From Opitutia bacterium (GTDB taxonomy: Bacteria; Verrucomicrobiota; Verrucomicrobiia; Opitutales; Opitutaceae), in contig CANJVR010000004.1 in NCBI GenBank assembly GCA_947478395.1, positions 160,001-224,000 on the forward strand: 64,000 nucleotides of DNA, written 5' to 3'. Positions 1 through 64,000 of the stretch are shown one piece after another (position 1 is the first letter of the stretch; each line of letters starts with the position of its first letter). The notes below the pieces were generated by a model, which saw only the letters and a list, made by a program, of their open reading frames with translations, ran no database searches and had not been told where the DNA came from. Position numbers and translations under genes: made by a program.

Positions 1-296
1 ATGAAGACGTAGGATTGGAGAAAAGATTGCCGAACGTCGGTCTCATTAAAAAGCGAGGCCGTGCGATTAAGTTCGGCATCCGTGAGCTGGAAGAGGAGAT
101 CGGCAGATTTCCACTCGTGGAAGAGTGCCTTTGTCTGGTCGAACGCGTGACCGGAGCCGAAGTCACTGAGGAAGTCCTGGGGTTTTGAGCCTGCGCCGAC
201 GAGGAACTTGTCGCTCTTATAACCGAGCTTAAAGAGAAGCTGCCGGGCGGCGTCCTTGAGCGGGAGGGTTTGGAAATTGGCGAGAGCGGACTTCAT
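1..296 (-). CDS. N-terminal fragment (runs off window) of a probable Type IIG / Eco57I-like restriction-modification enzyme
   Basis: Hand translation from ATG at 296: MKSALANFQTLPLKDAARQLLFKLGY...FHEWKSADLLFQLTDAEL...SFLQSYVF, open to the window edge. ATGA overlap with the helicase stop. Resembles N-termini of the large MTase-REase genes that follow such helicases; MTase motifs are not visible in the window. Confidence 0.55.
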   Translation of the reverse strand, partial: MKSALANFQTLPLKDAARQLLFKLGYKSDKFLVGAGSKPQDFLSDFGSGHAFDQTKALFHEWKSADLLFQLTDAELNRTASLFNETDVRQSFLQSYVF

Positions 297-3200
297 GGTG
301 CTTTGATGACGAGCCAAGTGACGAGTTCGAGGTCAGTCTTCTCGTGAACCTGTTCCTTCGCATTCGGCAGGACGAAGCCGCGCCCGGACTGGAGCCCAGC
401 GGCGGCGCGCTTGCGAAAAGTGACTGCGAGGGAGTCTACGGCTTTTTGCAGGAGCTGGTCGTAAGCTTTCATGTCCGCGCCGTGATTGGTCTGCTGGTCG
501 AAGAGATCGCAAAGCTGTCCGTAGGCTTCCGCTTTGCCGGTGCAAAGGATGCGGTAGATGTCGAGGATCTGCTTGGGATGTGCGAAACCGAAGCGGACGT
601 TGCCATCGTCCAGCACGTAGACGAGGAAGTAGGGATGGAGCGGATTGATGGACTCACTCGGCACGGGCTTGGTGTCGGTGGTTCCGCCGCGCTGGCCTTC
701 CTGCCGGAAGCAGAAGATCACGCCGGGGCCGATGACTTTGTAGTCGGGATGCGTCGGAACACAGGTGTAGAGACCGAAGGGGGCGTCCTCTAGAGCGGCC
801 TTGTTCGCCTCGATGTATTTCAGGAGTTCGAGCCGGAAGTCATCGAGCGTGAACTCGGTGAGGGAGATGCTGTCGCCAAGATCTTCGATGTCCAGAACCT
901 CGTCCTTCAGCCGGAGAAGCTGCTTGTCGCGATAGCGGAGGTCTTCGGAAATGATGTCTTCGATTTCCTCGTTCTTGAGGACGTTGTCCTCGAACGTGGC
1001 GGAGAGATCCACGAGGGCCATGCGGGCTTCGACGCGGTTCTTGAGATTGATGTATTTGTTGAGATCCTCGGTGGGCCAGAAATTGACGAGCTGCACAGTG
1101 TGGCTGGCGCTACCGATTCGATCGATGCGGCCGAATCGCTGGATGATACGGACAGGGTTCCAGTGGATGTCGTAGTTGATGAGGTAATCGCAGTCCTGGA
1201 GATTCTGGCCTTCGCTAATGCAGTCCGTGGCGATGAGGAGATCGATCTCTCCCTGCTGCGGCATACTGGGAATCTTGGCGCGATGCTTGGAGCGCGGTGA
1301 GAAGTTGGTGAGAATGTGGTCGTAAGCGCTATTCCCGAAGGTCGCGCGGGTGTCGCCTCCACCGCACACGAGGGCCATGTGAATGCCGAGTTGCTTGGAG
1401 CCCCATTCTAGGAGCGATTCATAGAGGTAGGTGGCGGTGTCGGCGAACGCGGTGAAGACGAGGATTTTTTTGTTCGGCTCGCCGAGTTTGTTGGTGGTGG
1501 GTTTGGCAACTTTGGCGGCGATGAGCTTTTTCAATTCCGCGAGCTTGGCGTCGGTCGCGGGCGTCACGCTCTGCGCGGCGTTGTAGAGGATATTGAGCTG
1601 GTCCTTGTCCTTCTTGAGGTCCTTCAGCCAATTCTTCCCGGCATCGAGTTCCAGATGCTCGAGTTTATATTTGAACTTACCACCTACGAGCATGGCTTCT
1701 TCGAGTTCCTCGTCGTGGCCGGGGTCGTCGAGTTCGAGTTCAAGCGCCTCAGACTCGGGGTTCTGATTGGGCAACGTCTGGTAGTTCTTAATCTTCTTTT
1801 CCAATCCTTCGATCTTGGCGATGGTGCGCTCCATCGTGATCTCGAACGACTTCACGGAGCTTTCGAGCCGTTTGAGGAAGTTAACCTTCATCATGCCGAT
1901 GAGAAATTTTTCGCGGTCGGCCTGAGTGAAAGGATCGCGGGTGGGCGTCTGATAGAGGCGCTTGAACTCTTCTTTGACGTATTTCGAGGGGTTGAAGAGC
2001 GAGAGTTTGTAGCCGGCGATTTCGTCGTTGAGCTTATCGTAGGAAAGGAACCGTCCGCGCAGGTCGATCTCGGGATAGATTGAGATTGGTTTCTTGCGCT
2101 CGGGGAAGCCGCCGAGCTGAGCGATGGTGGCCTTGTAATATTTCTGGATGTGCTTGCGTGAGCGGGCGATGGTCAGCTCGTCGAGCAGCTTGAAAAACGA
2201 CGCATTGAGTTTCTCCAGTAGTTCGCCGGTCTTGCGCTCGGCGCTGTGCTTTTTTGCCCAGTGGGTGAAAACCTTCTGCGCGGTGGCGAGGGTCTCCTTG
2301 AGACTGCCAATGCCGAGAGATTCCGTGAACGCGTCGTCGCGGTTCTCGGTCAGAAAATAGAGCTGGTTGCGAAGGTCTTTTAGGTCGTTGTTGACCGGAG
2401 TGGCGGAGAGCAGGAGGACCTTGGTGCGAACGCCGGCCTTGATGATGTCGTCCATGAGCCGCTGGTAGCGGCTTCGGCGGATGATGTTGCCCTCGTCGTC
2501 GCGCTTGCCGGGGGTGTTGTTCCGGAAGTTGTGCGACTCGTCGATGACGACGAGGTCGTAGTTGCCCCAATTAAGGGTCGCGAGGTTGATGTCGCCGGAG
2601 TAGCCGGTCTCACGGCTGAGGTCGGTGTGGGAGACAACATCGTAGCGGAAGCGGTCTGAGCCGAACGGATTCAGGAGACTGTTGGCCCGGTAAACGGTCC
2701 AGTTGTCGCGTAGTTTCTTCGGGCAGAGAACGAGGATGCGCTCATTCTTCAGTTCGAAATATTTGATGACGGCCAGCGCCTCGTAGGTTTTGCCCAAGCC
2801 AACGCTGTCTGCGATAATGCAGCCGTTGTGGCGGAGGATTTTGTTGATGGCACCTTTGGCCCCGTCCTTTTGAAATTCGAATAGAGCCTTCCAAATGTCC
2901 GTCTCAAACAGGCTGGTCTTGCCCAGATCCGCGTCGGTCTTACCAGTGTCGCCGAGGAACTTCTCGAAGATGTGGAAGAGGGTCTTGTAGTAGATGAACT
3001 CTGGGGTGTTGTTCTCGTAGAGTTGCTTGAGGTAATTGAGCACCTCCTGCTTTACGTCCTTCACGAGGGCCTCGTTGCCCCAAAGTTCATCGAACCACTG
3101 CTTGAGTTCGTGACGGTCGCGGTTGCCGTCAACGATCAGGTTTAGCTCGATGTTGTTGCCCGCCGCGCCAAGGCCCAAGCCGCGCACCGTGAAGTTGGAA

Positions 3201-3622
3201 CTACCAAGGATGGCATCGTCCACGCCAGCGGTGGCGACGTGATACATTTTCCCGTGAAGGAGGTTGGACTGCTTGATGGTCTTGATGTCCACCTTGCGCT
3301 CGATCCAGTCGGCGCATTCCTTCGCGACGCGTTTTTGCTGGAGCTTGTTGGCGAGTTCCAAGCCGTCGGCGTCGATAATGAAAGCCTTCTTTTCGGTCTT
3401 GGTCGGATCGAGCCGGTTGACGAACGACGGTTCACCGAAAAGAAAATCCAGGTGCTCAACTCGTTCGAGAGCTTCCTTGAGCGCATCGTAGGCGTAGATG
3501 GTGAAGTAGGCGGAGACGATGGAGAGTTTTGATCGATCTCGGATTTTCGAGTCCAGGAAATCGGCGACTGTTCCACGCGTGTGATTATCGCGAAGGCCGG
3601 AGTTGTTTGGGGACGGGGGCAT
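293..3622 (-). CDS. PLD-nuclease domain fused to SNF2-family helicase (defence-associated)
   Basis: N-terminal LHGKMY...ILGSSNFT (HxK PLD motif); ADSVGLGKT Walker A, DESH Walker B, SATP motif III, SEGQNLQ, QRFGRIDRIG motif VI. Confidence 0.9.
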   Translation of the reverse strand: MPPSPNNSGLRDNHTRGTVADFLDSKIRDRSKLSIVSAYFTIYAYDALKEALERVEHLDFLFGEPSFVNRLDPTKTEKKAFIIDADGLELANKLQQKRVAKECADWIERKVDIKTIKQSNLLHGKMYHVATAGVDDAILGSSNFTVRGLGLGAAGNNIELNLIVDGNRDRHELKQWFDELWGNEALVKDVKQEVLNYLKQLYENNTPEFIYYKTLFHIFEKFLGDTGKTDADLGKTSLFETDIWKALFEFQKDGAKGAINKILRHNGCIIADSVGLGKTYEALAVIKYFELKNERILVLCPKKLRDNWTVYRANSLLNPFGSDRFRYDVVSHTDLSRETGYSGDINLATLNWGNYDLVVIDESHNFRNNTPGKRDDEGNIIRRSRYQRLMDDIIKAGVRTKVLLLSATPVNNDLKDLRNQLYFLTENRDDAFTESLGIGSLKETLATAQKVFTHWAKKHSAERKTGELLEKLNASFFKLLDELTIARSRKHIQKYYKATIAQLGGFPERKKPISIYPEIDLRGRFLSYDKLNDEIAGYKLSLFNPSKYVKEEFKRLYQTPTRDPFTQADREKFLIGMMKVNFLKRLESSVKSFEITMERTIAKIEGLEKKIKNYQTLPNQNPESEALELELDDPGHDEELEEAMLVGGKFKYKLEHLELDAGKNWLKDLKKDKDQLNILYNAAQSVTPATDAKLAELKKLIAAKVAKPTTNKLGEPNKKILVFTAFADTATYLYESLLEWGSKQLGIHMALVCGGGDTRATFGNSAYDHILTNFSPRSKHRAKIPSMPQQGEIDLLIATDCISEGQNLQDCDYLINYDIHWNPVRIIQRFGRIDRIGSASHTVQLVNFWPTEDLNKYINLKNRVEARMALVDLSATFEDNVLKNEEIEDIISEDLRYRDKQLLRLKDEVLDIEDLGDSISLTEFTLDDFRLELLKYIEANKAALEDAPFGLYTCVPTHPDYKVIGPGVIFCFRQEGQRGGTTDTKPVPSESINPLHPYFLVYVLDDGNVRFGFAHPKQILDIYRILCTGKAEAYGQLCDLFDQQTNHGADMKAYDQLLQKAVDSLAVTFRKRAAAGLQSGRGFVLPNAKEQVHEKTDLELVTWLVIKAP

Positions 3623-4009
3623 CTAGTTGAACGATTTACTCCTGCAATGCTGGCAGTGGCGCGTTTTGCGACAACGGCGGGCTTCGGCGAGAAGCCGGTC
3701 GGTATGTGCGCGTGCAGTAGCTGTTTGGGGTCATGCTGGAGTCCGCGTTTTTACCAGCGCACCCCGCCAGGGCAATCTTTCAAGGAGCAATCTCGCCCCA
3801 CATCACTATCGTGGCCTCGCGTTGAATTTCTGGTGGAGAGAGGGCGTTTTCGGGGTGATCTGGCTTACCCACTGCGCGCGTGGTGGGGAATCCTTCCGCT
3901 CTCCCGTGAATGACTCCGAGCGGCTTATTTTGGAGACGTCCGGAGATGATGAGGGCGGGCTCGTGGTTTGAAGAGCCGGGGTGAAGAATATCACGGGCGC
4001 AAAAAGCAG

Positions 4010-4153
4010 ATTGTCCCGCTTGGACAATGCTCTCTGTCGTCATTGTCCCAGAGCTGAGGACGCGGACAATCCCCTCCGAAACGATTGTCCGAAATTGAAG
4101 CCGAGGACAATGCGCTCCCGGCTACATTATGAGGGCTACAATGCCTGGACAAT
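4010..4153. repeat. Array of seven ATTGTCC/GGACAAT heptamers, mostly as inverted pairs
   Basis: ATTGTCC at 4010, 4042, 4084; GGACAAT at 4022, 4064, 4105, 4147. Confidence 0.8.
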
Positions 4154-4535
4154 GAGCCCGAAAGGGCCGGCTGGAGCCGCAAAGGCAGGCGACTATACTA
4201 ATCGCACGCATGACGAGAAATTCCAGCGAAAGCACGGCTTCCGGTCGGGTAGCGATGACCGGAGAAAAAGAGACTGACCCCCAACGGGCCTCACTACCGA
4301 ACGTTGCAGTGAACCCTGGTCTCACATCTTTTCCGCTAGACTTCTTCAGCACTCAAGGCCGACCGGGTGGAAGGAGAACTTGTTCTGGAGTTGCGCATGG
4401 TCACGACGGCCGCTTCGAAGAGATTTCTGCCTATCATTCTGTAACAATCAATGTGAGGACCATCGAACTGGCGGCGTAATATCGCGACGTTCCAGGCGCT
4501 ATTTTTTGCAGTTTCTCCACTCGCAGCAGTAAAAG

Positions 4536-5849
4536 GTGAAAAATGAAATAAACATCAGATTCCGCTACCCATACCGTTTCCAAATTTCCCATTTAGGGGA
4601 CATGATTAGCTGTTGCAGCATAACACGGTCGTCATTCTGGCAGACGCTCGCTCACCTCAAGTCGTGGTCCAAACGACACAAGGCAGACAAGGAATACTTT
4701 GGCCTCCAGAATGGATCATGTCCGCTACAACCATTCCTCCACGCCATCTACGATGACCTCGGCTACTACGAGGCTGTCCACGGACTTCTCGCTCCCTTTG
4801 ACGAGGACGACTTTCCGAAGATGATCTATGCCCGGGATCAGTGGGGACGTCAGAGAAAAGGAACGGTTGCCTACCACGTGGTCGCTTCGCCGTCTGACCG
4901 GGTGCAGGGTTTTTTCCACGCGGTTAGGGAGCCGAAATTACTCTCGGACCTATTGAAGGCAGCCCATTGGGCAATGCTGAGGCCCATCGCCGCCGAACTC
5001 GGCGGATGCCTCGTGACGGCTCCCCATTGCGACACGGCCCGATTTCACACGGAAATTCTTTGTCCGAAATACAACGCGGACGGTGCTCGAATTAGGAAGG
5101 GGTTCACCTGGGACAATAAATGGCTGTCCTGTCTAGCGTCGCGGCAAGTCGCCGGGTTAGGCGAGACCCGCTTCAAAATGGAAGCGCCGCGTTGGAACAC
5201 GACCATCGCAATGCGCCTGGAGCATGAACTCCTCGCCCTCTGCCGGAAGTTTTTCGTGACCCACGGATTGGATCTATCGAAGGCCGCCGAAGCCACCGTC
5301 ATGCTCCAAACAGAGTGGCGCGCTGAGAAGGGGAAGGCTGAAGCCCGCGAGCGCCAGGCGCAGAATCCCTCCTCGGAGAGGCCGGTCGAGTTGGTCATCC
5401 ATGCCGAACCAGAAACAGCATCCACCGTTCCCGCGTCGGTCCCCGAGGTGGAGCTTTCGAAGGCGGCATCATTGCCGTCGACAACCCCGCTCACGGTCAT
5501 ACCGGAAGTTGCGGCACTGGCACCAGCGTCGGAGAAAGAGGTGACGACGCCAGCGACACCTATCCGTCAGGTCATTCGGCAGCCCCGCCCCCCCCGGTGG
5601 GAGGAGTTGACTAAGGAACTGGTGGCTTTCCACAGCGATGATAAAAAACGAGCCCGGCCGTCTGCGTCTTGGGTTGTCGCCGACGACGGCTGGCCGCGCC
5701 TCGCGGCGGCGCTGGCGATCGCGCTGGCCGCGGCCGAGGCGAGCAACGACGAAGCGTCTGAATTCAAGAGGACATACGGCCTCTACCTATCTGCGCGGAG
5801 CCACGATCTTGATCGGACCAGTGCCGAGATGGAGCCCGAGACGCCCTGA
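4536..5849 (+). CDS. Divergent HUH relaxase-like (MOB-P/VirD2-like) protein with low-complexity C-terminus
   Basis: YHVVASPS (motif II-like) and LVTAPHCDTARFHTE (HxDT...HxH motif III-like, last His replaced by Glu). Start uncertain (GTG 4536 or ATG 4602). Confidence 0.5.
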   Translation: MKNEINIRFRYPYRFQISHLGDMISCCSITRSSFWQTLAHLKSWSKRHKADKEYFGLQNGSCPLQPFLHAIYDDLGYYEAVHGLLAPFDEDDFPKMIYARDQWGRQRKGTVAYHVVASPSDRVQGFFHAVREPKLLSDLLKAAHWAMLRPIAAELGGCLVTAPHCDTARFHTEILCPKYNADGARIRKGFTWDNKWLSCLASRQVAGLGETRFKMEAPRWNTTIAMRLEHELLALCRKFFVTHGLDLSKAAEATVMLQTEWRAEKGKAEARERQAQNPSSERPVELVIHAEPETASTVPASVPEVELSKAASLPSTTPLTVIPEVAALAPASEKEVTTPATPIRQVIRQPRPPRWEELTKELVAFHSDDKKRARPSASWVVADDGWPRLAAALAIALAAAEASNDEASEFKRTYGLYLSARSHDLDRTSAEMEPETP

Positions 5850-5873
5850 GAGCATGGGTGACCCGGAAACTTC

Positions 5874-6284
5874 TTAGGGCGATTCCGAGAGCCGGAAAAG
5901 CAAATGCCCTATCAGCCCACCGAGCGCCGTAACCGAAACAAAAAAAAGGTAGTATCCGATTTCTTGGCTTGGTTTCAAAGAATACCGCAAGGCCTGACAC
6001 CAGACTCGTTCCATCACCCACAGTCGGATTGAAGGGGGAAGCAGTTCCAACAGGTCGAAGAGCCGCCCCAGGCGCACGTCACCAGCCCCCTTTCGACGGA
6101 CGCGCACGTAGAGGCCGCCGTCGATGACCAGCCAAAGGTTCGGACTGGTAGGACACGGGTGTCGTTCGCCGAGGGAAGCGTCGCCCACGATCAACTGAAC
6201 CGTAAGGCCGTGGAGCCAGTCCCGTTCCGTCGCCGTAAGCGCGCTTAGGCGTGCCTGGATTTCGTTGGGATCGAGGGGGAGCAT
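5874..6284 (-). CDS. Hypothetical protein with C-terminal hydrophobic segment
   Basis: 136-aa ORF directly downstream of the 6292 ORF on the same strand; no family recognised. Confidence 0.5.
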   Translation of the reverse strand: MLPLDPNEIQARLSALTATERDWLHGLTVQLIVGDASLGERHPCPTSPNLWLVIDGGLYVRVRRKGAGDVRLGRLFDLLELLPPSIRLWVMERVWCQALRYSLKPSQEIGYYLFFVSVTALGGLIGHLLFRLSESP

Positions 6285-6291
6285 GATGGGA

Positions 6292-6975
6292 TTACTCCGC
6301 TTTTGCTTTCGCCCGTTCAGTTTTTAGTTTCTCCGCCACGAAAGCTTTGGCCAATTTCCGCGCTTCGCCGACGGAAGCCCCGAAGGCATCAGCGAGCATT
6401 TTTTCCGCTTCGTCGATCACACGCAGGAAGGAGGCAAAGACCACAGAGGGCGGATGCTGCTTCGAGTGGTTAAATTCATAGCCATCGTGCAGCGCTCTTT
6501 CAATTTTATCAGTGGACTCGACCAGCAGATCTCTGAGCTTCTCGTATTCCGGGTCGGCAAAATTGTCTTTTTCGGGTTGGCTTTGCTCTGGGGCGACCTG
6601 ACGCGCAATTTGCTTGGTGGTGTGGTGCGTCAACCGGGTGCCGGTCGCGATGTGCGATTTAAGGATTTTAACGGCCTGCTCTTTCTGCTCCGCGGTTTCG
6701 AGGCGGTGAAGGTAACGGTATGCGCCTTCACGGAGATGGCGTTCTAGGTGCGGAATATTCGACTCCGAGATGAACTGAACATACCCAATCAGACGATAGC
6801 CTTGGCCCTTAGAATAGCCCCAGACTTCGTCGAGGTATTCCTCGAAACTCTTGAAATCGATCGAGTAGAGCTTTTGCTCCCAGATTTCGAAAAGGCCGGC
6901 GTAGGCCTGTAGCAGGCCTTTTTCGATCGACGCTTCGATTTTTTTACGGGCAAGAAGTTTGGTTTCTGTGGACAT
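6292..6975 (-). CDS. Mobile-element hypothetical DNA-binding protein
   Basis: LFEIWEQKLY...FKSFEEYLDEVWGYSKGQGYRLI matches a helical motif common in phage/ICE proteins (LxEIxxxxLY...TFEEY...WG.S...AYRLI). Alternative start 7068. Confidence 0.6.
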   Translation of the reverse strand: MSTETKLLARKKIEASIEKGLLQAYAGLFEIWEQKLYSIDFKSFEEYLDEVWGYSKGQGYRLIGYVQFISESNIPHLERHLREGAYRYLHRLETAEQKEQAVKILKSHIATGTRLTHHTTKQIARQVAPEQSQPEKDNFADPEYEKLRDLLVESTDKIERALHDGYEFNHSKQHPPSVVFASFLRVIDEAEKMLADAFGASVGEARKLAKAFVAEKLKTERAKAKAE

Positions 6976-7173
6976 AGGTTTTATTTCTGATTTCGCGGGC
7001 GCGTGATTGCGTCCGGTAATCCTGCCTATGACGGGGGTATCCCAAAATGTAAGAGGGACTCGCCCCATTTACACTTCCTTCAGATTTGGACTCCACGGTG
7101 GGAGGCTTCGCTCCGTGTGATGTCGCCAATTGGCGACACTGCCTAAGGCGAAATCGCCTCGAAAAGGGTTCTT

Positions 7174-7478
7174 TGGTGGGCCCACTGGGATTCGAACCCA
7201 GAACCAAAGGATTCAGTTGGTCCGGACGTTTCCGTCTGGTCTGGACTATGTCTTCACCCGCCTTGGAGGCGGGGACGGGAGTTACGCGGGAATTAAGGGG
7301 ACTAAACCCCTCCGCTAGTCTCTACACCTTCCACCGCTGTAGCGGTGGCTCGGCTCGGCGTTCCCATGCCACACTCGCGGCGAAGGGTTCTCCGAATTTC
7401 CCCGTATCCCGCCGGCAATCACTCACCGGCGGCACCATTTTGATGAGTCCTCTGCTCTAACCGTTGAGCTATAGGCCC
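7174..7478 (-). tRNA. tRNA-Ile2 (CAT anticodon, lysidine type), split by a group I intron; exons 7478-7443 and 7213-7174
   Basis: Spliced product GGGCCTA TA GCTC AACGGTTA GAGC A GAGGA CT CAT | AA TCCTT TGGTT CTGGG TTCGAAT CCCAG TGGGCCC A CCA: 36+40=76 nt, complete cloverleaf with encoded CCA. G1-C72 excludes initiator tRNA; C4-G69/C5-G68 favour Ile2 over elongator Met. Confidence 0.93.
7214..7442 (-). ncRNA. Group I self-splicing intron (IC3-like, Azoarcus tRNA-Ile type), 229 nt, no ORF
   Basis: Inserted 3' of the anticodon. P1 CAU|CA-AAA-UGGUG gives a U.G pair at the 5' splice site; P2 has a GUGA loop; AAUUCGG/CCGAG P4; GAAGGUGUAGAGACUA (7331-7316) and GAAGACAUAGUCC (7255-7243) form P7; P9 has a GAAA loop; terminal omega-G at 7214. 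Confidence 0.93.
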
Positions 7479-7550
7479 AAATCCAAAGAACGCCACGTTT
7501 GTCGCCTCACACGGGGGCCACTGCAACCTTCGTTTCGCGCGGCGCTGACG

Positions 7551-7982
7551 TTATTCGTCGCGCGGGAGCTTGGCTTCTCGAATCAGCGTGCGAAATTCAG
7601 CTCTGACACGAGCGTCCTTTAAGGCTTCGAGGAGAAGTTCCGAAAGGAGCGAACTGGCCGCGCGTTCGTTCTCCTTGGCCACCGGCAAAGAGGGAATTGG
7701 CGGCTTGGGAGCGATACGCGGCGCGAACTCCGAAATATTCACGCCGAGGCGCTCCGCTTCCATCAATTCCAATTGGTATCCCAATTTGACCATGCTCCGG
7801 ACGTCGGCTTCCGAGTATCGCAAGACCCGTTGGTTTAGGTGCACAGGGTCGAGCTGCCGGTGGTCATTTGTGAGACGCTTGATGGTGCCATCAGAAACGC
7901 GGAACAGGAGAGCCATTTCCTTTCGAGTGAAGGACGGCGATGGTGAACCTAAATCGGTGGATGGATCTGTGAGGCCGAACAT
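7551..7982 (-). CDS. Excisionase/AlpA-like helix-turn-helix protein
   Basis: FTRKEMALLFRVSDGTIKRL...PVHLNQRVLRYSEADV; directly downstream of the integrase. Confidence 0.75.
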   Translation of the reverse strand: MFGLTDPSTDLGSPSPSFTRKEMALLFRVSDGTIKRLTNDHRQLDPVHLNQRVLRYSEADVRSMVKLGYQLELMEAERLGVNISEFAPRIAPKPPIPSLPVAKENERAASSLLSELLLEALKDARVRAEFRTLIREAKLPRDE

Positions 7983-8049
7983 CTAACCCCCTTTGAATCG
8001 GTTCGAGCGGTTGTCCAAGGAATGTTGGCCGATCGCACCCATAGGATGC

Positions 8050-8078
8050 AAAAAGGCCGACCCGGCTTCGGGTCGGCC
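8050..8078 (-). terminator. Intrinsic terminator after integrase
   Basis: Perfect stem GGCCGACCCG / CGGGTCGGCC with 4-nt loop, followed by T5 on the minus strand. Confidence 0.75.
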
Positions 8079-8102
8079 AATCTTGCTGGAGCTACCCGGC
8101 GC

Positions 8103-9227
8103 TTAAGCGGCGCCCTTTTCTTTCCCCTTGGGAAGAAGGGCCCCCAAGCCCGTCGTGGTTTTCCGACGCTCGGCCACGTAGTAGGTCGCCGTGATCTTTA
8201 TTGAGGCGTGGCGAAGGCTTTTGCTCGCAGCGACCAAACCCCATTTTTCATTAATCAACGAGCCGCACTCTTTCCGCAATGTGTGTAGGGGGCACCGCGC
8301 TTTGACACCGTGATCGCGCAGCCACTGATTGAGGTTCTTAAAGCTACTTTCACAGCGGTAGTGCCGGTAGTTTTTCGGGCGCCGTGAGTTGTTCTTAGAC
8401 TCAACGATGTAGGGCCCCGTGGCGCGTTCTTTGAAGATTCGAAGGACATCCAGGAGTTCCTGCTCGATCGCGACGTCCCCGCCCGACGCGACGGTCTTCA
8501 GCTCGAGGAATTCATGCGCTTCAATACTCATATGGCTGCGCTCCCAGTTGATCCACGTCCACAGGGCCTGATCAATTTCCCCGCGACGCAGACCTAGGAG
8601 GAGACCAAAAATGAAGATTTTGAATTCCTCAGGGCGGTCGGTCGACAGCTCGGCGATCGCCAAACGCGTGAGTGCCTGGGCCTCGATTTTCGAAGAGTAG
8701 GCAAAGCCGCTCAAGCCTTTCACCGACATCGATACCTCGTGGAATGGCATGGGTGGGACGATGACGCCCAACTGCGCGATTTCCTTGATTACTTCCTCAC
8801 GGAACAGCGCCCGCAAATTGCGGATATATCCGTCCATTGTGACTTGAGCGTGCCTAAGTTGCACGGGTTGGTCGACGAACCGGGCGAGGTATGCCCGCTT
8901 GAAGTCCTTCACCTTGGTAAGCGTGATCGTATTCAGCAACTGCTCGTCAACCTTCGCTCTCCATTCCCGAATCCGAACGCCCTTGGCTTTGCCAGAGCCG
9001 ATACCGGACATCCAAGCTACCAGGGTTCTGAGTTTCGAAATGTAGCTGATAAAGGTTGTCCCCGACGTGAAGAGACCCGTGAGAAGAGCCAGGCGAATAA
9101 ATTCGCCGACCGTGAGAACGGGAGCCGGTTTAACGGCCTTCGGTTTGTAACGCTTTACGGTTTCATCCCAGCCTACGCCGATGACGCTGAGATAGATCTC
9201 ACGGGCCTTACGGGCTGCGGCGTCTGA
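8103..9227 (-). pseudogene. Tyrosine recombinase/integrase, 5'-truncated
   Basis: Catalytic motifs GLRRGEI, LKT, HTLRK, LRH...TATYY. The frame stays open upstream of ATG 9011 (DAAARKAREIYLSVIGVGWDETVKRYKP...TVGEF) with no start codon, runs into the repeat at 9229 and meets TGA at 9248-9246. Confidence 0.8.
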
Positions 9228-9228
9228 G

Positions 9229-9411
9229 GGAAGCCCCGGACGGGGTCAGGTTGCCCATTTCCCCCTGTTGACCGGAGACCGTTCGAGGAGCTGCGGGCGG
9301 AAGTTTTAGGCTGCGGCTCCGAATAGCTTTTCAAGCGACGGTCGACGCGGAGATTTTCTTGGAGTCACTTCGCGCTCCGTTGGTCGGGGCGGGAAATGGG
9401 CAACCTGACTC
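9229..9411. mobile_element. Small MITE-like element with 19-bp perfect inverted repeats
   Basis: GTCAGGTTGCCCATTTCCC (9245-9263) and GGGAAATGGGCAACCTGAC (9391-9409); no ORF; abuts the integrase break. Confidence 0.65.
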
Positions 9412-9599
9412 CCTCCGACAACTCAATTTATTTTTTCACAAACCGAATTTCAAATTCATCTTAATTGTTATATAACCGAATTAAATCACTCGTCGAAAAT
9501 TTAATCGAATAAGGGGTAGCCGACATATAACAAATCACATCGCTAAAAAGTTTTTCGGAAGCACATTAGCATCCTTCGTGAGTCACTATATTGCGAAAT

Positions 9600-10469
9600 T
9601 TACGCGAGCTCAACGCGGGCGTTTGTTTCAATTATGTTTTTTAACCAAGCACGGAGTTTTTTCTGATCAAAGCAGCCCGCAATTTCCACATTGCCAGCGA
9701 TATATCCAGTCGCGCCGTCAAGCTGTAGTTCCGTAACGGTTACTCTTGCGACTTCGTCGTCACAAGTCAAAAGGTCTGGTCTTGCTGAAAAATCGAGTAT
9801 AAAAGTAAAGAAATATGTTGAGTTTGTATCAACCGATGATTTGCCATAAATTTCCTTGGCGCTACCACTCATGTTGCGATATCCGATTTGCTCCTTGTAA
9901 TATACCGCAAACTCTTTGAGGTCAGATATAGCTACTTCATCATACATGACTTTAACTCCATCTTGAAAGACAAAGTCCGCTGGAGTTCCATTGCTATTCC
10001 AGCCTTCCTCATACATGTTGAACATGTTGCTATCAAACAGTTGCTGGATTGAATCTTCCTCGTAGTTTTTTGGTATTTTCATATCAATTTCGTTTTCTTC
10101 GTCTTCAACTTGATTTTCTACTACTAATTCTTCTAAACTATTTTCATCAGTATCCGGTTTCGACATAAGACTAGATTTACCTGAGGCATTAATTTTTGTT
10201 TTTCCAGACAACCATGCGGGCAAGGTCTCGACGGTTTCAGCTAAATATCCATCCGCTATTTTTCTTAACACAAAGTTCTTATTGTAAGTTAACGCTAAAT
10301 ATAAATTCCAAAACCATAATAGGAAAACATTAGGAATAATATTTAAGACGAAAACCTTGGGCTCGCCTTTTAGTAATGGGATAAATGAACCGATCAATAG
10401 GCAGCCGATATTAAAACCAATTGGCGCATATACATCCTTTTTTTCGGGGTGGGTTAATTTGATTTTCAT
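9600..10469 (-). CDS. AT-rich membrane protein: DUF2628/HrgC-like N-terminus plus acidic C-terminal domain
   Basis: APIGFNIGCLLIGSFIPLLKGE...YNKNFVLRKIADGY; AT-rich codon usage unlike the host. Confidence 0.55.
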   Translation of the reverse strand: MKIKLTHPEKKDVYAPIGFNIGCLLIGSFIPLLKGEPKVFVLNIIPNVFLLWFWNLYLALTYNKNFVLRKIADGYLAETVETLPAWLSGKTKINASGKSSLMSKPDTDENSLEELVVENQVEDEENEIDMKIPKNYEEDSIQQLFDSNMFNMYEEGWNSNGTPADFVFQDGVKVMYDEVAISDLKEFAVYYKEQIGYRNMSGSAKEIYGKSSVDTNSTYFFTFILDFSARPDLLTCDDEVARVTVTELQLDGATGYIAGNVEIAGCFDQKKLRAWLKNIIETNARVELA

Positions 10470-10765
10470 AAACTTTTTTAAGGCTTAAAATAGATCATAA
10501 CGGTGTTTGGCGACGCGGTATTCCGAAAGGGGCAAATCGAATAAGGGGGTGATCGATTCGTAATCTATCAAACAGCTGCATTTTTTCGCGTAAAGCCAAT
10601 TAGGCTCTTCTTAAACTATTGTTCGAAATTACTTGCTGCCCATATAACGTAACTGTGCATCAACGATATGCACTAATAAGCTAATAATAATTAGGCGATT
10701 TCACACTCGAACAAGCGTCCTCCTGACCTTTTCACAAAGAGCGAAGCTCTAGTTCATACCGACTT

Positions 10766-11235
10766 TCACGGTCCTGTTTTCTTGCTTTCCCCCTGAAGTA
10801 TTTTTCGTAGCTCAGACGCAACATCTGCATCTTGGAGCATACCTAAATCCTGAGCCAAGACTACGACGTTTTTACTCCTCAATCCCACAGCAAACCCCGA
10901 CAAATAACCGCCGCTTCCTGCGCTGCGAACGGAAATGATCAGTACATTGGTCGAATCACCATTAAGGTCGAGCAACTCAACCTTTTCAATCTGACCATCC
11001 CGTTCTATGAGGATTCCACCCGCAAAATCATCGGCGTCTAATCCTTTTTTCGCCTCTTCGTCGTCAGCTTGGTAAAACCTAACTGTGAAAGACCCAGTTG
11101 AGAGCGGTTCGAAGTTACCTTCCGCAACAACCGCCGTCAGCTCCTTGGAAATCCTGATTTTTTTCACATATCGGCCTTCGGCTCCTTGAGTTGAAGCCAT
11201 AAAACAAAGAGCTAAAAAAATAGGGCCTATTTCAT
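10766..11235 (-). pseudogene. PliI-family lysozyme inhibitor with frameshifted signal peptide
   Basis: VVAEGNFEPLSTGSFTVRFY...RDGQIEKVELLDLNGD...VRSAGSGGYLS. ATG AAA at 11235 is followed by TAG; one extra A would give MKIGPIFLALCFMASTQGA|EG. Confidence 0.7.
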
Positions 11236-11554
11236 AGTTGATTCAAAGATTACCAGACTAGCTGAGACATTTACAGGTACACCCCAAAGAAATTAGCCCC
11301 AGCAAAGCCCGTCTAAGCCAAAATATGGCAGAAATCGCAAATCTCGCAGTCCAGCCTCAAGTCCGCTTTCTCTGCACTCATTTCCAATCCGTTCCACTCA
11401 TCCATTTTTAATTCGAAGTAAGAACGTCGCCCTGCCCCCGATTGAATTAAACTTTTTTGGGATCTTTTGGAAATACAGGGGCGTCTAGGTGGTGATTACT
11501 CGGAAGGTGGGTCCAAAAATAAATTTAAGCCGATAAAGTTCTTGATTTAATTAA

Positions 11555-12058
11555 ATGTCCGTGAACGTTCAAAATAGTACCAATCACGAAGGTTTTGCTA
11601 GGGAGCCGTTAAAAATTATGGATCAAACAACAATTCTCAAAGAGGTGTCCGAATCAGTGGAAGCTTATCGAGAACATCCAGAATTCTTCGACGATGCTGA
11701 AATCACCATGGCGGCTGTTCGATATAGCGGAAGTTCGCTTGAGTTCGCCTCAACGAGACTTCGAGATAATGATAAGATTGTGCTTGCCGCTATAAGCGAA
11801 GATAAAGACGCACTAGAATTTGCGTCAGACCGGTTAAAGGCGCATAAAAAGACCGTTTTACATTCTGTCAAAATCTGGGGGTCTTCGCTACAATTCGCGA
11901 GTCTTGATCTTCAGGGTGATAAAACTTTAGTTCTTACGGCAATCAAAGTGAGAGCATCTGCCATTCAATACGCTTCCCCTGAATTAAAAGCCGATAAAGC
12001 GTTTATTAAGTCGGCTAGGAAGATTGACGACGGTGTCGATGAATATTTGCAAGTTTGA
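11555..12058 (+). CDS. DUF4116-repeat protein
   Basis: Repeated ~25-aa units (AVRYSGSSLEFASTRLRDNDKIVLAA / ALEFASDRLKA / SLQFASLDLQGDKTLVLTA / AIQYASPELKADK). Start may be 11618. Confidence 0.8.
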   Translation: MSVNVQNSTNHEGFAREPLKIMDQTTILKEVSESVEAYREHPEFFDDAEITMAAVRYSGSSLEFASTRLRDNDKIVLAAISEDKDALEFASDRLKAHKKTVLHSVKIWGSSLQFASLDLQGDKTLVLTAIKVRASAIQYASPELKADKAFIKSARKIDDGVDEYLQV

Positions 12059-12119
12059 ATGTAGGTTCTCATTGGCGAAACTAGTCATCAGGTGTAGAGA
12101 CCAGCTGCGGTGATCCCCC

Positions 12120-12284
12120 GAAATCCGGGCCGATCCGAAAATCAGAGAGAACCGTCGAAAGATCCTTCTGCAGTATTGCGAGGTCGATGCGGCCGCAATG
12201 GTCATGATCTGGAAGCATTGGATTACGCAGCTGCTTGAACTGACCGCAAAAACTAAACAACCCCCTCCCATTTATGTAACCTAA
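12120..12284 (+). pseudogene. Isolated C-terminal remnant of a DUF2779-type protein
   Basis: Hand translation EIRADPKIRENRRKILLQYCEVDAAAMVMIWKHW..., preceded by an in-frame TGA at 12111 and lacking a start. Confidence 0.55.
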
Positions 12285-12334
12285 TTTAGTTGATCCATTG
12301 TCCAAAGGAAGGGGTCTGCCTCACAAATATACAC

Positions 12335-13210
12335 ATGAATTTACATCCAATCAACGAGTCCATACTGGATTTGTATCAGTCATATCGTGACGGCAGTACA
12401 AGTGATCTTTTTGACCTGAAAATTCCTATGTTTTACGGAGTAATGGCACCTCGAAAGATGCTCATAATTGGCGCAAACCCATCCTTTTCCAAGGCAGAGG
12501 AACAGCATGAAAACATCATCAAATGGTCTGCGGAGCTGAATGGGCAGAAGCCATTTAAAACAAAGGAGGACTTTGATACTTTTTTTGGGTCAAGAGATAA
12601 TTTAGACGCAGTAGACAAAAACACAGCAGTGCAAGTTCAGGAGCTTTTCGTTCTGAAGTACAAAAATTATTTCCATGAAAAACTCGATCATCTTGCATAC
12701 GCGTGGGGGCAAGATAGAGAATCTATCAGTTTCAACACTCGGCCATGGAACTATATAGATGTCTTTCAGAGTAGGATCACGAAGTTGGACGAGCTGAAAC
12801 GGCGAATTCAGAAGGAGGAGCGGTCACCCAAGGTCGCGGGAACCACGTTCCAGAAGGAATCGGTAAAGATGGCATGTGAGCTTGTTTTGTCTGCTAATCC
12901 CGAGGTTATCGTAGTTTTGAACGCGTATTCCTGCAAGGTTTTGACGAAGCATGCTAGTGACCTTTTCCCTCCGATGTGCAGAGTCGACGTTAGGACAGGA
13001 GCCGTGCACAGCAACGGCCGGAATGGGCAGCTACGCGGTGTTCCAATATTTTACGCTTCGATGGTCACAGGACAGAGGGCCATCGACTTGGGAAGTTATC
13101 TGCGCTTGCAATGGTCAATAGCCCACGCGTCTGGCCGTCTCGCTCAGGATCCTTCCTGGAAACCTGTGCTTCCGAGCAAGGACGATGGTGAAAATACTCA
13201 TGATTCTTAG
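12335..13210 (+). CDS. Hypothetical protein, possible uracil-DNA-glycosylase-superfamily fold
   Basis: MLIIGANPS near the N-terminus, ANPEVIVVLN, C-terminal TGQRAIDLGSYLRLQWSI. Confidence 0.5.
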   Translation: MNLHPINESILDLYQSYRDGSTSDLFDLKIPMFYGVMAPRKMLIIGANPSFSKAEEQHENIIKWSAELNGQKPFKTKEDFDTFFGSRDNLDAVDKNTAVQVQELFVLKYKNYFHEKLDHLAYAWGQDRESISFNTRPWNYIDVFQSRITKLDELKRRIQKEERSPKVAGTTFQKESVKMACELVLSANPEVIVVLNAYSCKVLTKHASDLFPPMCRVDVRTGAVHSNGRNGQLRGVPIFYASMVTGQRAIDLGSYLRLQWSIAHASGRLAQDPSWKPVLPSKDDGENTHDS

Positions 13211-13341
13211 GTAAGTTACGGGGCCTAGTGGCACAGCTGCACGGTGGCCAATTCCTGTCACTGAAATCCAGTCATTGGGTTCGGCTATGACCGTAACCGC
13301 GATCACGCCGTTGGGGCCGGACGCTGGACAACGTCTTCGTC

Positions 13342-13480
13342 GGAAGCCCCGGACGTGGTCAAGTTGCCCATTTCCCCTATTGACCGGAGAATTTTCGAGA
13401 AGCTGCGGGCGGAACATTGCGTGGCGAAGGCTAAGGCCGCGATCGAGCGTTTTTCAAACGACGTGGATATTTTCCATGGC
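13342..13480. repeat. Second, degenerate direct copy of the 9229 element (no right IR seen)
   Basis: GGAAGCCCCGGACGTGGTCAAGTTGCCCATTTCCCCTATTGACCGGAGA...GAGAAGCTGCGGGCGGAA closely matches 9229-9302; weaker similarity continues to ~13480. Confidence 0.8.
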
Positions 13481-13518
13481 TCGTGATCGAGCTGGAGGCG
13501 CGGAGGATAAGTGGCTTA

Positions 13519-13596
13519 ATCTCCGCGCAAAATGCGGAGATGGTTCTTGTTTGTGCGGAGATAACGGAGCAGATTCGCCGCATAACCTGCGGAGAT
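13519..13596 (+). promoter_or_regulatory. TGCGGAGAT operator-like array upstream of fic
   Basis: ATCTCCGC-N7-GCGGAGAT palindrome (13519-13541), TGCGGAGAT at 13554, and ATTCGCCGCA-N5-TGCGGAGAT ending 4 nt before the ATG. Confidence 0.6.
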
Positions 13597-13600
13597 TAAA

Positions 13601-14719
13601 ATGTACATCCACCAACGCCAAAATTGGCCTCACTTTACCTGGAACGATGCCGTCATCACAACGCTGCTGAGCGATGTTCGGCATGCTCAAGGTCGCCTGC
13701 TCGGCCAGATGGAAGCTTTGGGTTTCCCTCTTCGACAGGAAGCGTCCTGGGTGACCCTCACTCAGGACGTGCTCAAGACAAGCGAGATTGAGGGTGAGAA
13801 ACTGGATACGCAGCAGGTGCGCTCTTCCATTGCTCGGCGCATGGGTATTGAGATCGCGGCTTTACCCTCTGTGGATCGCAGCGTTGAGGGGATCGTTGAA
13901 GTCATGCTTGATGCAACGGGCCGCCAGCGGGAGCCGCTGGATGAAGAGCGGCTTTTTGGGTGGCATGCCGCCTTGTTTCCCACGGGAAGAAGCGGCTCTG
14001 TGCGCATCACGGTCGGGAATTGGCGCAACGAGCAGAGCGGTCCGATGCAAGTCGTCTCGGGCGCCGATGGACGCGAAAGAGTTCATTTCGAGGCGCCTTC
14101 GCACGACAGGCTAAAACCTGAAATGACCCAGTTTCTCGCATGGCTAAATTCCACGCCGGCAACGGATCTAGTCCTCATGTCTGCCCTGGCGCATTTCTAC
14201 TTCGTTACGATCCATCCCTTCGACGACGGCAATGGGCGTATCGCCCGCGCCATTGCGGACATGATCCTTGCTCGCTCGGAGAACAGCTCACAGCGGTTTT
14301 ATAGCATGTCTGCTCAAATCCTGCAGGAGCGAAACGCTTACTACGATATCCTGGAGGCCTGTCAGCGAGGCGGCCTGAACATCTCGGCTTGGATTGAATG
14401 GTATCTTAACTGCCTCAAACGGGCGATAGGTTCGTCAAACGAAGTCCTCGGCCTCGTCTTGAAAAAGGCGACATTTTGGCAGCGTCGCGAGGGCGAGACG
14501 TTCAACGAGCGTCAGCGGGCCATCCTCAATCGGCTGTTCGACGGTTTTGAGGGAAAGCTCACCTCGTCCAAATGGGCGAAGCTGGCAAAATGCTCTCAGG
14601 ATACGGCTAACCGTGACATTTCTGATCTGATAAAGCGGCGGGTCCTCGTGAAAGATGAAGCGGGGGGGCGCAGCACCAGCTATTCGCTAAAAGAAGGTGC
14701 CGAGCCGGCAAAATCCTAG
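13601..14719 (+). CDS. Fic family protein (DUF4172 N-terminus, C-terminal HTH)
   Basis: MYIHQRQNWPHFTW start, TSEIEGE inhibitory motif, HPFDDGNGRIAR Fic motif, SQDTANRDISDL HTH. Confidence 0.95.
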   Translation: MYIHQRQNWPHFTWNDAVITTLLSDVRHAQGRLLGQMEALGFPLRQEASWVTLTQDVLKTSEIEGEKLDTQQVRSSIARRMGIEIAALPSVDRSVEGIVEVMLDATGRQREPLDEERLFGWHAALFPTGRSGSVRITVGNWRNEQSGPMQVVSGADGRERVHFEAPSHDRLKPEMTQFLAWLNSTPATDLVLMSALAHFYFVTIHPFDDGNGRIARAIADMILARSENSSQRFYSMSAQILQERNAYYDILEACQRGGLNISAWIEWYLNCLKRAIGSSNEVLGLVLKKATFWQRREGETFNERQRAILNRLFDGFEGKLTSSKWAKLAKCSQDTANRDISDLIKRRVLVKDEAGGRSTSYSLKEGAEPAKS

Positions 14720-14809
14720 AACGGATCAGCGTCGAAAATCCGCGGTCGCTGCGATTGAAGTCGTCAAAAGTGGTCAGCGGTTGGCGCTGCTGCGGAATGT
14801 AGGCAGGCC

Positions 14810-14845
14810 TTGACTACTCGCACATTTAAATGTCATTTTAAGTGC
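14810..14845 (+). promoter_or_regulatory. Probable TA promoter/operator
   Basis: TTGACT at 14810 and perfect palindrome ACATTTAAATGT (14822-14833) just before ATG 14846. Confidence 0.5.
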
Positions 14846-15205
14846 ATGGAAACTGTTTCTGTCACCACCGCCCGCCAGAATCTTGGGGCTTGGTTGGCCC
14901 GCGCCGCCAAGGGCGAGGAAATCGGCATCATCTCCGGCTCGCAAATCATCGCCCTGCGCCCGGTGGCAGTAACCGCAGCAGACTACGCCTTCCAGGAATA
15001 CGGCCTCAAGCCGGACGAGATGAACCGCATCACCGCTAAGCTCCATGAAGAAGTTTCTACCGCCGCCGCCATCCCCTACGCCGGCAGCCTCGCCGCCGCC
15101 CTCGCAGCAGCAGGTGCTGCTGACCAAAAGGTTTCTCGCCCTAGCAAAGGATCTGCCCGCCACCGCGCATCCAGCAATCGACGCCGCGCTCCGCTTACTG
15201 CCTGA
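14846..15205 (+). CDS. Phd/YefM-like antitoxin
   Basis: METVSVTTARQNLGAWLARAAKGEEIGII is a typical Phd N-terminus. Confidence 0.75.
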   Translation: METVSVTTARQNLGAWLARAAKGEEIGIISGSQIIALRPVAVTAADYAFQEYGLKPDEMNRITAKLHEEVSTAAAIPYAGSLAAALAAAGAADQKVSRPSKGSARHRASSNRRRAPLTA

Positions 15206-15386
15206 AACGTGGGGACGACCCCACGCGCACCGGGGCGCTAGCGTGCGCGTGCTCTCACGCGGTGCCTATGAGATACGGGCCGGCCTTGCCCTACGTATCA
15301 TTTTTCTACCCATCGGCGACGAATTGCGCTGCGACTTCATCGGCACTCACGCCGAGGTTGAACGGTACCTGCGGAATCGCGCTTGA
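15045..15386 (+). CDS. RelE/ParE-superfamily toxin-like protein
   Basis: VLLTKRFL...YEIRAGLALRIIF...FIGTHAEV; overlaps the antitoxin. True start may be the GTG near 15114. Confidence 0.65.
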   Translation: MKKFLPPPPSPTPAASPPPSQQQVLLTKRFLALAKDLPATAHPAIDAALRLLPETWGRPHAHRGASVRVLSRGAYEIRAGLALRIIFLPIGDELRCDFIGTHAEVERYLRNRA

Positions 15387-15624
15387 GCGTATATCCGGCC
15401 CCCCCCAAAAGCCTGTGGGCCCACCATTGTCGCGAAGTGGATTATGAAAATGAGGCGATCGAAGTCCCGAGATGAAGACCATGGCCCCCCTCTAATTAGG
15501 GGTGAAATCCCGCGCGCAGCTGCTAGTGCGTCCGCGCGGTCGCTCTCCTTTGGCCGCCCCGGTTTTACCCGTCCCCGAATCCAGCGTTCTGCGAACTATT
15601 CATCCCGTTAAAAGATTTCTCTGT

Positions 15625-18600
15625 ATGCGCTTACTCCCCGGTTATCCCATTTTTCAACGTCTCCGGCTGGTCTTGGCCGGGTTGTTTGTTGCCACGACGA
15701 TTCGGGCGGCAGAGGCCGAGGTCAGCGTTATGCGTCCCGCCGACTGGCAGGACCGCACGACGCTCACGAGCGGTTGGCAATTCGTGCGGAAGGATTTGGG
15801 CGGGGTATGGGAAACTTTGCGCAGCAAGGATCGCGCCCTCGATCTGCCCGCATGGTCCACGGTTGAACTCCCGCACTGTTACAACGCGACCGACGCCGTC
15901 GATCCGGACGGAGCGTACTACCAAGGTCCGGCGTGGTATCGCACCGAACTCAAAATTGAAAATCCCCACGTCAACGGTCGGACGCTGCTTCACTTCGAGG
16001 GGGCGGGACAAAAGGCGCAAATCTGGATCGGAGACGAGAAAGTCTCGGAGCACGTCGGCGGCTACGATGAATTCACGGTCGATATCACTGACGCGATCGC
16101 GCGGTATCGTTCCTCCGCGTTGGCGAAACTTCCCGCCACGGAATCTCGCATCGCCCCCGGATCGGTGCCGTTGGCGGTGCGGTGTGACAACTCACGCGAC
16201 CTGGAAGCGATCCCGTCAAATCTCAGCGATTTTAATCTCTATGGCGGACTCTATCGTCCGGTCCACTTGGTTTACCTGCCTGCCGGGGGTATCACGCGCA
16301 TTCACGCCAAACCGGAACGCCAATCGGACGGTTCATGGCAAGTGAGCGTCTCAGGGCGCTTTGAATCGTCGGTCGTCCAAGACGGACTGCGGTTGGTGAA
16401 AATGCACCTTGTGGGGCCGGACGGGAAAATTCTCGCGGAGGCCGAAGCGCGCATTAACTCCGCCGATGGCGAACAAGCTCTGGCGACGTTCCGGATTCCT
16501 CGCCCCGAGTTGTGGTCGCCCGAAGCGCCTTCGCTTTACGGCATCGAAGTCACGGCGGTCACGTCGGGTGGTCGGAGTCGCGCGTGGGAACGGTTCGGGC
16601 TGCGTTGGTTTGAATTTGTCGATCAAGGGCCGTTCAAGCTGAACGGCACACGCTTGTTATTGCGCGGGACGCATCGCCACGAAGATCACGTGGGTGTTGG
16701 CGCCGCGATGAGTGAGACGCAAATGGAGGCGGAGATGCGACTGATGAAATCGATGGGCGTTAATTTCATTCGGCTCGGACATTATCAACAGTCGCGCCGG
16801 ATTCTGGAGTTGTGCGACGAGTTGGGCATCATCGTGTGGGAGGAAATTCCCTGGTGTCGCGGCGGTCTTGGCGGCGACCGCTACCGCGAGCAAGCGCTCG
16901 CCATGCTGCGCGCCATGATCGGCCAGCACTTCAACCATCCCGCCGTGGTCTTGTGGGGATTGGGGAACGAGAACGACTGGCCCGGCGATTTTGAGGTTTT
17001 CGAACAGGAAAAAATTCGCGCCTTCATGAGTGAGTTGAATGCGCTGGCGCACCGGCTCGATCCCTCGCGGGTCACGGCGATCCGCCGCTGCGATTTTTGC
17101 CGCGATATTCCGGACGTTTACTCGCCTTCCATTTGGGCGGGTTGGTATCGGGGGCAGTTCACCGAGTATCGCGACGTATCGCTCAAGGAGTCGAAGACGG
17201 TGAAACATTTTCTGCACGTCGAATGGGGCGGAGACAGTCACGCGGGGCGATTTGCGGAGGATCCTTATTCCCTTTTGCGCGAGGTGAAGAAGACCGGTGC
17301 GGCGGACGAGCGCGGACTCGAGTTCATGGACATCGGCGGCAATGCGCGCGTTTCGCGCGACGGAGACTGGTCCGAGACCTACATCTGCGACCTAATCGAC
17401 TGGCATCTGAAAGAGCAGGAGAAAATGGATTGGCTCACGGGCTCGGCGATGTGGCCATTCAAGGATTTTTCGACGCCGCTGCGGCCGGACAATCCCGTCC
17501 CGTTCATGAACCAGAAGGGCGCGGTCGAGCGCGATCTGACGCCGAAGGAATCATTTTACGTTTACCAATCCTATTGGACCCGCGAGCCCATGGTGCGAAT
17601 TCACGGCCACGCGTGGGCGGTGCGCTGGGGGAAGGCCGGCGAAAAGCGGATGATGCGAATCTATTCCAATTGCGACGAAGTGGAGCTGTGGCTGAACGGG
17701 ATTTCGCAAGGCGTCCATCGGCGCGATAGTCAGGATTTTCCGGCCGCTGGGCTCCGCTGGCAGTTGGCGTTCGAGGAAGGAATGAACACCGTGCGCACGG
17801 TCGGACGCATAAAAGAAAAAACGGTGAGCGACGAAGTCACCTTTCGGTACGAGACCAGGGCGCCCGGGAAGCCCCACCATTTGCGGCTGCAGGCCTTCGC
17901 GCTGCCCAATCAAGCGTGGCGCATCCAGGCTGAGCTGCTCGACGCCGCCGGCGTCGTCTGCGTCGAGGCGCGCGATTTCGTTCGTTTTGGCCAGACCGGC
18001 GACGGGAAATTATTGGACAATCTGGGTACCGCGCGTGGCTCGCGTTACGTCCAGTTTGCCAACGGTCGCGCCCAGATCGATATCGTGCTCGCCGCGTCGA
18101 TGCATGCGGTCGTGAGTGCGCAGGTGACGGGGATGCCCACCGCATTTATGGGCGTGGACCAGCCGGATGAATCCAAAATTAAGGCGGCAGCGCGGTTGCA
18201 GGCGTCTCCCTCGGCTCAGCTCTTCGCGGACGTGGTAAAAATCGAACGTGACCGCGCCTTGCGGCTGGGGGCCGTGGCGATGAAGGCCGAGCCCGTTTCG
18301 ATCCGATCGGTGCCGTTGCCCGAATTTGCGCGCAAGAGTGGGGCGGTGCCCGGCGACTTTCTTTCCATGGGCGACTACTGGTGGCCGAATCCGGCGAGTA
18401 AAGACGGACTGCCCTACGTGCGGCGCGATGGAGAAACCAACCCCGAGAATTTTGAAACGCATCGGCTCCAGTTGCGCGAAATGCGTGACACCGTGGCGGC
18501 GCTGGCGGCCGCATATTTGGTGTCGAACGACGCGAGCTATGCGAATCGGGCCTCGGCCTGGCTGAAAATGTTCTTCGTCGACCCGGCCACCCGCATGAAT

Positions 18601-19353
18601 CCGAATTTGCGTTTCGCCCAGGCGATTCCCGGCGTGTCGACGGGTCGCGGTATCGGCATTATCGACACCCTGCATTTGGCGGAAGTCGCGTTGGCCGTCG
18701 ATGCCATCGCCTCGGCCCCGGGTGTCGACGTCGATACGCTCGAGGGCGTCAGGCATTGGTTTGCCGACTATCTCCATTGGATGTTGACCGATCCCAATGG
18801 AAAGGAAGAGGGCGCGACCAAGAACAACCATAGCGTGGCGTACACGCTGCAGGTGGCGGTGTTCGCGCGGTTCACGCGGGACGAGACGGCCCTGAGCCAG
18901 GCCCGGCGGACATTTTTGGAAGTTCTACTGCCGGGGCAGCTCGCGCCGGATGGAAGTTTCCCGCGCGAACTGTCTCGCACGAAGCCTTACGGTTACTCGA
19001 TCTTCCAATTGGATAATGTCGCTCTGCTCGCCGAGATCCTGTCCACGCCGGAAAAAAATCTCTGGGTCGTAAACTTGTCCGACGGACGGAGTGTGGCCCA
19101 AGCCGTCGCTTATCTTTTCCCGTACCTCAAGAATCGCGCCGACTGGCCCTTCGCCCCGGACGTCGCGCATTTCGAGGCGTGGCCGGCGCGTCAACCCGCG
19201 TTGCTGCTGGCAGGATATCGTCTCGGTCATCCTGATTATCTCGAGCTGTGGAAACAGCTGCCCTCCGATCCCGCCGACATCGAGGTGCGGCGAAATATGG
19301 CGGTTACCCAACCCTTGCTCTGGATTCAGCCGGTCACGGCCCGCGCGCCCTGA
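15625..19353 (+). CDS. Secreted GH2 glycoside hydrolase fused to alginate-lyase-fold (PL38-like) domain
   Basis: Signal peptide; LHFEGA, HVGGY, DFNLYGGLYRPV, LRGTHRHED, IRLGHY, WGLGNEN (GH2); C-terminal SMGDYWWPNP...GLPYVRRDG...NP, GRGIGIID, KNNH. Confidence 0.88.
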   Translation: MRLLPGYPIFQRLRLVLAGLFVATTIRAAEAEVSVMRPADWQDRTTLTSGWQFVRKDLGGVWETLRSKDRALDLPAWSTVELPHCYNATDAVDPDGAYYQGPAWYRTELKIENPHVNGRTLLHFEGAGQKAQIWIGDEKVSEHVGGYDEFTVDITDAIARYRSSALAKLPATESRIAPGSVPLAVRCDNSRDLEAIPSNLSDFNLYGGLYRPVHLVYLPAGGITRIHAKPERQSDGSWQVSVSGRFESSVVQDGLRLVKMHLVGPDGKILAEAEARINSADGEQALATFRIPRPELWSPEAPSLYGIEVTAVTSGGRSRAWERFGLRWFEFVDQGPFKLNGTRLLLRGTHRHEDHVGVGAAMSETQMEAEMRLMKSMGVNFIRLGHYQQSRRILELCDELGIIVWEEIPWCRGGLGGDRYREQALAMLRAMIGQHFNHPAVVLWGLGNENDWPGDFEVFEQEKIRAFMSELNALAHRLDPSRVTAIRRCDFCRDIPDVYSPSIWAGWYRGQFTEYRDVSLKESKTVKHFLHVEWGGDSHAGRFAEDPYSLLREVKKTGAADERGLEFMDIGGNARVSRDGDWSETYICDLIDWHLKEQEKMDWLTGSAMWPFKDFSTPLRPDNPVPFMNQKGAVERDLTPKESFYVYQSYWTREPMVRIHGHAWAVRWGKAGEKRMMRIYSNCDEVELWLNGISQGVHRRDSQDFPAAGLRWQLAFEEGMNTVRTVGRIKEKTVSDEVTFRYETRAPGKPHHLRLQAFALPNQAWRIQAELLDAAGVVCVEARDFVRFGQTGDGKLLDNLGTARGSRYVQFANGRAQIDIVLAASMHAVVSAQVTGMPTAFMGVDQPDESKIKAAARLQASPSAQLFADVVKIERDRALRLGAVAMKAEPVSIRSVPLPEFARKSGAVPGDFLSMGDYWWPNPASKDGLPYVRRDGETNPENFETHRLQLREMRDTVAALAAAYLVSNDASYANRASAWLKMFFVDPATRMNPNLRFAQAIPGVSTGRGIGIIDTLHLAEVALAVDAIASAPGVDVDTLEGVRHWFADYLHWMLTDPNGKEEGATKNNHSVAYTLQVAVFARFTRDETALSQARRTFLEVLLPGQLAPDGSFPRELSRTKPYGYSIFQLDNVALLAEILSTPEKNLWVVNLSDGRSVAQAVAYLFPYLKNRADWPFAPDVAHFEAWPARQPALLLAGYRLGHPDYLELWKQLPSDPADIEVRRNMAVTQPLLWIQPVTARAP

Positions 19354-19422
19354 CGATTTCGCAAAGAAAGTTTGGAATATGGGGACGGCGCAATTTCCCT
19401 CGCTCCGCCCCCTTCCTGCACC

Positions 19423-19740
19423 ATGCGCCAATCGACCACCTCTCGTTTGGCCACGATCACCGTCGCGTGGTTCGTCACGATCTTTACTGCTTTCCCCTCA
19501 ACTCAGGCAGCCGAGACTGAAACGCTCACGTCGGCGGCCCAGGTCAGGGCGCTTCCCGCGGCTGTCGCCGAGTCCAAAATCCCCGCTAAAATCCGCGGCG
19601 TTGTCACGGCGGCCGAACCCGATTGGCAGGGCAAGTTTGTCATCCAGGACGACAGCGCCGGCATCTTCGTTCAAAACGTCGGTGAGCAACCCAGGATCGG
19701 CGACTACATCGAAGTCTCGGGCTGGACCGGGAAAACCTCA
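19423..19740 (+). pseudogene. Truncated N-terminus of an OB-fold-repeat sensor protein (histidine-kinase type)
   Basis: Signal peptide plus LTSAAQVRAL...IRGVVTAAEP...FVIQDDSAGIFV...IGDYIEVSGWT; the frame then simply reads antisense into the MFS gene. Confidence 0.55.
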
Positions 19741-19763
19741 ACCGTGCTCGTGCCGCGGGGCCA

Positions 19764-20984
19764 TCAGCTGGCGTGCGGCACGTCGCGCGCGAAGCGCCAG
19801 TACACGGCCACGAACACCAGGGCGATCGCGACCGCGGCCAATTGGCTCGTGGCCAGCGAAAGACTGGTCGCCCACACCAGCGGCGCGAACACGGCGACGA
19901 GGGCTGCTCCGCCGGTTGAAATAAAACTCTGGCACGACGCCGCGAGCCCGCGCTGTTCGGGGAAAAGATCCAGTGCCAGCAGCGTCAACGTCGGGAACGC
20001 CAGCGCCATGCCGAACGAATAAAGCATAATCGGGGTTAGGCTCCACGGCAGTACCGGCGGGTGCACCCGATGAAACCAGAGATTTCCCGCGGCAGCGGCC
20101 CCCATGCACCCCACGCCCCAGCTCAAGGTTCGAGTCGGCGAGATCCGGCCGGCGAAACGCCCCGACAGCCACGCGCCCAGCGCCATGCCCACGGTCAGGG
20201 GGCCGAACAGCCAGAAGAAACCCGTGGACGCGATGCCCAGCTGATGCATGAGAAATTCCGGGGCCGCGGCCACGTACAAAAACAAACCGGCGAAACAAAA
20301 CGTTGAGCCGAGGCACACCGCTAAAAACCGCGGGGAGGAGAGCACGGTCCAGTAGGCCTTCAGAAGGTAAATTGGGTGCAGCGTCTGGCGCTTTTCCCGC
20401 GGCAAGGTCTCGGGCAGGATGCGCCGGCAGATCAGCCAGATCACGCCCGAATACAGCACGAGGAAGAAGAAAACCGACCGCCAGCCGAAGGCCGATTGCA
20501 GCCAGCCGCCGATCACCGGTGCGATCGCGGGCGCGAGGGCGAAGGTCATCGACACCTGCGACATGACCCGCTGCGCATCCGGACCGTGAAAGCGATCACG
20601 CACGATGGCGCGGCCCACGACCATGCCCGCGCCCGCGGTGGCGCCTTGCAGGGCGCGAAACACGAGCAGCATCGCGATGTTCTGCGCGCACGCGCACGCG
20701 ATCGACGCGAGGGCAAACAACGCCATGCCCCAGAGCACGACGCGACGGCGTCCGACGGCATCCGAGATCGCTCCGTGCCACAGCGTCATGAGCGCGAACG
20801 GTCCCATGTAGGCGGTGAGTGTCATCTGCAACGCGTACGGCGAGGTGTGCATCACCGTTTGAATTTCCCCCATCGACGGCAGGTACGCGTCGATCGAAAA
20901 CGGCCCGATCGCCGACAACGAAGCCAGCAACAGCGGCAGTCCGCCGCTGGTGGTGCTGGATTGAGTCGGATGCGATGATGGCAT
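19764..20984 (-). CDS. Bcr/CflA-family MFS efflux transporter
   Basis: GPFSIDAYLPS, GAISDAVGRRRV, RALQG, APAIAPVIGG, GWRSVF, LPETLP. Confidence 0.95.
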   Translation of the reverse strand: MPSSHPTQSSTTSGGLPLLLASLSAIGPFSIDAYLPSMGEIQTVMHTSPYALQMTLTAYMGPFALMTLWHGAISDAVGRRRVVLWGMALFALASIACACAQNIAMLLVFRALQGATAGAGMVVGRAIVRDRFHGPDAQRVMSQVSMTFALAPAIAPVIGGWLQSAFGWRSVFFFLVLYSGVIWLICRRILPETLPREKRQTLHPIYLLKAYWTVLSSPRFLAVCLGSTFCFAGLFLYVAAAPEFLMHQLGIASTGFFWLFGPLTVGMALGAWLSGRFAGRISPTRTLSWGVGCMGAAAAGNLWFHRVHPPVLPWSLTPIMLYSFGMALAFPTLTLLALDLFPEQRGLAASCQSFISTGGAALVAVFAPLVWATSLSLATSQLAAVAIALVFVAVYWRFARDVPHAS

Positions 20985-21123
20985 GACGAAAAACCGTGAG
21001 CGTGGAGCGCCCGCCCCGCCGAGCGCAACTGCGGAGGCAGGCGCAACGCGCCCAGGCCGCCCTCGATTTTCCGTGAAATCGAAACCACCTGAAGCGATTC
21101 GATTTTTCCCGCGGCCGTTTTGG

Positions 21124-21193
21124 GTAGCGGCAGGCGTCCCTGCCTGTCGCGGTCGGCGTCCTTGTTTCGGCAGGCAGGGACGCCTGCCGCTAC
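21124..21193. repeat. REP family A palindrome (copy 1 of 4)
   Basis: GTAGCGGCAGGCGTCCCTGCCTG...CAGGCAGGGACGCCTGCCGCTAC, 70 bp. Confidence 0.9.
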
Positions 21194-21323
21194 GCTTTCA
21201 TTTAAACCGCTCGAGCGCCCAAACTCCGCTGCTCGCTCAACGGTAATCTCGCAATGACAAGCGCGCGAAAACGCGATTTAAGAAACAGCTTAGAATAATT
21301 TAAACCGTCGTTCGCCCCGTATT

Positions 21324-21845
21324 ATGCGCCTCCGAATTCTTTTCCTCAGTCTCATGCTTGCGAGCGGACTGCTCCGCGCGGCCACCAACCCTCCCGTCGT
21401 GCAGGAGGGGAAATCGGCCACAGTGCTGGTGCTTGGCATCAGCCGGCTCGAGCCGGCTAGCGCCGACGATGCGCCCGATGGCGTGGTTATGATGTTTCTG
21501 GTTCGGCGGCGCGACGGAGTCAGCGGACAGATAGCGCTCCCCCATGAAACCCGCGATGCAACGGTCGACGCGAAGAGTTACGTGGAACTCACGCGCGAGG
21601 CTCTCGGTAAGACGTTCGAACCCTCGACGGTCGTGGATGCGCCCGCGAATTTTTTCGCGCGTCACACGGAACTGGCTCCGCCCGCCAACGCGAAATTGAA
21701 CAATGCCCTCGTGGTGTCGGTTGCGCTGCGCGGGGCGGCGCTCAAGCCCGGTCAGACGGTGCAGGCCGTGTTGCACGTCGGCTTCGGCGACGACGCCGGA
21801 GATTTCGCGTTTACGTTTGCGGTGCCGGCGGCGGCGCGGAGGTAG
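21324..21845 (+). CDS. Secreted hypothetical protein
   Basis: Signal peptide MRLRILFLSLMLASGLLRA; its stop codon is the TAG of the adjacent REP. Confidence 0.7.
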   Translation: MRLRILFLSLMLASGLLRAATNPPVVQEGKSATVLVLGISRLEPASADDAPDGVVMMFLVRRRDGVSGQIALPHETRDATVDAKSYVELTREALGKTFEPSTVVDAPANFFARHTELAPPANAKLNNALVVSVALRGAALKPGQTVQAVLHVGFGDDAGDFAFTFAVPAAARR

Positions 21846-21931
21846 GGCGGGTTATCCCTAACCCGCCGTTACGGCTCAGCGTCCAAGTAAGTCCCGCGCC
21901 CAATCGGCGCGTTAAGGATAACGCGCCCTAC
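21842..21931. repeat. REP family B doublet (copy 1 of 3)
   Basis: GTAGGGCGGGTTATCCCTAACCCGCCG...CGGCGCGTTAAGGATAACGCGCCCTAC. Confidence 0.9.
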
Positions 21932-21933
21932 CT

Positions 21934-23415
21934 TCACTTCGCCAGCGCCGCCTCGATCTGTTTGTACGAGCTCTTGATGATCTCGAGCCGCGCGAAGCGT
22001 TTGTTGTTCGCCGGAATCAGGTGCCACGGCGCGAACCGCGTCTGCGTGAGCGCGAGCATGTCGCCGACCGCGGTTTCGTAGGCCGACCACTTGCGCCGGT
22101 TGCGCCAGTCCTCGGCATTGATCTTGTGCTGCTTGTACTCTGTTTCTTCACGATTTCTGAACCGGCGGAGCTGCTCCTCCTTGCTGATGTGGAGCCAATA
22201 CTTGATCACGATCACGCCGTGTTCGACGAGTTCGCGCTCGAATTCGTTGATCTCGGAAAACGCGCGGCGCCATTCCTGGTCGCGGGCAAAACCTTCGAGA
22301 CGTTCCACGAGCACGCGGCCATACCACGAACGGTCGTAAATCGTCGTCATGCCGGCGCGCGGCACGTGACGCCAGAAACGCCAGAGATAATGATGCGCTT
22401 TTTCCTCGTCGGTGGGCTTCGCCACCGGAATCACGCGTGAATCGCGCGCGTCGATCGCATCGGTCAGACGCCGGATGGCCCCGCCCTTGCCGGCGGCGTC
22501 CCAGCCTTCGAAGACCCACACGATCGAGCGGCGGGCGACCGCGGCGGCGCGAACGATGCGGTTGAGTTTGCCGAGCCATTTGTCGCGTTTCTCCTCGTAA
22601 TCGCCTTGCGCGAGCGACTGGTCGAGCGGCAGCGCGAGCAGTCGGCGCAAGCCGGCGGCGCGAAGCGGCGCGGTGCGTCGGGGTTTCGCGCGCGCCGCCA
22701 GGGTCTGGTGGGTGCGATAGTGGGCGTTAAAACGGGCGAGCAGGCGCTCGGCGACCGCGAGATTGCGCGCGCGCGGATCGCTGGCGTCGATCACGAGCCA
22801 CGGCGCTCCGGGGCGCTGCGTCGCGCGGCGCATGGTGTCGGCCAGTTTGGCGAGGCGATCGTAGTCGCGGTGGCTTTTCCAGTCATCGGCCGTCACGCGC
22901 CACGCCGTGCGTTCATCGTCCTCGAGCTCATGCAGACGCGCGCGTTGGCCGTCTTTCGAAAGGTGCAGCCAGACTTTCACGATGAGCACGCCGTCGGCGG
23001 TGAGTTGGTCCTCGAAGCGCGCGATCCGGCGGAGCGCGGTGTCGAATTCGGCGAAATCGCGCGGACTGCGCGGATCTTCGCGCAATGCCTCGGTGTGCCA
23101 GCCGCCCGCGTAAATGCCGAGGCGGCCGTGAGGCGGAAGACAGCGCCAGAAGCGCCACATCGGAGGACGCTCGCGCTCCTCGTCGGTGGGTTCGTGAAAC
23201 GCGAACGTCTCGACGCCGCGCGGATCGAGCCAGGCGTTGAGGACGTTGACGACGTCGCCTTTGCCGGAGGCATCGACGCCCGCCACGACCATCAGCACGG
23301 GGAACGGGGCATTCTTTAGCTGCACCTGCATGTGGACGAGGGCGGCGCGCACGTCGGCGACGCGGGCCTCGTAGGCTTTCTTCGACATGCGCTGTTCGGA
23401 GTCTGCTTTCGCCAT
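21934..23415 (-). CDS. pap: Two-domain polyphosphate kinase 2 (polyphosphate:AMP phosphotransferase)
   Basis: Two PPK2 domains: AGVDASGKG and FEGWDAAGKGG, DRSWYGRVLVER, WRFWR. Confidence 0.9.
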   Translation of the reverse strand: MAKADSEQRMSKKAYEARVADVRAALVHMQVQLKNAPFPVLMVVAGVDASGKGDVVNVLNAWLDPRGVETFAFHEPTDEERERPPMWRFWRCLPPHGRLGIYAGGWHTEALREDPRSPRDFAEFDTALRRIARFEDQLTADGVLIVKVWLHLSKDGQRARLHELEDDERTAWRVTADDWKSHRDYDRLAKLADTMRRATQRPGAPWLVIDASDPRARNLAVAERLLARFNAHYRTHQTLAARAKPRRTAPLRAAGLRRLLALPLDQSLAQGDYEEKRDKWLGKLNRIVRAAAVARRSIVWVFEGWDAAGKGGAIRRLTDAIDARDSRVIPVAKPTDEEKAHHYLWRFWRHVPRAGMTTIYDRSWYGRVLVERLEGFARDQEWRRAFSEINEFERELVEHGVIVIKYWLHISKEEQLRRFRNREETEYKQHKINAEDWRNRRKWSAYETAVGDMLALTQTRFAPWHLIPANNKRFARLEIIKSSYKQIEAALAK

Positions 23416-23593
23416 GCAGAGGAATCAGTGGGGGCGGCACTGGCGGTTGTCCAGCCGGGGCCGCGCGGCGGTTACCGCTGCGCGGAAATTGTAACATTCA
23501 GGCGAGATCCGCGGTCGCGCGCGGGCGTAAGTCGGGCGCGATCCGGACCATTGATTCGAGGCTGTTTGGCTCGCGAATCTTCTCCCGCATGGG

Positions 23594-24880
23594 TCACGGT
23601 CCAACCCGAGACCCGGTGATGGTGGTGGTGCCTCCACCCCTTGCGCCAGCGGGCCCGGTCGCCGGTCTCGGTTGAAGATTTTGCACCCACTGGCCGCCGT
23701 AGTTCTTGTACACATCGAAGCCGCGCGGGCCGAGTGTGGCAGTCAGTTTGGCCGCAGCCTCAGCGCTCAGGGCGGTGAGCTGGGCGTTGCGATCTTCCGG
23801 TGCGAGCTGGCGGTTTGTTTGGACGGCTTGAGCCCGTTGCTGAATATCTTTTTGCAGGGTCCACGCGTCCATGGCGGTAGTGGTCGGCAGACCGAGACGA
23901 TCCACGACTCGACTGATCATTTGATAGCTTCCATCGAGGGATCGCTGATATTCCGCGCCGCGTTCCGGCCCGAGCATCGCGGTGATATCGGACGTCAGTT
24001 GTTTCTGAGCGTCGGCCCGTTGGCGGAGTTCGTCCTGTGTTGGTGGCGCAGTTGGTCCCGCAGTAAACTGACCCACCAAGCTGCTCCCGTCGTAGCGTTC
24101 ATCGAAGGCGTGGCGCTTTTCGAAGATCGCGCGGAATTCGGCTTCGGTCGGATTGAACCCGATCAGCTGCGCGCGCATGGTCGAGGCCGTGTTACTGGTC
24201 TGCAGATCGTAGGTCAGCAATTCGTCTGGCGTCAGGGCGCGGACGATGTCGGCGCGCTGTTCCTTTTCGAGCAACGCGAGCTGCGTGCGGTCATCGGGCA
24301 ATGGAACGCCGCCAATAGCGTCCGCAAAGATGCCGTCACGCATTTCGCTGTAATCACGTTTGATGCTGGCGACGAGATTCGCCTTGCCGGGCGGGAGTCC
24401 GGTTCGGCCGTCATCGAGGGCACCTTGGAGCGGAATCGCCTGTGGGTCCGGTCCGAGCAGGTCGTTGATTGCCTTCCGCTGCTCGCGATTGAGCGCGCGG
24501 AGTTCGTTGACGATTTTCGGGTCGGTCGTTTGCGAATTTTTCCAGAACTCCTTCGTGGGATTGGTGACGGGATTGAGCCCTTTGCGCCGCGCGGCGAAGT
24601 TATCCTGAATTTGCGCCAGCAGGATCGCGCGCACGATGTCGGGGGGGAAATTCGCCGCGATTAGCCGGGCCTTTTGGGCGGTCAGATCAGAAGCTGAGAT
24701 GTTTTTCCAGAGGGTCGGACTGGCGGCGGTGGAAACGGAGTCCGCGGGCCGGCGAGCGTCGGTGGCGTTCTTCGCGGTTGACGATCCGGTTGCGGCCGAG
24801 GGCGAAAAAGCGAACAGAGCGGCGAGCAGCACGGCGTTTCCAACGAGCGACGCGGCGAGGAGAAGTGGGAGGGGTATCAT
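23594..24880 (-). CDS. Membrane-anchored helical hypothetical protein (paralog 2)
   Basis: N-terminal hydrophobic anchor; shares AANFPPDIVR, DYSEM, TEAEFRAIF motifs with the upstream gene. Confidence 0.75.
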   Translation of the reverse strand: MIPLPLLLAASLVGNAVLLAALFAFSPSAATGSSTAKNATDARRPADSVSTAASPTLWKNISASDLTAQKARLIAANFPPDIVRAILLAQIQDNFAARRKGLNPVTNPTKEFWKNSQTTDPKIVNELRALNREQRKAINDLLGPDPQAIPLQGALDDGRTGLPPGKANLVASIKRDYSEMRDGIFADAIGGVPLPDDRTQLALLEKEQRADIVRALTPDELLTYDLQTSNTASTMRAQLIGFNPTEAEFRAIFEKRHAFDERYDGSSLVGQFTAGPTAPPTQDELRQRADAQKQLTSDITAMLGPERGAEYQRSLDGSYQMISRVVDRLGLPTTTAMDAWTLQKDIQQRAQAVQTNRQLAPEDRNAQLTALSAEAAAKLTATLGPRGFDVYKNYGGQWVQNLQPRPATGPAGARGGGTTTITGSRVGP

Positions 24881-24917
24881 AGTGGGCGTGAGGCCAAAGT
24901 CAGAGAGCTAAATGGGG

Positions 24918-26222
24918 TCAAGGGATTGGTCGGCCCGCGACGGCGGGTCGAGGTACGGGTAGTCCGCGGGTGATGACGCCACCGAGAGTGAATGTGACGG
25001 CGGATCCTTGTTCAACCCGGTTGAGCCAGGTGGCCGACTGCAGGTAAGTGCGCGCCGCAGATTCGCCCAGCGTCGCCGTGACCTGACTGCGCATGGCTTG
25101 AGCGAGAGTTTGGAGCGCGGCGCGCTTTTGATCCGTGCTCAGGTTCGCGTCGGAAAAAATCCGATTGGATTCATTCGCGACGTTGGTGCGCAGGTCGTAG
25201 ACCTGAATGGCGGCGGACGTCGGCAGCTGGGCCTGTTGGGCGACTTGGCTGAGGATTTGAAATTCGCTATCGCTGGCGCGCGTGTAGTCGGCCAATCGGG
25301 CGTCGCCGAGCGCGTTCTTGATCTCTTCGGCGACTCGGGCCTGATCGGCCTGTCGGTCGTTCACCCGGGTGAGGCCGGCGTTGTAGTATTTTTCGTCGAA
25401 GGTGAGCTGGGCCCGGTAAATGACGCGAAATTCCTCCTCGGTCGCATTCATGGCGGTGAGCGCCGTGCGCAGTCGGGCGGTGGTAGGAGAGGATCGCACA
25501 AGGAATTCTTCCAGTTCCTGTGGGCTTAAAATCTTGGCCAGATCGGCGCGACGCTCTCTTTCCAAGAGATCGAGTTTCTCCTGGTCCTCGGGCAGGGTGA
25601 TGCCGTTGGCGCTGATTTTCACCTGGTTGGTGAGATCGCTGTAATCGCTGACAATTTTTTGCAGCTGTTCGATTTTTTCCCGAGGAAGGTCGCCATACTG
25701 TCGCCGGTTGGAGTCGTTGGTCTCTTCCGCTTGATCGCCTTCCGGTCCGAGCGCGTCTTTGAGGATCGCCGTGTACTCGCGGCCGATGTCGTTCAGGGCC
25801 GCGCGAAATTTCGGATCGGACGAAGTGCTTTGGTTTCGACCGGTGGCCCAGAACGGCTTTGGACCGACGGCCGCGGCCATTTCTTGGTAACGCGGCAGAA
25901 CGGATTGGATGAGACGCGACTGAATAACCGAGCGAATGACCGACGGTGGAAATCCGGCAGCCCTAAGTTTGGCGGCGAGCGTTTTGAGATCGGAGGCCTC
26001 GAGAGTGGACCAGACGGCCGGCGGTAGTTCGCCGTTGCCGGGCGATTTTGAGTTCGAGGTTCCGGGTTTAGAGCGGTCGGAACCGACGGAGTTGGACAAG
26101 GCAGGTCCGGTGTCTGTTACGGACTTTGGCGCGGTCGCGGAAGTGGAGCGGTTGAAGCAGACGAAGCCGAGAGCGGCGTTGGCAGCGAGAGAGCCGGCGA
26201 GGACGAGGGGGGGAATTTTCAT
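24918..26222 (-). CDS. Membrane-anchored helical hypothetical protein (paralog 1)
   Basis: Start MKIPPLVLAGSLAANAAL at 26222; AAGFPPSVIR, DYSDL, TEEEFRVIY. Confidence 0.75.
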   Translation of the reverse strand: MKIPPLVLAGSLAANAALGFVCFNRSTSATAPKSVTDTGPALSNSVGSDRSKPGTSNSKSPGNGELPPAVWSTLEASDLKTLAAKLRAAGFPPSVIRSVIQSRLIQSVLPRYQEMAAAVGPKPFWATGRNQSTSSDPKFRAALNDIGREYTAILKDALGPEGDQAEETNDSNRRQYGDLPREKIEQLQKIVSDYSDLTNQVKISANGITLPEDQEKLDLLERERRADLAKILSPQELEEFLVRSSPTTARLRTALTAMNATEEEFRVIYRAQLTFDEKYYNAGLTRVNDRQADQARVAEEIKNALGDARLADYTRASDSEFQILSQVAQQAQLPTSAAIQVYDLRTNVANESNRIFSDANLSTDQKRAALQTLAQAMRSQVTATLGESAARTYLQSATWLNRVEQGSAVTFTLGGVITRGLPVPRPAVAGRPIP

Positions 26223-26239
26223 GCGGGGCGGGGAAGTGA

Positions 26240-26406
26240 TGAGATGGGGCCTGAAATTTCGCCCTTGTGGCGGCCGTTGGGCGGCGAGGGCGACTTTCCG
26301 TGCGGCGTCTGGCGAGGGCGGCGCCGTATCGCGGGCAAAGGAGTAAACGGCAAACGCGGCGTTAGCCGCCGCAGAACCAAGCAAGCACGAGGGCGGGGAG
26401 TTTCAT
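26240..26406 (-). pseudogene. Frameshifted N-terminal remnant of a third paralog
   Basis: MKLPALVL (frameshift) LGSAAANAAFAVYSF matches MKIPPLVLAGSLAANAALGFVCF of the next gene. Confidence 0.6.
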
Positions 26407-26682
26407 CGGAACCGGGGAACGAAAAAAAGTGGTCGGGGCGGCGGGATGAGTAAAGCGGCGAAAGTCGGAGCGCCATCACCCATTTGAGATTAAATCCATA
26501 AAGTCCTGAGGAAAACTCATGGCCGTGCCCCGGAGAGCCGATCTGAATCGCCTATGGGCATCCTCTGCGTAGGTCGGTGCGCCGGCGCGCGCGCGTCGAC
26601 GGGCGGAGGGCTATTTGGATTGGATTTTGCCGGACTTGCGGTGGAAGCCACCCACGCCACGCTGCGCGGTTTACATTTTACG

Positions 26683-27657
26683 ATGCCCGTTTCTTCCTCC
26701 GCCCACCCTCAACACGCACGTGCCGTGGGGATGCTGCTCGTGGCGAATTTTTTCTGGGGACTGAGTTTTCCCCTCATCAAGGCGTTGCTCTTGCTCAGCG
26801 CCCGCCTGGTGCCTGAAGCCGGCCCGTGGTTTCTCGCCGTGTACACGGTCGCGCCGCGATTCCTGTTGGCCGCAGCTGTGCTGGTTGCGCTGCGACCCCG
26901 GAGTTTTTGGCGCGTGACCACCGGAGAGCTGAAACAGGGCGGCGTGATCGGATTGTTCGCGGCCGCGGGACTGCTCCTGCAAAACGATGCGCTCCAATTC
27001 ACGTCGGCGAGCACCTCGGCTTTTCTCACCCAACTCTACGCCATCCTCATCCCGGTTTACGTCGCGCTGCGCGCATGGCGGAATCCGGGCTGGGCCGTCT
27101 GGTTCAGCTGTGGCCTCGTGCTTGCGGGCGTGGCGCTGCTGGGAAATTTCAACTGGAAGGAATTCACGCTGGGCCGGGGCGAATGGGAGACGTTGCTCAG
27201 TTCGGTGTTTTTCATGGGGCAGATTCTGTGGCTGGAGAAAAAAGAATTCGCGGCCAATCGCGCCTTCGAGCTGACGCTGGCGATGTTTGTAACCGAGGCC
27301 GTGGTGTTTTGCGCGCTGGCGGGAGCGCTGACGCCGAATGGGCATGCCTTGGTGGTGCCGTGGACATCAGGCCCGTGGCTGGGATTGACGGGAATGCTCG
27401 TGCTACTCTGCACGCTCGGTGCGTATGGGATCATGAACGCGTGGCAGCCGAAAATCTCGGCGACCGAGGCCGGGCTGATTTATTGCGTCGAGCCGTTGTT
27501 TGGTTCGGCGCTCGCGCTGTTTTTGCCGGCGCTGTTTTCGACGTGGGCGGCGATCAACTATCCGAATGAGACCGCGACGTGGACACTGCTCGTCGGTGGA
27601 GGACTGATCACCGCGGCGAATCTTTTGATCCAGATGAAGCCGCCGCAGAAAACCTGA
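26683..27657 (+). CDS. DMT/EamA family transporter
   Basis: FWGLSFPLIK, RFLLAA, LQFTSASTSAFLT, ISATEAGLIYCVEP; about 10 TM segments. Confidence 0.9.
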   Translation: MPVSSSAHPQHARAVGMLLVANFFWGLSFPLIKALLLLSARLVPEAGPWFLAVYTVAPRFLLAAAVLVALRPRSFWRVTTGELKQGGVIGLFAAAGLLLQNDALQFTSASTSAFLTQLYAILIPVYVALRAWRNPGWAVWFSCGLVLAGVALLGNFNWKEFTLGRGEWETLLSSVFFMGQILWLEKKEFAANRAFELTLAMFVTEAVVFCALAGALTPNGHALVVPWTSGPWLGLTGMLVLLCTLGAYGIMNAWQPKISATEAGLIYCVEPLFGSALALFLPALFSTWAAINYPNETATWTLLVGGGLITAANLLIQMKPPQKT

Positions 27658-27759
27658 GAAGTGCTGGGCGCGTCATCCAGAAATGGAAACGGCGAAGAAC
27701 CAAAGCAACCAACCGGGGCGGTCGTTTTAGGGCGCTGCGGTTTCTTCGCTTCTTTGCCG

Positions 27760-28578
27760 TTAAAAGTTTCCGTTCCGCAGAAAACGCACGGCTCGTTTCG
27801 CGGTTTCGGCCCGAGCGGGTAGCCACGTATGCGAATAGGGCAGGACGATGTGCGCTGTCTCACCGGTAAGATGCGTGCTGGTCACCGCGACTTTTCCGTC
27901 GTCCGGTCCTCCGAGCCACGCGGAGAAGATCGGGTTAAACGAAAAATTACCGGCGATCACGCCCAGTTCACCGCGCGTGCCAGGCCACGGCCCTAGCGCG
28001 CGCGGCAAGCTCGCCGGCGCGGGATCAAGGCGCACCCCGTTCACTCCGGTGAGCCAGCGGAAGGGCGGGAAATTTTTCAGACGGGCCGAAACTTCGCTGC
28101 CTTGATTTGGCGGCGCGATCATCACGACCCGGTGAACCCGAGCCTCCGGATGTTCGCGCAAATAAAGCCGCAACAGAATGCCACCCATGGAATGGGTGAC
28201 GAAATGCAACCGCGTCGCCGGGTCCGAAACGTTCGTCCGGAGCTGCGCCGGCAGCCAGTCGCGCGCGAGCGTTTCGAGCGGGATGGTGCGGGAATCATAA
28301 CTTAGATTTACGACCCGAAAGCCCGACGCGGTCAGTGCTCTTTCGAGTCGAACCATCGACGCCCCGCTGCGGCCGAGGCCGTGGAGGAGTACAACGGTTT
28401 CGGGTTGGGCGTGCAGCATGGCGGCGAAAATAATCTGAATGATGAAAAAAAGAAAAATCGATCGGTGAGGGCGCCGGATTTTTTTACAGGAGTAAAACCG
28501 AGGGAGCGAAGGTCGGAACGATTGGTCCTTTTTTCCCTCGTTTGTCCTCCCGCGAAGATGGATTGAGTCCGGTATCAT
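27760..28578 (-). CDS. Alpha/beta hydrolase (lipase/esterase-like)
   Basis: VVLLHGLGR, THSMGG nucleophile elbow, APPNQGS, DDGKV, SHT. Start uncertain (possibly 28419). Confidence 0.88.
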   Translation of the reverse strand: MIPDSIHLRGRTNEGKKDQSFRPSLPRFYSCKKIRRPHRSIFLFFIIQIIFAAMLHAQPETVVLLHGLGRSGASMVRLERALTASGFRVVNLSYDSRTIPLETLARDWLPAQLRTNVSDPATRLHFVTHSMGGILLRLYLREHPEARVHRVVMIAPPNQGSEVSARLKNFPPFRWLTGVNGVRLDPAPASLPRALGPWPGTRGELGVIAGNFSFNPIFSAWLGGPDDGKVAVTSTHLTGETAHIVLPYSHTWLPARAETAKRAVRFLRNGNF

Positions 28579-29438
28579 CGCCGGTCCCGCAGCCCGACCG
28601 CGGCTCGCAGGGTGACGGCCACTAGCACCACTCCGCCGCCTAGTAACGCGCGCGGGCTCGGTCTTTCGCCGAAGGCGAGGAGCACCCAGATCGGATTGAG
28701 AATCGGTTCGATGACCGGGAGCAGCACGGCTTCCAGTGCGGTCACGTGCCGAATCGCCCGCGCGTAGAGTTGATAGGAGATGCCGAGTTGCACGACGCCG
28801 AGTAAAACGAGTGCGAGCCAGCCGCCGGGCGTGGGGAGATGCGGCGCCGTGAGCATGAATGGCAGGCCGATCCCGAACGCCAGGGCGTTGCCGAGGATGA
28901 TGGATTCAATGGCCGACGAATTCTTTTGTTTCCGCATGAGGAGCGTCATGGCCGCAAACGCGACTCCGCTGAGGACCGCGAGTGCGTTGCCCAACACGCC
29001 GCTGAATTGAAGGTCGTCGGAAAAAAACAAGCCCATCCCAACGAACACCGCCGCGATCGCGCCCCAGTCGGCGCGGGTCGTGCGCTCGCCGAGCAGCCAC
29101 GCGCCAAAGAGCGCGACCCAAACGGGCGCGGTGTATTGGAGCAGAATGGCGTTAGCCGCGGTCGTGAGTTTCGTGGCGGTGACGAAGAGAACGGTGCAAC
29201 CCGCATAAGCGACCGCGGCCCCAAGCTGGAGCGGCGACCACGTGAAACGCAGCGCCCGGCGATTCAGTGCAATTAGAAAAATTGCGGCAATTGCGCCGCG
29301 TCCGCCTGCCACCGCGAGCGGAGGCCAATCGGCGCGTTTGATGAGCAGGCCGCCGAGACTCCAGCACAGAGCGGCCAGAAACAGCTGGCCGACGGCGCGG
29401 GTGTGGTCGGCAGGTTTGCTCACGCGAAGCTCGTGCAT
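28575..29438 (-). CDS. DMT/EamA family transporter
   Basis: CWSLGGLLIK, TTAANAILLQYTAP, IEPILNPIWV. Confidence 0.9.
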   Translation of the reverse strand: MHELRVSKPADHTRAVGQLFLAALCWSLGGLLIKRADWPPLAVAGGRGAIAAIFLIALNRRALRFTWSPLQLGAAVAYAGCTVLFVTATKLTTAANAILLQYTAPVWVALFGAWLLGERTTRADWGAIAAVFVGMGLFFSDDLQFSGVLGNALAVLSGVAFAAMTLLMRKQKNSSAIESIILGNALAFGIGLPFMLTAPHLPTPGGWLALVLLGVVQLGISYQLYARAIRHVTALEAVLLPVIEPILNPIWVLLAFGERPSPRALLGGGVVLVAVTLRAAVGLRDRR

Positions 29439-29891
29439 GGCGAAGACTGCGGATGTGCGCACGTCGAAAAATAAATCGGCCTGATCCACTCGGCACCGGA
29501 GCGCCATCGCTCGCACGACTGGACTCATGCGGTGGTTTGCGCGAACGCAGGTTTGGATTTCCTCCAGACAAAAGGTAAACGCAGGGTCGGTTGAGTCGCG
29601 CATCGGCAAACGCGGGCTTTCGCGCCTCGCGCGCAGTCTCGGTGTTCGTTTGGGCGCAATCGCGGCCCGTGCTCGCGGCGCGATAGGCCGCGATTTCCGG
29701 TGCCTTCGCGCGATGTCCCCACCACGCGCCCGCTGTGGCTCACGCTTGGATGGCGACCGCAAACCTGCCGCCCGAACTCAGGGCGATTTTGGCCAAACGA
29801 TCCGCGGTCCAATTGAGTGTGGCCGGACCAAACGCTGAGTTTGCCGACCGGAGAAAATTCAGTTCCGGTATTGGTTAGTTCCGTCGCACCC

Positions 29892-30941
29892 ATGAAGCGT
29901 TTTTTATCTCTGCTGATACGCATCGGCCTGATCTTGGGCTCCGTCGCGCAGGTGCTGGCCGCGGTCGCGGTCGATGACGGGCTGGCAAAATTCGGCCGGC
30001 TGACGCGTGGCGACGTCGCGCCCGCGTTTAAGGCCATGGGCCGCGAGGGTAAGGAGGTGAAGCTGGCCGATTTCAAGGGCCGCCCGGTATTGATCGCGTT
30101 TTGCGCGGCGACGGGTCCGCGCGATGCGTTGTTGCAACTCAACGCTGAGTTTCACGACCAAGGTCTCGCGCTGCTGTTAATTTTTTCCGGGACGCCGAAA
30201 GCCGTTTTTGAGGCGTGGGTGGCGAAGAACCCGCCGATTGACGGCGTCACCGTCGCCTGGGACGGCGCAGCGCGCACGGCGCCCGAGAGCATTGCTGGGG
30301 TCATTTTCGGACTGAGCGTGATTCCCGCCACGGGTGTAATCGACCAAGAGGGCAAGCTGGTTGGCGGCTTCGTCGGCTTCGGTTCGCAGTCGCCGCAGTT
30401 CGCGAGTTCGCTGCTGGTCGCGGCGGGATTGAAGTCCCCCACGCCGGTGTCGCCGCCTCCGGGCGCGGGTGAAAACGGTCCGCCTACGCTCGTCGTTGGA
30501 GCCGTCGCGCCGGATTTTTCCACGACCGATATCACCGCTAAGTTGGTCAAGATTTCTGATTACGCGGGAAAAATCGTCGTCTTGGATTTCTGGGCGACTT
30601 GGTGCGGCCCGTGCGTCGTCTCGATGCAGCACGCGGAAAAAGTTGGAGCGGCGACGAAAACGCAGGGCGTGGTTGTGCTCGCTTCGTGCACCAGCGACAC
30701 GCGCCAGGCTTTCGAGGAGTGGCTCAAGAAAAACCAGCCGACTTATCCGTCGCTCGTGTTTTCCCACGATGCGGCGGAGCGGGGTGAAGCGCGGGCGGCG
30801 CGCAAACTCTATGGGGTGACGGGCATCCCCACGCAGTTCGTGATCGGCCGTGACGGGAAGATTGTCGCGGTGAACGTCGGCTACGGCGAAGGGGATACGC
30901 GGCTCGAGGAAGAATTGAAATCGCTCGGCGTGAAATTCTGA
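29892..30941 (+). CDS. Exported two-domain redoxin (degenerate Trx fold + TlpA WCGPC domain)
   Basis: Signal peptide; first domain APAF...VKLADFKGRPVLIAF lacks CxxC; second has DFWATWCGPC and GIPTQFVIGRDGK. Confidence 0.9.
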   Translation: MKRFLSLLIRIGLILGSVAQVLAAVAVDDGLAKFGRLTRGDVAPAFKAMGREGKEVKLADFKGRPVLIAFCAATGPRDALLQLNAEFHDQGLALLLIFSGTPKAVFEAWVAKNPPIDGVTVAWDGAARTAPESIAGVIFGLSVIPATGVIDQEGKLVGGFVGFGSQSPQFASSLLVAAGLKSPTPVSPPPGAGENGPPTLVVGAVAPDFSTTDITAKLVKISDYAGKIVVLDFWATWCGPCVVSMQHAEKVGAATKTQGVVVLASCTSDTRQAFEEWLKKNQPTYPSLVFSHDAAERGEARAARKLYGVTGIPTQFVIGRDGKIVAVNVGYGEGDTRLEEELKSLGVKF

Positions 30942-30992
30942 AGCACGTAGCGCCGCGCTGGGGCGGTTTAATTTTTTCCGTGGCTGTATGGT

Positions 30993-31062
30993 ATAGCGGC
31001 AGGCGTCCCTGCCTGCCGGGTTCGGCGTCCTCGTTTCGGCAGGCAGGGACGCCTGCCGCTAC
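30993..31062. repeat. REP family A palindrome (copy 2)
   Basis: ATAGCGGCAGGCGTCCCTGCCTGCC...GGCAGGCAGGGACGCCTGCCGCTAC between convergent genes. Confidence 0.9.
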
Positions 31063-31115
31063 CTCGTTCGCGGCTACGCTTTTGCCTGAACCGCTCTAGT
31101 CGTGCCAAAATTTCA

Positions 31116-33206
31116 TCATCCCTTCACCGCATCGAGCACGACGCTCGGACGGAGTAGTTCGGGCAGAATGACGGGTTCGGTTTTCCCGGGGAGCCAGACG
31201 ACGTTGAACGGAACCGCACTGCGCTGGTATTTCGCGAGCTCGGCGGTGATCTGCGGATCTTTGTTCGTCCAGTCGCCGCGCAACGTGACGATTTTCTTGT
31301 CGCGGAAAGTTTTCAGCACCTCCTCCGAGTGGAATACGATCTTTTTGTTCGTCTGACAGGTGGCGCACCAGCGGGCCGTGAAATCGACGTACACCGTGCG
31401 GCCCTCGGCTTGAAGTTTGGCGACGGCTTCGGGGCTCCATTTTTCCCAGACGACATCGGTCGGCGTGGCGGGCATCGGCCAGCCAGTCCACAGGCCGAGC
31501 GCAAAAACCGCGGCGCCCGCGATAAAGCCGAAGCGCGTGCGCCCCGGTTTGGCCCCCGGCTGATTGTATCGGCCATAGACCCACACGCCGAGGGCGATGA
31601 GCACGAGGCCGAACAGCGCCATCAACGAACCGTTCTCGGTGGTCTGCCCGGCGAGCACCCACGCGAGGTAGGCGACAGTGGCATAAAGCGGGAAGGCCAT
31701 GAACTGCTTGAATGTTTCCATCCACGCGCCGGGGCGGGGGAGAATTTTAACGGCGGCGGGAAAAATCGAGAGGAGCAGATAAGGCGTCGCCAACCCGATC
31801 GCGATCGCGGTGAAAACCGCGAACGATTCGACCGTGCTCAACGTCAGCGCCGCGCCGAGAGCCGGGGCAAGAAAGGGTGCGCTGCAAGGCGTGGCGACAA
31901 CCGTCGCGAGCACGCCGGTGAAAAATGAACCGGCCAGCCCTGATTTGACCTGGAGATTTGAACCGACGCCGGTCGCCGCGAGACCGAACTCGAACACGCC
32001 GCTCATGTTCAACGCGAAGACCAACATCACGGCGGCGAGGCCGAAGACGAAGACGGGCGACTGCAGTTGAAATCCCCAGCCAAGCTGGTCGCCGCCGGCC
32101 CGCAGGACAGCGAGGACGGTGGCGAGGGTCCAGAACGAGAGTAACACGCCGAGGGCGAACACGAGGCCGTGCGCGACGACCTTGCTCCGCTCGTGGCCGG
32201 ACTGGTTGACGAAGCCCAAAATCTTGATGCCGATGACGGGAAAAACGCAGGGCATCAGATTCAGGATGAGGCCACCGACCAGCGCCAGCAGTAGCGTCGC
32301 TCCGAGCGAGGCGGGCGCGGCGGCGATGCCGCCGCTCGCTGGTTTTGAGTTGGCCGAGGCGGAGGCGATGGTCGAACCGAGGACGGCCTCGATGCGCAAG
32401 CCGCGGAGCAAATTGTTGGGCAACCAGCCGGTTTCGCTCGTAAGTACGCCGAGAAGTTTAGGCGCGTCTTTGGGCCCGTCGGGAGAAATTGGCAGCGTGA
32501 GCGTGAAACCGCCGGAACCGTCCGGGGAAGTTTTTTGCGGGAGCTCGTAGGCCACGAGACTGTCGTCGGAGAAAAAATGCAGATCGCTCGGCACGTGCGC
32601 GCCGGGCGCTGCGGGCCGGATGGTGAGGGTAACATTTTTCGCGTCACGCGTGGCGGAGGTGGTCCATGCGGCGTCGGCGCGCGGCAGCCCGGCGATCAGC
32701 GCGTTGAGCCGCGGGCCGAAGTTGGCGTCGGACGCGGCGTTGATGGCGACCGGGAGTGAAAGCCGGACTTTGGCGCTGCCGGGCATGCAGACCTCCTCGC
32801 ACATGAGCCATTCGGCCGCGGCTTGCAGATCGATCTGGCTGCCGGGCGCGACATCGGCCGGTGGCGTGAGGATAACGGGAAGCAGGAGATCGCCCTCGTA
32901 GCCATTACCGACGACGGAGCCGGTGCGGTCTTTTAGCACGTGGGGCGCGGGCCACTGAATCTCGCTGGCTTTCCAGCCGGGCGGGAGCGACCACTTGATT
33001 TCGGTGACCAGGCCGGTGCCGGGATTCAGCCAGTAGGTGTGCCAGTGGGCATCATGCTCCAGACGCAGGGCGACCGTGAGCGGTTTGCCGGGCTGGATGG
33101 CGGTATCGGCCGCGACCAGCGAAGCTTTCACGTGTTGCGCGTAAGCCGTGGGCAACAGAACGGTGAGCGCGAACGCGCTGAGGACAAACAAGCGGGAAAC
33201 GTTCAT
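31116..33206 (-). CDS. dsbD: Protein-disulfide reductase DsbD family
   Basis: WHTYWLNPG and CEEVC N-terminal domain; LNLMPCVFPV and ATPCSAPFL membrane cysteines; C-terminal DFTARWCATC. Confidence 0.93.
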   Translation of the reverse strand: MNVSRLFVLSAFALTVLLPTAYAQHVKASLVAADTAIQPGKPLTVALRLEHDAHWHTYWLNPGTGLVTEIKWSLPPGWKASEIQWPAPHVLKDRTGSVVGNGYEGDLLLPVILTPPADVAPGSQIDLQAAAEWLMCEEVCMPGSAKVRLSLPVAINAASDANFGPRLNALIAGLPRADAAWTTSATRDAKNVTLTIRPAAPGAHVPSDLHFFSDDSLVAYELPQKTSPDGSGGFTLTLPISPDGPKDAPKLLGVLTSETGWLPNNLLRGLRIEAVLGSTIASASANSKPASGGIAAAPASLGATLLLALVGGLILNLMPCVFPVIGIKILGFVNQSGHERSKVVAHGLVFALGVLLSFWTLATVLAVLRAGGDQLGWGFQLQSPVFVFGLAAVMLVFALNMSGVFEFGLAATGVGSNLQVKSGLAGSFFTGVLATVVATPCSAPFLAPALGAALTLSTVESFAVFTAIAIGLATPYLLLSIFPAAVKILPRPGAWMETFKQFMAFPLYATVAYLAWVLAGQTTENGSLMALFGLVLIALGVWVYGRYNQPGAKPGRTRFGFIAGAAVFALGLWTGWPMPATPTDVVWEKWSPEAVAKLQAEGRTVYVDFTARWCATCQTNKKIVFHSEEVLKTFRDKKIVTLRGDWTNKDPQITAELAKYQRSAVPFNVVWLPGKTEPVILPELLRPSVVLDAVKG

Positions 33207-33338
33207 GGCGGAGAGTTGATGGGTAAGAACGCTAGGTGCAAACGGACGGTTTCTTCCTGGCCGTAAATAAACTGTCTAGTGGCACAAGGTGAAATTAAGC
33301 GAGGGAAAGAAGGTAACGCGGTGGTGACGCGGCTTTGG

Positions 33339-33434
33339 GTAGGGCGGATTATTCTTAATCCGCCGCATTGGGAGTTGAGCATCGTATTACCGCGAACAGA
33401 GCAGAATCGGCGCGTTAGGGATAACGCGCCCTAC
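33339..33434. repeat. REP family B doublet (copy 2)
   Basis: GTAGGGCGGATTATTCTTAATCCGCCG...CGGCGCGTTAGGGATAACGCGCCCTAC. Confidence 0.88.
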
Positions 33435-33487
33435 CTTGAGAGGGGTGCCCGAAAGGGCGGGGTGTGTCGGTTTATTCACGCGTTGGA

Positions 33488-34432
33488 TTAATTTCCGAAG
33501 AGCTTCGTTGAATAGTACCGCTCGGCGCGGTCGCACAGAATGGTGACCACGCGACTGGCCGGCCCCATCGTGACCGCGGTCCGCAGGGCGGCGATGACAT
33601 TGGCGCCACTCGATGTCCCGACCAACAATCCGAACTCGCGGCTGAGACGGCGCGTCATCGCGATCGCATCGGCGCTGGAGACTTTGATGGCGCCGTCGAG
33701 TTTCGCCTGTCGGAGGAGGGGCGGCACATAGCCGCCGGCGACGCCCTCGATGGAATGGCAGCACGGCATCTCGCCGGAAAGCATCGCGGCTTCCGCGGGC
33801 TCCATCGCGAAAACGCGCACGTTCGGCAGCGCAGCACGCAAAGCCCGGCCGCAGCCGGTGAGCGTGCCGCCGGTGCCGTAACCCGCGACGAACGCGTCCA
33901 CGCGACCTTCCATTTGCGCGAGGATTTCCCGTCCGGTGTGTTGCTCGTGGTCGAGCGCGTTAAGCGGATTTTCGAACTGGTTTGGTAAGAAATAGCGCGC
34001 ATCTTCGGCGGCCATTTTCCGGCTCAGGTCGATGCCGGTCGCGTAGCCATTGGCCGCCGCGAACAGTTGCACCTCGGCGCCGAGTTGGCGCAACAGATGA
34101 CGTCGCTCCACGCTCGCGCCCTCGCTCATCAGGATGTGGACCCGATACCTCTTCGCGGCGCCGACCATGGCCAGCGCGATGCCGGTGTTGCCGCTCGTGC
34201 ATTCGAGAATGACCGAGTCCGGACGCAGTAAATTTCGTTGTTCGGCGTCCTCGATAATCGTGAGCGCGAGCCGATCCTTGATCGAGCCGGAGGGATTCAG
34301 AAATTCGGCCTTGGCGTAGATGGTGACGCCTTCTTGCGCAAACGTCAGGGGTATGAGCGCGGTGTCACCGATGAGTGCAAGCACGGGCGCGCGAGTGGGC
34401 GGTGAAGGCTGGGCCGATGACATCGCCGGCAT
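33488..34432 (-). CDS. PLP-dependent cysteine synthase family protein
   Basis: NPSGSIKDR (PLP lysine), TSGNTG, NQFENP, GTGGT, GTSSGAN. Confidence 0.93.
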   Translation of the reverse strand: MPAMSSAQPSPPTRAPVLALIGDTALIPLTFAQEGVTIYAKAEFLNPSGSIKDRLALTIIEDAEQRNLLRPDSVILECTSGNTGIALAMVGAAKRYRVHILMSEGASVERRHLLRQLGAEVQLFAAANGYATGIDLSRKMAAEDARYFLPNQFENPLNALDHEQHTGREILAQMEGRVDAFVAGYGTGGTLTGCGRALRAALPNVRVFAMEPAEAAMLSGEMPCCHSIEGVAGGYVPPLLRQAKLDGAIKVSSADAIAMTRRLSREFGLLVGTSSGANVIAALRTAVTMGPASRVVTILCDRAERYYSTKLFGN

Positions 34433-34456
34433 GTTTGGGCAACGCGTCGCGGATGC

Positions 34457-34476
34457 AACACGACTAAGGTTAGGTT
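34457..34476 (-). promoter_or_regulatory. Candidate LuxR-type operator upstream of cysteine synthase
   Basis: Minus strand AACCTAACCTTAGTCGTGTT(G), 17/20 identical to the box at 35733, overlapping TTGCAT. Confidence 0.65.
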
Positions 34477-34514
34477 CTGTTCATGTGGGCACCCTGCCAA
34501 CATTTCGTGCCGGT

Positions 34515-35684
34515 TTACCGCAGCACGACCATCAGTTTCGACCGGCTGGTCACGCCGAGTTTTCGAAAAATTCCGCTGAGCTGAACTTTAACGCTGCCTT
34601 CGCTGCGGCTGAGCTTCGCCGCGATTTCCTTGTTGCTGAGCCCGGTGCAAACCAAGTCCGCGAGCGCGCGTTCGGTCGGAGTGAGTTGTCCGCGCAACCG
34701 CTCGGGCGCCGCCTCCGAGCCACCGGCGCCCAAAAGCGCCGCTTCCGGGCTGTGCAGGTGGAGCACGAAAATGGGCTTGGTCAGGGCGCCCGCACTTTCC
34801 CGGCGCAAGGTGATCGCCGCGCGATAGAGTCCGGATGAAACCTCGGTGCCGAGCGGAGCGGGCTCATGCGGCGACTGCGCTTGGTTTTGCCATTCCGGTT
34901 TGAGCGCATGGCAGGCGGCGGCAATTTCCGGCGGGATCTTAAAGACCGCTTGGGGCGTGAACGCCCGCGCCCGTTCGGGTCCGAAATTCCACGCGGCGCA
35001 CAACACGAGCGCTTCCTGGCTCGCGAAAACGGCGTCGAGATTCCAGTCGAGGAACACCACTGCTTCCGGTTTGGCGCGGTAGAAATTTTCCAGCAGACGC
35101 CGCCGGCGCCGCTCGCCTTCGAAGACGCGCACGCGTTCGAACGCCACCGCGATGTGCGGATGCAGCGAGCGCAGCGTTTCCATTTCCTCGACCGTGAAAT
35201 CACCTTGGTCCCCGCGCCGGCGGAGCGCAAAAGAGGTTTCGACTTGTTCGCCCCGCCAGAAAAGGAGATGCGCCGAGTACCGCCACCCGAGTGGAGTCAT
35301 GTACTTCTTATAATAGGGCGTGCGCGGAATCTTTTTCTCGTCCGGCATGACATCGGTGTGCCGGTAGCAGGGAATACCGCGATGGCGCTCGAGAAAAGGG
35401 CCGAAAAACTGGCGGCCCTCCACGGCAACGATGCGGGCTGTGTCCTCATCGTCGACGACGCGCGATTTTGCCGACGTGAGCCGGCGCGTCGTCGATTCGC
35501 TCCGCCAGTCGAGGTAATTGACGGACATCACGAGGGTGTCGTGCGGCACCAGCGTTTCGAGTAGCCGTTGCAGCGCCACCCACAGCTCGGCGAAATCAAC
35601 CGCGCGGTGCAGCCCGAGCAGGACGCGCTGCCCGCGCGAAGAGTGAAGCGCAGCGGCGGACGTGGTTTGCAGAGTCGCGGACAT
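34515..35684 (-). CDS. LuxR-family regulator with N-terminal GAF-like sensor region
   Basis: C-terminal LTPTERALADLVCTGLSNKEIAAKL...VKVQLSGIFRKLGVTSRSKL; YYKKYMTPLG...RRRGDQGDFTVEE...LHPHI. Confidence 0.88.
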   Translation of the reverse strand: MSATLQTTSAAALHSSRGQRVLLGLHRAVDFAELWVALQRLLETLVPHDTLVMSVNYLDWRSESTTRRLTSAKSRVVDDEDTARIVAVEGRQFFGPFLERHRGIPCYRHTDVMPDEKKIPRTPYYKKYMTPLGWRYSAHLLFWRGEQVETSFALRRRGDQGDFTVEEMETLRSLHPHIAVAFERVRVFEGERRRRRLLENFYRAKPEAVVFLDWNLDAVFASQEALVLCAAWNFGPERARAFTPQAVFKIPPEIAAACHALKPEWQNQAQSPHEPAPLGTEVSSGLYRAAITLRRESAGALTKPIFVLHLHSPEAALLGAGGSEAAPERLRGQLTPTERALADLVCTGLSNKEIAAKLSRSEGSVKVQLSGIFRKLGVTSRSKLMVVLR

Positions 35685-35732
35685 GGAACAAGAGACGTGG
35701 GCGCAGCCAAAGCCCGAATCACGGCAGTGCCA

Positions 35733-35752
35733 AACCTAACCTTTGTCAGGTT
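35733..35752 (+). promoter_or_regulatory. 20-bp lux-box-like palindrome upstream of TonB-dependent receptor
   Basis: AACCTAAC-CTTT-GTCAGGTT (7/8 dyad), overlapping TTGAGC, in the luxR/TBDR divergent gap. Confidence 0.7.
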
Positions 35753-35786
35753 GAGCGCGCACTGGACGTGCTCACGTTGGTGCACC

Positions 35787-38558
35787 ATGACGCTACACCG
35801 ACTCTGGATCTTTGCCGTGTTGTTACTCACGCCGCTGGCGCTAATCGCGCAAACCGCCCCCACGGCGCCTGCCGCGACCGCCAAGCCGGTTGTTACCCCG
35901 CGGGCCGACGACAGCGTTAAGCTTGAAGGCGTCGAAGTCACCGGCTCACGTATCCGCCTCAATGCTGGCGAGGCACCTGCGGTCCCGGTCTTCGCGCTTT
36001 CGCAGATCGAACTCGAGCAGCTTGGCGTCAATCGCCTGGCCGACATCCGTCAGGCGATCCCGCAGCTCGCGCCGGCCGTCGGCTTCAACGACAATCTCAG
36101 CAACGGCGGCTCGTCGCGCGGCCAGCAGGTCAGCACGTCGTTCAATCTCCGCGGGCTCGGCGGCAACTCCACCCTGATGCTGATCGACGGCCATCGCGTG
36201 CCGCACTCCGGCCAGGAGGCGCCGGGCGGCGCGGGCGGTCGCGAGGACTTTAACGTCGACGGAATTCCCGTCTCCGCGATCGAACGCGTCGAGGTGCTCA
36301 CGCAGGGCGCGAGCGCGGTCTACGGTTCCGAGGCGATCGGTGGCGTGATCAACATCATCCTTAAGAAAAACTATTCGGGCGCCGAGCTTTCGGTGAATTA
36401 CGACAACGCGTTCAAGTCGGACGTCGGCGACACGTCGATCAGTCTCACCGCCGGCTTCGCGCGCGGAAAACTAAAAACCTTTCTCACCGCCAACTGGGAG
36501 CACCAGAACGCGCTGATGTCACGCGACCGCTGGTTTACGGCCACCAACGACGTCACCCGCTACGGTGCCCCCGTCACCTCCAACGCGTTTTTCCTTCAGC
36601 AGCCTCCGGCAGGTGCCGGCCTGATCGCCAGCACCACCGGTCCGCAAAATGCCGGCCAAGCCAATCTCCCCGGCCAGACCTCGAATTTCGTGATTATCCC
36701 GACGGGATCGCGCGGCAACTCCGCGCTCGCCGACTACACGACCGGCGCTTATCCGACCCGCTTCGATCCCGCGCAATATTCCACGGCGATCGATCCGGCG
36801 CGTCGCCGGAGTTTCGTGTTCAAAGCTGACTACGCCGTCTCCGCCCTCGTGCAGCCCTATGCCGAGGCGCGCTGGAGTCGGTTCGAGAATTATTCCACGA
36901 GCACACCGGTGACCGTGCTCTCGCAATCGCTGCCCGCCGGTTACGCCGGCAACCCGTTTGGCCAAGCCGTGTTTCTCCGCAAAGTTTTCTACGACTTGCC
37001 GGCGCCGCAGACGAACTCCTTTCAGGAAAACAGCGGCCTCGTGCTCGGCGTGCGCGGCGATATCCCCGAAGGCGTGCTGCACCGCTGGCGCTACGATCTC
37101 AGCGCATCGATCGCTCGCAACACGATCTTCGACGATCAGATCGCGGCCGGCTTTACCTCCTCCCTGCTTACTGCCGCGATCAACAACGCCGATCCGGCGA
37201 AGCGGCCGCTGCTCGCCTACGACAGCACGAAGGGCGATCCGAACCCCGCGGGCCTGCTCGCAGCGCTGATGCCGACCTTCGATCACCGCGACGTGACCGA
37301 CACTTATCAGTATGCGTTCCAAGCTGACGGCACCGTCTGGACGGGCTGGGCGGGCGACATCAAGGGCGCGTTCGGCGGCGAAGCCGATGAGGAGAAAATT
37401 CGTTTCCACCGCGACGCCGGGGACTCCTCGCTGGCGTTCACCCTCACCAAGCCTTTCGCCCGCCGGACCACGGCGGCCTACACCGAGGTGAGCGTGCCAC
37501 TCCTCTCCGATCGTCAGCGCATTCCCGGCATTCACCGCATCGAAATCTCCGGTGCCATCCGCGCCGAACACTTCTCCGACATCGGCGGCCATAACAGCCG
37601 TCAATACAGTGGAATTTACCAACCGCTGAAATGGATCACTCTGCGGACTTCGCGCGCCGAGGGTTTCAAGACGCCAAAACTCTACGACCTCCTCGCGCCC
37701 ATCTCTACGGGCACCTCGACGCTGACTACGACGAGCAACGTCCACGACACCCTGCGCGGTGGTGAACTTGTGCTCGGCGTCGTCAACAGCACCAGCGGCG
37801 GTCAGCCGCACCTCAAGCCCGAGACGTCGGTCTCGAAGACCGGCGGCATCGTGGTCGATGTGCCCGGCAAATGGTTCAAGGGCCTCTCATTCTCCGTCGA
37901 CACCTGGCAGACTTATTACACGAACAAGATCGGCGGCCCCGGCCGGCAGGTGCTGATCGATTTCTTTCCGGAGCGCGTGACTCGCGCCGCGAAGTCGGCC
38001 TCCGATCCGGCGAACTACGCCGGGCTCATCACCGGGTTCGACACGAGCAACATCAATCTCGCGAGCCAGAAAGCACGCGGGATCGACTACCAGCTCTCCT
38101 ACCAGCACCGCTTCGATTTCGGCCAGCTCTCGTCTTCGATCGCCTACACGAATCCGAACCTGATCGTCACGCAGTCCACGCCTGCGGCCGTGCCGACCTC
38201 CACCTTTGGCCAGCTCCCGTGGCGCACCAGCGGCTCGCTCTTTTGGTCGCGCAATGCCTGGAGCGCCGGCACCTCGATGAGTTACCAGGCCCGCTATTAC
38301 GTCAACGGCCTCACCAGCGCGTATTATCCGTCGCTCATTCTCTGGAATCCCCAAGTGGCCTACAACTTCGCCAAGAATCCCGACTTCGGGGCCAAGTCCG
38401 GCACGTGGTGGGCGCGCGCCTTGTCCGGCAGCAAACTCAGCGTGACGGTGCCGAACGTCTTCAATCACGAACCCACGATGACGGAAGTGGCCTTCGGCCG
38501 CGTGGTCGTCGATCCGCGCCTGCGTCGCTACATCTTGGCTTTCTCGAAAAAACTCTGA
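35787..38558 (+). CDS. TonB-dependent receptor
   Basis: Signal peptide; VEVTGSRI TonB box; NLRGLG, TLMLIDGHR, IERVEVL..GASAVYGSEAIGGVINIILK plug; LKPETS. Confidence 0.93.
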   Translation: MTLHRLWIFAVLLLTPLALIAQTAPTAPAATAKPVVTPRADDSVKLEGVEVTGSRIRLNAGEAPAVPVFALSQIELEQLGVNRLADIRQAIPQLAPAVGFNDNLSNGGSSRGQQVSTSFNLRGLGGNSTLMLIDGHRVPHSGQEAPGGAGGREDFNVDGIPVSAIERVEVLTQGASAVYGSEAIGGVINIILKKNYSGAELSVNYDNAFKSDVGDTSISLTAGFARGKLKTFLTANWEHQNALMSRDRWFTATNDVTRYGAPVTSNAFFLQQPPAGAGLIASTTGPQNAGQANLPGQTSNFVIIPTGSRGNSALADYTTGAYPTRFDPAQYSTAIDPARRRSFVFKADYAVSALVQPYAEARWSRFENYSTSTPVTVLSQSLPAGYAGNPFGQAVFLRKVFYDLPAPQTNSFQENSGLVLGVRGDIPEGVLHRWRYDLSASIARNTIFDDQIAAGFTSSLLTAAINNADPAKRPLLAYDSTKGDPNPAGLLAALMPTFDHRDVTDTYQYAFQADGTVWTGWAGDIKGAFGGEADEEKIRFHRDAGDSSLAFTLTKPFARRTTAAYTEVSVPLLSDRQRIPGIHRIEISGAIRAEHFSDIGGHNSRQYSGIYQPLKWITLRTSRAEGFKTPKLYDLLAPISTGTSTLTTTSNVHDTLRGGELVLGVVNSTSGGQPHLKPETSVSKTGGIVVDVPGKWFKGLSFSVDTWQTYYTNKIGGPGRQVLIDFFPERVTRAAKSASDPANYAGLITGFDTSNINLASQKARGIDYQLSYQHRFDFGQLSSSIAYTNPNLIVTQSTPAAVPTSTFGQLPWRTSGSLFWSRNAWSAGTSMSYQARYYVNGLTSAYYPSLILWNPQVAYNFAKNPDFGAKSGTWWARALSGSKLSVTVPNVFNHEPTMTEVAFGRVVVDPRLRRYILAFSKKL

Positions 38559-38574
38559 GTTTGGTTGTGTTTAG

Positions 38575-38603
38575 GTAGGGGCGGTTCGGCGAGCCGTCCC
38601 TGC
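38575..38603. repeat. Single short GTAG-type REP-like palindrome
   Basis: GTAGGGGCGGTTCGGCGAGCCGTCCCTGC. Confidence 0.5.
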
Positions 38604-38616
38604 CTTTCTTTTCCCC

Positions 38617-39837
38617 ATGAAAAAACTTTTCCTCCTCCTCGCACTTTCCTCTGCTTTGTTCCTCCGCGCGGCGGAGATGCCCGTGCCCGCCGGTACTACT
38701 CCGGTCGTCGCCAAATCCCCGGCCGACCTCGACTACGACGCCGTCTGGGCGCTTTACAAAGAGCAGCCGGCCAATCCCGATTTTCGCAAGGAACAGCCGC
38801 GGGCGGCCTACGAGTGGGAAAACACGAAGTTGAAAAACTTCGTGGCCGCGGCGCGCGCGTTCGCGGCGAAATACCCGAACGATCCAAAGCGTTACGAAGC
38901 TCTCGTACAGTCCAGTTATACGCGTCCGTGGTTTCTGGCGGGCTTCAAGCCGGAGTTCGATGCCACTCCTTCGTCGAAAAACCTGATCATCGATCAAGCC
39001 GCATTGAACGAGTTTCGCGCCACGCAGTTCAAGTATCTCGAGGAAGTAATACTCGCCGCCGACGCCTCAGAGCGCCAGCGGGGCGGAGCGATGTTCGCCT
39101 ATCTGATCGATCGGCGCTCCGATGCGGTCGACCGCGACGTGCCGTATTCCGTCACGACGCTCGAGCCATTGATGGATCGGGTCATCGCCAAATATGGCGA
39201 TGAACGCGCCCTCGTGGTCGTCGATCAATATGCGGCGGCGTTGAAGAAAGAAAAACCAGACGCGTTGCCCGCGTTTGAGGTGAAGCTGCAGAAAGTGCCG
39301 ACACTCGCCGCGGCAATCGTGGAAGCGGCGGCCAAGCGCGAAGCGGCCGCCGCCGACAAGGCGAAGCGGATCGCGACCCTCAACACCTTGAAATTCACGG
39401 CCGCCGATGGACGCGAAGTCGAGCTGGCGAAATTGAAGGGTAAAGTGGTGCTGATCGATTTTTGGGCGACCTGGTGCGGACCGTGCATTGCCGAGCTCCC
39501 CAACGTCGTCGCGAACTATAACAAATATCACGACAAGGGCTTTGAGGTCATCGGCATCACGCTCGAGAATCCGAACGCGAAACCCAATGACACGCCGGCG
39601 GAAACCGAAGAGAAGCTCGCCGTCGCGAAACAGAAGATGCTCGATTTCACCGCGAAAAACGGGATGCCATGGCCGCAGTATTTCGACGGCAAATGGTGGA
39701 AGAACGACTACGCGGTGAAGTTCGCCATCGAGGCGATCCCGGCGATGTTTCTCATCGATCAGCAGGGCAATATCGTTTCGACCGAAGCCCGCGGCCCGGT
39801 CCTCGAAGCGGAATTGAAGCGCCTGCTGAAACTGTGA
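38617..39837 (+). CDS. Exported TlpA-family disulfide reductase with helical N-terminal domain
   Basis: Signal peptide; KGKVVLIDFWATWCGPC, GMPWPQYFDG, AIPAMFLID. Confidence 0.93.
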   Translation: MKKLFLLLALSSALFLRAAEMPVPAGTTPVVAKSPADLDYDAVWALYKEQPANPDFRKEQPRAAYEWENTKLKNFVAAARAFAAKYPNDPKRYEALVQSSYTRPWFLAGFKPEFDATPSSKNLIIDQAALNEFRATQFKYLEEVILAADASERQRGGAMFAYLIDRRSDAVDRDVPYSVTTLEPLMDRVIAKYGDERALVVVDQYAAALKKEKPDALPAFEVKLQKVPTLAAAIVEAAAKREAAAADKAKRIATLNTLKFTAADGREVELAKLKGKVVLIDFWATWCGPCIAELPNVVANYNKYHDKGFEVIGITLENPNAKPNDTPAETEEKLAVAKQKMLDFTAKNGMPWPQYFDGKWWKNDYAVKFAIEAIPAMFLIDQQGNIVSTEARGPVLEAELKRLLKL

Positions 39838-40118
39838 AACGGCAGTTGGATCCGCGTCGACCAGGGTCCGCGCCGCCGGCGCCGGATTCGGCCGGTTGGG
39901 CGGACATATTTGCGTCGCATGATGAGATCATTTCGCCGCTCGCGAAATTGACGGCCGCGGAAACCGCGGTGTTGTTGCAGGTGCGGCGCGGCCTGACTAA
40001 TCGCGAAATCGCGAAGGCGTTGGGCGAATCTGAAAGTGCGGTGAAGCGCCGGTTGAGCGCCTGTCTCCGCAAACTCGGCGTGCCGACCCGCACCCGCCTG
40101 ATCGCGCTCCCGCACTAA
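39834..40118 (+). CDS. HTH-only LuxR-family protein
   Basis: GTGA overlap with the TlpA stop; LTAAETAVLLQVRRGLTNREIAKAL...VKRRLSACLRKLGVPTRTRL. Confidence 0.7.
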   Translation: MKRQLDPRRPGSAPPAPDSAGWADIFASHDEIISPLAKLTAAETAVLLQVRRGLTNREIAKALGESESAVKRRLSACLRKLGVPTRTRLIALPH

Positions 40119-40151
40119 AGCGGTTTAACCAACGGCGCAGCCGATAACGAC

Positions 40152-40221
40152 GTAGCGGCAGGCGTCCCTGCCTGCCGAAACGCGAGCGCCGAACTCGGCA
40201 GGCAGAGACGCCTGCCGCTAC
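40152..40221. repeat. REP family A palindrome (copy 3)
   Basis: GTAGCGGCAGGCGTCCCTGCCTGCCG...CGGCAGGCAGAGACGCCTGCCGCTAC. Confidence 0.9.
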
Positions 40222-40431
40222 CCAAAACGGCCATGGAAAGGCTTAAACCGCACTAAGCGAAGGTGGGCTGGGCCGCGCTCCTAACGGGGCACCGGGGCCG
40301 AAAGGCGAAAGCGCGTGCGACCTCGGGCGAACCGCGGCGGCGAATCCCCAAAGAAAAGATCGCGCATCGGATTTCCGCTCGACTAGGCGGGGCTGACCGG
40401 AGGAATTGGCGGCGCGCGCCGCGCGTTTCCC

Positions 40432-40959
40432 GTGGAATCCGATCCTGCCGAGACTAGCCGTTGGTTTGAAACCGAGGTGCAGCCGCACCGACCGGCGGTG
40501 CGCGCCTGGCTGCTCGCGCGGTTTCCCACGCTGCCTGACGTCGATGATTTGGTGCAAGACGCGTGCGTGCGCCTGCTGCGGGCGCGCGAGGCCGGGCCGA
40601 TCCGCTCGACGCGGGCGCTGCTTTACACCGCGGCCCGGAATCTCGCGCTCGATGCCGTGCGACGGCAAAAGGTCATTTCTTTCGAGTCGCTTACGGACAT
40701 CGACGATTCGTCCGTCTTAGCGGATAGCACCGATGTCATTGCCACTGTCAGCAAACAACAGGAGCTCGAACTCTTGACCCGCGCTATCCAGACGCTGCCC
40801 GAGCGTTGCCGGCAGATCTTCACGCTGCGCACCGCCTACGGCCTGACTCAAAAACAAATCGCGGTGCAACTCGGCGTGTCCGAGAGCACCGTCGAAAAAC
40901 AAATGGCGCAGGGCATCCGGGCTTGCGCCGCCTTTTTCGCCCGACCTTTCCCCAACTAA
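40432..40959 (+). CDS. ECF sigma factor (FecI-like)
   Basis: DDLVQD, ARNLALD, LPERCRQIFTLR...GLTQKQIA...VSESTVEKQ. Confidence 0.93.
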   Translation: MESDPAETSRWFETEVQPHRPAVRAWLLARFPTLPDVDDLVQDACVRLLRAREAGPIRSTRALLYTAARNLALDAVRRQKVISFESLTDIDDSSVLADSTDVIATVSKQQELELLTRAIQTLPERCRQIFTLRTAYGLTQKQIAVQLGVSESTVEKQMAQGIRACAAFFARPFPN

Positions 40960-40967
40960 CCCCGCCC

Positions 40968-41990
40968 ATGAATTCCAAACCCGCATCTACCGACACCATC
41001 GATGCTGCGGCCTCTCACTGGCTCGCCCAACGCGATCGGGGACTCACGCCCGCGGAGCAGGACGAGTATTTGCGTTGGCTGCAGGCGGACCCGGCCCACG
41101 CGGCCGCGATGGCGCGGCACGCGGCGGCGCTGGAACGCATGATGCGGCTTTATGAGTGGCAACCGGCGCATACCGCCGAGCCCAATCCGGACCTTTTCGC
41201 GCCGCCGCGCCGGCGGAATGGGTGGTTGTGGTCCAGCGGACTCGCGGCGGCGGCGGTGCTGGCCCTCGGGGTGTTCGGGCTTACCCGTTATGTTGCATCG
41301 CACGCGGCCGGGCCGAAATCCTATCTGCACGTAAACGAACGTCTGGCGCTGCCCGACGGCTCGCGCATCGAGCTGCGCGACGGGAGCAAAGTCGTGGTGC
41401 AATATTCCGAGACCGAGCGCCGCGTGCAGCTCACGGGCGGGGAGGCTCATTTCATGGTATGGAAAGACGCGTCGCGGCCGTTTGTCGTGGTCGCGGGTGG
41501 CGTCCAGGTGCATGCGGTGGGCACCGCGTTCGCCGTGCGGCTGGAGGCCTCTTCGGTCGAGGTGCTCGTGACCGAAGGCCGCGTGAAGGTCGACTCGGTG
41601 GCCGAGCCGGCGGGCTCGTCGCCGGACAAAGAGATCCCAATGCTGGCGGCGGGTGAGCGAGCGACGGTCCTGCGCGGGGCGTCTCCCGCATCGGCGCCCA
41701 TCGCGCCGGCGGTCCTGGCCGTCACGCCAGAGGAGATCAAACGCGAGCTCGCCTGGCAGGCCCCGCGCCTGCAATTCGACGAGACACCGCTGGCCGACGC
41801 TGTGGCCGAATTCAATCGCCTGAATCGTGAGCAACTGGTCTTCGCCGATTCCAAGCTCGGCGCCCTGCGGATCGGCGGGACCTTCCGGCCGGACAACGTC
41901 GAAGGTTTCGTGCGCCTGCTCGCTACGACCCACCAGCTTGTCACCGAGCGTGACGGTGCGGGCCGGACAATCCTGCGGTCCAGCCGGTGA
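40968..41990 (+). CDS. FecR-family anti-sigma / transmembrane sensor
   Basis: AASHW...WLQADPAH, TM segment, LPDGSRIEL, GEAHF, AVGTAF, EGRV, LADAVAEFNR. Confidence 0.93.
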   Translation: MNSKPASTDTIDAAASHWLAQRDRGLTPAEQDEYLRWLQADPAHAAAMARHAAALERMMRLYEWQPAHTAEPNPDLFAPPRRRNGWLWSSGLAAAAVLALGVFGLTRYVASHAAGPKSYLHVNERLALPDGSRIELRDGSKVVVQYSETERRVQLTGGEAHFMVWKDASRPFVVVAGGVQVHAVGTAFAVRLEASSVEVLVTEGRVKVDSVAEPAGSSPDKEIPMLAAGERATVLRGASPASAPIAPAVLAVTPEEIKRELAWQAPRLQFDETPLADAVAEFNRLNREQLVFADSKLGALRIGGTFRPDNVEGFVRLLATTHQLVTERDGAGRTILRSSR

Positions 41991-42101
41991 GGTCCGGCCG
42001 CAGTCGGAGATAATTTGTGACGAAACCGTTACGGATGTTTCACGGCGGCTCGTCGTAAGAGAGGGCCAAGCTATTTACGGTCCCTCCAATTTCACTATTT
42101 T

Positions 42102-45100
42102 ATGCGAACCATGTCCTCTGTTATCCGCGTGCTGACTCTCGTTGTCGCGCTCGCCATTTCGGCCCGTGCGGCCGACGAATCCAAGAAAGCCTATGACCTG
42201 CCGGCCGGCGATGCCGTCAGCGCGCTAAAACAGTTTTCCGCGCAATCAGGCCGCGAGACGCTGTTTGCGGCCGATGCACTGCGCGGGGTGAAGACGTCCG
42301 CCCTCAAGGGTGATTTTACGCCGAAGGAAGCCTTGGACCGTCTGCTGGCGCAGACCGGTCTTGTGGCGACGCAGGACGGCAAGACGGGCGCATTTGCCGT
42401 GGTCCGGACAGGGAGCCCGGAAAAAAACGCCGGGAGCCGCCCCACAGCCGCTGACGTGGCGGGTGGTGCGGCGTCCGCCAGCGCCATCCCGCTGGAGCCT
42501 GCGGTCAAGATGGAGGAAGTCATGATCCTCGGTTCACGCATCCGCACGACCGAAGTCGCCGGTCCTTCGCCGGTGAGCTCCTACGACCGTGAATTTATTG
42601 AAGCCACGGGTGCCATGACCTTGGCCGATTTCTTGAATAAGATTCCCCAGACTTACTCCGGCATTGCGTCTGGCCGAAGCAGTGCGCCGGATGAGTTCAA
42701 TCCCGACTTTGGCCAGAAGACCGAGACGGCCACGCCGGCGATCAACATCGCACTCGGCGTCTCCGATATGGCTCCCGCTCAGACCGGAGTATCGGGCGTT
42801 TCATTGCGCGGACTCGGGGCGGGCTCGACGCTGGTGCTCGTTGATGGTCGCCGCGCGGTCACATCCGGCAACGGGAATAAGGGCAGCGACACCCGCCAGG
42901 GATTCGTCGACCTCAACACTATCCCGCTCGGCATGATCGACCATGTTGAAGTTACGACGGATGGCGCTTCCGCCATCTATGGTGCCGATGCGGTCGCCGG
43001 CGTCATCAATATCATTCTCAAGAAAAACTATAGCGGCACGGAAGTGAGCGGAAACTACACGGGCACGGAGCACGGCGGCGGGCGCGAGCGCAACCTCACC
43101 GTCAACCATGGCTTCGTCACGGGCAAGTTGAGTGGCTCCGTCGCTCTGACTTTCTACGATCGGCAGAACGTCGCCGCCAGCGACCGGGCTTTTTCTCGGC
43201 GCCAGGATCATTCCGGGCTGATCGTCGGTACGCTGGTCTCGACCGGGTCGGCTTACGCCGGCCGCAATTTTAGTTTGAATTATGGTTATCCGGCAGTGGT
43301 GCAGGCGGCCGGTGGAACGGTGGCGGGTAATTTTGACGCGATCCCCGGTGTTCGTGTCGTGGCGGTGCCGGTCGGCACGACGGCTACACCCTCGGTTGCG
43401 CAATTTACTCCCATCACCAATCCTGCTCCCAGCCAGACGGTGGTGAATTCGTCCGGTCAGCGTCGCGGCAACACCTCCACTTTTCTCGACCTTGCTCCGG
43501 AGTCGCAGCGGCGCGGTGGAAACGTCGATCTCAAGTACAAGTTCAACGACCAGATCGAGGCCTTCGGAAGCTATCGCACCAACGAGTCGCGCAGCTACAT
43601 CCGCTCGCAACCGACGACGTCGCTCACCGGTTCGTTCGGCGCGGCGGTGACCCTGCCAGCGGCCTTCAACCCGTTTAATCAGAACGTAACCGTTGGCATG
43701 ATTCTGACGGACTGGGGTTCCTCCGCGCAGCGGGTCCGCACGGTCGCCGATGCCGTGGTCGGTGGACTCCGCGGGAAAATCAACAGCTGGGAATGGGAGC
43801 TGGGCTATTCGTGGCAGAAGCAGGACGTGCGGCAGACCACGCGCAGCTTCAACGGCGCACCCTTTGCCAGCTTGCTGATCAATCCGGATCCCGCCTTGCG
43901 CTATAATCCGTTCCTCGATCTTTACGCCGCGGGGACGAAGTCGCAGGCCGCGCTGCTGGAGCCGCTCTCCCTCTATCCCGAGCTGTATAGTGTTTCCAAA
44001 AACAAGGGCCTCGACTTCAGCGCCGACGGCCCGCTGTTCACCTACAAGGGCGGCACCGTTAAGGTCGCCGTCGGCGGGTCGACCGCGACGAACGACGTCT
44101 GGAGTCGGACCACGAGCTTTTCCGCCGTGCTGGTGCCGGTGACCACAGTGGCCACGGTGACTGGGGGCCAGAAATCCACCGCGGAGTTCGCTGAACTTTA
44201 CGTGCCGGTTTTCGGCAAGTCCAATGCGTTGCCGCTCCTGGAGCGCCTCGATTTTCAGCTGGCCGGTCGCAACGAAAAGAACGGACCGTTCACCAAGTCG
44301 GTGCCGAAATACGGCGTATCCTGGAGCCCCGTGAAATCGCTCCTCCTCCGCGCCAGCTTGAGCCAGGGCTTCCGCGCCCCCGGTCCCACGGAATATCTTG
44401 TCGTCAGTCCCAACCAAACCCTGACGCTCACGGATCCGCGCCGCAACCCGCCGTCGACCCCAGGGGTCATCATTACGCGCGGCTCCAACCCCGACCCGAA
44501 ACCGGAATCTTCCGATAATTCATTCTTCGGTTTGGTCTTTGAGCCAACGTTCGTGAAGGGGCTTAGTTTCCAGGCCAATTACTATGACACGAAACAGAAG
44601 GACGTGCTGCAGGTCATCATCGCGCAGAATATCCTGAACAACGAGGCCTTGTTCCCGGATCGGGTCACCCGCGCGGCACCGACCGCGGCTGACATCGCCC
44701 TGAATCAGCCCGGTCAAGTCACCGGAGTTAGCCAGATGTTCGTTAACTTCGGCAGAGTGGTGAACCGCAGCATGGATCTCGCTGTGGACTACACGTTGCC
44801 TTGGGAAAATTTCGGCCGGTTCCGGATGCAGGTCGCCGCCAACCGGAACTTGGAGTCCACCCGGCAAATCGCGCCGGGCCAGCCCGCCGTCGTACTGGAT
44901 GAAGACACGGGTTCGCCACCGAAATGGAAGTTCAACACCTCGCTCTTCTGGCGCAAGGGCTCGTGGAATGCCTCCGCGTTCCTCTGGTACCTCGATGGCT
45001 TCAAGACGAATAATGCCGGCAGCAACTCGGTCGCGAACACGGCGTCCGTCATCTACTTCTCGACGCCGGCGGTCACCAAGCTCGACCTGCGCATGGGCTA

Positions 45101-45281
45101 TAATTTCAAGCAGGGTATCGTCCGTGGCTACGGCAAGAACGCGCGCTTCAGCCTGGGCGTGAACAACGTCATGGATAAACAGCCCCCGTTCTCTGACACC
45201 CTCTGGGGTTACAACGCCGGCCTCCACAGCCAGCTGATGATGGGGCGCTCCTACGAGCTTTCGCTCGCCGTCCCATTCTGA
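42102..45281 (+). CDS. TonB-dependent transducer (N-terminal signalling/STN domain)
   Basis: YDLPAGDAVSALKQFSAQSG...ALDRLLAQTGL STN domain; ILGSRI; SLRGLG; GASAIYGADAVAGVINIILK; C-terminal Phe. Confidence 0.93.
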   Translation: MRTMSSVIRVLTLVVALAISARAADESKKAYDLPAGDAVSALKQFSAQSGRETLFAADALRGVKTSALKGDFTPKEALDRLLAQTGLVATQDGKTGAFAVVRTGSPEKNAGSRPTAADVAGGAASASAIPLEPAVKMEEVMILGSRIRTTEVAGPSPVSSYDREFIEATGAMTLADFLNKIPQTYSGIASGRSSAPDEFNPDFGQKTETATPAINIALGVSDMAPAQTGVSGVSLRGLGAGSTLVLVDGRRAVTSGNGNKGSDTRQGFVDLNTIPLGMIDHVEVTTDGASAIYGADAVAGVINIILKKNYSGTEVSGNYTGTEHGGGRERNLTVNHGFVTGKLSGSVALTFYDRQNVAASDRAFSRRQDHSGLIVGTLVSTGSAYAGRNFSLNYGYPAVVQAAGGTVAGNFDAIPGVRVVAVPVGTTATPSVAQFTPITNPAPSQTVVNSSGQRRGNTSTFLDLAPESQRRGGNVDLKYKFNDQIEAFGSYRTNESRSYIRSQPTTSLTGSFGAAVTLPAAFNPFNQNVTVGMILTDWGSSAQRVRTVADAVVGGLRGKINSWEWELGYSWQKQDVRQTTRSFNGAPFASLLINPDPALRYNPFLDLYAAGTKSQAALLEPLSLYPELYSVSKNKGLDFSADGPLFTYKGGTVKVAVGGSTATNDVWSRTTSFSAVLVPVTTVATVTGGQKSTAEFAELYVPVFGKSNALPLLERLDFQLAGRNEKNGPFTKSVPKYGVSWSPVKSLLLRASLSQGFRAPGPTEYLVVSPNQTLTLTDPRRNPPSTPGVIITRGSNPDPKPESSDNSFFGLVFEPTFVKGLSFQANYYDTKQKDVLQVIIAQNILNNEALFPDRVTRAAPTAADIALNQPGQVTGVSQMFVNFGRVVNRSMDLAVDYTLPWENFGRFRMQVAANRNLESTRQIAPGQPAVVLDEDTGSPPKWKFNTSLFWRKGSWNASAFLWYLDGFKTNNAGSNSVANTASVIYFSTPAVTKLDLRMGYNFKQGIVRGYGKNARFSLGVNNVMDKQPPFSDTLWGYNAGLHSQLMMGRSYELSLAVPF

Positions 45282-45291
45282 TTTCTGCCAC

Positions 45292-45328
45292 AAAGGCCGG
45301 CTCGCTTCCGAGCCGGCCTTTTTGTTTT
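45292..45328 (+). terminator. Intrinsic terminator after TBDR
   Basis: AAAGGCCGGCTCG-CTTC-CGAGCCGGCCTTT followed by a T-rich tail. Confidence 0.8.
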
Positions 45329-45361
45329 CTTTCCTCTCTGGCGCTATTGTCCGCATCTATC

Positions 45362-48300
45362 ATGAAAAAAAAATCTTCCCCCTCCCGCTCGTTGCTGCCG
45401 TCCACCGCGGTCGGGCTCTTGCTTTCGTTAGCGTTTTTACCGCTGCTGCCTGCGCAGACGACCGTTCCCGCCACCGGTGCGACCACCGCCACGTCCGGAT
45501 TCAAACAGCTTAAAGCCGGCGACGCCGCGCCCGACTTCACCGTCACCGGCGCCAAGGGTGAAACCATCAAGCTCTCGGACTTTCGCGGAAAGATCGTGAT
45601 CGTCGATGTGTCGGCCACGTGGTGCGGCCCCTGTCAGGCCGCGATGCCGAACAATGATCGCATTTATCAAAAATACGCCGCGCAGGGCGTCGTGCTTCTC
45701 GGCGTGACCGCCGATGACACGCGCGAAGCCTACGACGGCTGGGTGAAGCGCAACGACACGAAATACAAATTCCGCATGACGTTCGACCCCGCCGGCAAAG
45801 ACGGCTGGGAGAAATCCGTGTTCAACACAGATTATCACGTGACCGGCTTCCCGATGATGTTCGTGGTCGGCCGCGACGGCAAAATCTCCGAGACCGTTTC
45901 CGGCGGCGGACCGGGCGAGGATTACCGTCTCGAATACGCGCTGGCCCGCGCCGGCGCCAAGGTCGATCTCGCGAGCATCCCCGCCGAAGCGAAAAAAGAT
46001 CCCAACGCTCCGAAGTCGGTTCCGATGGTGGCTAAGACCCCGGCGATGCCGGCCTCCACCGCCATGATCGGCATGGGCGCGGCCGCTCCCGCCGGCGGCG
46101 GATTCACGCCGGAAAAATTCGGCAGCGTGGCGCGCGGCGCCGAAGTTGACTTCACCCTCACCGGAATCGACGGCCAGCCGGTCAAGCTCTCGTCCTTCCG
46201 TGGCAAAACGCTCCTCCTCCAGTTCGCCACCTCCAACGGCCCGCAGCCCTGGTTCAAGAAAATCGCCGATACCTACAAGGATCAAGGCGTCACGGCGCTG
46301 GCGGTCTTCTCCGCGACGGAGCGCGAGGCTTTCGATCAATGGGTCGCCGCCAACCCCAAACCCGGTTTCGCCGTCGCGTGGGATTCCGCCGGCAAGGCGT
46401 GGGCCGAAAACGTCACCAACACGATCTTCGGGGTCGGGATGTATCCCGCCACCGCCCTGATCAATGCCGAAGGTAAACTTTGGAGCGGCACGATCGGCAT
46501 GGGCGACAAGGTCATCGCGATGGTTTACTCGATGCTCGCCCGCAACGGCGTGAAGCTCACCCCCGAGCACATGAACGCGCTCGTGGCCGCCGGTGGAGCC
46601 ATCGGCGCGGCTGGCGGCGCTCCGGCGCCCACCGCTACCGCCGCGGTGACCCCTGCGGTTGCAGCCAAGTCCACGTTACTTGCGGCGGGAACCATCGCAC
46701 CTGACTTCATGATGCACGACGTGAACGACAAGGAAGTTCACCTCTCCGATTTCAAGGGCAAGGTCGTCATCCTCGACTTCTGGGCCACGTGGTGCGGCCC
46801 CTGCATTTCGTCTTTTCCGCACACGCAAAAGCTCGCCGAAAAATACGCCGGGCAGGATGTCGTCGTGCTGGCGTCCGGCACGAGCGATACGATCGAAGCG
46901 TTCAAGAAATGGATTCCGCTTAATCAGCCGAAATACCCGAACATGCGCTTCGTGTTCGATCTGAACGAGCGCGATTCGCCCACCTTCGACAAGCGCGCCT
47001 CGGCCAGTCTGTTCGGCGTGACCGGAATTCCCACCCAGTACGTGGTCGGTCGCGACGGCAAGGTCGTCGCCAGTATCGTCGGCAACGGAGGTGAAGGTGA
47101 CCTGCGCACCGAAGGCGCGCTGGCTGCCGCCGGAGTCAAGGTTGACCCCGCGATCGCGGCCAAGGCTAAGGAAGCGCTGGTCGCCGCCGCCTTGGAAGAA
47201 GATCGCCGCGTCTCCGCCTCGGCGACGGCCGCGGCCCGTCCGCCGTTCATGGAAAATTATGGCAAGCTCGTCGCCGGCGAGGCCGTGCCGGAGATGGAAG
47301 TGCAAAACGCCGCTGGTCAGAACGTCACCCTTTCTTCGCTAACCAAGGGCAAGATCACGATTCTCGCCGTCTGGAGCGCCCGGGGCGTGGCCGCCGAAGT
47401 CGTGAAGCAACTGGAACACTATGCGACGAAATATGCGGACCAAGGACTGACCGTCGTCGGTCTCGCAGCCTATGCCGGCCGCGGCGATTTCGATACGATG
47501 CTCAAGATGCAGGAAGGAAACCATACCTTCCCGTTCGTGTTCGATCCGGCCGGCGATGCGCCGAAACCGGCCAAGGCTCCGGCTGATATGACCGTCGATG
47601 AAAAAAAGGAATTTAGCACCGTCCAGCGCGAGCACTTTGCCAAGGTCGCCCCGATGAAATTCACGGGCGGCGTCATGGCCCCGGTGCCGAATTTCACCGT
47701 GATCGACGCGCAGGGCCACATGGTCGGCCTTGGCGTCGGATCAGGTCCCGGCACGGTTGAGTCGGTCGGTAATCTTCTCCTCCGGGCCGGCGTGAAGCTT
47801 GCCGCCGAGGATATGCCGAAGCGCGTCTGGACCGCCGAAGAGACGAAGCCGGCCGCACCGGTCGCCAAGGTTGAAATGTTAAAGGTCGGCGCCGCGGCGC
47901 CCGATTTTGCGGCGACGGATATCGATGGAAAGCCGGTGAAGATTTCCGATTTCCGCGGCAAGGTCGTCATCCTCGATTTCTGGGCCACGTGGTGCGGGCC
48001 GTGTATCACCTCGATGCCGCACACCAACGAAGTCGCGGCGCACTACAAGGATCAGGGCGTCGTTGTGATCGCGTCGTGTACGAGCGACACCCGCGCGATG
48101 TTTGATTCGTGGGTGAAGAAGAACCAATCGACGTTTCCTGAGATGAAGTTCTCTTTCGATCCGCAGGAACGGAAACCCGAGCGCGCCTCGGCCAAACTCT
48201 ACGGCGTCGGCGGTATCCCGCAGCAATTCATCATTGGCCGCGACGGCAAGATTGCCGCGCTCTGCACTGGCTACTTGAAGGGCGAAGTGCTCCTCGAAGC

Positions 48301-48388
48301 GGCGCTGGCGCAAGCCGGCGTCAAGGTCGCCCCCGAGATCATCGTCCAGGCGAAGCGCGATCAGGCCAATCGTGACGCGATGCGCTGA
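45362..48388 (+). CDS. Exported five-domain redoxin (three WCGPC domains alternating with two CxxC-less Trx folds)
   Basis: Signal peptide; SATWCGPC, then QFATSNGP, FWATWCGPC, VWSARG, FWATWCGPC, each in a (AP)DF...L.DF.GK...P...I...G frame. Confidence 0.9.
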   Translation: MKKKSSPSRSLLPSTAVGLLLSLAFLPLLPAQTTVPATGATTATSGFKQLKAGDAAPDFTVTGAKGETIKLSDFRGKIVIVDVSATWCGPCQAAMPNNDRIYQKYAAQGVVLLGVTADDTREAYDGWVKRNDTKYKFRMTFDPAGKDGWEKSVFNTDYHVTGFPMMFVVGRDGKISETVSGGGPGEDYRLEYALARAGAKVDLASIPAEAKKDPNAPKSVPMVAKTPAMPASTAMIGMGAAAPAGGGFTPEKFGSVARGAEVDFTLTGIDGQPVKLSSFRGKTLLLQFATSNGPQPWFKKIADTYKDQGVTALAVFSATEREAFDQWVAANPKPGFAVAWDSAGKAWAENVTNTIFGVGMYPATALINAEGKLWSGTIGMGDKVIAMVYSMLARNGVKLTPEHMNALVAAGGAIGAAGGAPAPTATAAVTPAVAAKSTLLAAGTIAPDFMMHDVNDKEVHLSDFKGKVVILDFWATWCGPCISSFPHTQKLAEKYAGQDVVVLASGTSDTIEAFKKWIPLNQPKYPNMRFVFDLNERDSPTFDKRASASLFGVTGIPTQYVVGRDGKVVASIVGNGGEGDLRTEGALAAAGVKVDPAIAAKAKEALVAAALEEDRRVSASATAAARPPFMENYGKLVAGEAVPEMEVQNAAGQNVTLSSLTKGKITILAVWSARGVAAEVVKQLEHYATKYADQGLTVVGLAAYAGRGDFDTMLKMQEGNHTFPFVFDPAGDAPKPAKAPADMTVDEKKEFSTVQREHFAKVAPMKFTGGVMAPVPNFTVIDAQGHMVGLGVGSGPGTVESVGNLLLRAGVKLAAEDMPKRVWTAEETKPAAPVAKVEMLKVGAAAPDFAATDIDGKPVKISDFRGKVVILDFWATWCGPCITSMPHTNEVAAHYKDQGVVVIASCTSDTRAMFDSWVKKNQSTFPEMKFSFDPQERKPERASAKLYGVGGIPQQFIIGRDGKIAALCTGYLKGEVLLEAALAQAGVKVAPEIIVQAKRDQANRDAMR

Positions 48389-48457
48389 GCGACGGAGAAA
48401 CCGGTCCATGGATTTCGAGGTTAAGCGCGTCCTCGGTTTGTGACACGTTCGCCCGCC

Positions 48458-50359
48458 ATGATCCGGCTGGTTGCAGGCGTGGCATTGCTTGCACTGGCCG
48501 GATGTACGGCCGTAGCGCCCACGGTACCACGGCCAGCGGCGAGAACTAACCCCGGCGCAGCCTCGGTCCGTGGTTCCCGCGACGCGTTCGTGCTCCTCTC
48601 CGGCGGCGGCACGCCGCTCTCGAATAATTACTCGCAGTTTCTGCAGGCGCGCGCCGTTGAATCGTATTTCGCGCACCGTTATCCGGCCGATTCGACGTGG
48701 GTGTTTTTCGGCGTCGGTAATCGCGCCGGCGAACTGCCGGCGCTGGCCGACACCCGGAAGCAATTGAAGCGCGACGACCGGCTCGTCGAATCATGGCTGC
48801 CGGGCTCGCTCCCGCACAATCGCCCGGCAACGCGCGAAAGCTTCCTGAAGGCCTTGCGCGACGAAATCCTGCCCGTCGTGCAGGACGGCGGCACCTTGTT
48901 TCTTTTCATCGGCGACCACGGCTCGTTGTCGCGCGGCAGCCAACCCGAGAGCGTCGTGACGATGTGGCAGTTGAAACAAAATGCCCCCGGCTCGACCGGT
49001 TGGTCCACGGACCCCAAGGAGGAACTGAGCGTCACCGATCTCCGCGCGGCACTCGCCGACGGACTGGGGCGGGGGCGCGTGGTGTTTTGCATGACGCAGT
49101 GCCATTCGGGCGGTTTTCATTATCTCGGCGTTCCCCGTGAGATCGCGCCGCCCGCGGCGTGGTTCACGGTGGCGCCAGCGGGTGCGGCGCGCGGCTCGGC
49201 GCCGTTTCCGCTCATCGCCGGATTCACGGCGACGGATGAGGAATCGCTGGCCGCCGGCTGCGAACCGGATCCCGATCCCGAAAAGTGGGCCGGCTACGAG
49301 CGCTTCGCCGCGGAGTTTTTGCTCGGCCAGGATCTTTTCACACTCGAAACGATGGGACCGGGCCTGCCGTCGTTCGCCGCGGCTCATCAGGCCGCGATTC
49401 TCGTCGATCGTACAATTGATAAACCGCGGGCAACTTCGGAGCAGTTGCTTGATCGCTGGGCGGTCGCGATCGAAAAACTTGCCGCCACTCCGCGAGGCCT
49501 CACGCCCAAGGCCGCGGCCGCGGTGCAGGCGTTTGGACGAGCGGTCGACTCCGGCCGCGTTGAGACGTCTGATCCCGACGTCCGCGCCAAGTCCGCGGAC
49601 TACGCGCGTTACACCGCCCGGCTCGCCGAGCAAAACGCCGCGGCGAAGGACTTACTGGTGGCGGGCACCCGCAAGCAGCTCGAGGACGCCATCGGTCCCG
49701 TCGCCGGCCGACCGGGCTCGCCCGGGACCGGTCGCGGCGGCGGCGCTGGGGGCAATTCGCCGCTGCGCACGGCGTGGCGCGATGTCATCCGCCCGGCGTG
49801 GAAAGCCGCCGTACTCGCCGGTGCCGTGGCGGAATTGCCCGCTGACGCCGTCGAATTTGAAAAGCGCCTGCTCACGCTCGAGGATGGCGGCCGCGATTTC
49901 ATGACCGCGACAGGCAACCCGATGCTCAACGAAACCTACTGGCGTTCCGGCTACGCATTTCCGGACAAGCTCGATCAGACCAAGGCCGATGCCGTGACGG
50001 TTTGGGCGGTGGAGCGCCGCGGCCGGATTGCGGATTGGGCCAAAGCGTCCGACGACGAAAAAGTCCGCGCTGCCGGCGTCACGCTCGCTCCGACAACGAT
50101 TCGCCGTCCGGCGGCCACCACCATGGCGCTGAATCCCGCCATCACCGCGGCCGTGTCGCCCGCCGCGGCCGCGACTCGCACCAATGTTTCGGCGCGCCCG
50201 CTCAGTCGTAAGACCGCCGCCGAGCGCGTGCTGTTCTATCGTCGCACGCTCGCGGCGTGGCAGTGTCTCGTCGCCCTGGACGATCGCGAGGCACTGGCTC
50301 AACTTAATGCCCTTATCCAAATCGAACGCACGCCTCTGCCGCCCCCCGCGGCGGGTTGA
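48458..50359 (+). CDS. Lipoprotein with clan CD (caspase/legumain-like) cysteine-peptidase motifs
   Basis: Lipobox LAGC; FVLLSGGG..NNYS, PATRE, LFLFIGDHG (His) and VVFCMTQCHSGGF (Cys). Confidence 0.7.
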   Translation: MIRLVAGVALLALAGCTAVAPTVPRPAARTNPGAASVRGSRDAFVLLSGGGTPLSNNYSQFLQARAVESYFAHRYPADSTWVFFGVGNRAGELPALADTRKQLKRDDRLVESWLPGSLPHNRPATRESFLKALRDEILPVVQDGGTLFLFIGDHGSLSRGSQPESVVTMWQLKQNAPGSTGWSTDPKEELSVTDLRAALADGLGRGRVVFCMTQCHSGGFHYLGVPREIAPPAAWFTVAPAGAARGSAPFPLIAGFTATDEESLAAGCEPDPDPEKWAGYERFAAEFLLGQDLFTLETMGPGLPSFAAAHQAAILVDRTIDKPRATSEQLLDRWAVAIEKLAATPRGLTPKAAAAVQAFGRAVDSGRVETSDPDVRAKSADYARYTARLAEQNAAAKDLLVAGTRKQLEDAIGPVAGRPGSPGTGRGGGAGGNSPLRTAWRDVIRPAWKAAVLAGAVAELPADAVEFEKRLLTLEDGGRDFMTATGNPMLNETYWRSGYAFPDKLDQTKADAVTVWAVERRGRIADWAKASDDEKVRAAGVTLAPTTIRRPAATTMALNPAITAAVSPAAAATRTNVSARPLSRKTAAERVLFYRRTLAAWQCLVALDDREALAQLNALIQIERTPLPPPAAG

Positions 50360-50381
50360 TCGCTGCGTGATAAAATTTTCC

Positions 50382-51590
50382 ATGAAGATCCATCGCCTCC
50401 TCGCCCTCGCCGCGCTGTCGGCTGCCCTGTTTGTTCTCACTTTGGTTCCGGCGCGCGCCGCCGATCAGACCACGACCGATGCGGACCTAGCCGCGTTCAA
50501 GGCGCTCGTTGCTGAAAAACCGCCCGGTCTGCCGAAGGATCTGGGCAACGAGAAATACTTCACGTGGGTCGGGGCCCAGCGGGACAAAATTTCTGCGGCT
50601 GGCTTCGGCTTCATCGAGCAACATGCCACTGACGCCCGGCGCTGGGATGTGCTCGCGACCACGCTCGCGCAGTCGCCGCTCTTCGTGAAAACCTTTGGCG
50701 CCGACGTTGAGACCAAGGGCCTTGCCGCCGCCGTCATCGACCAAGAGGCGAAGACGGCTTGGGAAAACAAGGGCGAGGCGCTCCGCAAAGAGCTCGTCGC
50801 CTCGACCGACGCGACGCTCGAGCAAAAGGAAGGTGTGGCGTGGTATTTCTTCGCGAAGGACTTTCGGGCGACGACGGCCGCGAAGAACAAGAAGGAGCCG
50901 TTCGATTACCACCCGTTCCGCGCGCGCTTTGATGCGCATGTCGCCAAGTACGGCACCTTGCCCAACATGCCCGCTCGCGCCGGCGATTATCTCGGTGCGC
51001 TCGAAGGCAACATGCCCGGCGACGGCGTAAAGGAATGGCAGTATTTGCAGCAGGGCTCGAACGACGGCCTGCGCACGGCGGCCGGTGAAGCGCTGGCGAA
51101 GATTGAACAGAAGGCGCAATTGAAGGTGAAACCGATCGAGATCGCGTTCACGGCCGTCGATGGCCGTCCGGTGGATTTAAAAAACCTCCGGGGTAAAGTG
51201 GTCCTCGTTGATTTCTGGGCGACGTGGTGCGGCCCATGCATCGCCGAACTGCCGAACGTCAAAAAAGTTTACGCCGACTATCACGCGAAGGGCTTTGAGG
51301 TCGTCGGTATCGCGCTCGAAAACGGAAATTTGCGGCCCACTGACACCGCGGCGCAGACCAGCGATAAAATGGCCAAGGCCGCCAAGGTTCTCACCGATTT
51401 CACCACGGCGGAAGGGATGCCCTGGCCGCAGTATTTCGACGGCAAATATTGGAAGAACGACATCTCGACGCGCTTTAGCATCGAAGCCATCCCGGCGATG
51501 TTCCTGATCGACCAGGAAGGCAAAGTCGTCTCGACGAATGCCCGCGGTCCGGCGCTCGAGGCCGAAGTGAAACGATTGCTCAAGCTTTGA
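50382..51590 (+). CDS. Exported TlpA-family disulfide reductase (paralog of 38617)
   Basis: Signal peptide; DFWATWCGPCIAELPNV, GMPWPQYFDGK, same C-terminus RLLKL. Confidence 0.93.
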   Translation: MKIHRLLALAALSAALFVLTLVPARAADQTTTDADLAAFKALVAEKPPGLPKDLGNEKYFTWVGAQRDKISAAGFGFIEQHATDARRWDVLATTLAQSPLFVKTFGADVETKGLAAAVIDQEAKTAWENKGEALRKELVASTDATLEQKEGVAWYFFAKDFRATTAAKNKKEPFDYHPFRARFDAHVAKYGTLPNMPARAGDYLGALEGNMPGDGVKEWQYLQQGSNDGLRTAAGEALAKIEQKAQLKVKPIEIAFTAVDGRPVDLKNLRGKVVLVDFWATWCGPCIAELPNVKKVYADYHAKGFEVVGIALENGNLRPTDTAAQTSDKMAKAAKVLTDFTTAEGMPWPQYFDGKYWKNDISTRFSIEAIPAMFLIDQEGKVVSTNARGPALEAEVKRLLKL

Positions 51591-51718
51591 TCATGGGGGG
51601 CGGCTGCGGCCGCCGCGAACCGGTCGGCGTGCCCGCCGGTCTCATGTCGCACGGAAATTATTTTCCGCCGATGGCGCTGCGCTTGCCACGAACGCGGCTC
51701 TATCCACGCTCCGCGGCG

Positions 51719-52711
51719 ATGAAGACGCGAAATTTTGGACGCACTGGCCGCACCGTCGGCGAAATTGGTCTCGGTACGTGGCAGATCGGCGCGGGATGGG
51801 GCACCGTAACGGAGGAGACCGCGATGGCCACGCTGCGCGCGGCGTGGGAAGCGGGCACGACGCTCTTCGACACGGCGGACGTCTACGGCATGGGCCGCGC
51901 TGAAAAATTGATCGGTAAATTTTTGCAGGAAACGCCCGGCGCGCGGGAAAAAATCTACATCGCGACGAAGCTCGGCCGCTTTTCTCCTCCCGGCTGGCCG
52001 GAAAATTTCACCCGCGCCGGCGTGCGACAGCACACGGAAGCTTCGCTGCAGCGGCTCGGCGTTGAGACGCTCGACCTCACGCAGTTTCATTGCATCCCCT
52101 TCGAGGTCCTGCAGCGCGGCGAGGTTTTCGAGCACGCGCGCGAATTGAAACGCGAAGGTAAGATCCGTGACTTCGGGGTGAGCGTCGAGTCGATGGAAGA
52201 GGCCGAGTTTTGCGTCCAGCAACCGGACGTCGCGGCGCTGCAGATCATCTTTAATATTTTCCGCCAGAAACCGATTCACACGCTCTTCGCCGAGGCGAAA
52301 AAGCGCAACGTCGCGCTGCTCATCCGGCTTCCGCTCGCGAGCGGATTGCTCGGGGGCAAGATGAAGGCGGGGCAGACATTTCCGGCGAATGATCACCGTA
52401 ATTTCAATCGTGACGGCCAGCAGTTCAACGTCGGCGAGACCTTCGCGGGTCTGCCCTTCGAAAAAGGCGTGGAGTTGGCCGAAACGCTGAAGGCGCACGT
52501 GCCGGAGGGTCAGACGCTGGCGGATTTCGCGCTGCGGTGGTGTCTGGATTTCGACGCGGTGAGCGTGCTCATCCCCGGGGCGAAAAATCCGGAGCAGGCG
52601 CGGGCCAACGTGCGGGCGTCATCGCTCGCACCGCTCGGTGCGGCGTTGCACGAGCGGCTGGCGGAATTTTACGCGCGCGACGTCGCGGCCCATATTCGTG
52701 GGCTGTATTGA
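51719..52711 (+). CDS. Aldo/keto reductase
   Basis: IGLGTWQIG, FDTADVYG, IATK, SLQRLG, GKIRDFGVS, PLASGLL, IPG. Confidence 0.95.
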   Translation: MKTRNFGRTGRTVGEIGLGTWQIGAGWGTVTEETAMATLRAAWEAGTTLFDTADVYGMGRAEKLIGKFLQETPGAREKIYIATKLGRFSPPGWPENFTRAGVRQHTEASLQRLGVETLDLTQFHCIPFEVLQRGEVFEHARELKREGKIRDFGVSVESMEEAEFCVQQPDVAALQIIFNIFRQKPIHTLFAEAKKRNVALLIRLPLASGLLGGKMKAGQTFPANDHRNFNRDGQQFNVGETFAGLPFEKGVELAETLKAHVPEGQTLADFALRWCLDFDAVSVLIPGAKNPEQARANVRASSLAPLGAALHERLAEFYARDVAAHIRGLY

Positions 52712-52725
52712 GCGCGTGTAAACGG

Positions 52726-52814
52726 GCAGGGCGCGTTATCCCTAACGCGCCGGTTGAGCGTCGCTTTCTCGGTGAGCGGAGTCGCAGCGGCGGGTTAGGG
52801 ATAACCCGCCCTAC
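52726..52814. repeat. REP family B doublet (copy 3)
   Basis: GCAGGGCGCGTTATCCCTAACGCGCCG...CGGCGGGTTAGGGATAACCCGCCCTAC. Confidence 0.88.
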
Positions 52815-52896
52815 CTTCAGACCAAGATTTCGGGCGCGCTCCTAAAATCCTCGCGTCGCCTCTTGGCCTTTTTACCGGGATGCGCATGGTGCAATC

Positions 52897-53508
52897 ATGG
52901 AACTCGATTTCTCCGCCCTGTCGGCGCGCGATGCCTACGCATGGATGACCACCACCATTTTGCCCCGCCCCATCGCGTGGGTTTCGACGATCGCCGCCGA
53001 CGGAAAAGCGAATCTGGCGCCGTTCTCGTTCTTTCAGGGCATCACCGCCAATCCGCCAACGTTGATGTTTGTCCCGGTTAATACGCGGGACGGTTTGCCG
53101 AAGGACACGCTGCGCAACATCGAGGCGACAAAGGAATTTGTCGTGAACGTCGTGCCCTTCGCGCTGGCGGAAAAAATGAATGCGACGGCGGCGCTGCTGC
53201 CCTATGGCGAGAGCGAGTTTGCGGCGTTTGGCATCGCAGCGGAACCGAGCTCACGGGTGCGTCCGGCGCGGGTCGCGGGATCGCCGGTGGCATACGAGTG
53301 CGCGCTGCATTCGATCGTTCGCATCGGCGAGGGCCCGCTGGCGGCCAACGTGGTTTTTGGCCGCATCCTGTACGCTCACGTCAGCGACACGGTGCTCGGC
53401 GCGGATGGTTTTCCCGACGCAGGGAAACTCGATTTGGTGGGCCGGCTGGGGCGGGAAGATTACGCGCGTACGACAGACCAGTTCGGTTTGAAGCGGCCGG
53501 ATCGCTAA
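52897..53508 (+). CDS. Flavin reductase family protein (DIM6/NTAB-like)
   Basis: PRPIAWVST, NLAPFSFF, KDTLRNI, EFVVN, VGRLG. Confidence 0.92.
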   Translation: MELDFSALSARDAYAWMTTTILPRPIAWVSTIAADGKANLAPFSFFQGITANPPTLMFVPVNTRDGLPKDTLRNIEATKEFVVNVVPFALAEKMNATAALLPYGESEFAAFGIAAEPSSRVRPARVAGSPVAYECALHSIVRIGEGPLAANVVFGRILYAHVSDTVLGADGFPDAGKLDLVGRLGREDYARTTDQFGLKRPDR

Positions 53509-53528
53509 AGCCGCGCAAAAAAATGTGA

Positions 53529-53598
53529 GTAGCGGCAGGCGTCCCTGCCTGCCGAAACGCGGACGCCGAATCCGGCAGGCAGGGACGCCTGCCGCTAC
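53529..53598. repeat. REP family A palindrome (copy 4)
   Basis: GTAGCGGCAGGCGTCCCTGCCTGCCG...CGGCAGGCAGGGACGCCTGCCGCTAC between convergent genes. Confidence 0.9.
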
Positions 53599-53700
53599 TC
53601 AAAACGCCCGCGGGAAAAATAAGCCGCTCAAGTGCGGGGTGAGGGCACCCGGCCCCTAGTTCGGATTCGTTGGCTGATCCCGAGCGCCGCGCCCCGCTGC

Positions 53701-55566
<1,866 letters not shown>

Positions 55567-55746
55567 GAGAACCGGCAAATAAACCCTAGCTCGGCCGGTC
55601 GCGTCAATCGCGGGTTAAAAAATCCGAAACGGCCTTTAAACGCGCAGATGCAACGCCGCGAAGGCAGCCGGAAAGGGTTGTTGCGGGTCGATTCGCCCAG
55701 ACTTCGCGTTTTGGCGCTTAATCCGTCGAAATTGCTCGATTGGATT

Positions 55747-56646
55747 CTAGCGCGCGAGCGTGAGAGCGACTCCCGCAGCGACGGCGATGAGACCGCCGAC
55801 CAAGGAGCGCCGCGTGGGGCGTTCGCCGTCAAACCAGTAGCTGAGCGGTACGATGACGAGAGGCGTACAGGCGACGATGGGGAGCACGATGCCGCTGGGC
55901 GTGGTGGCAAGCGCCCGTTGGTAGCAACTCACCCCAACGACAGCGCCGCAGAGGGCATTGATTGGAATCCAAAGATAACTGCGCGTCGTCGGCGTCGGTG
56001 TCACCGGGGTGGCGGCCGTTTTCTTTTCGAGAAACGCCCGCACCGCAAACCACGCGAGGGAAATTGCGAGTCCGCCGAGAATGCGTTGGTACGCGGCCGT
56101 GATCCCATCGACGGGTTCGCCGGCGAGTGCGGCCAGGGCGTTGGCTTTGCGGCTCACGACGGCGCCGAGGCCCTGGCCGCAGGCGGAGAACAGGCCGAAG
56201 AGGAAACCGATCGGTTGCACGCGGACTTTCGGCGGATCGGCGCGTGAGGGCAACAGGGCGACGGCGACGCCGCCGAGAATCACAAAGCTCCAGAGCAGCT
56301 GCGCGGGGCCGAGCTGCGTGCCGAGCCAGAGGCGCTCCGCGATCATCGCAATCGGCGCGGCGAGACACTGTGTCATCAGCACCGAAAGGCGCGACCCGAG
56401 CAACGGGAGCGCCATGAACAAGGCCAGATCGCCGAGGCCCATGCCGATCACGCCGCTAAGCAGAAGCCAATCGCGGCCCGCACCGTGGAGTCCGCCACCG
56501 AAAAGATGGGCGTACGCGCCCAGGCAGAGGGCCGCGAAAAGCAGCCGGCCGAGATTCGCGCGCGTCGCTCCCACCGCCCGGATGCTCCGGTTGGCAAAAA
56601 TGGCCGAGAGGGCGAAAAATATCGTGGTGAAAAAGGCGGCGACCAT
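55747..56646 (-). CDS. DMT/EamA family transporter
   Basis: About 10 hydrophobic segments; LSGVIGMGLGDLALF. Confidence 0.88.
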   Translation of the reverse strand: MVAAFFTTIFFALSAIFANRSIRAVGATRANLGRLLFAALCLGAYAHLFGGGLHGAGRDWLLLSGVIGMGLGDLALFMALPLLGSRLSVLMTQCLAAPIAMIAERLWLGTQLGPAQLLWSFVILGGVAVALLPSRADPPKVRVQPIGFLFGLFSACGQGLGAVVSRKANALAALAGEPVDGITAAYQRILGGLAISLAWFAVRAFLEKKTAATPVTPTPTTRSYLWIPINALCGAVVGVSCYQRALATTPSGIVLPIVACTPLVIVPLSYWFDGERPTRRSLVGGLIAVAAGVALTLAR

Positions 56647-56756
56647 GCGCGTGAAAAGTAATGGGTGGCGTGACGGGAGCGTAACCCTTCCGTCGACGCG
56701 AAGATTTTTTCGTGGCGTTGCGTTTCAACGCCGCCCTATTTCTCGCGGCACAATTT

Positions 56757-57803
56757 ATGAAAGCCAAACGCCAGACCAAACGCCCCGAAGACATCAACGC
56801 CGCGCTCGCCGCGAAAAAGGGGCCGGTTTCCCAGTTCATCGCGCGCAGTTACCATCACTTCAACGCGGCGGCTTTGCTCGATTCCGCCAAGGGCTATGAG
56901 GCGCACCTCAAGGCGGGCGGCAAGATGCTCGTCACGCTCGCCGGCGCGATGTCCACGGCCGAGCTCGGCATCTCTCTCGCCGAAATGATCCGCCAGGACA
57001 AGGTGCACGCGATCGTCTGCACCGGCGCAAATCTCGAGGAGGATATTTTCAACCTCGTCGCGCACGATTACTACGAGCGCGTGCCGCACTACCGCCACCT
57101 TACGGCGGAAGATGAGCAAAAGCTCGTCGAGCGGCACATGAACCGCGTGACCGATACCTGTATTCCCGAGATGGAAGCGATGCGCCGCATCGAGGCGGCG
57201 GTGGCGGATGAATGGCTCGCGGCGGATCAGGCCGGCGAACGTTATTTCCCGCATGAGTTCATGTATAAAATTCTTCGCTCGGGGAAGCTGAAGAAGTTTT
57301 ACCAGATCGATCCGAAGAATTCCTGGATGCTCGCGGCCTGCGAGAAGAACCTGCCGATCATCGTGCCCGGCTGGGAGGACGCCACGCTCGGTAACATGTA
57401 CGCCGGTCGCGTGGTGACGGGTGAAATCAAGAATGTGCACACCGTCCGCACGGGCATCGAGTACATGGCGTGGCTCGCGGACTATTATACGAAAACGGCG
57501 AAGCTGTTGAAAAATGGCGAAGGCTCGATCGGCTTTTTCCAGATTGGCGGCGGTATCGCGGGCGATTTTCCGATCTGCGTCGTGCCCATGCTGCACCAGG
57601 ATCTTGGCCGCACGGGCGTGCCGCTCTGGGGCTATTTTTCGCAGATCAGCGACTCGACCACGAGCTACGGCAGTTATTCGGGCGCGGTGCCGAACGAGAA
57701 AATCACCTGGGGGAAACTCGCGGCGTCGACGCCGAAATTCATCGTCGAGAGCGACGCTACCATCGTGGCGCCGTTGATTTTCGCGTGGGTGCTGGGGCAG
57801 TAA
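56757..57803 (+). CDS. Deoxyhypusine synthase family protein
   Basis: HFNAA, TLAGAMSTAELG, TGANLEED, IGGGIAGDF, YGSYSGAVPNEKITWGK, ESDATI. Confidence 0.92.
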   Translation: MKAKRQTKRPEDINAALAAKKGPVSQFIARSYHHFNAAALLDSAKGYEAHLKAGGKMLVTLAGAMSTAELGISLAEMIRQDKVHAIVCTGANLEEDIFNLVAHDYYERVPHYRHLTAEDEQKLVERHMNRVTDTCIPEMEAMRRIEAAVADEWLAADQAGERYFPHEFMYKILRSGKLKKFYQIDPKNSWMLAACEKNLPIIVPGWEDATLGNMYAGRVVTGEIKNVHTVRTGIEYMAWLADYYTKTAKLLKNGEGSIGFFQIGGGIAGDFPICVVPMLHQDLGRTGVPLWGYFSQISDSTTSYGSYSGAVPNEKITWGKLAASTPKFIVESDATIVAPLIFAWVLGQ

Positions 57804-57834
57804 GGCCGTCCCTCGCAACATTTCTTAAAACGTT

Positions 57835-57929
57835 AAGCGCAAAGACGCGAAGGCAGGCAAAGATTCGCCAAGATTCCTCCCGAGGGTTTGGCTTTGCGTT
57901 GCTTCGCAGGTCTTCGCGGCTTCGCGCTG
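57835..57929. repeat. Degenerate CGCAAAG/CGCGAAG-type intergenic inverted repeat (related copies near 27688-27761 and 55636-55725)
   Basis: AGCGCAAAGACGCGAAG...CTTCGCGGCTTCGCGCT; the 55636 copy shares CGCGAAGGCAG, ATTCGCC, CTTCGCG and AATCCG. Confidence 0.55.
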
Positions 57930-58120
57930 AATCCGAAAACGCGCGCTCAGCGCGCCAGCGAGTTTACGTACACTTCGATCTGCAGGTAGCCGGGCTTGAA
58001 TGGAAATGGGCGGCGCGGCCGGGAAGTGGCGCGCGGGCTAAACCCTCGTTGCGTGCGACCCCCGCGGAATCGCCGTCACACGTAGCATTGCCTCGGGACC
58101 AGTTTGCGTGACGGTTGGAC

Positions 58121-60442
58121 ATGATGGCGAATCAACTGGCCGGCGAAAAATCCCCTTATCTGCTCCAACACGCGGACAATCCCGTGCACTGGCGGCCGTG
58201 GGGGGAGGCCGCGTTTGCCCAAGCGCGCGCCGAGCAGAAACCGATTTTTTTGAGCATCGGGTATTCGACCTGCCATTGGTGTCACGTGATGGCCCACGAG
58301 TCGTTCGAAAATCCGGAAATCGCCGCAGTGCTCAACGAGTACTTCGTGGCGATCAAAGTCGATCGCGAGGAACGGCCCGACGTGGACAAAGTATACATGA
58401 CGTACGTGCAGTCGCTCTCGGGGCATGGCGGCTGGCCGTTGAGTGCGTGGCTCACGCCGGAACTGAAACCATTTTATGGCGGGACCTATTTTCCGCCGGA
58501 GAATCGCGGCGGACGCGTGGGATTTCCTTCGCTCCTCCACGTGATCGCGCGCGGGTGGCGCGATGAACGGGACAAACTGATCGCCGAAGGTGAACGCGTC
58601 ATCGCGTTGCTGCGGCAGCAGGCCGTTGAAAGCCCGCAGCTCGGGCAGCCCAAGGCGGAAAACGATGGGCCGCCTTCGGACGCCGAGGCTCCGGCGTTTA
58701 GTTCCCAGCTTTTTCCCGCGGCGACGGCGGCCTACGAGCAGGGCTTTCAGCATTTTTACCAGACCTTCGATCCGGACCATGGCGGCTTCGGCGGCGCCCC
58801 AAAATTTCCGCGCGCGAGCAATCTCGCGTTTTTGTTGCGCTGTGCAGCGCAGCAAGGAACAGCATCGGAGTTAGGTCGTGCGGCCATCGACATGGCGGGC
58901 CACACGCTGCGCTCGATGGCGCAGGGCGGGATTCACGATCACGTGGGCGGTGGGTTCCATCGTTACTCGGTCGATGAGGCCTGGTTCGTGCCGCATTTCG
59001 AAAAGATGCTCTACGATCAGGCGCAGATCGCGGTGAACTTTTTGGAATTGAAACAGGCGACCGGCGATGAGCGCTATGCGTGGTTGGCCCGCGATATCTT
59101 CGACTATGTGGCGCGTGGCCTGACGAATCCGGACGGCGGTTTTTATTCGGCGGAGGATGCGGATAGTGCGCCGCCGGAGGCCGCGGCAGCCGGGCGAAGA
59201 GACCATGAACCAGGGACGAGTGGCACGAAAAGTGAGCACGTGGAGGGCGCGTTTTATGTTTGGACGAAGCCGGAAATCGTCGACGCGTTGGGCGCAGACG
59301 CGGAATTTTTTTGCGGGCATTTTGGGGTCAAAGCGGAGGGCAACGTCGCGGCTGCGCTCGACCCGCACGGCGAATTCAAAGGTAAAAACATTCTGGCGCC
59401 GGCGCGCTCGTTGGCGGAATCAGCGCGTGTGTCCGGACTGACCACGCAGGTGGCCAACGATCGCCTGCAGGCAGCGCTCGAAACGATGCGCCGGGTGCAA
59501 GGTGGGCGGCCGCGACCGGGATTGGACGACAAGGTTATTGCGGCTTGGAACGGGCTGATGATTTCCGCGCTGGCACGGGGCGCTCAGGTGCTTGAAGGCC
59601 AACCGGGCCGGCGTGAGGCCGGACCCTGTCTGGCCGCCGCGATCCGCGCGGCGGAGTTTGTCGAGCGTGAGTTATTCGATGCGGAGCGAGGGATTCTTTA
59701 CCGGTGCTGGCGCTTCGGTCGCGGGACGAACGAAGGCTTCGCGGAGGACTACGCCTATTTTATCCAAGGCCTCCTCGATCTGTATGAAGCGTCGTTTGAA
59801 ATCCGGTGGCTTCAATGGGCGGAGCGTTTGCAGCGGACGATGGACGGTCTTTTTTGGGATGAGTCCGCTGGCGGATATTTCAATTCTCCAGCGGGGGACG
59901 CGGCGATAATTCTGCGCTTGAAGGAAGATTACGACGGGGCTGAACCGGCCCCGAGTTCGGTCGCCGCGATGAATTTACTGCGACTTGATGCTATGGTAGC
60001 CGAAGCGACGGCGGGGCGGGGCGAGAGCGCTGTGCCCACCGGCCGGCTGACGCATCGCGAGCGAGGTTTGAAAACGCTCGAAGCCTTTTGTGGTCGCTGG
60101 AGCGGAACCCCCCACGCTTTGCCGCAGATGTTGTGCGCGTTGGAGCTGGCGTTCGAGTCCCCGCATCACGTGGTGATTGCGGGCGATCCGAAGGCGGATG
60201 ATTTTCGCGCGCTTGCGGCGGTGTTGTCCGAGAAACTGGGCCCGCGACGGACGGTGTTGGCGGCGGATGGCGGGGCAGGTCAGGCGTGGCTCGGCCTGCG
60301 GGCGCCGTGGCTCGCCGCGATGCGGCCGATCGGTGGGCACGCGGCGGCTTACGTGTGTCAGGAATATTCGTGTCAGGCGCCGGTAACGACCACGGCTGAG
60401 TTGCGCCGGCTGCTTGGAATCAACGAGGCCGAGCTGGTTTGA
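58121..60442 (+). CDS. YyaL/SPATA20-like thioredoxin-domain protein
   Basis: [65 protein letters not shown]. Confidence 0.95.
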
Positions 60443-60575
60443 GCCGGCGCACCGGAACGGGCGAGGCCGAGCGACCGCGGCGTTGCTTGGCCCCTAAGGC
60501 CAAGCACAGGCCGCAGGTCGGGCGAGTTTAGTTTGAGCGTTGCCGAAGACGTAGAATCGGGCGCACGTTAACGAG

Positions 60576-60954
60576 GTGAAAACCCTCGCCGTTGAAGCTG
60601 ATGCGCTTGCCCGGGCGCTCCGGCGCCAAGTTTGGCTTCGGCTCGGACACGACGCGTTGGATGGCGAAGCCGCATGGAAGTTGCTGGAGAACCACCCTGC
60701 GCGCAGGGTCGTGACTCGATTGGATTATGCCAGGGATGGACGGGCTGGAGCTCGGCCGGCGGCTGGAGGAGCGGCGGTCAATTCGCCGTTACCGCAAAGA
60801 AATCCACGACGAGAAAAATTATTGGCATCAGGTGGAAGGCTCCATCAACGAACGCACCGGCAGAGAATTCAGCCACTCGGGGTGTCCCCATTGTTATCAG
60901 CGCGTGGTCATCCCGGAGTCGCAGTTTTTGACCGGAGAAATAAATCGTGAGTGA
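60576..60954 (+). pseudogene. Decayed response regulator (frameshift plus internal deletion)
   Basis: MKTLAVEAD...DGEAAW...VVT, frameshift at ~60717, then DWIMPGMDGLEL jumping directly to NYWHQVEGSINERTG.EFSHSGCPHCY. Confidence 0.7.
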
Positions 60955-61165
60955 CGACGATCGCGTGCTGCGGCTGGAGGAGAAGGTCGCGTACCTGGAG
61001 CGTCACGTGACGGCACAGGACAAAGTCATGCTGGAGCTGGGCGACGAGCTGGCGCGATTGCGCGCGGAATCGCGGTTGCAACGCGACCGAGAGGACGACG
61101 CCGCTGGCGGCGGAGCGGGTGCGCCGGGTGGCGAATTACGGGACGAACGGCCGCCGCATTATTGA
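60947..61165 (+). CDS. slyX: SlyX family protein
   Basis: RVLRLEEKVAYLE...Q and C-terminal DERPPHY. Confidence 0.85.
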   Translation: MSDDDRVLRLEEKVAYLERHVTAQDKVMLELGDELARLRAESRLQRDREDDAAGGGAGAPGGELRDERPPHY

Positions 61166-61185
61166 TGGGGTAGTCGTTCAGAACA

Positions 61186-61360
61186 GACCTTGGGGCGAGA
61201 AGCCGCAAAGTCGCAGCACCACCCGGCCCTAAGGATATCCCTCGCAAAAGGTGACCTTACCAAAGTCCGACCACGTCATCTGCGACGAGGGATTGCGTGG
61301 GATCGAACCAAGAGCGGCGTTGGATCGAGTTCCTTCTTGAGTGGGTGCTGCCCCTAGGCC
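61186..61360. ncRNA. Candidate structured RNA, unclassified
   Basis: Nested pairings: GACCTTGGGG/CCCCTAGGCC, CAGCACC/GGTGCTG, AAGGA/TCCTT, plus two internal hairpins; lies between convergent genes. Confidence 0.4.
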
Positions 61361-61380
61361 GCGCGCGGGTGGGATGCCGT

Positions 61381-62862
61381 TTAGAACGTCGCCGTCACTT
61401 CCGTTTGATTTGCGGGTGACAGCGTCAGCTCACCAAGGGCTGTGCATTCTAGACTGTCGTTCTTATAGATTTTCAACGTGACGGCAGCCGTGGCGTCGGG
61501 CGTTTCCCAGCGCCATTTTCCGATTGATACAAACTGAAGCGGCACGCCTTTTTCCCAACTCAGGCCGGGCCCGGTGCCGCGAATGAAAAGACGGTTGCCG
61601 ATGCCGATGTAGGCCGTGACCAGTAGGCGGGTAGTGCCATCGGTCGTCGCAGCAGTCGACGGCGGTTCCGGGTCTTGAGTTTTGATGATGGGATTGACCG
61701 ATGGCTCTGGCGCAGGGCTGGGCAAGGGTAGCTCGTCGGGGGAAAATTGGATGAACTCGTCGGCGGGCCGCGGCGATTCTGAGTTTCGGGTTTCGATTTC
61801 CGGGGCCCGAACACGGAGGGGGGATGCTGGATTTGGTGCTTCCGGCGGAGAAGCTTCGAGGGCAGGAGCGGGCTCGAGTGCGGGCCGGGTTGCAGGTTTT
61901 TTGGGCGCCCGCTTGCGCGGTGCGGCAACCGCGACCGGTGGTTCCGGGGTTGGAGAATCAGCGAGACTGGCTGGAGCGATGAGCTCGGAACTGAGCGTAG
62001 ACGGCGTTGAATTTTCAGAACTTGGAGCGGCCGCGGGTGTGCTGATGGCGGCCCGGACCACGACGGGTGGCAGCGTTTCCTTTGGAATGACCGCGACGAT
62101 CGGTTCGGCCGGGGGCTCAGATGGGCGCGGAGCGGCGGCGAGGTCGGCGGTGGTCGCGGCCGATTTGGCGTCGAGCTCGGCGGGGAGTTTTACGCGCGTC
62201 GGTTCGAACGTGCGTTCCGCGGCGGCGAATTTCCGGTCGAGGACGGCTGCGGCGGCTGCCTGTGCTTGAGCGATGGCGGTCGTCGTGGTGGCGGCGAGTT
62301 CGGATAAATGCCGGCTCGAAGAACTAGCGAGCTGGGCGAGTGCATCCCTGGCCGTGGCGAGATGCTGGTGCGAGGCGGCCTCAAGTTTGGCGAGGTCGGC
62401 GCTGGTTTGCTCGATTTTAGCCGCGGTGGCAGCGAGACGGTCGCTTTCGGCGGCGCGGGTGTGGGCGAGCTGCGCGGTGAGCTCGCCGATTTTTTCCTGC
62501 AATTGGTGCGGCAGCTGATCGGCGGTACGGGGCTTTTTTTGGACGAGTTCGGCCATCTCGTGGAGGCCGTTGGCGGCGATGCTGATTTGTTCGGCGGAGG
62601 CGCTGACGGTCGCGCCGAGCGCCTCGAGGGCGCGCTGCCGTTCGTCGAGCGCCTCGTCCTGTTTGCGCGCGTAGTCGGTGATGAACGGAATCGTGCCGAG
62701 GATCGCGGCAAGGGCGACGCAGCTGACGACCGCGATGAGCGCGGTGCCGCCGATGGGGCGCGGTGACGACTGAATGATGAAAGCAGCCACGGCGAGGAGC
62801 AGCAAATCGCCGACAAGGAAGGGGAGCTTGGACAAACGGGGGGTTTGATCGGGACGGGGCAT
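61381..62862 (-). CDS. Membrane protein: 2 TM, coiled coil, Pro/Ala-rich linker, small C-terminal beta domain
   Basis: C-terminal TRLLVTAYIGIGNRLFIRGTGPGLSWEKGVPL...KWRW. Confidence 0.75.
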   Translation of the reverse strand: MPRPDQTPRLSKLPFLVGDLLLLAVAAFIIQSSPRPIGGTALIAVVSCVALAAILGTIPFITDYARKQDEALDERQRALEALGATVSASAEQISIAANGLHEMAELVQKKPRTADQLPHQLQEKIGELTAQLAHTRAAESDRLAATAAKIEQTSADLAKLEAASHQHLATARDALAQLASSSSRHLSELAATTTTAIAQAQAAAAAVLDRKFAAAERTFEPTRVKLPAELDAKSAATTADLAAAPRPSEPPAEPIVAVIPKETLPPVVVRAAISTPAAAPSSENSTPSTLSSELIAPASLADSPTPEPPVAVAAPRKRAPKKPATRPALEPAPALEASPPEAPNPASPLRVRAPEIETRNSESPRPADEFIQFSPDELPLPSPAPEPSVNPIIKTQDPEPPSTAATTDGTTRLLVTAYIGIGNRLFIRGTGPGLSWEKGVPLQFVSIGKWRWETPDATAAVTLKIYKNDSLECTALGELTLSPANQTEVTATF

Positions 62863-63008
62863 GGTGGTCGTCTCCGCGTTCGCTCAGCGCGGGGCGCGTC
62901 AAGCAGCGGCGGGAAGTTTTTGCGCGCCGGCTGGCGCTGGCTCAAGACGGAAAAGAAAGGGCGCTCCGGGATTTACCGGCCCGGCTTTTAACCGCGATCG
63001 CGGATCGT

Positions 63009-63500
63009 TTAGGATTTTCCCAATGTGGAATAAGCTCGAGCGAGAGCGGTGTGGAGGCGCTGCCATTCTACGGGATTCAGGTCGGTTTTTCTTCCCGGGG
63101 AAATCTGCCGATGGTCGGTGATGTGATCGAGCGCCCATCCGTGGAGCACCTGGCGAGGCATGATCCATTCGACGGCGGAGTCGATTTGTTGAACGCTCAG
63201 CGGCGTCGCATACGTGTCGCCGGCGAAGGCGAGGCTAAGGAGAAAATCGTTGCAGCGACTGCGTCCGAGGAACGTGGAGTCGCCGGCGTGCCAAGCGATT
63301 TGATCATCGGGCACGAGCGTGCAGCGGGAGCCGTTGGGCGCGATGAGGCAGTGATAGCTCACCTTGTTGGCGAACGAGAGCATGTGCGCAATGGTCGCAT
63401 CAAATGCCATCGCGCTGTGATGGCAGCAAACGCCGGCGCGTTCATGGGTCGGAGCGAGATCGCGGTTCGGCGACAGCTGGGTGAATTCGGGGAAGGGCAC
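63009..63500 (-). CDS. N-acetylmuramoyl-L-alanine amidase (Amidase_2 / AmpD-like)
   Basis: SPN, CHHS, VSYH, AWHAG.S, CND, TDHRQISPGRKTD; probable GTG start at 63500. Confidence 0.88.
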   Translation of the reverse strand: MPFPEFTQLSPNRDLAPTHERAGVCCHHSAMAFDATIAHMLSFANKVSYHCLIAPNGSRCTLVPDDQIAWHAGDSTFLGRSRCNDFLLSLAFAGDTYATPLSVQQIDSAVEWIMPRQVLHGWALDHITDHRQISPGRKTDLNPVEWQRLHTALARAYSTLGKS

Positions 63501-63523
63501 GGGTGAGTTGGCTGCCGAGAATT

Positions 63524-63892
63524 TCAGAGACGGCGCCAGGCGGCGACGCACAGCCAGCCGAGGAATACGAGGTGGAGGGCGCCTTGGAAGGTGAGAATCA
63601 CGAACACCCGTTGCAGGCGGCAATTGCGGCGCGGTGCGAAGCCGAAAATGAAGCGAGCGAGCAAGCCCACACGGTGAAAACAGACTAAGGGAAGCGTGAG
63701 CAGACTGAGCGTCCAAAGCGAGTAGACGAAAAGAAGGCCGCTCCAAAAAAACGCGGTGATTTCGCCGAGCCCGTGTTCGCGCGAATCCGTGACCAGGGCG
63801 ATTGGTTTGATGCCGACGTAGCGTTCACTGATCACGAACGGCCTGATCTCGAAAATGAAGAACAGCGGAGCGAGCAGCGTGAGAGCCAACAT
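63524..63892 (-). CDS. Small membrane protein, hypothetical
   Basis: 122-aa ORF with three hydrophobic segments. Confidence 0.5.
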   Translation of the reverse strand: MLALTLLAPLFFIFEIRPFVISERYVGIKPIALVTDSREHGLGEITAFFWSGLLFVYSLWTLSLLTLPLVCFHRVGLLARFIFGFAPRRNCRLQRVFVILTFQGALHLVFLGWLCVAAWRRL

Positions 63893-64000
63893 GGCGGAGA
63901 AAGGGATTTGGGGTTTCGGCGAACCAAGACAAATTCAAATCGCCGGCGCACGGCATCGCCCATGGGTCGTTGGTGGCTTTGGAAGCAAGCGACAGACGGA

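What the first reader, a model, noticed from the sequence alone, without database searches (positions are those of the whole stretch)
7174..7478. tRNA-Ile2(CAT) interrupted by a compact group I ribozyme at the Azoarcus site
Seen: two exons of exactly 36 and 40 nt that rebuild a complete tRNA, separated by 229 nt with P1 U.G, the P7 G-binding core and omega-G. Known: the model Azoarcus IC3 intron sits at the same position of tRNA-Ile(CAU). Inference: here it is in an apparently verrucomicrobial genome, has no homing endonuclease and is easy for annotation to miss. If this is the only Ile2 gene, AUA decoding depends on self-splicing.
Basis: partly seen in the sequence, partly recalled or inferred. 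Interest (0 to 1): 0.85.

Follow-up and report, generated by a model that had tools for sequence, protein, structure and literature searches.

The report
Intron-split replacement tRNA on stranded island
A self-splicing intron really does interrupt this bacterium's only complete AUA-reading isoleucine tRNA gene, and that gene appears to be a spare brought in by a mobile island that cut the cell's own copy in two and then lost the means to leave.

Summary
In detail: a 229-nt group I intron follows U36 of tRNA-Ile2(CAU) on the minus strand (RF00028 E=2e-5, below gathering score; 18 of 63 pairs covary among 12 homologues). That site is a classical class (Ile2.5Ug), so the intron alone is ordinary; unlike Azoarcus it has an extra P7.1 domain.

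The context is the finding. The gene lies inside a ~37-kb island, next to a tyrosine integrase. The island's left end holds the host's intronless gene, cut after nt 43. Related elements split the host gene at a 10-bp core (CTCATAATCC) and carry a complete copy whose intron breaks that core. Both halves were found in 5 and one half in 3 (this genome included) of 37 intron-bearing family genomes, with two unrelated introns (after U33 or U36).

Here the integrase is truncated and the right core is gone, so AUA decoding probably depends on splicing. A boxA-like leader (GTTCTTT) precedes 28 of 28 independently found intron-bearing copies but 3 of 166 intronless junction matches, and it predicted introns in 9 of 9 further loci. 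This resembles tRNA-dependent lysogeny. Splicing and any shielding role are inferred, not shown.

The parts
7443..7478 (-). tRNA-Ile2(CAU) exon 1 (nt 1-36), ends at anticodon U36
   Evidence: identical to the first 36 nt of the intronless host fragment at G000:C4:138529-138571
7214..7442 (-). 229-nt group I intron, class Ile2.5Ug (position 36/37), no ORF of its own; omega-G at 7214
   Evidence: RF00028 E=2e-5; covariation; nhmmer with non-verrucomicrobial introns E=7e-13
7433..7445 (-). P1 helix with the U36.G wobble that marks the 5' splice site
   Evidence: U.G in 12 of 12; the next pair changes C-G to U-A in 2 of 12
7316..7322 (-). P7 5' strand (guanosine-binding site); pairs with 7248-7243
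   Evidence: 6 of 6 pairs invariant in 12 homologues; G-site role from established knowledge
7282..7315 (-). 34-nt P7.1/P7.1a insertion between P7 and P3, absent from the betaproteobacterial (Azoarcus-like) introns
   Evidence: P7-to-J8/7 spacer 57-68 nt in 12 verrucomicrobial versus 31-43 nt in 56 other position-36/37 introns; one compensatory pair, G-C to A-U in 4 of 12
7174..7213 (-). tRNA-Ile2 exon 2 (nt 37-76) with encoded CCA
7482..7491 (-). GTTCTTTGGA leader motif, boxA-like (label recalled), marking intron-bearing / island-type copies
   Evidence: 28 of 28 intron-bearing versus 3 of 166 intronless junction matches; blind test 9 of 9; 0 of 44 other tRNA genes of this genome
7551..7982 (-). 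HTH_17 protein, excisionase-like, between integrase and tRNA
   Evidence: Pfam E=4e-4, below cut-off; an ORF of 158 aa lies at the same place in G271
8103..9227 (-). tyrosine integrase, N-terminally truncated
   Evidence: PF00589; 54% identical to residues 79-447 of the 457-aa G271 integrase, frame ends at 9227
9229..9420 (.). ~190-nt element with terminal inverted repeats, at the point where the integrase frame ends
   Evidence: related copies at window 13342-13414 and on contig C7
15412..15426 (+). 15-nt remnant of a tRNA-Ile2 3' end at the island's right border; lacks the att core
   Evidence: matches the congener T-stem allele (CCCTG) rather than the intron-bearing copy (CCCAG); GC returns to about 0.61 beyond it

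Best explanation
The element is a working group I ribozyme in an island-borne replacement tRNA-Ile2 gene.

Splicing (inferred from anatomy and established chemistry): guanosine bound in P7 attacks after U36 in P1, omega-G then takes the same site, the exons ligate, and TilS converts C34 to lysidine for AUA reading.

Genetics (shown as sequence architecture, inferred as history): an integrative element with a tyrosine integrase recombined at CTCATAATCC in the anticodon arm of the host's intronless gene and did not rebuild it. Next to its integrase it carries a complete copy with its own leader, as in tRNA-dependent lysogeny. The intron cuts that 10-bp core in the cargo copy, so the copy is not an attB in DNA yet gives the same tRNA after splicing. 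That this is selected as a shield is inferred, about 50%.

In this genome a later insertion/deletion removed the integrase N-terminus and the right core. The island is stranded and the intron-bearing gene is the only complete Ile2 gene. The same route spreads endonuclease-less introns: the element destroys the intronless allele and leaves the intron-bearing one.
For: Ribozyme: (95.5% of cells paired, 18 of 63 pairs change on both sides, 0 of 500 shuffles; slid controls 35-43%).

Host fragment nt 1-43 without intron at C4:138529, followed by lower-GC island DNA with defence cargo. Its junction is 85% identical over 116 nt to the left junction of the G271 element, with the same paired TTGGACAC repeats also seen in G063 and G217.

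Both host halves flank an intron-bearing copy in G063, G217 (two contigs), G252, G255 and G271; one half was found in G000, G130 and G214. A related integrase sits beside the 3' half in G271, G214, G063, G217, G252, G255 and in named records L075 and L121. The shared core is CTCATAATCC, and both intron sites fall inside it. Two separate intron clades occupy such copies. The leader stays with the intron copy, not with the host fragment. TilS is over cut-off; AUA is 3.9% of Ile codons in long ORFs.
Against: No RNA or in vitro test of splicing. Only 8 of 37 intron-bearing genomes show host fragments (a lower bound: 29 matches were unlisted). In the G004 group the copy sits among conserved genes with no related integrase within ~10 kb. 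G026, G117 and G236 hold a complete intronless gene as well. Leader-led intronless copies exist (G228, which also has a 3' half and integrase on another contig; G028), and actinophage replacement tRNAs are described without introns, so an intron is not required. All known tRNA group I introns lie in the anticodon loop, so falling inside the core is expected anyway. Kin are not independent. The rRNA operon interior is unassembled, so the assembly has gaps.
Confidence: 0.72

Rival explanations
1. Same architecture, but the intron is a neutral passenger: it invaded an element-borne tRNA and hitch-hikes. The leader is an element feature, and shielding plays no part.
For: Intronless leader-led copies in G228 and G028; phage replacement tRNAs manage without introns; anticodon-loop insertion is the rule for these introns; position-36/37 introns are common in Betaproteobacteria and occur on viral contigs without this leader.
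Against: 37 of 40 leader-led copies carry an intron, from two unrelated lineages, whereas none of the 28 independently found intron copies lacks the leader.
Confidence: 0.4
2. The leader is the cause: a Nus/boxA complex is needed to transcribe or fold the 305-nt untranslated pre-tRNA in this family, so introns persist only in leader-led genes, whether island-borne or not.
For: 28 of 28 and 9 of 9 associations; similar motifs in this genome's 16S leader; the leader is kept in copies with no sign of an island; boxA/Nus blocks Rho termination and aids rRNA folding in E. coli (PMC4807359).
Against: Only 1 of 67 non-verrucomicrobial intron-bearing genes has such a motif; shared descent of one cassette explains the association as well; the boxA identity is recalled and untested here.
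Confidence: 0.3
3. The intron-bearing gene is the native chromosomal gene; a 29-kb inversion (real or misassembled) at the 36-nt exon-1 repeat moved it.
For: The two exon-1 copies are identical and inverted; k=31 contigs break at exon 1, so the laid runs cannot phase it.
Against: The leader is on the intron copy as in 33 of 33 relatives shown. The left junction matches the left junctions of complete elements. The inverted integrase-to-tRNA order recurs in G271, G214 and L075. Congeners carry a different intron at U33.
Confidence: 0.06
4. The intron is inactive, the gene is a pseudogene, and Ile2 comes from an unassembled copy.
For: Score below the Rfam gathering threshold; P9 deviates from homologues; no RNA data; assembly gaps.
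Against: The core is invariant and the peripheral helices are compensated; no other Ile2 gene among 44 tRNAs; TilS and AUA codons are present.
Confidence: 0.05

Closest known systems
[quoted passage not shown]
   Same: Same tRNA, same site after U36, U(-1)/omega-G ends, no ORF, P2-P9 core; it groups with betaproteobacterial position-36/37 introns and is hit by their profile.
   Different: 229 versus 205 nt (PMC13168695); extra P7.1/P7.1a domain; only 49-60% identical to betaproteobacterial introns versus 69-83% to 11 verrucomicrobial ones; carried on an island with a boxA-like leader.
tRNA-dependent lysogeny of actinobacteriophages (Guerrero-Bustamante and Hatfull 2024, PMC10865867)
   Same: Tyrosine integrase with arm-type repeats, a short common core (10 bp) in a tRNA gene, host tRNA not rebuilt, same-isotype tRNA carried by the element.
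   Different: A defence-cargo island with no phage structural genes among the proteins scanned; verrucomicrobial host; the replacement tRNA is interrupted by a group I intron inside the core ('intron' occurs once in that paper, in a reference title); this copy can no longer excise.
Cyanobacterial tRNA-fMet intron site (fMet.2Ug)
   Same: Congeners carry a second, unrelated intron after U33 of the same Ile2 tRNA.
   Different: The host tRNA is Ile2, not fMet; whether Ile2.2Ug is among Williams's 17 new classes could not be read (the table is an image).
rrn boxA / Nus antitermination element (PMC4807359)
   Same: A short GTTCTTT motif in the leader of an untranslated RNA; similar motifs lie upstream of this genome's 16S gene.
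   Different: It precedes a single tRNA gene; no binding or function tested; the consensus is recalled.

Membership tests
Group I intron | Covariance-model match (RF00028) | tested here: inconclusive
   29.4 bits, E=2.1e-5, full model length, but below gathering score 50; Williams 2020 accepted hits from about 18-20 bits
Group I intron | U(-1).G wobble in P1 and omega-G at the 3' end | tested here: met
   12 of 12 homologues
Group I intron | P3-P7 pseudoknot and P4-P6 domain | tested here: met
   P3 and P7 100% paired, P3 with a compensatory change in 3 of 12; P4 93%, P6 100%
Group I intron | Guanosine-dependent self-splicing | not testable with these tools
   needs an in vitro or RNA test
Ile2.5Ug (Azoarcus-site) class | Insertion after U36 of tRNA-Ile2(CAU) | tested here: met
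   Ile2 identity from C4-G69/C5-G68 (recalled) and from two other CAT genes with elongator and initiator features
Subgroup IC3 | Azoarcus-like compact periphery with no insertion between P7 and P3 (criterion recalled) | tested here: not met
   34-nt P7.1 insertion; spacer 57-68 versus 31-43 nt
Subgroup IC3 | Best score to an IC3 subgroup model | not testable with these tools
   no subgroup models held; the tree places it with Azoarcus-like introns
tRNA-dependent integration | Integration in a tRNA gene through a short core without rebuilding it | tested here: met
   host gene ends after nt 43 at C4:138571; both halves seen in 5 relatives with core CTCATAATCC
tRNA-dependent integration | Element encodes a same-isotype tRNA | tested here: met
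   complete intron-bearing Ile2 gene about 0.6 kb from the integrase
tRNA-dependent integration | Element tRNA required for viability after integration | not testable with these tools
   sole complete Ile2 gene in the assembly, TilS present
tRNA-dependent lysogeny in the strict sense | Element is a temperate phage | tested here: inconclusive
   no phage structural family among the island proteins scanned against Pfam, NCBIfam and PADLOC; PHROGs not searched; several ORFs have no family
boxA | NusB/NusE binding and antitermination | not testable with these tools
   sequence likeness only

The most novel reading that the evidence does not exclude
Opitutaceae harbour a family of integrative elements that split the essential tRNA-Ile2 gene and carry a Nus/boxA-assisted replacement copy. 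A group I intron, recruited twice at two sites, shields that copy from the element's own integrase. Integration followed by decay then swaps intronless for intron-bearing alleles, giving endonuclease-less tRNA introns a route to spread and become fixed.
Probability: 0.4. Interest if true: 0.8.

Novelty: new variant of a known kind. Interest (0 to 1): 0.6.

Why it matters
How small tRNA group I introns without homing endonucleases spread and persist is a long-standing puzzle (recalled). This locus shows a concrete route: site-specific integration destroys the intronless allele and leaves an intron-bearing spare, which becomes indispensable once the element decays. It extends tRNA-dependent integration beyond actinophages, suggests a use for a 'selfish' ribozyme, and is directly testable with an integrase assay on complete relatives (G271, G214). 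The P7.1-bearing clade is a natural variant of a model ribozyme. In practice, about 15% of family genomes sampled (37 of 251) hold an Ile2 gene that standard annotation misses or miscalls.

Tried and rejected
- Rfam at gathering threshold and ARAGORN without introns found nothing.
- No RNA holder was listed.
- The joint 7213-7443 in DNA contigs is at about 5 times the genome's depth and is taken as intronless genes of other community members, not as splicing. No joint showing an island-free allele was listed (one joint not shown).
- Synteny through the neighbouring uxuA-like gene was uninformative: no tRNA beside its orthologues in G002, G003, G013, G017, G023.
- No sigma-70 promoter or terminator was found by the simple scan.
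- G136 was dropped from the 29 intron-pattern genomes because no tRNA 5' end lies beside its match.
- A splice site after U33 or C34 for this intron was rejected because it would not end in G.
- The Fisher test ignores kinship and is not used.
- Paper searches with no result. A recalled survey of tRNA introns in Patescibacteria was not in the library.

Full report
1. Observation. The feature is on the minus strand: exon 1 7478-7443 (36 nt), intron 7442-7214 (229 nt, last base G), exon 2 7213-7174 (40 nt). The joined exons fold as a 76-nt CAT tRNA. Rfam gives nothing at gathering score but a full-length RF00028 hit at 29.4 bits, E=2.1e-5. ARAGORN misses the gene or miscalls it tRNA-Gln(CTG). 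A profile of 61 non-verrucomicrobial position-36/37 introns has this locus as its only genome hit (E=7e-13).

2. Ribozyme anatomy. I aligned 12 verrucomicrobial position-36/37 introns and counted 63 hand-assigned pairs. Of the cells, 95.5% pair; 18 pairs change on both sides; 0 of 500 shuffles reach this; slid controls give 35-43%. The structure was drawn from this sequence and the rows are related, so the controls are favourable. P1 (U.G) and P7 are invariant; P2, P3, P6a, P7.1a, P9.0 and P9 covary. A 34-nt insertion between P7 and P3 marks this clade: the spacer is 57-68 nt in 12 of 12, against 31-43 nt in 56 other bacterial position-36/37 introns. The Azoarcus intron is 205 nt with P2-P9 and P9.0 only (PMC13168695, passages).

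3. tRNA identity and dependence. The genome (98.8% complete, 9 contigs) has 44 uninterrupted tRNA genes, two with CAT. By recalled identity rules these are elongator and initiator Met, and the split gene has the C4-G69/C5-G68 pairs of Ile2. TilS scores 149 bits against a cut-off of 93.6. ATA makes up 1335 of 34552 Ile codons in 1317 long ORFs, a proxy set that includes some false frames. The rRNA operon interior is unassembled, so 'only copy' holds for this assembly. Family placement (Opitutaceae) is inferred from the nearest named introns.

4. Distribution. Parsed together with 10 loci from relatives, 76 rows had a CAT intron at 36/37 and 34 at 33/34, duplicates included; 32 rows had no exon 1 found in view. 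In a tree of 103 distinct introns, the 12 verrucomicrobial 36/37 introns form one group (91/98) among betaproteobacterial ones, and 25 verrucomicrobial 33/34 introns form another (99/97); the bootstrap had not settled. Congeners with an intron have the 33/34 type. Williams 2020 (whole text read; table and figures are images and were not seen) lists Ile2.5Ug as one of four classical classes. The bare intron is therefore a new member of a known kind.

5. Context. A second copy of exon 1 lies 29 kb away at C4:138529, inverted, running intronless into 7 nt of exon 2 and then stopping. From there to window 15426, GC is mostly lower than in the flanks. The genes there include a Drt4-like reverse transcriptase, a PD-Lambda-4A-like protein, a type IIG restriction-modification enzyme and a PLD-SNF2 helicase. 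A 15-nt tRNA 3' remnant closes the island. Upstream of the intron-bearing gene lie an HTH gene and a tyrosine integrase. Contigs of four lake runs from two studies, all possibly the source of the assembly, carry the intron at the depth of its flanks, and three span 7449-20000 without differences.

6. The architecture recurs. Among 37 intron-bearing genomes in a sample of 251, both halves of an intronless host gene flank an intron-bearing copy in G063, G217 (two contigs), G252, G255 and G271. One half was found in G000, G130 and G214 (29 matches unlisted). The halves overlap in CTCATAATCC, and both intron sites cut this core. The G271 integrase (457 aa) is 58% identical to that of G214 and 54% to ours, which covers only residues 79-447 and ends at a ~190-nt inverted-repeat element. 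In G271, G214 and named record L075 the order is 3' half, integrase, leader, intron-bearing tRNA, as here but with the right junction intact. Our left junction is 85% identical over 116 nt to that of G271. The core survives in this genome only at the left junction and at one unrelated place on C1. Against generality: G026, G117 and G236 also hold a complete intronless gene, and the G004 group shows conserved flanking genes with no related integrase nearby. I read these as unrelated or fully domesticated states, which is inference.

7. Leader. All 33 verrucomicrobial intron-bearing genes shown have GTTCTTT within about 20 nt upstream. In 251 family genomes an intronless junction was found in 158 (166 matches; 4 of 31 sampled were fragments), and 3 of these are leader-led. 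An intron pattern hit 29 genomes, one dropped, and all 28 are leader-led. The other 9 leader-led copies all proved to carry introns, 8 at U33 (one cut by a contig end) and 1 at U36. The motif precedes 0 of 44 other tRNA genes here and 1 of 67 non-verrucomicrobial intron-bearing genes; similar motifs lie in the 16S leader. The boxA label is recalled; its roles come from PMC4807359 (passages). Kinship inflates the counts, but the link spans two intron lineages and 14 genus groups.

8. Mechanism and rivals. Shown: the sequences, their order, conservation and co-occurrence. Inferred: splicing; integration at the core; complementation by the cargo gene; loss of excision. Least certain: that the intron is kept because it stops the integrase from acting on the cargo copy (G228 and G028 have leader-led copies without an intron), and that the leader recruits Nus factors. 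An inversion at the exon-1 repeat is unlikely because the leader and junction sequences match intact elements.

9. Known systems. Guerrero-Bustamante and Hatfull 2024 (passages and Discussion read) describe tRNA-dependent lysogeny with cores as short as 8-10 bp, with no mention of introns in the replacement tRNA in what I read. Hausner 2014 (passages) reviews bacterial group I introns. Searches combining group I introns with integrase attachment sites, with replacement tRNAs, or with Verrucomicrobia found no paper; the library lacks most subscription journals. Earlier notes of this scan hold the same split-and-replace idea for Ile2, Leu, Thr and Arg genes. They are unchecked AI notes that I read after reaching this model, and are not counted as support.

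10. Verdict. Real feature; the intron class is known; the setting is a new variant of tRNA-dependent integration with an intron-interrupted replacement gene, here stranded. Interest 0.6.

Noticed in passing
L003:8216-9799 (G000:C4, left of the window): Drt4-like reverse transcriptase (NCBIfam 403 bits, cut-off 450) between a IIG restriction-modification gene and an HATPase restriction-like gene; a PD-Lambda-4A-like gene lies nearby.
   Followed up: partly
L010, L012-L018 and 18 further loci: A second, unrelated group I intron after U33 of tRNA-Ile2 in Opitutaceae (26 of the 37 intron-bearing genomes), also on three viral contigs (L179, L187, L188).
   Followed up: partly
G002, G011, G012, G013, G017: No Ile2 gene found by BLAST or patterns in these congeners although 4 of 5 have TilS (the pattern also missed their Met gene, so it is weak); possibly unassembled at an island junction.
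   Followed up: partly
L063, L066-L068, L078, L080, L092, L114: Polynucleobacter and other Burkholderiales have extra copies of the intron's 3' part plus exon 2 without exon 1, as if elements recombine inside the intron.
   Followed up: no
L178-L188: Viral contigs carry intron-bearing tRNA genes at 36/37, 33/34 and 34/35 (Thr-TGT); the 2014 review states that phage introns were seen only in protein genes.
   Followed up: no
L262:1909-2055 (G063) and L269 (G217): Short duplications of the first ~22 nt of the tRNA about 145 nt upstream of a tRNA copy or fragment, suggesting a small element that targets the D arm.
   Followed up: no
L266:7883-13128 (G117): Tn7-like genes (TniQ, TniB, Mu-type transposase) directly upstream of the intron-bearing copy.
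   Followed up: no
G000:C9:733-809: The initiator-type tRNA has U1-A72 rather than the usual C1-A72 mismatch (rule recalled).
   Followed up: no
window 10766-15386: Low-GC stretch with PliI lysozyme inhibitor, DUF4116, DUF4172-Fic and a Phd-like antitoxin pair; probably the remains of a second island that entered at the tRNA 3' end.
   Followed up: no
window 4536-5849 and 6292-7068: Island ORFs of 437 and 258 aa with no Pfam or NCBIfam family, directly downstream of the tRNA.
   Followed up: no

Follow-up and report, generated by a model that had tools for sequence, protein, structure and literature searches.

Utilisation loci centred on a TonB-dependent receptor (TBDR) are known, among them the PULs of Bacteroidota and the CUT loci of Xanthomonas. 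In such loci, and in the peptide importer RagAB (available part of PMC11817032), a receptor, a cargo-sensing regulator (ECF/anti-sigma or one-component) and periplasmic enzymes form one inducible unit, and the locus presented in this work appears to be built alike. Lasso clusters of the ECF-FecR-TBDR-AtxE2 type (PMC9266682, accessible sections; locus L232 of our set) have a receptor related to ours at 26% and the same order of sigma factor, anti-sigma factor, receptor and peptide-unlocking enzyme. The Caulobacter crescentus ScsB-TlpA-PprX/ScsC pathway (PMC3322552 and PMC10907172, both in part) likewise combines TlpA-type partners with an ScsB-class protein that has a CX3C motif and a long alpha region of two subdomains. 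How Gram-negative bacteria open the disulfides of the proteins and peptides that they scavenge (such as keratin fragments and defensin-like or other cystine-knotted peptides) is a largely unanswered question, and for most TonB receptors a cargo has not yet been assigned. For keratin breakdown, the available part of PMC12938321 links TonB receptors to iron and not to reductases.

We analysed a stretch of 64,000 nucleotides (the window) from an Opitutia bacterium, a freshwater-type organism. Between positions 29,892 and 51,590 four redoxins carry nine thioredoxin (Trx) folds (redA 2, redB 1, redC 5, redD 1) and six WCGPC motifs (three in redC, one in each of the others); these six domains are exported Trx folds of the TlpA/ResA-like type. 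All four proteins have a cleavable signal peptide without a lipobox, as judged by eye. The gene list and counts of the first-pass annotation were thus recovered in full, as was its statement that CAZyme and cytochrome c genes are absent (Pfam scan of 23 proteins). A Trx-type WCxxC pattern matched 17 times in the six frames of the 3.3 Mb genome (98.8% complete); six of these matches fall in the four redoxin genes, and several of the others are spurious frames. Of the genome's 31 TBDR plug domains, those of tbdr1 and tbdr2 alone lie within 4 kb of a redoxin active site; for the next one the distance is 7.4 kb. Because of these two distributions, the grouping of receptors with redoxins is not due to chance. 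The single PUL-like unit proposed earlier held for its genes and not for its unity: the region is a composite of two regulatory cassettes, luxR1/tbdr1-redB-luxR2 and ECF-FecR-tbdr2-redC, plus recruited and accessory genes. A search with Rfam gave no riboswitch or ncRNA in the window or in four related loci, and matches in a sigma-70 promoter scan stayed below chance level. In two freshwater metatranscriptomes short RNA contigs lay on tbdr2 and redC, and likewise on a flanking control stretch.

In the first cassette luxR1 (34515..35684, minus strand), coding for a 389-aa protein with a sensor domain and a LuxR HTH and predicted to be the cassette regulator, is divergent from tbdr1-redB-luxR2. 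The sensor domain may be GAF/PAS-like, as a language-model lead suggests. A predicted palindromic operator of 20 bp, AAccTAAC-N4-GTTAggTT, is placed between luxR1 and tbdr1 (35733..35752), with a weaker copy (34457..34476, minus strand; PWM 14.4, ninth-ranked in the genome) ahead of the cysK-like gene. The exact 10-mer ACCTAACCTT occurs in the 3.3 Mb only at the weaker copy and at 35734. The receptor tbdr1 (35787..38558, plus strand) has no STN domain and no cysteine in the mature protein; its fixed partner redB (38617..39837, plus) is exported and joins a TPR-like helical domain to a WCGPC TlpA domain. A hairpin with a U-tract, a possible attenuator, separates the two (38573..38605, plus). 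The inferred GTG start of luxR2 (39834..40118, plus), a small stand-alone LuxR HTH of about 94 aa, overlaps the redB stop. Among 22 genomes picked on a luxR1 orthologue alone, luxR1-tbdr1-redB was complete in 20. The conserved predicted operator appears to link luxR1 with tbdr1 and, in a subset of genomes, also with the cysK-like gene. In an operator scan of metagenomes 121 loci were examined, none encoding luxR1 or receptor homologues and just nine with a GC content above 55%.

The second cassette starts with a FecI-like ECF sigma factor (40432..40959) and a FecR-like anti-sigma factor (40968..41990), followed by the STN-bearing, cysteine-free receptor tbdr2 (42102..45281) and its fixed partner redC (45362..48388), all on the plus strand; the first three form a cell-surface signalling set. 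Here too a hairpin with a U-tract (45292..45321, plus), possibly an attenuator, lies between receptor and redoxin. RedC is an exported protein of five Trx folds in the order active, inactive-active, inactive-active. Of 40 redC loci, 23 contain ecf and 24 contain fecR. Among 300 genomes of the family a tbdr2-type receptor was present in 66, a five-domain redoxin in 69 and both in 62, against 15 expected, a figure in which kin are not independent; the two genes lie within 10 kb of each other in 52 of the 66 genomes, from 15 genera. We rejected selenocysteine in redC for the TGA-containing locus L207, where each of the four motifs is an intact WCGPC.

The type of redoxin can be predicted from that of the receptor. 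Among 74 distinct pairs of neighbouring receptor and redoxin genes the tbdr2 type was joined to the redC type in 34 of 34 (most of these loci having been picked on redC), the tbdr1 type to the redB type in 23 of 23, and a third receptor type to the redD type in 14 of 17. Scattering in relatives, named in the first pass as part of a refuting outcome, does not apply to the receptor-redoxin pairs, which are kept in 15 genera. The third receptor type is absent here, though redD itself (50382..51590, plus), a redB paralogue (42%) usually partnered with that type in relatives, is present. The accessory redA (29892..30941, plus), a TlpA-like exported protein with one Trx fold lacking CxxC and one WCGPC fold, is about 40% identical to the redC didomains. 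In a 75-row tree redoxin-linked receptors belong to at least four deep lineages, with two redoxin-free clades nested among them; L111 and L143 are long-branch artefacts of trimming and the label 'redoxin-free' of L183 is wrong. When 20 loci were picked by receptor profile only, seven had a TlpA gene directly downstream. Across the receptors 0–3 cysteines occur, none conserved, and for this reason we ruled out that the redoxins serve as folding factors for them. The terminator-like hairpins mean that co-transcription of receptor and redoxin is not assured. Versions of the locus occur in the named isolates Oleiharenicola lentus (L166) and Opitutaceae bacterium MBA3-11 (L173).

The DsbD-family gene (31116..33206, minus strand) is a recruited core gene, the only one of its family in the genome. 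Its product keeps all six cysteines, namely the alpha CX3C pair C136-C140, the beta pair C320 and C441, and C614 and C617 of the gamma WCATC motif. Together with a long alpha region of two Ig subdomains this places it in the ScsB class (PMC10907172, in part). Residues 44-243 gave a sole match in a PDB sequence search, 6C29 (E 6e-5). We take this entry to be the alpha region of Proteus ScsB. With an ScsB-type protein in 292 of 301 genomes, this is a near-universal housekeeping protein, so its presence at the locus is not cargo-specific; the DsbD of the first-pass annotation stands as a gene, while its specific link to the import locus is weakened. Being the only copy, it probably works for the cytochrome c genes of system II (ResB/CcsA), which lie elsewhere in the genome, as well. 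By analogy, the redoxins would be reduced by it and work as reductases. EamA exporters were rejected as members of the system because they go with dsbD and not with the cassettes: among long dsbD loci they occur in 11 of 19 that lack a cassette and in 18 of 49 that have one, whereas 1 of 38 cassettes without dsbD has them.

The adjacent PLP enzyme (PALP; 33488..34432, minus strand), formerly called a cysteine synthase, is a divergent, uncharacterised CCH-motif paralogue with a changed active-site loop. It shares with CysK (PDB 2Q3D, 2EGU and others) the fold, the PLP lysine (SIKDR), the SGNTG and GTGGT loops and 43-46% identity, but differs in EP to EC, GPHKIQG to CCHSIEG, PDxGERY to CDRAERY and GMxGAI to GYxTGI. 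Four cysteines are invariant, and the motifs EC[TS]SGNTG, PCCHxIEG and LCDRAERY are typical of it. In place of the HxIQG and EPTSGNTG of CysK, CCHxIEG and EC[TS]SGNTG were read in 80 of 80 loci, a set whose search patterns (AMEPAEAA/CDRAERYY) themselves select this CC subfamily; QG is present in all PDB alignments listed for the enzyme. Scores stayed below the cut-offs of the curated CysK HMMs (TIGR01139, 328.7 vs 350.95; TIGR01136, 333.2 vs 344.15), of Cds1 (75 vs 600) and of CBS (227 vs 510). The CCH loop of the predicted model has pLDDT below 50. A loop with E in place of Q may be a mark of CBS/Cds1-type enzymes. The accessible part of PMC8225704 does not confirm it as such. Since the loop is changed and a canonical CysK is encoded elsewhere in the genome, the earlier idea that the cargo is fed to cysteine metabolism finds no support where cysteine synthesis is concerned. 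The gene is paired with dsbD in 53 of 80 loci, and the operator copy is found upstream of it in the window and in four of six second-paralogue cases from a distant genus. The CC-type gene is missing from 26 of 69 redC genomes; outside Opitutaceae it stands beside tdh/kbl or other genes with no TBDR, and the subfamily reaches Planctomycetota.

The lipoprotein downstream of redC (48458..50359, plus strand; LAGC lipobox) is accessory and predicted to be a clan CD cysteine peptidase. Its model (pLDDT 87.5) has the caspase-hemoglobinase fold, with legumain and metacaspase as top structural matches (4AW9: Z 17.7, rmsd 3.8, 221 aligned), and the His154-Gly155 and Cys215 dyad, shared with legumain, is invariant in 59 sequences. 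Unlike legumain/C13 and metacaspases it is a lipoprotein from a bacterium and carries a large helical insertion; identity is 17%, and Pfam gave no match. Its earlier assignment as a cysteine peptidase agrees with the fold, but its tie to the locus is weakened: 6 of 42 genomes have the gene no more than 10 kb away from redC, and in 10 genomes of the same genus it never stands at the locus. Sister receptors give indirect support for a peptide cargo. Within two genes of the 13 redoxin-free loci among the 20 picked by receptor profile we found an S9 peptidase in three, a gamma-glutamyltransferase (GGT) in one and an oligopeptide-binding protein in one, while eight had no peptide-related neighbour. 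Of the genome's three closest redoxin-free receptor paralogues, two have an S9 peptidase and a GGT as neighbours, and the annotated plasmid relatives inspected (26%) belong to ECF-FecR-TBDR-AtxE2 lasso isopeptidase and TBDR-amidohydrolase-M14 peptidase loci. These neighbours make a disulfide-bonded peptide a likely cargo. Pitrilysin-like or other M16 peptidases occur inside or beside the cassette in related loci, each peptidase type in a minority only, and an inner-membrane peptide transporter does not recur there. A locus-encoded Cys-rich peptide was rejected as cargo, none being conserved among 741 small intergenic ORFs of 102 loci. Tryptophanase/tyrosine phenol-lyase (five loci) and a BesB-like PLP enzyme stand near some loci, too few to part from synteny.

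Given the genes and motifs, the fixed pairing, the conserved operator and the ScsB class, we consider it somewhat probable that the two cassettes import disulfide-bonded peptides and open their disulfides in the periplasm for digestion by peptidases. Cargo bound to tbdr2 would signal through STN, FecR and ECF, while a small molecule may act on LuxR1 at the palindrome. TonB would energise entry through the receptors, and electrons would pass from cytoplasmic thioredoxin via ScsB to the WCGPC domains, the substrate being gripped by the Trx folds without CxxC and the TPR-like domains. The opened peptide may then be cut by interchangeable peptidases, clan CD here and M16 or S9 in relatives. In the weakest step the CC-type paralogue would handle the freed cysteine or thiol, more probably by breakdown or exchange than by cysteine synthesis.

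The operator copy upstream of the CC-type gene, its pairing with dsbD and the GGT beside sister receptors would suit import and reduction of small sulfur compounds (cystine, oxidised glutathione, polysulfides, organic disulfides), with the CC-type enzyme assimilating the thiol. We regard this as unlikely, since the genome has sulfate-assimilation genes of the PAPS reductase family and a canonical CysK, genes for sulfur starvation, sulfatases or cystine ABC transport do not recur in 102 core loci, and the large, multi-domain, TPR-bearing redoxins would better fit bigger substrates. A redox-maintenance hub of the envelope, comparable to Caulobacter ScsB-TlpA-PprX, in which the redoxins would mend proteins of the cell itself or mature cytochrome c and the receptors are just co-regulated, is distinctly unlikely. 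ScsB is indeed the sole and near-universal electron conduit, ResB/CcsA are encoded elsewhere, and ScsB feeds TlpA for peroxide reduction (PMC3322552, in part); however, no gene of the redC type turned up in 231 of the 300 genomes, nearly all with ScsB, peroxiredoxin and ScsC do not recur in the loci, and one redoxin type per receptor type together with cargo-sensing regulators would not be expected of general repair.

The FecI/FecR/STN architecture could also point to a metal complex bound through thiols or disulfides, or to a metallophore peptide, whose metal is freed by the redoxins, similarly to the catch-and-release idea for lasso isopeptidase clusters; the lasso-cluster receptor is a distant relative, and a cargo-release hypothesis is cited in the accessible part of PMC9266682. 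Yet a conserved cluster of Cys, His or Met is absent from the receptors, genes for Sco, PCuAC, periplasmic metal-binding proteins or ABC iron transport do not recur, and neither the intergenic ORFs nor the Rfam search described above gave a small Cys-rich peptide or a riboswitch, which leaves the metal very improbable. Defence by intake and inactivation of disulfide-containing antimicrobial peptides or redox toxins would use chemistry identical to peptide opening, and ButCD, a SusCD system, imports a disulfide-bearing toxin (PMC11467351, in part). Energised import of a toxin is poor defence though, ButCD being exploited by the toxin and not protective in that same partial source, whose main text nowhere contains 'thioredoxin' or 'TlpA'; we hold defence to be extremely unlikely.

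Extending the preferred reading, import and opening of disulfide-bonded peptides, we tentatively propose, with less confidence, that Opitutaceae possess 'redox utilisation loci', in which receptor lineages co-evolved with private substrate-gripping reductases, each unlocking one class of disulfide-locked peptides, and a new four-Cys CysK-like subfamily, co-regulated through the shared operator, disposes of the thiol. The predicted operator and regulator next to receptor-reductase pairs should make the cargo findable by reporter screens and cysteine trapping. If true, Verrucomicrobia, usually viewed as sugar specialists, would gain a role in the turnover of peptides and organic sulfur, and an overlooked bacterial route for recycling disulfide-rich protein of aquatic organic matter would come to light.

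A description of receptor-reductase import cassettes was not found in open-licence PMC and bioRxiv main texts, in agreement with the first-pass annotation, which recognised no described system. The locus proteins include neither tandem susC-susD nor co-located CAZymes, and the receptors are not SusC-type (TIGR04056, 26-34 bits vs a cut-off of 368). In contrast to PULs and RagAB, the cassettes have no SusD lid and no CAZymes, their fixed partner being a disulfide reductase. In contrast to lasso clusters, with precursor, B/C enzymes and isopeptidase, no precursor peptide or biosynthetic gene is present, and the unlocking enzyme would be a reductase. From the Caulobacter pathway the locus differs in having no ScsC or peroxiredoxin and in its TlpAs, which are multi-domain proteins and each belong to one importer. 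If our reading is true, such cassettes would be the redox counterpart of glycan PULs.

The region contains two receptor-redoxin cassettes, luxR1 divergent from tbdr1-redB-luxR2 (cassette 1) and ECF-FecR-tbdr2-redC (cassette 2), where tbdr denotes a TonB-dependent receptor (TBDR) gene and redA-redD are four exported TlpA/thioredoxin-type redoxin genes. ORF calling and profile scans of the window confirmed every gene listed in the first-pass annotation, together with its count, in the four redoxins, of nine Trx folds, six of them with WCGPC; its single 22-kb unit turned out to be a composite instead. In the 3.3-Mb, 98.8%-complete genome, which encodes 31 TBDR plug domains, only the two window receptors are accompanied by a redoxin site at 4 kb or less, and neither contains cysteine in its mature form.

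Among 74 distinct same-strand receptor-redoxin neighbours, tbdr1-type receptors stood with redB-type redoxins in 23 of 23 cases, tbdr2-type with redC-type in 34 of 34 (most of these loci having been selected on redC), and a third receptor type with redD-type redoxins in 14 of 17. A hairpin with a U-tract separates the two genes in 28 of the 74 pairs, including both window cassettes, and may keep receptor mRNA in excess. In a FastTree phylogeny of 75 receptors, under sampling that favours linked loci, the redoxin-linked ones occupied no fewer than four deep lineages, and two clades devoid of redoxins nested among these receptors. In a phylum sample, 13 of 14 family genomes gave a match to the receptor profile, as did seven of 166 others, and no redoxin was found at the four receptor loci fetched from outside the family. 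Receptor and redoxin very probably act as one functional unit. Several receptor/multi-redoxin cassettes stand in arrays in L221, L222, L223 and L236, some of the redoxins lacking CxxC. A third redB/redD paralogue is located elsewhere in the window's genome (G000:C3:505568-506806, L256), with another TBDR gene some 5 kb away.

Conservation of cassette 2 was assessed in a single set of 300 family genomes, kept fixed, with only two candidates scored per genome and many assemblies fragmented. A redC-type gene was present in 69 genomes and a tbdr2 orthologue in 66 (68 matches scoring over 680 bits and, in G065, a split gene); both occurred in 62 genomes versus 15 expected, kin not being independent. 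From the gene set whose conservation the first-pass annotation proposed to check, the tbdr2-redC pair was kept, lying at most 10 kb apart in 52 of the 66 genomes (15 genera). The peptidase was found at two of 40 redC-picked loci. The same 40 loci contained a tbdr2 orthologue in 33 cases, fecR in 24, ecf in 23, dsbD in 22, a cysK paralogue in 18 and a luxR1 relative in 14. No tbdr2-redC link within 20 kb was seen in 13 genomes, several such receptors being at contig ends and others truly apart. Named relatives from the locus search were Opitutaceae for the most part; cultured carriers include Oleiharenicola lentus (L166) and the isolate MBA3-11 (L173).

The dsbD gene, 31116..33206 (-), is the only DsbD_TM gene of the genome; its product keeps all six cysteines and belongs to the ScsB class, by the class features set out in PMC10907172 and PMC3322552. 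With 292 of 301 genomes encoding it, this is a housekeeping gene whose site often hosts the cassettes, and it likely serves system II cytochrome c maturation as well. Two copies were seen in G157, one being at the locus.

Several further elements were noticed around the locus. Intergenic REP-like short palindromic repeats form two families (30993-31080, 40152-40239, 53529-53616; and 33394-33441, 52725-52821), and a low-GC island (41-44% vs ~62%) occupies ~9000-13000. Two paralogous (30%) proteins without Pfam match are encoded at 23594-24880 and 24918-26225 (-); homologues from other genomes recur near dsbD or CC-type cysK, L142 having four of them in tandem. Downstream of redD, at 51719-53508, there are genes of an aldo-keto reductase and a flavin reductase; a minority of genomes have the reductase orthologue close to the locus, probably through synteny.

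A close luxR1 orthologue (E <1e-90) was present in 22 genomes. In 20 of these, from seven genera, luxR1 is divergent from tbdr1-redB as in cassette 1, the two exceptions being one truncated receptor and one contig end. The luxR1-tbdr1 gap contains a palindrome, TAAC-N4-GTTA with AAcc/ggTT flanks (35733..35752), the predicted LuxR1 operator, which resembles a lux box. Of 23 distinct regions upstream of luxR1, 22 gave a score above 12, a partly circular figure as 11 training sites are included. A second, weaker copy (34457..34476) precedes the cysK-like gene; two occurrences of the 15-mer AACCTAACCTTnGTC in the window compare with 0.25 expected, and the operator 10-mer occurs only twice genome-wide. 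Because non-training sites scoring above 12 were found upstream of the second CC-type cysK paralogue in four of six cases in a distant genus, and of the main paralogue in two of 86 genes, most of them not adjoining luxR1, predicted LuxR1 control of a CC-type cysK is recurrent without being general.

The cysK-like gene, 33488..34432 (-), had been called a cysteine synthase, a name we do not retain, as it falls in a subfamily with altered motifs (EC[TS]SGNTG, PCCHxIEG, LCDRAERY/DRY-type, in the best 80 of 174 loci) and canonical CysK is encoded elsewhere in the genome. Near this CC-type cysK, in the same best 80 of 174 loci, dsbD was found 53 times, a redoxin 45 and a receptor 38; of 300 family genomes, 62 encode it and 43 of those also have redC. 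Planctomycetota and a Haliangiales bin have it, without receptors, in the company of the amino-acid catabolic genes for threonine dehydrogenase and/or glycine C-acetyltransferase, and this tdh/kbl neighbourhood suggests a catabolic role; in L162, L169, L174, L180 and L190, tdh and kbl flank or adjoin it. Two paralogues with CCH and CCE loops flank a ~3-kb gene between luxR1 and dsbD in L230, L248-L250, L173 and L175, the gene in L230 encoding a pitrilysin-like M16 peptidase. A conserved 235-aa membrane protein is encoded directly upstream of CC-type cysK in L100 (2763-3533, -) and 14 other loci; it is absent from the window's genome, had no Pfam or NCBIfam match and only unnamed Verrucomicrobiota Atlas clusters, and appears Mpv17/PMP22-like by eye only.

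The clan CD lipoprotein, 48458..50359 (+), which has a predicted legumain/metacaspase fold and an invariant dyad, was detected in 42 of 300 genomes, in six of them within 10 kb of redC. Peptidases in cassette loci vary between clan CD, pitrilysin-like, other M16 and S9 types. The redB N-terminal domain looks TPR-like in structural comparison (TM <0.5, a lead only), and a BesB-like PLP enzyme is encoded downstream of a cassette in one genus (L098:476-2047).

As for the cargo, 20 loci were chosen on the receptor profile: seven have TlpA directly downstream of the receptor, five of the other 13 have a peptide-related neighbour (S9 peptidase, GGT or oligopeptide-binding protein), and the remaining eight have none. 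Redoxin-free receptor paralogues of the window's genome adjoin an S9 peptidase and a GGT. From three annotated plasmid matches two were inspected, one being the receptor of a lasso isopeptidase cluster and the other a receptor gene followed by those of an amidohydrolase and an M14 peptidase. By this indirect evidence the wider receptor group is associated with peptide enzymes, and the cassette receptors are probable peptide importers. Such an importer with a fixed disulfide-reductase partner points to a disulfide-bonded peptide, the cargo towards which we lean slightly. Competing explanations are that small disulfides are imported, that the redoxins repair the envelope, that they release metal from imported cargo, or that the system serves defence.

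No description of receptor-redoxin loci was found in the open-licence literature, to which the search was confined. In their mode of action the cassettes would resemble both TBDR utilisation loci and the lasso ECF-FecR-TBDR-unlocking-enzyme unit, but they belong to neither. The receptor-redoxin system is real, conserved and apparently undescribed. Its new features comprise a single-receptor form in Opitutaceae, one-to-one pairing, the predicted operator, the ScsB recruitment and the CC-type CysK.
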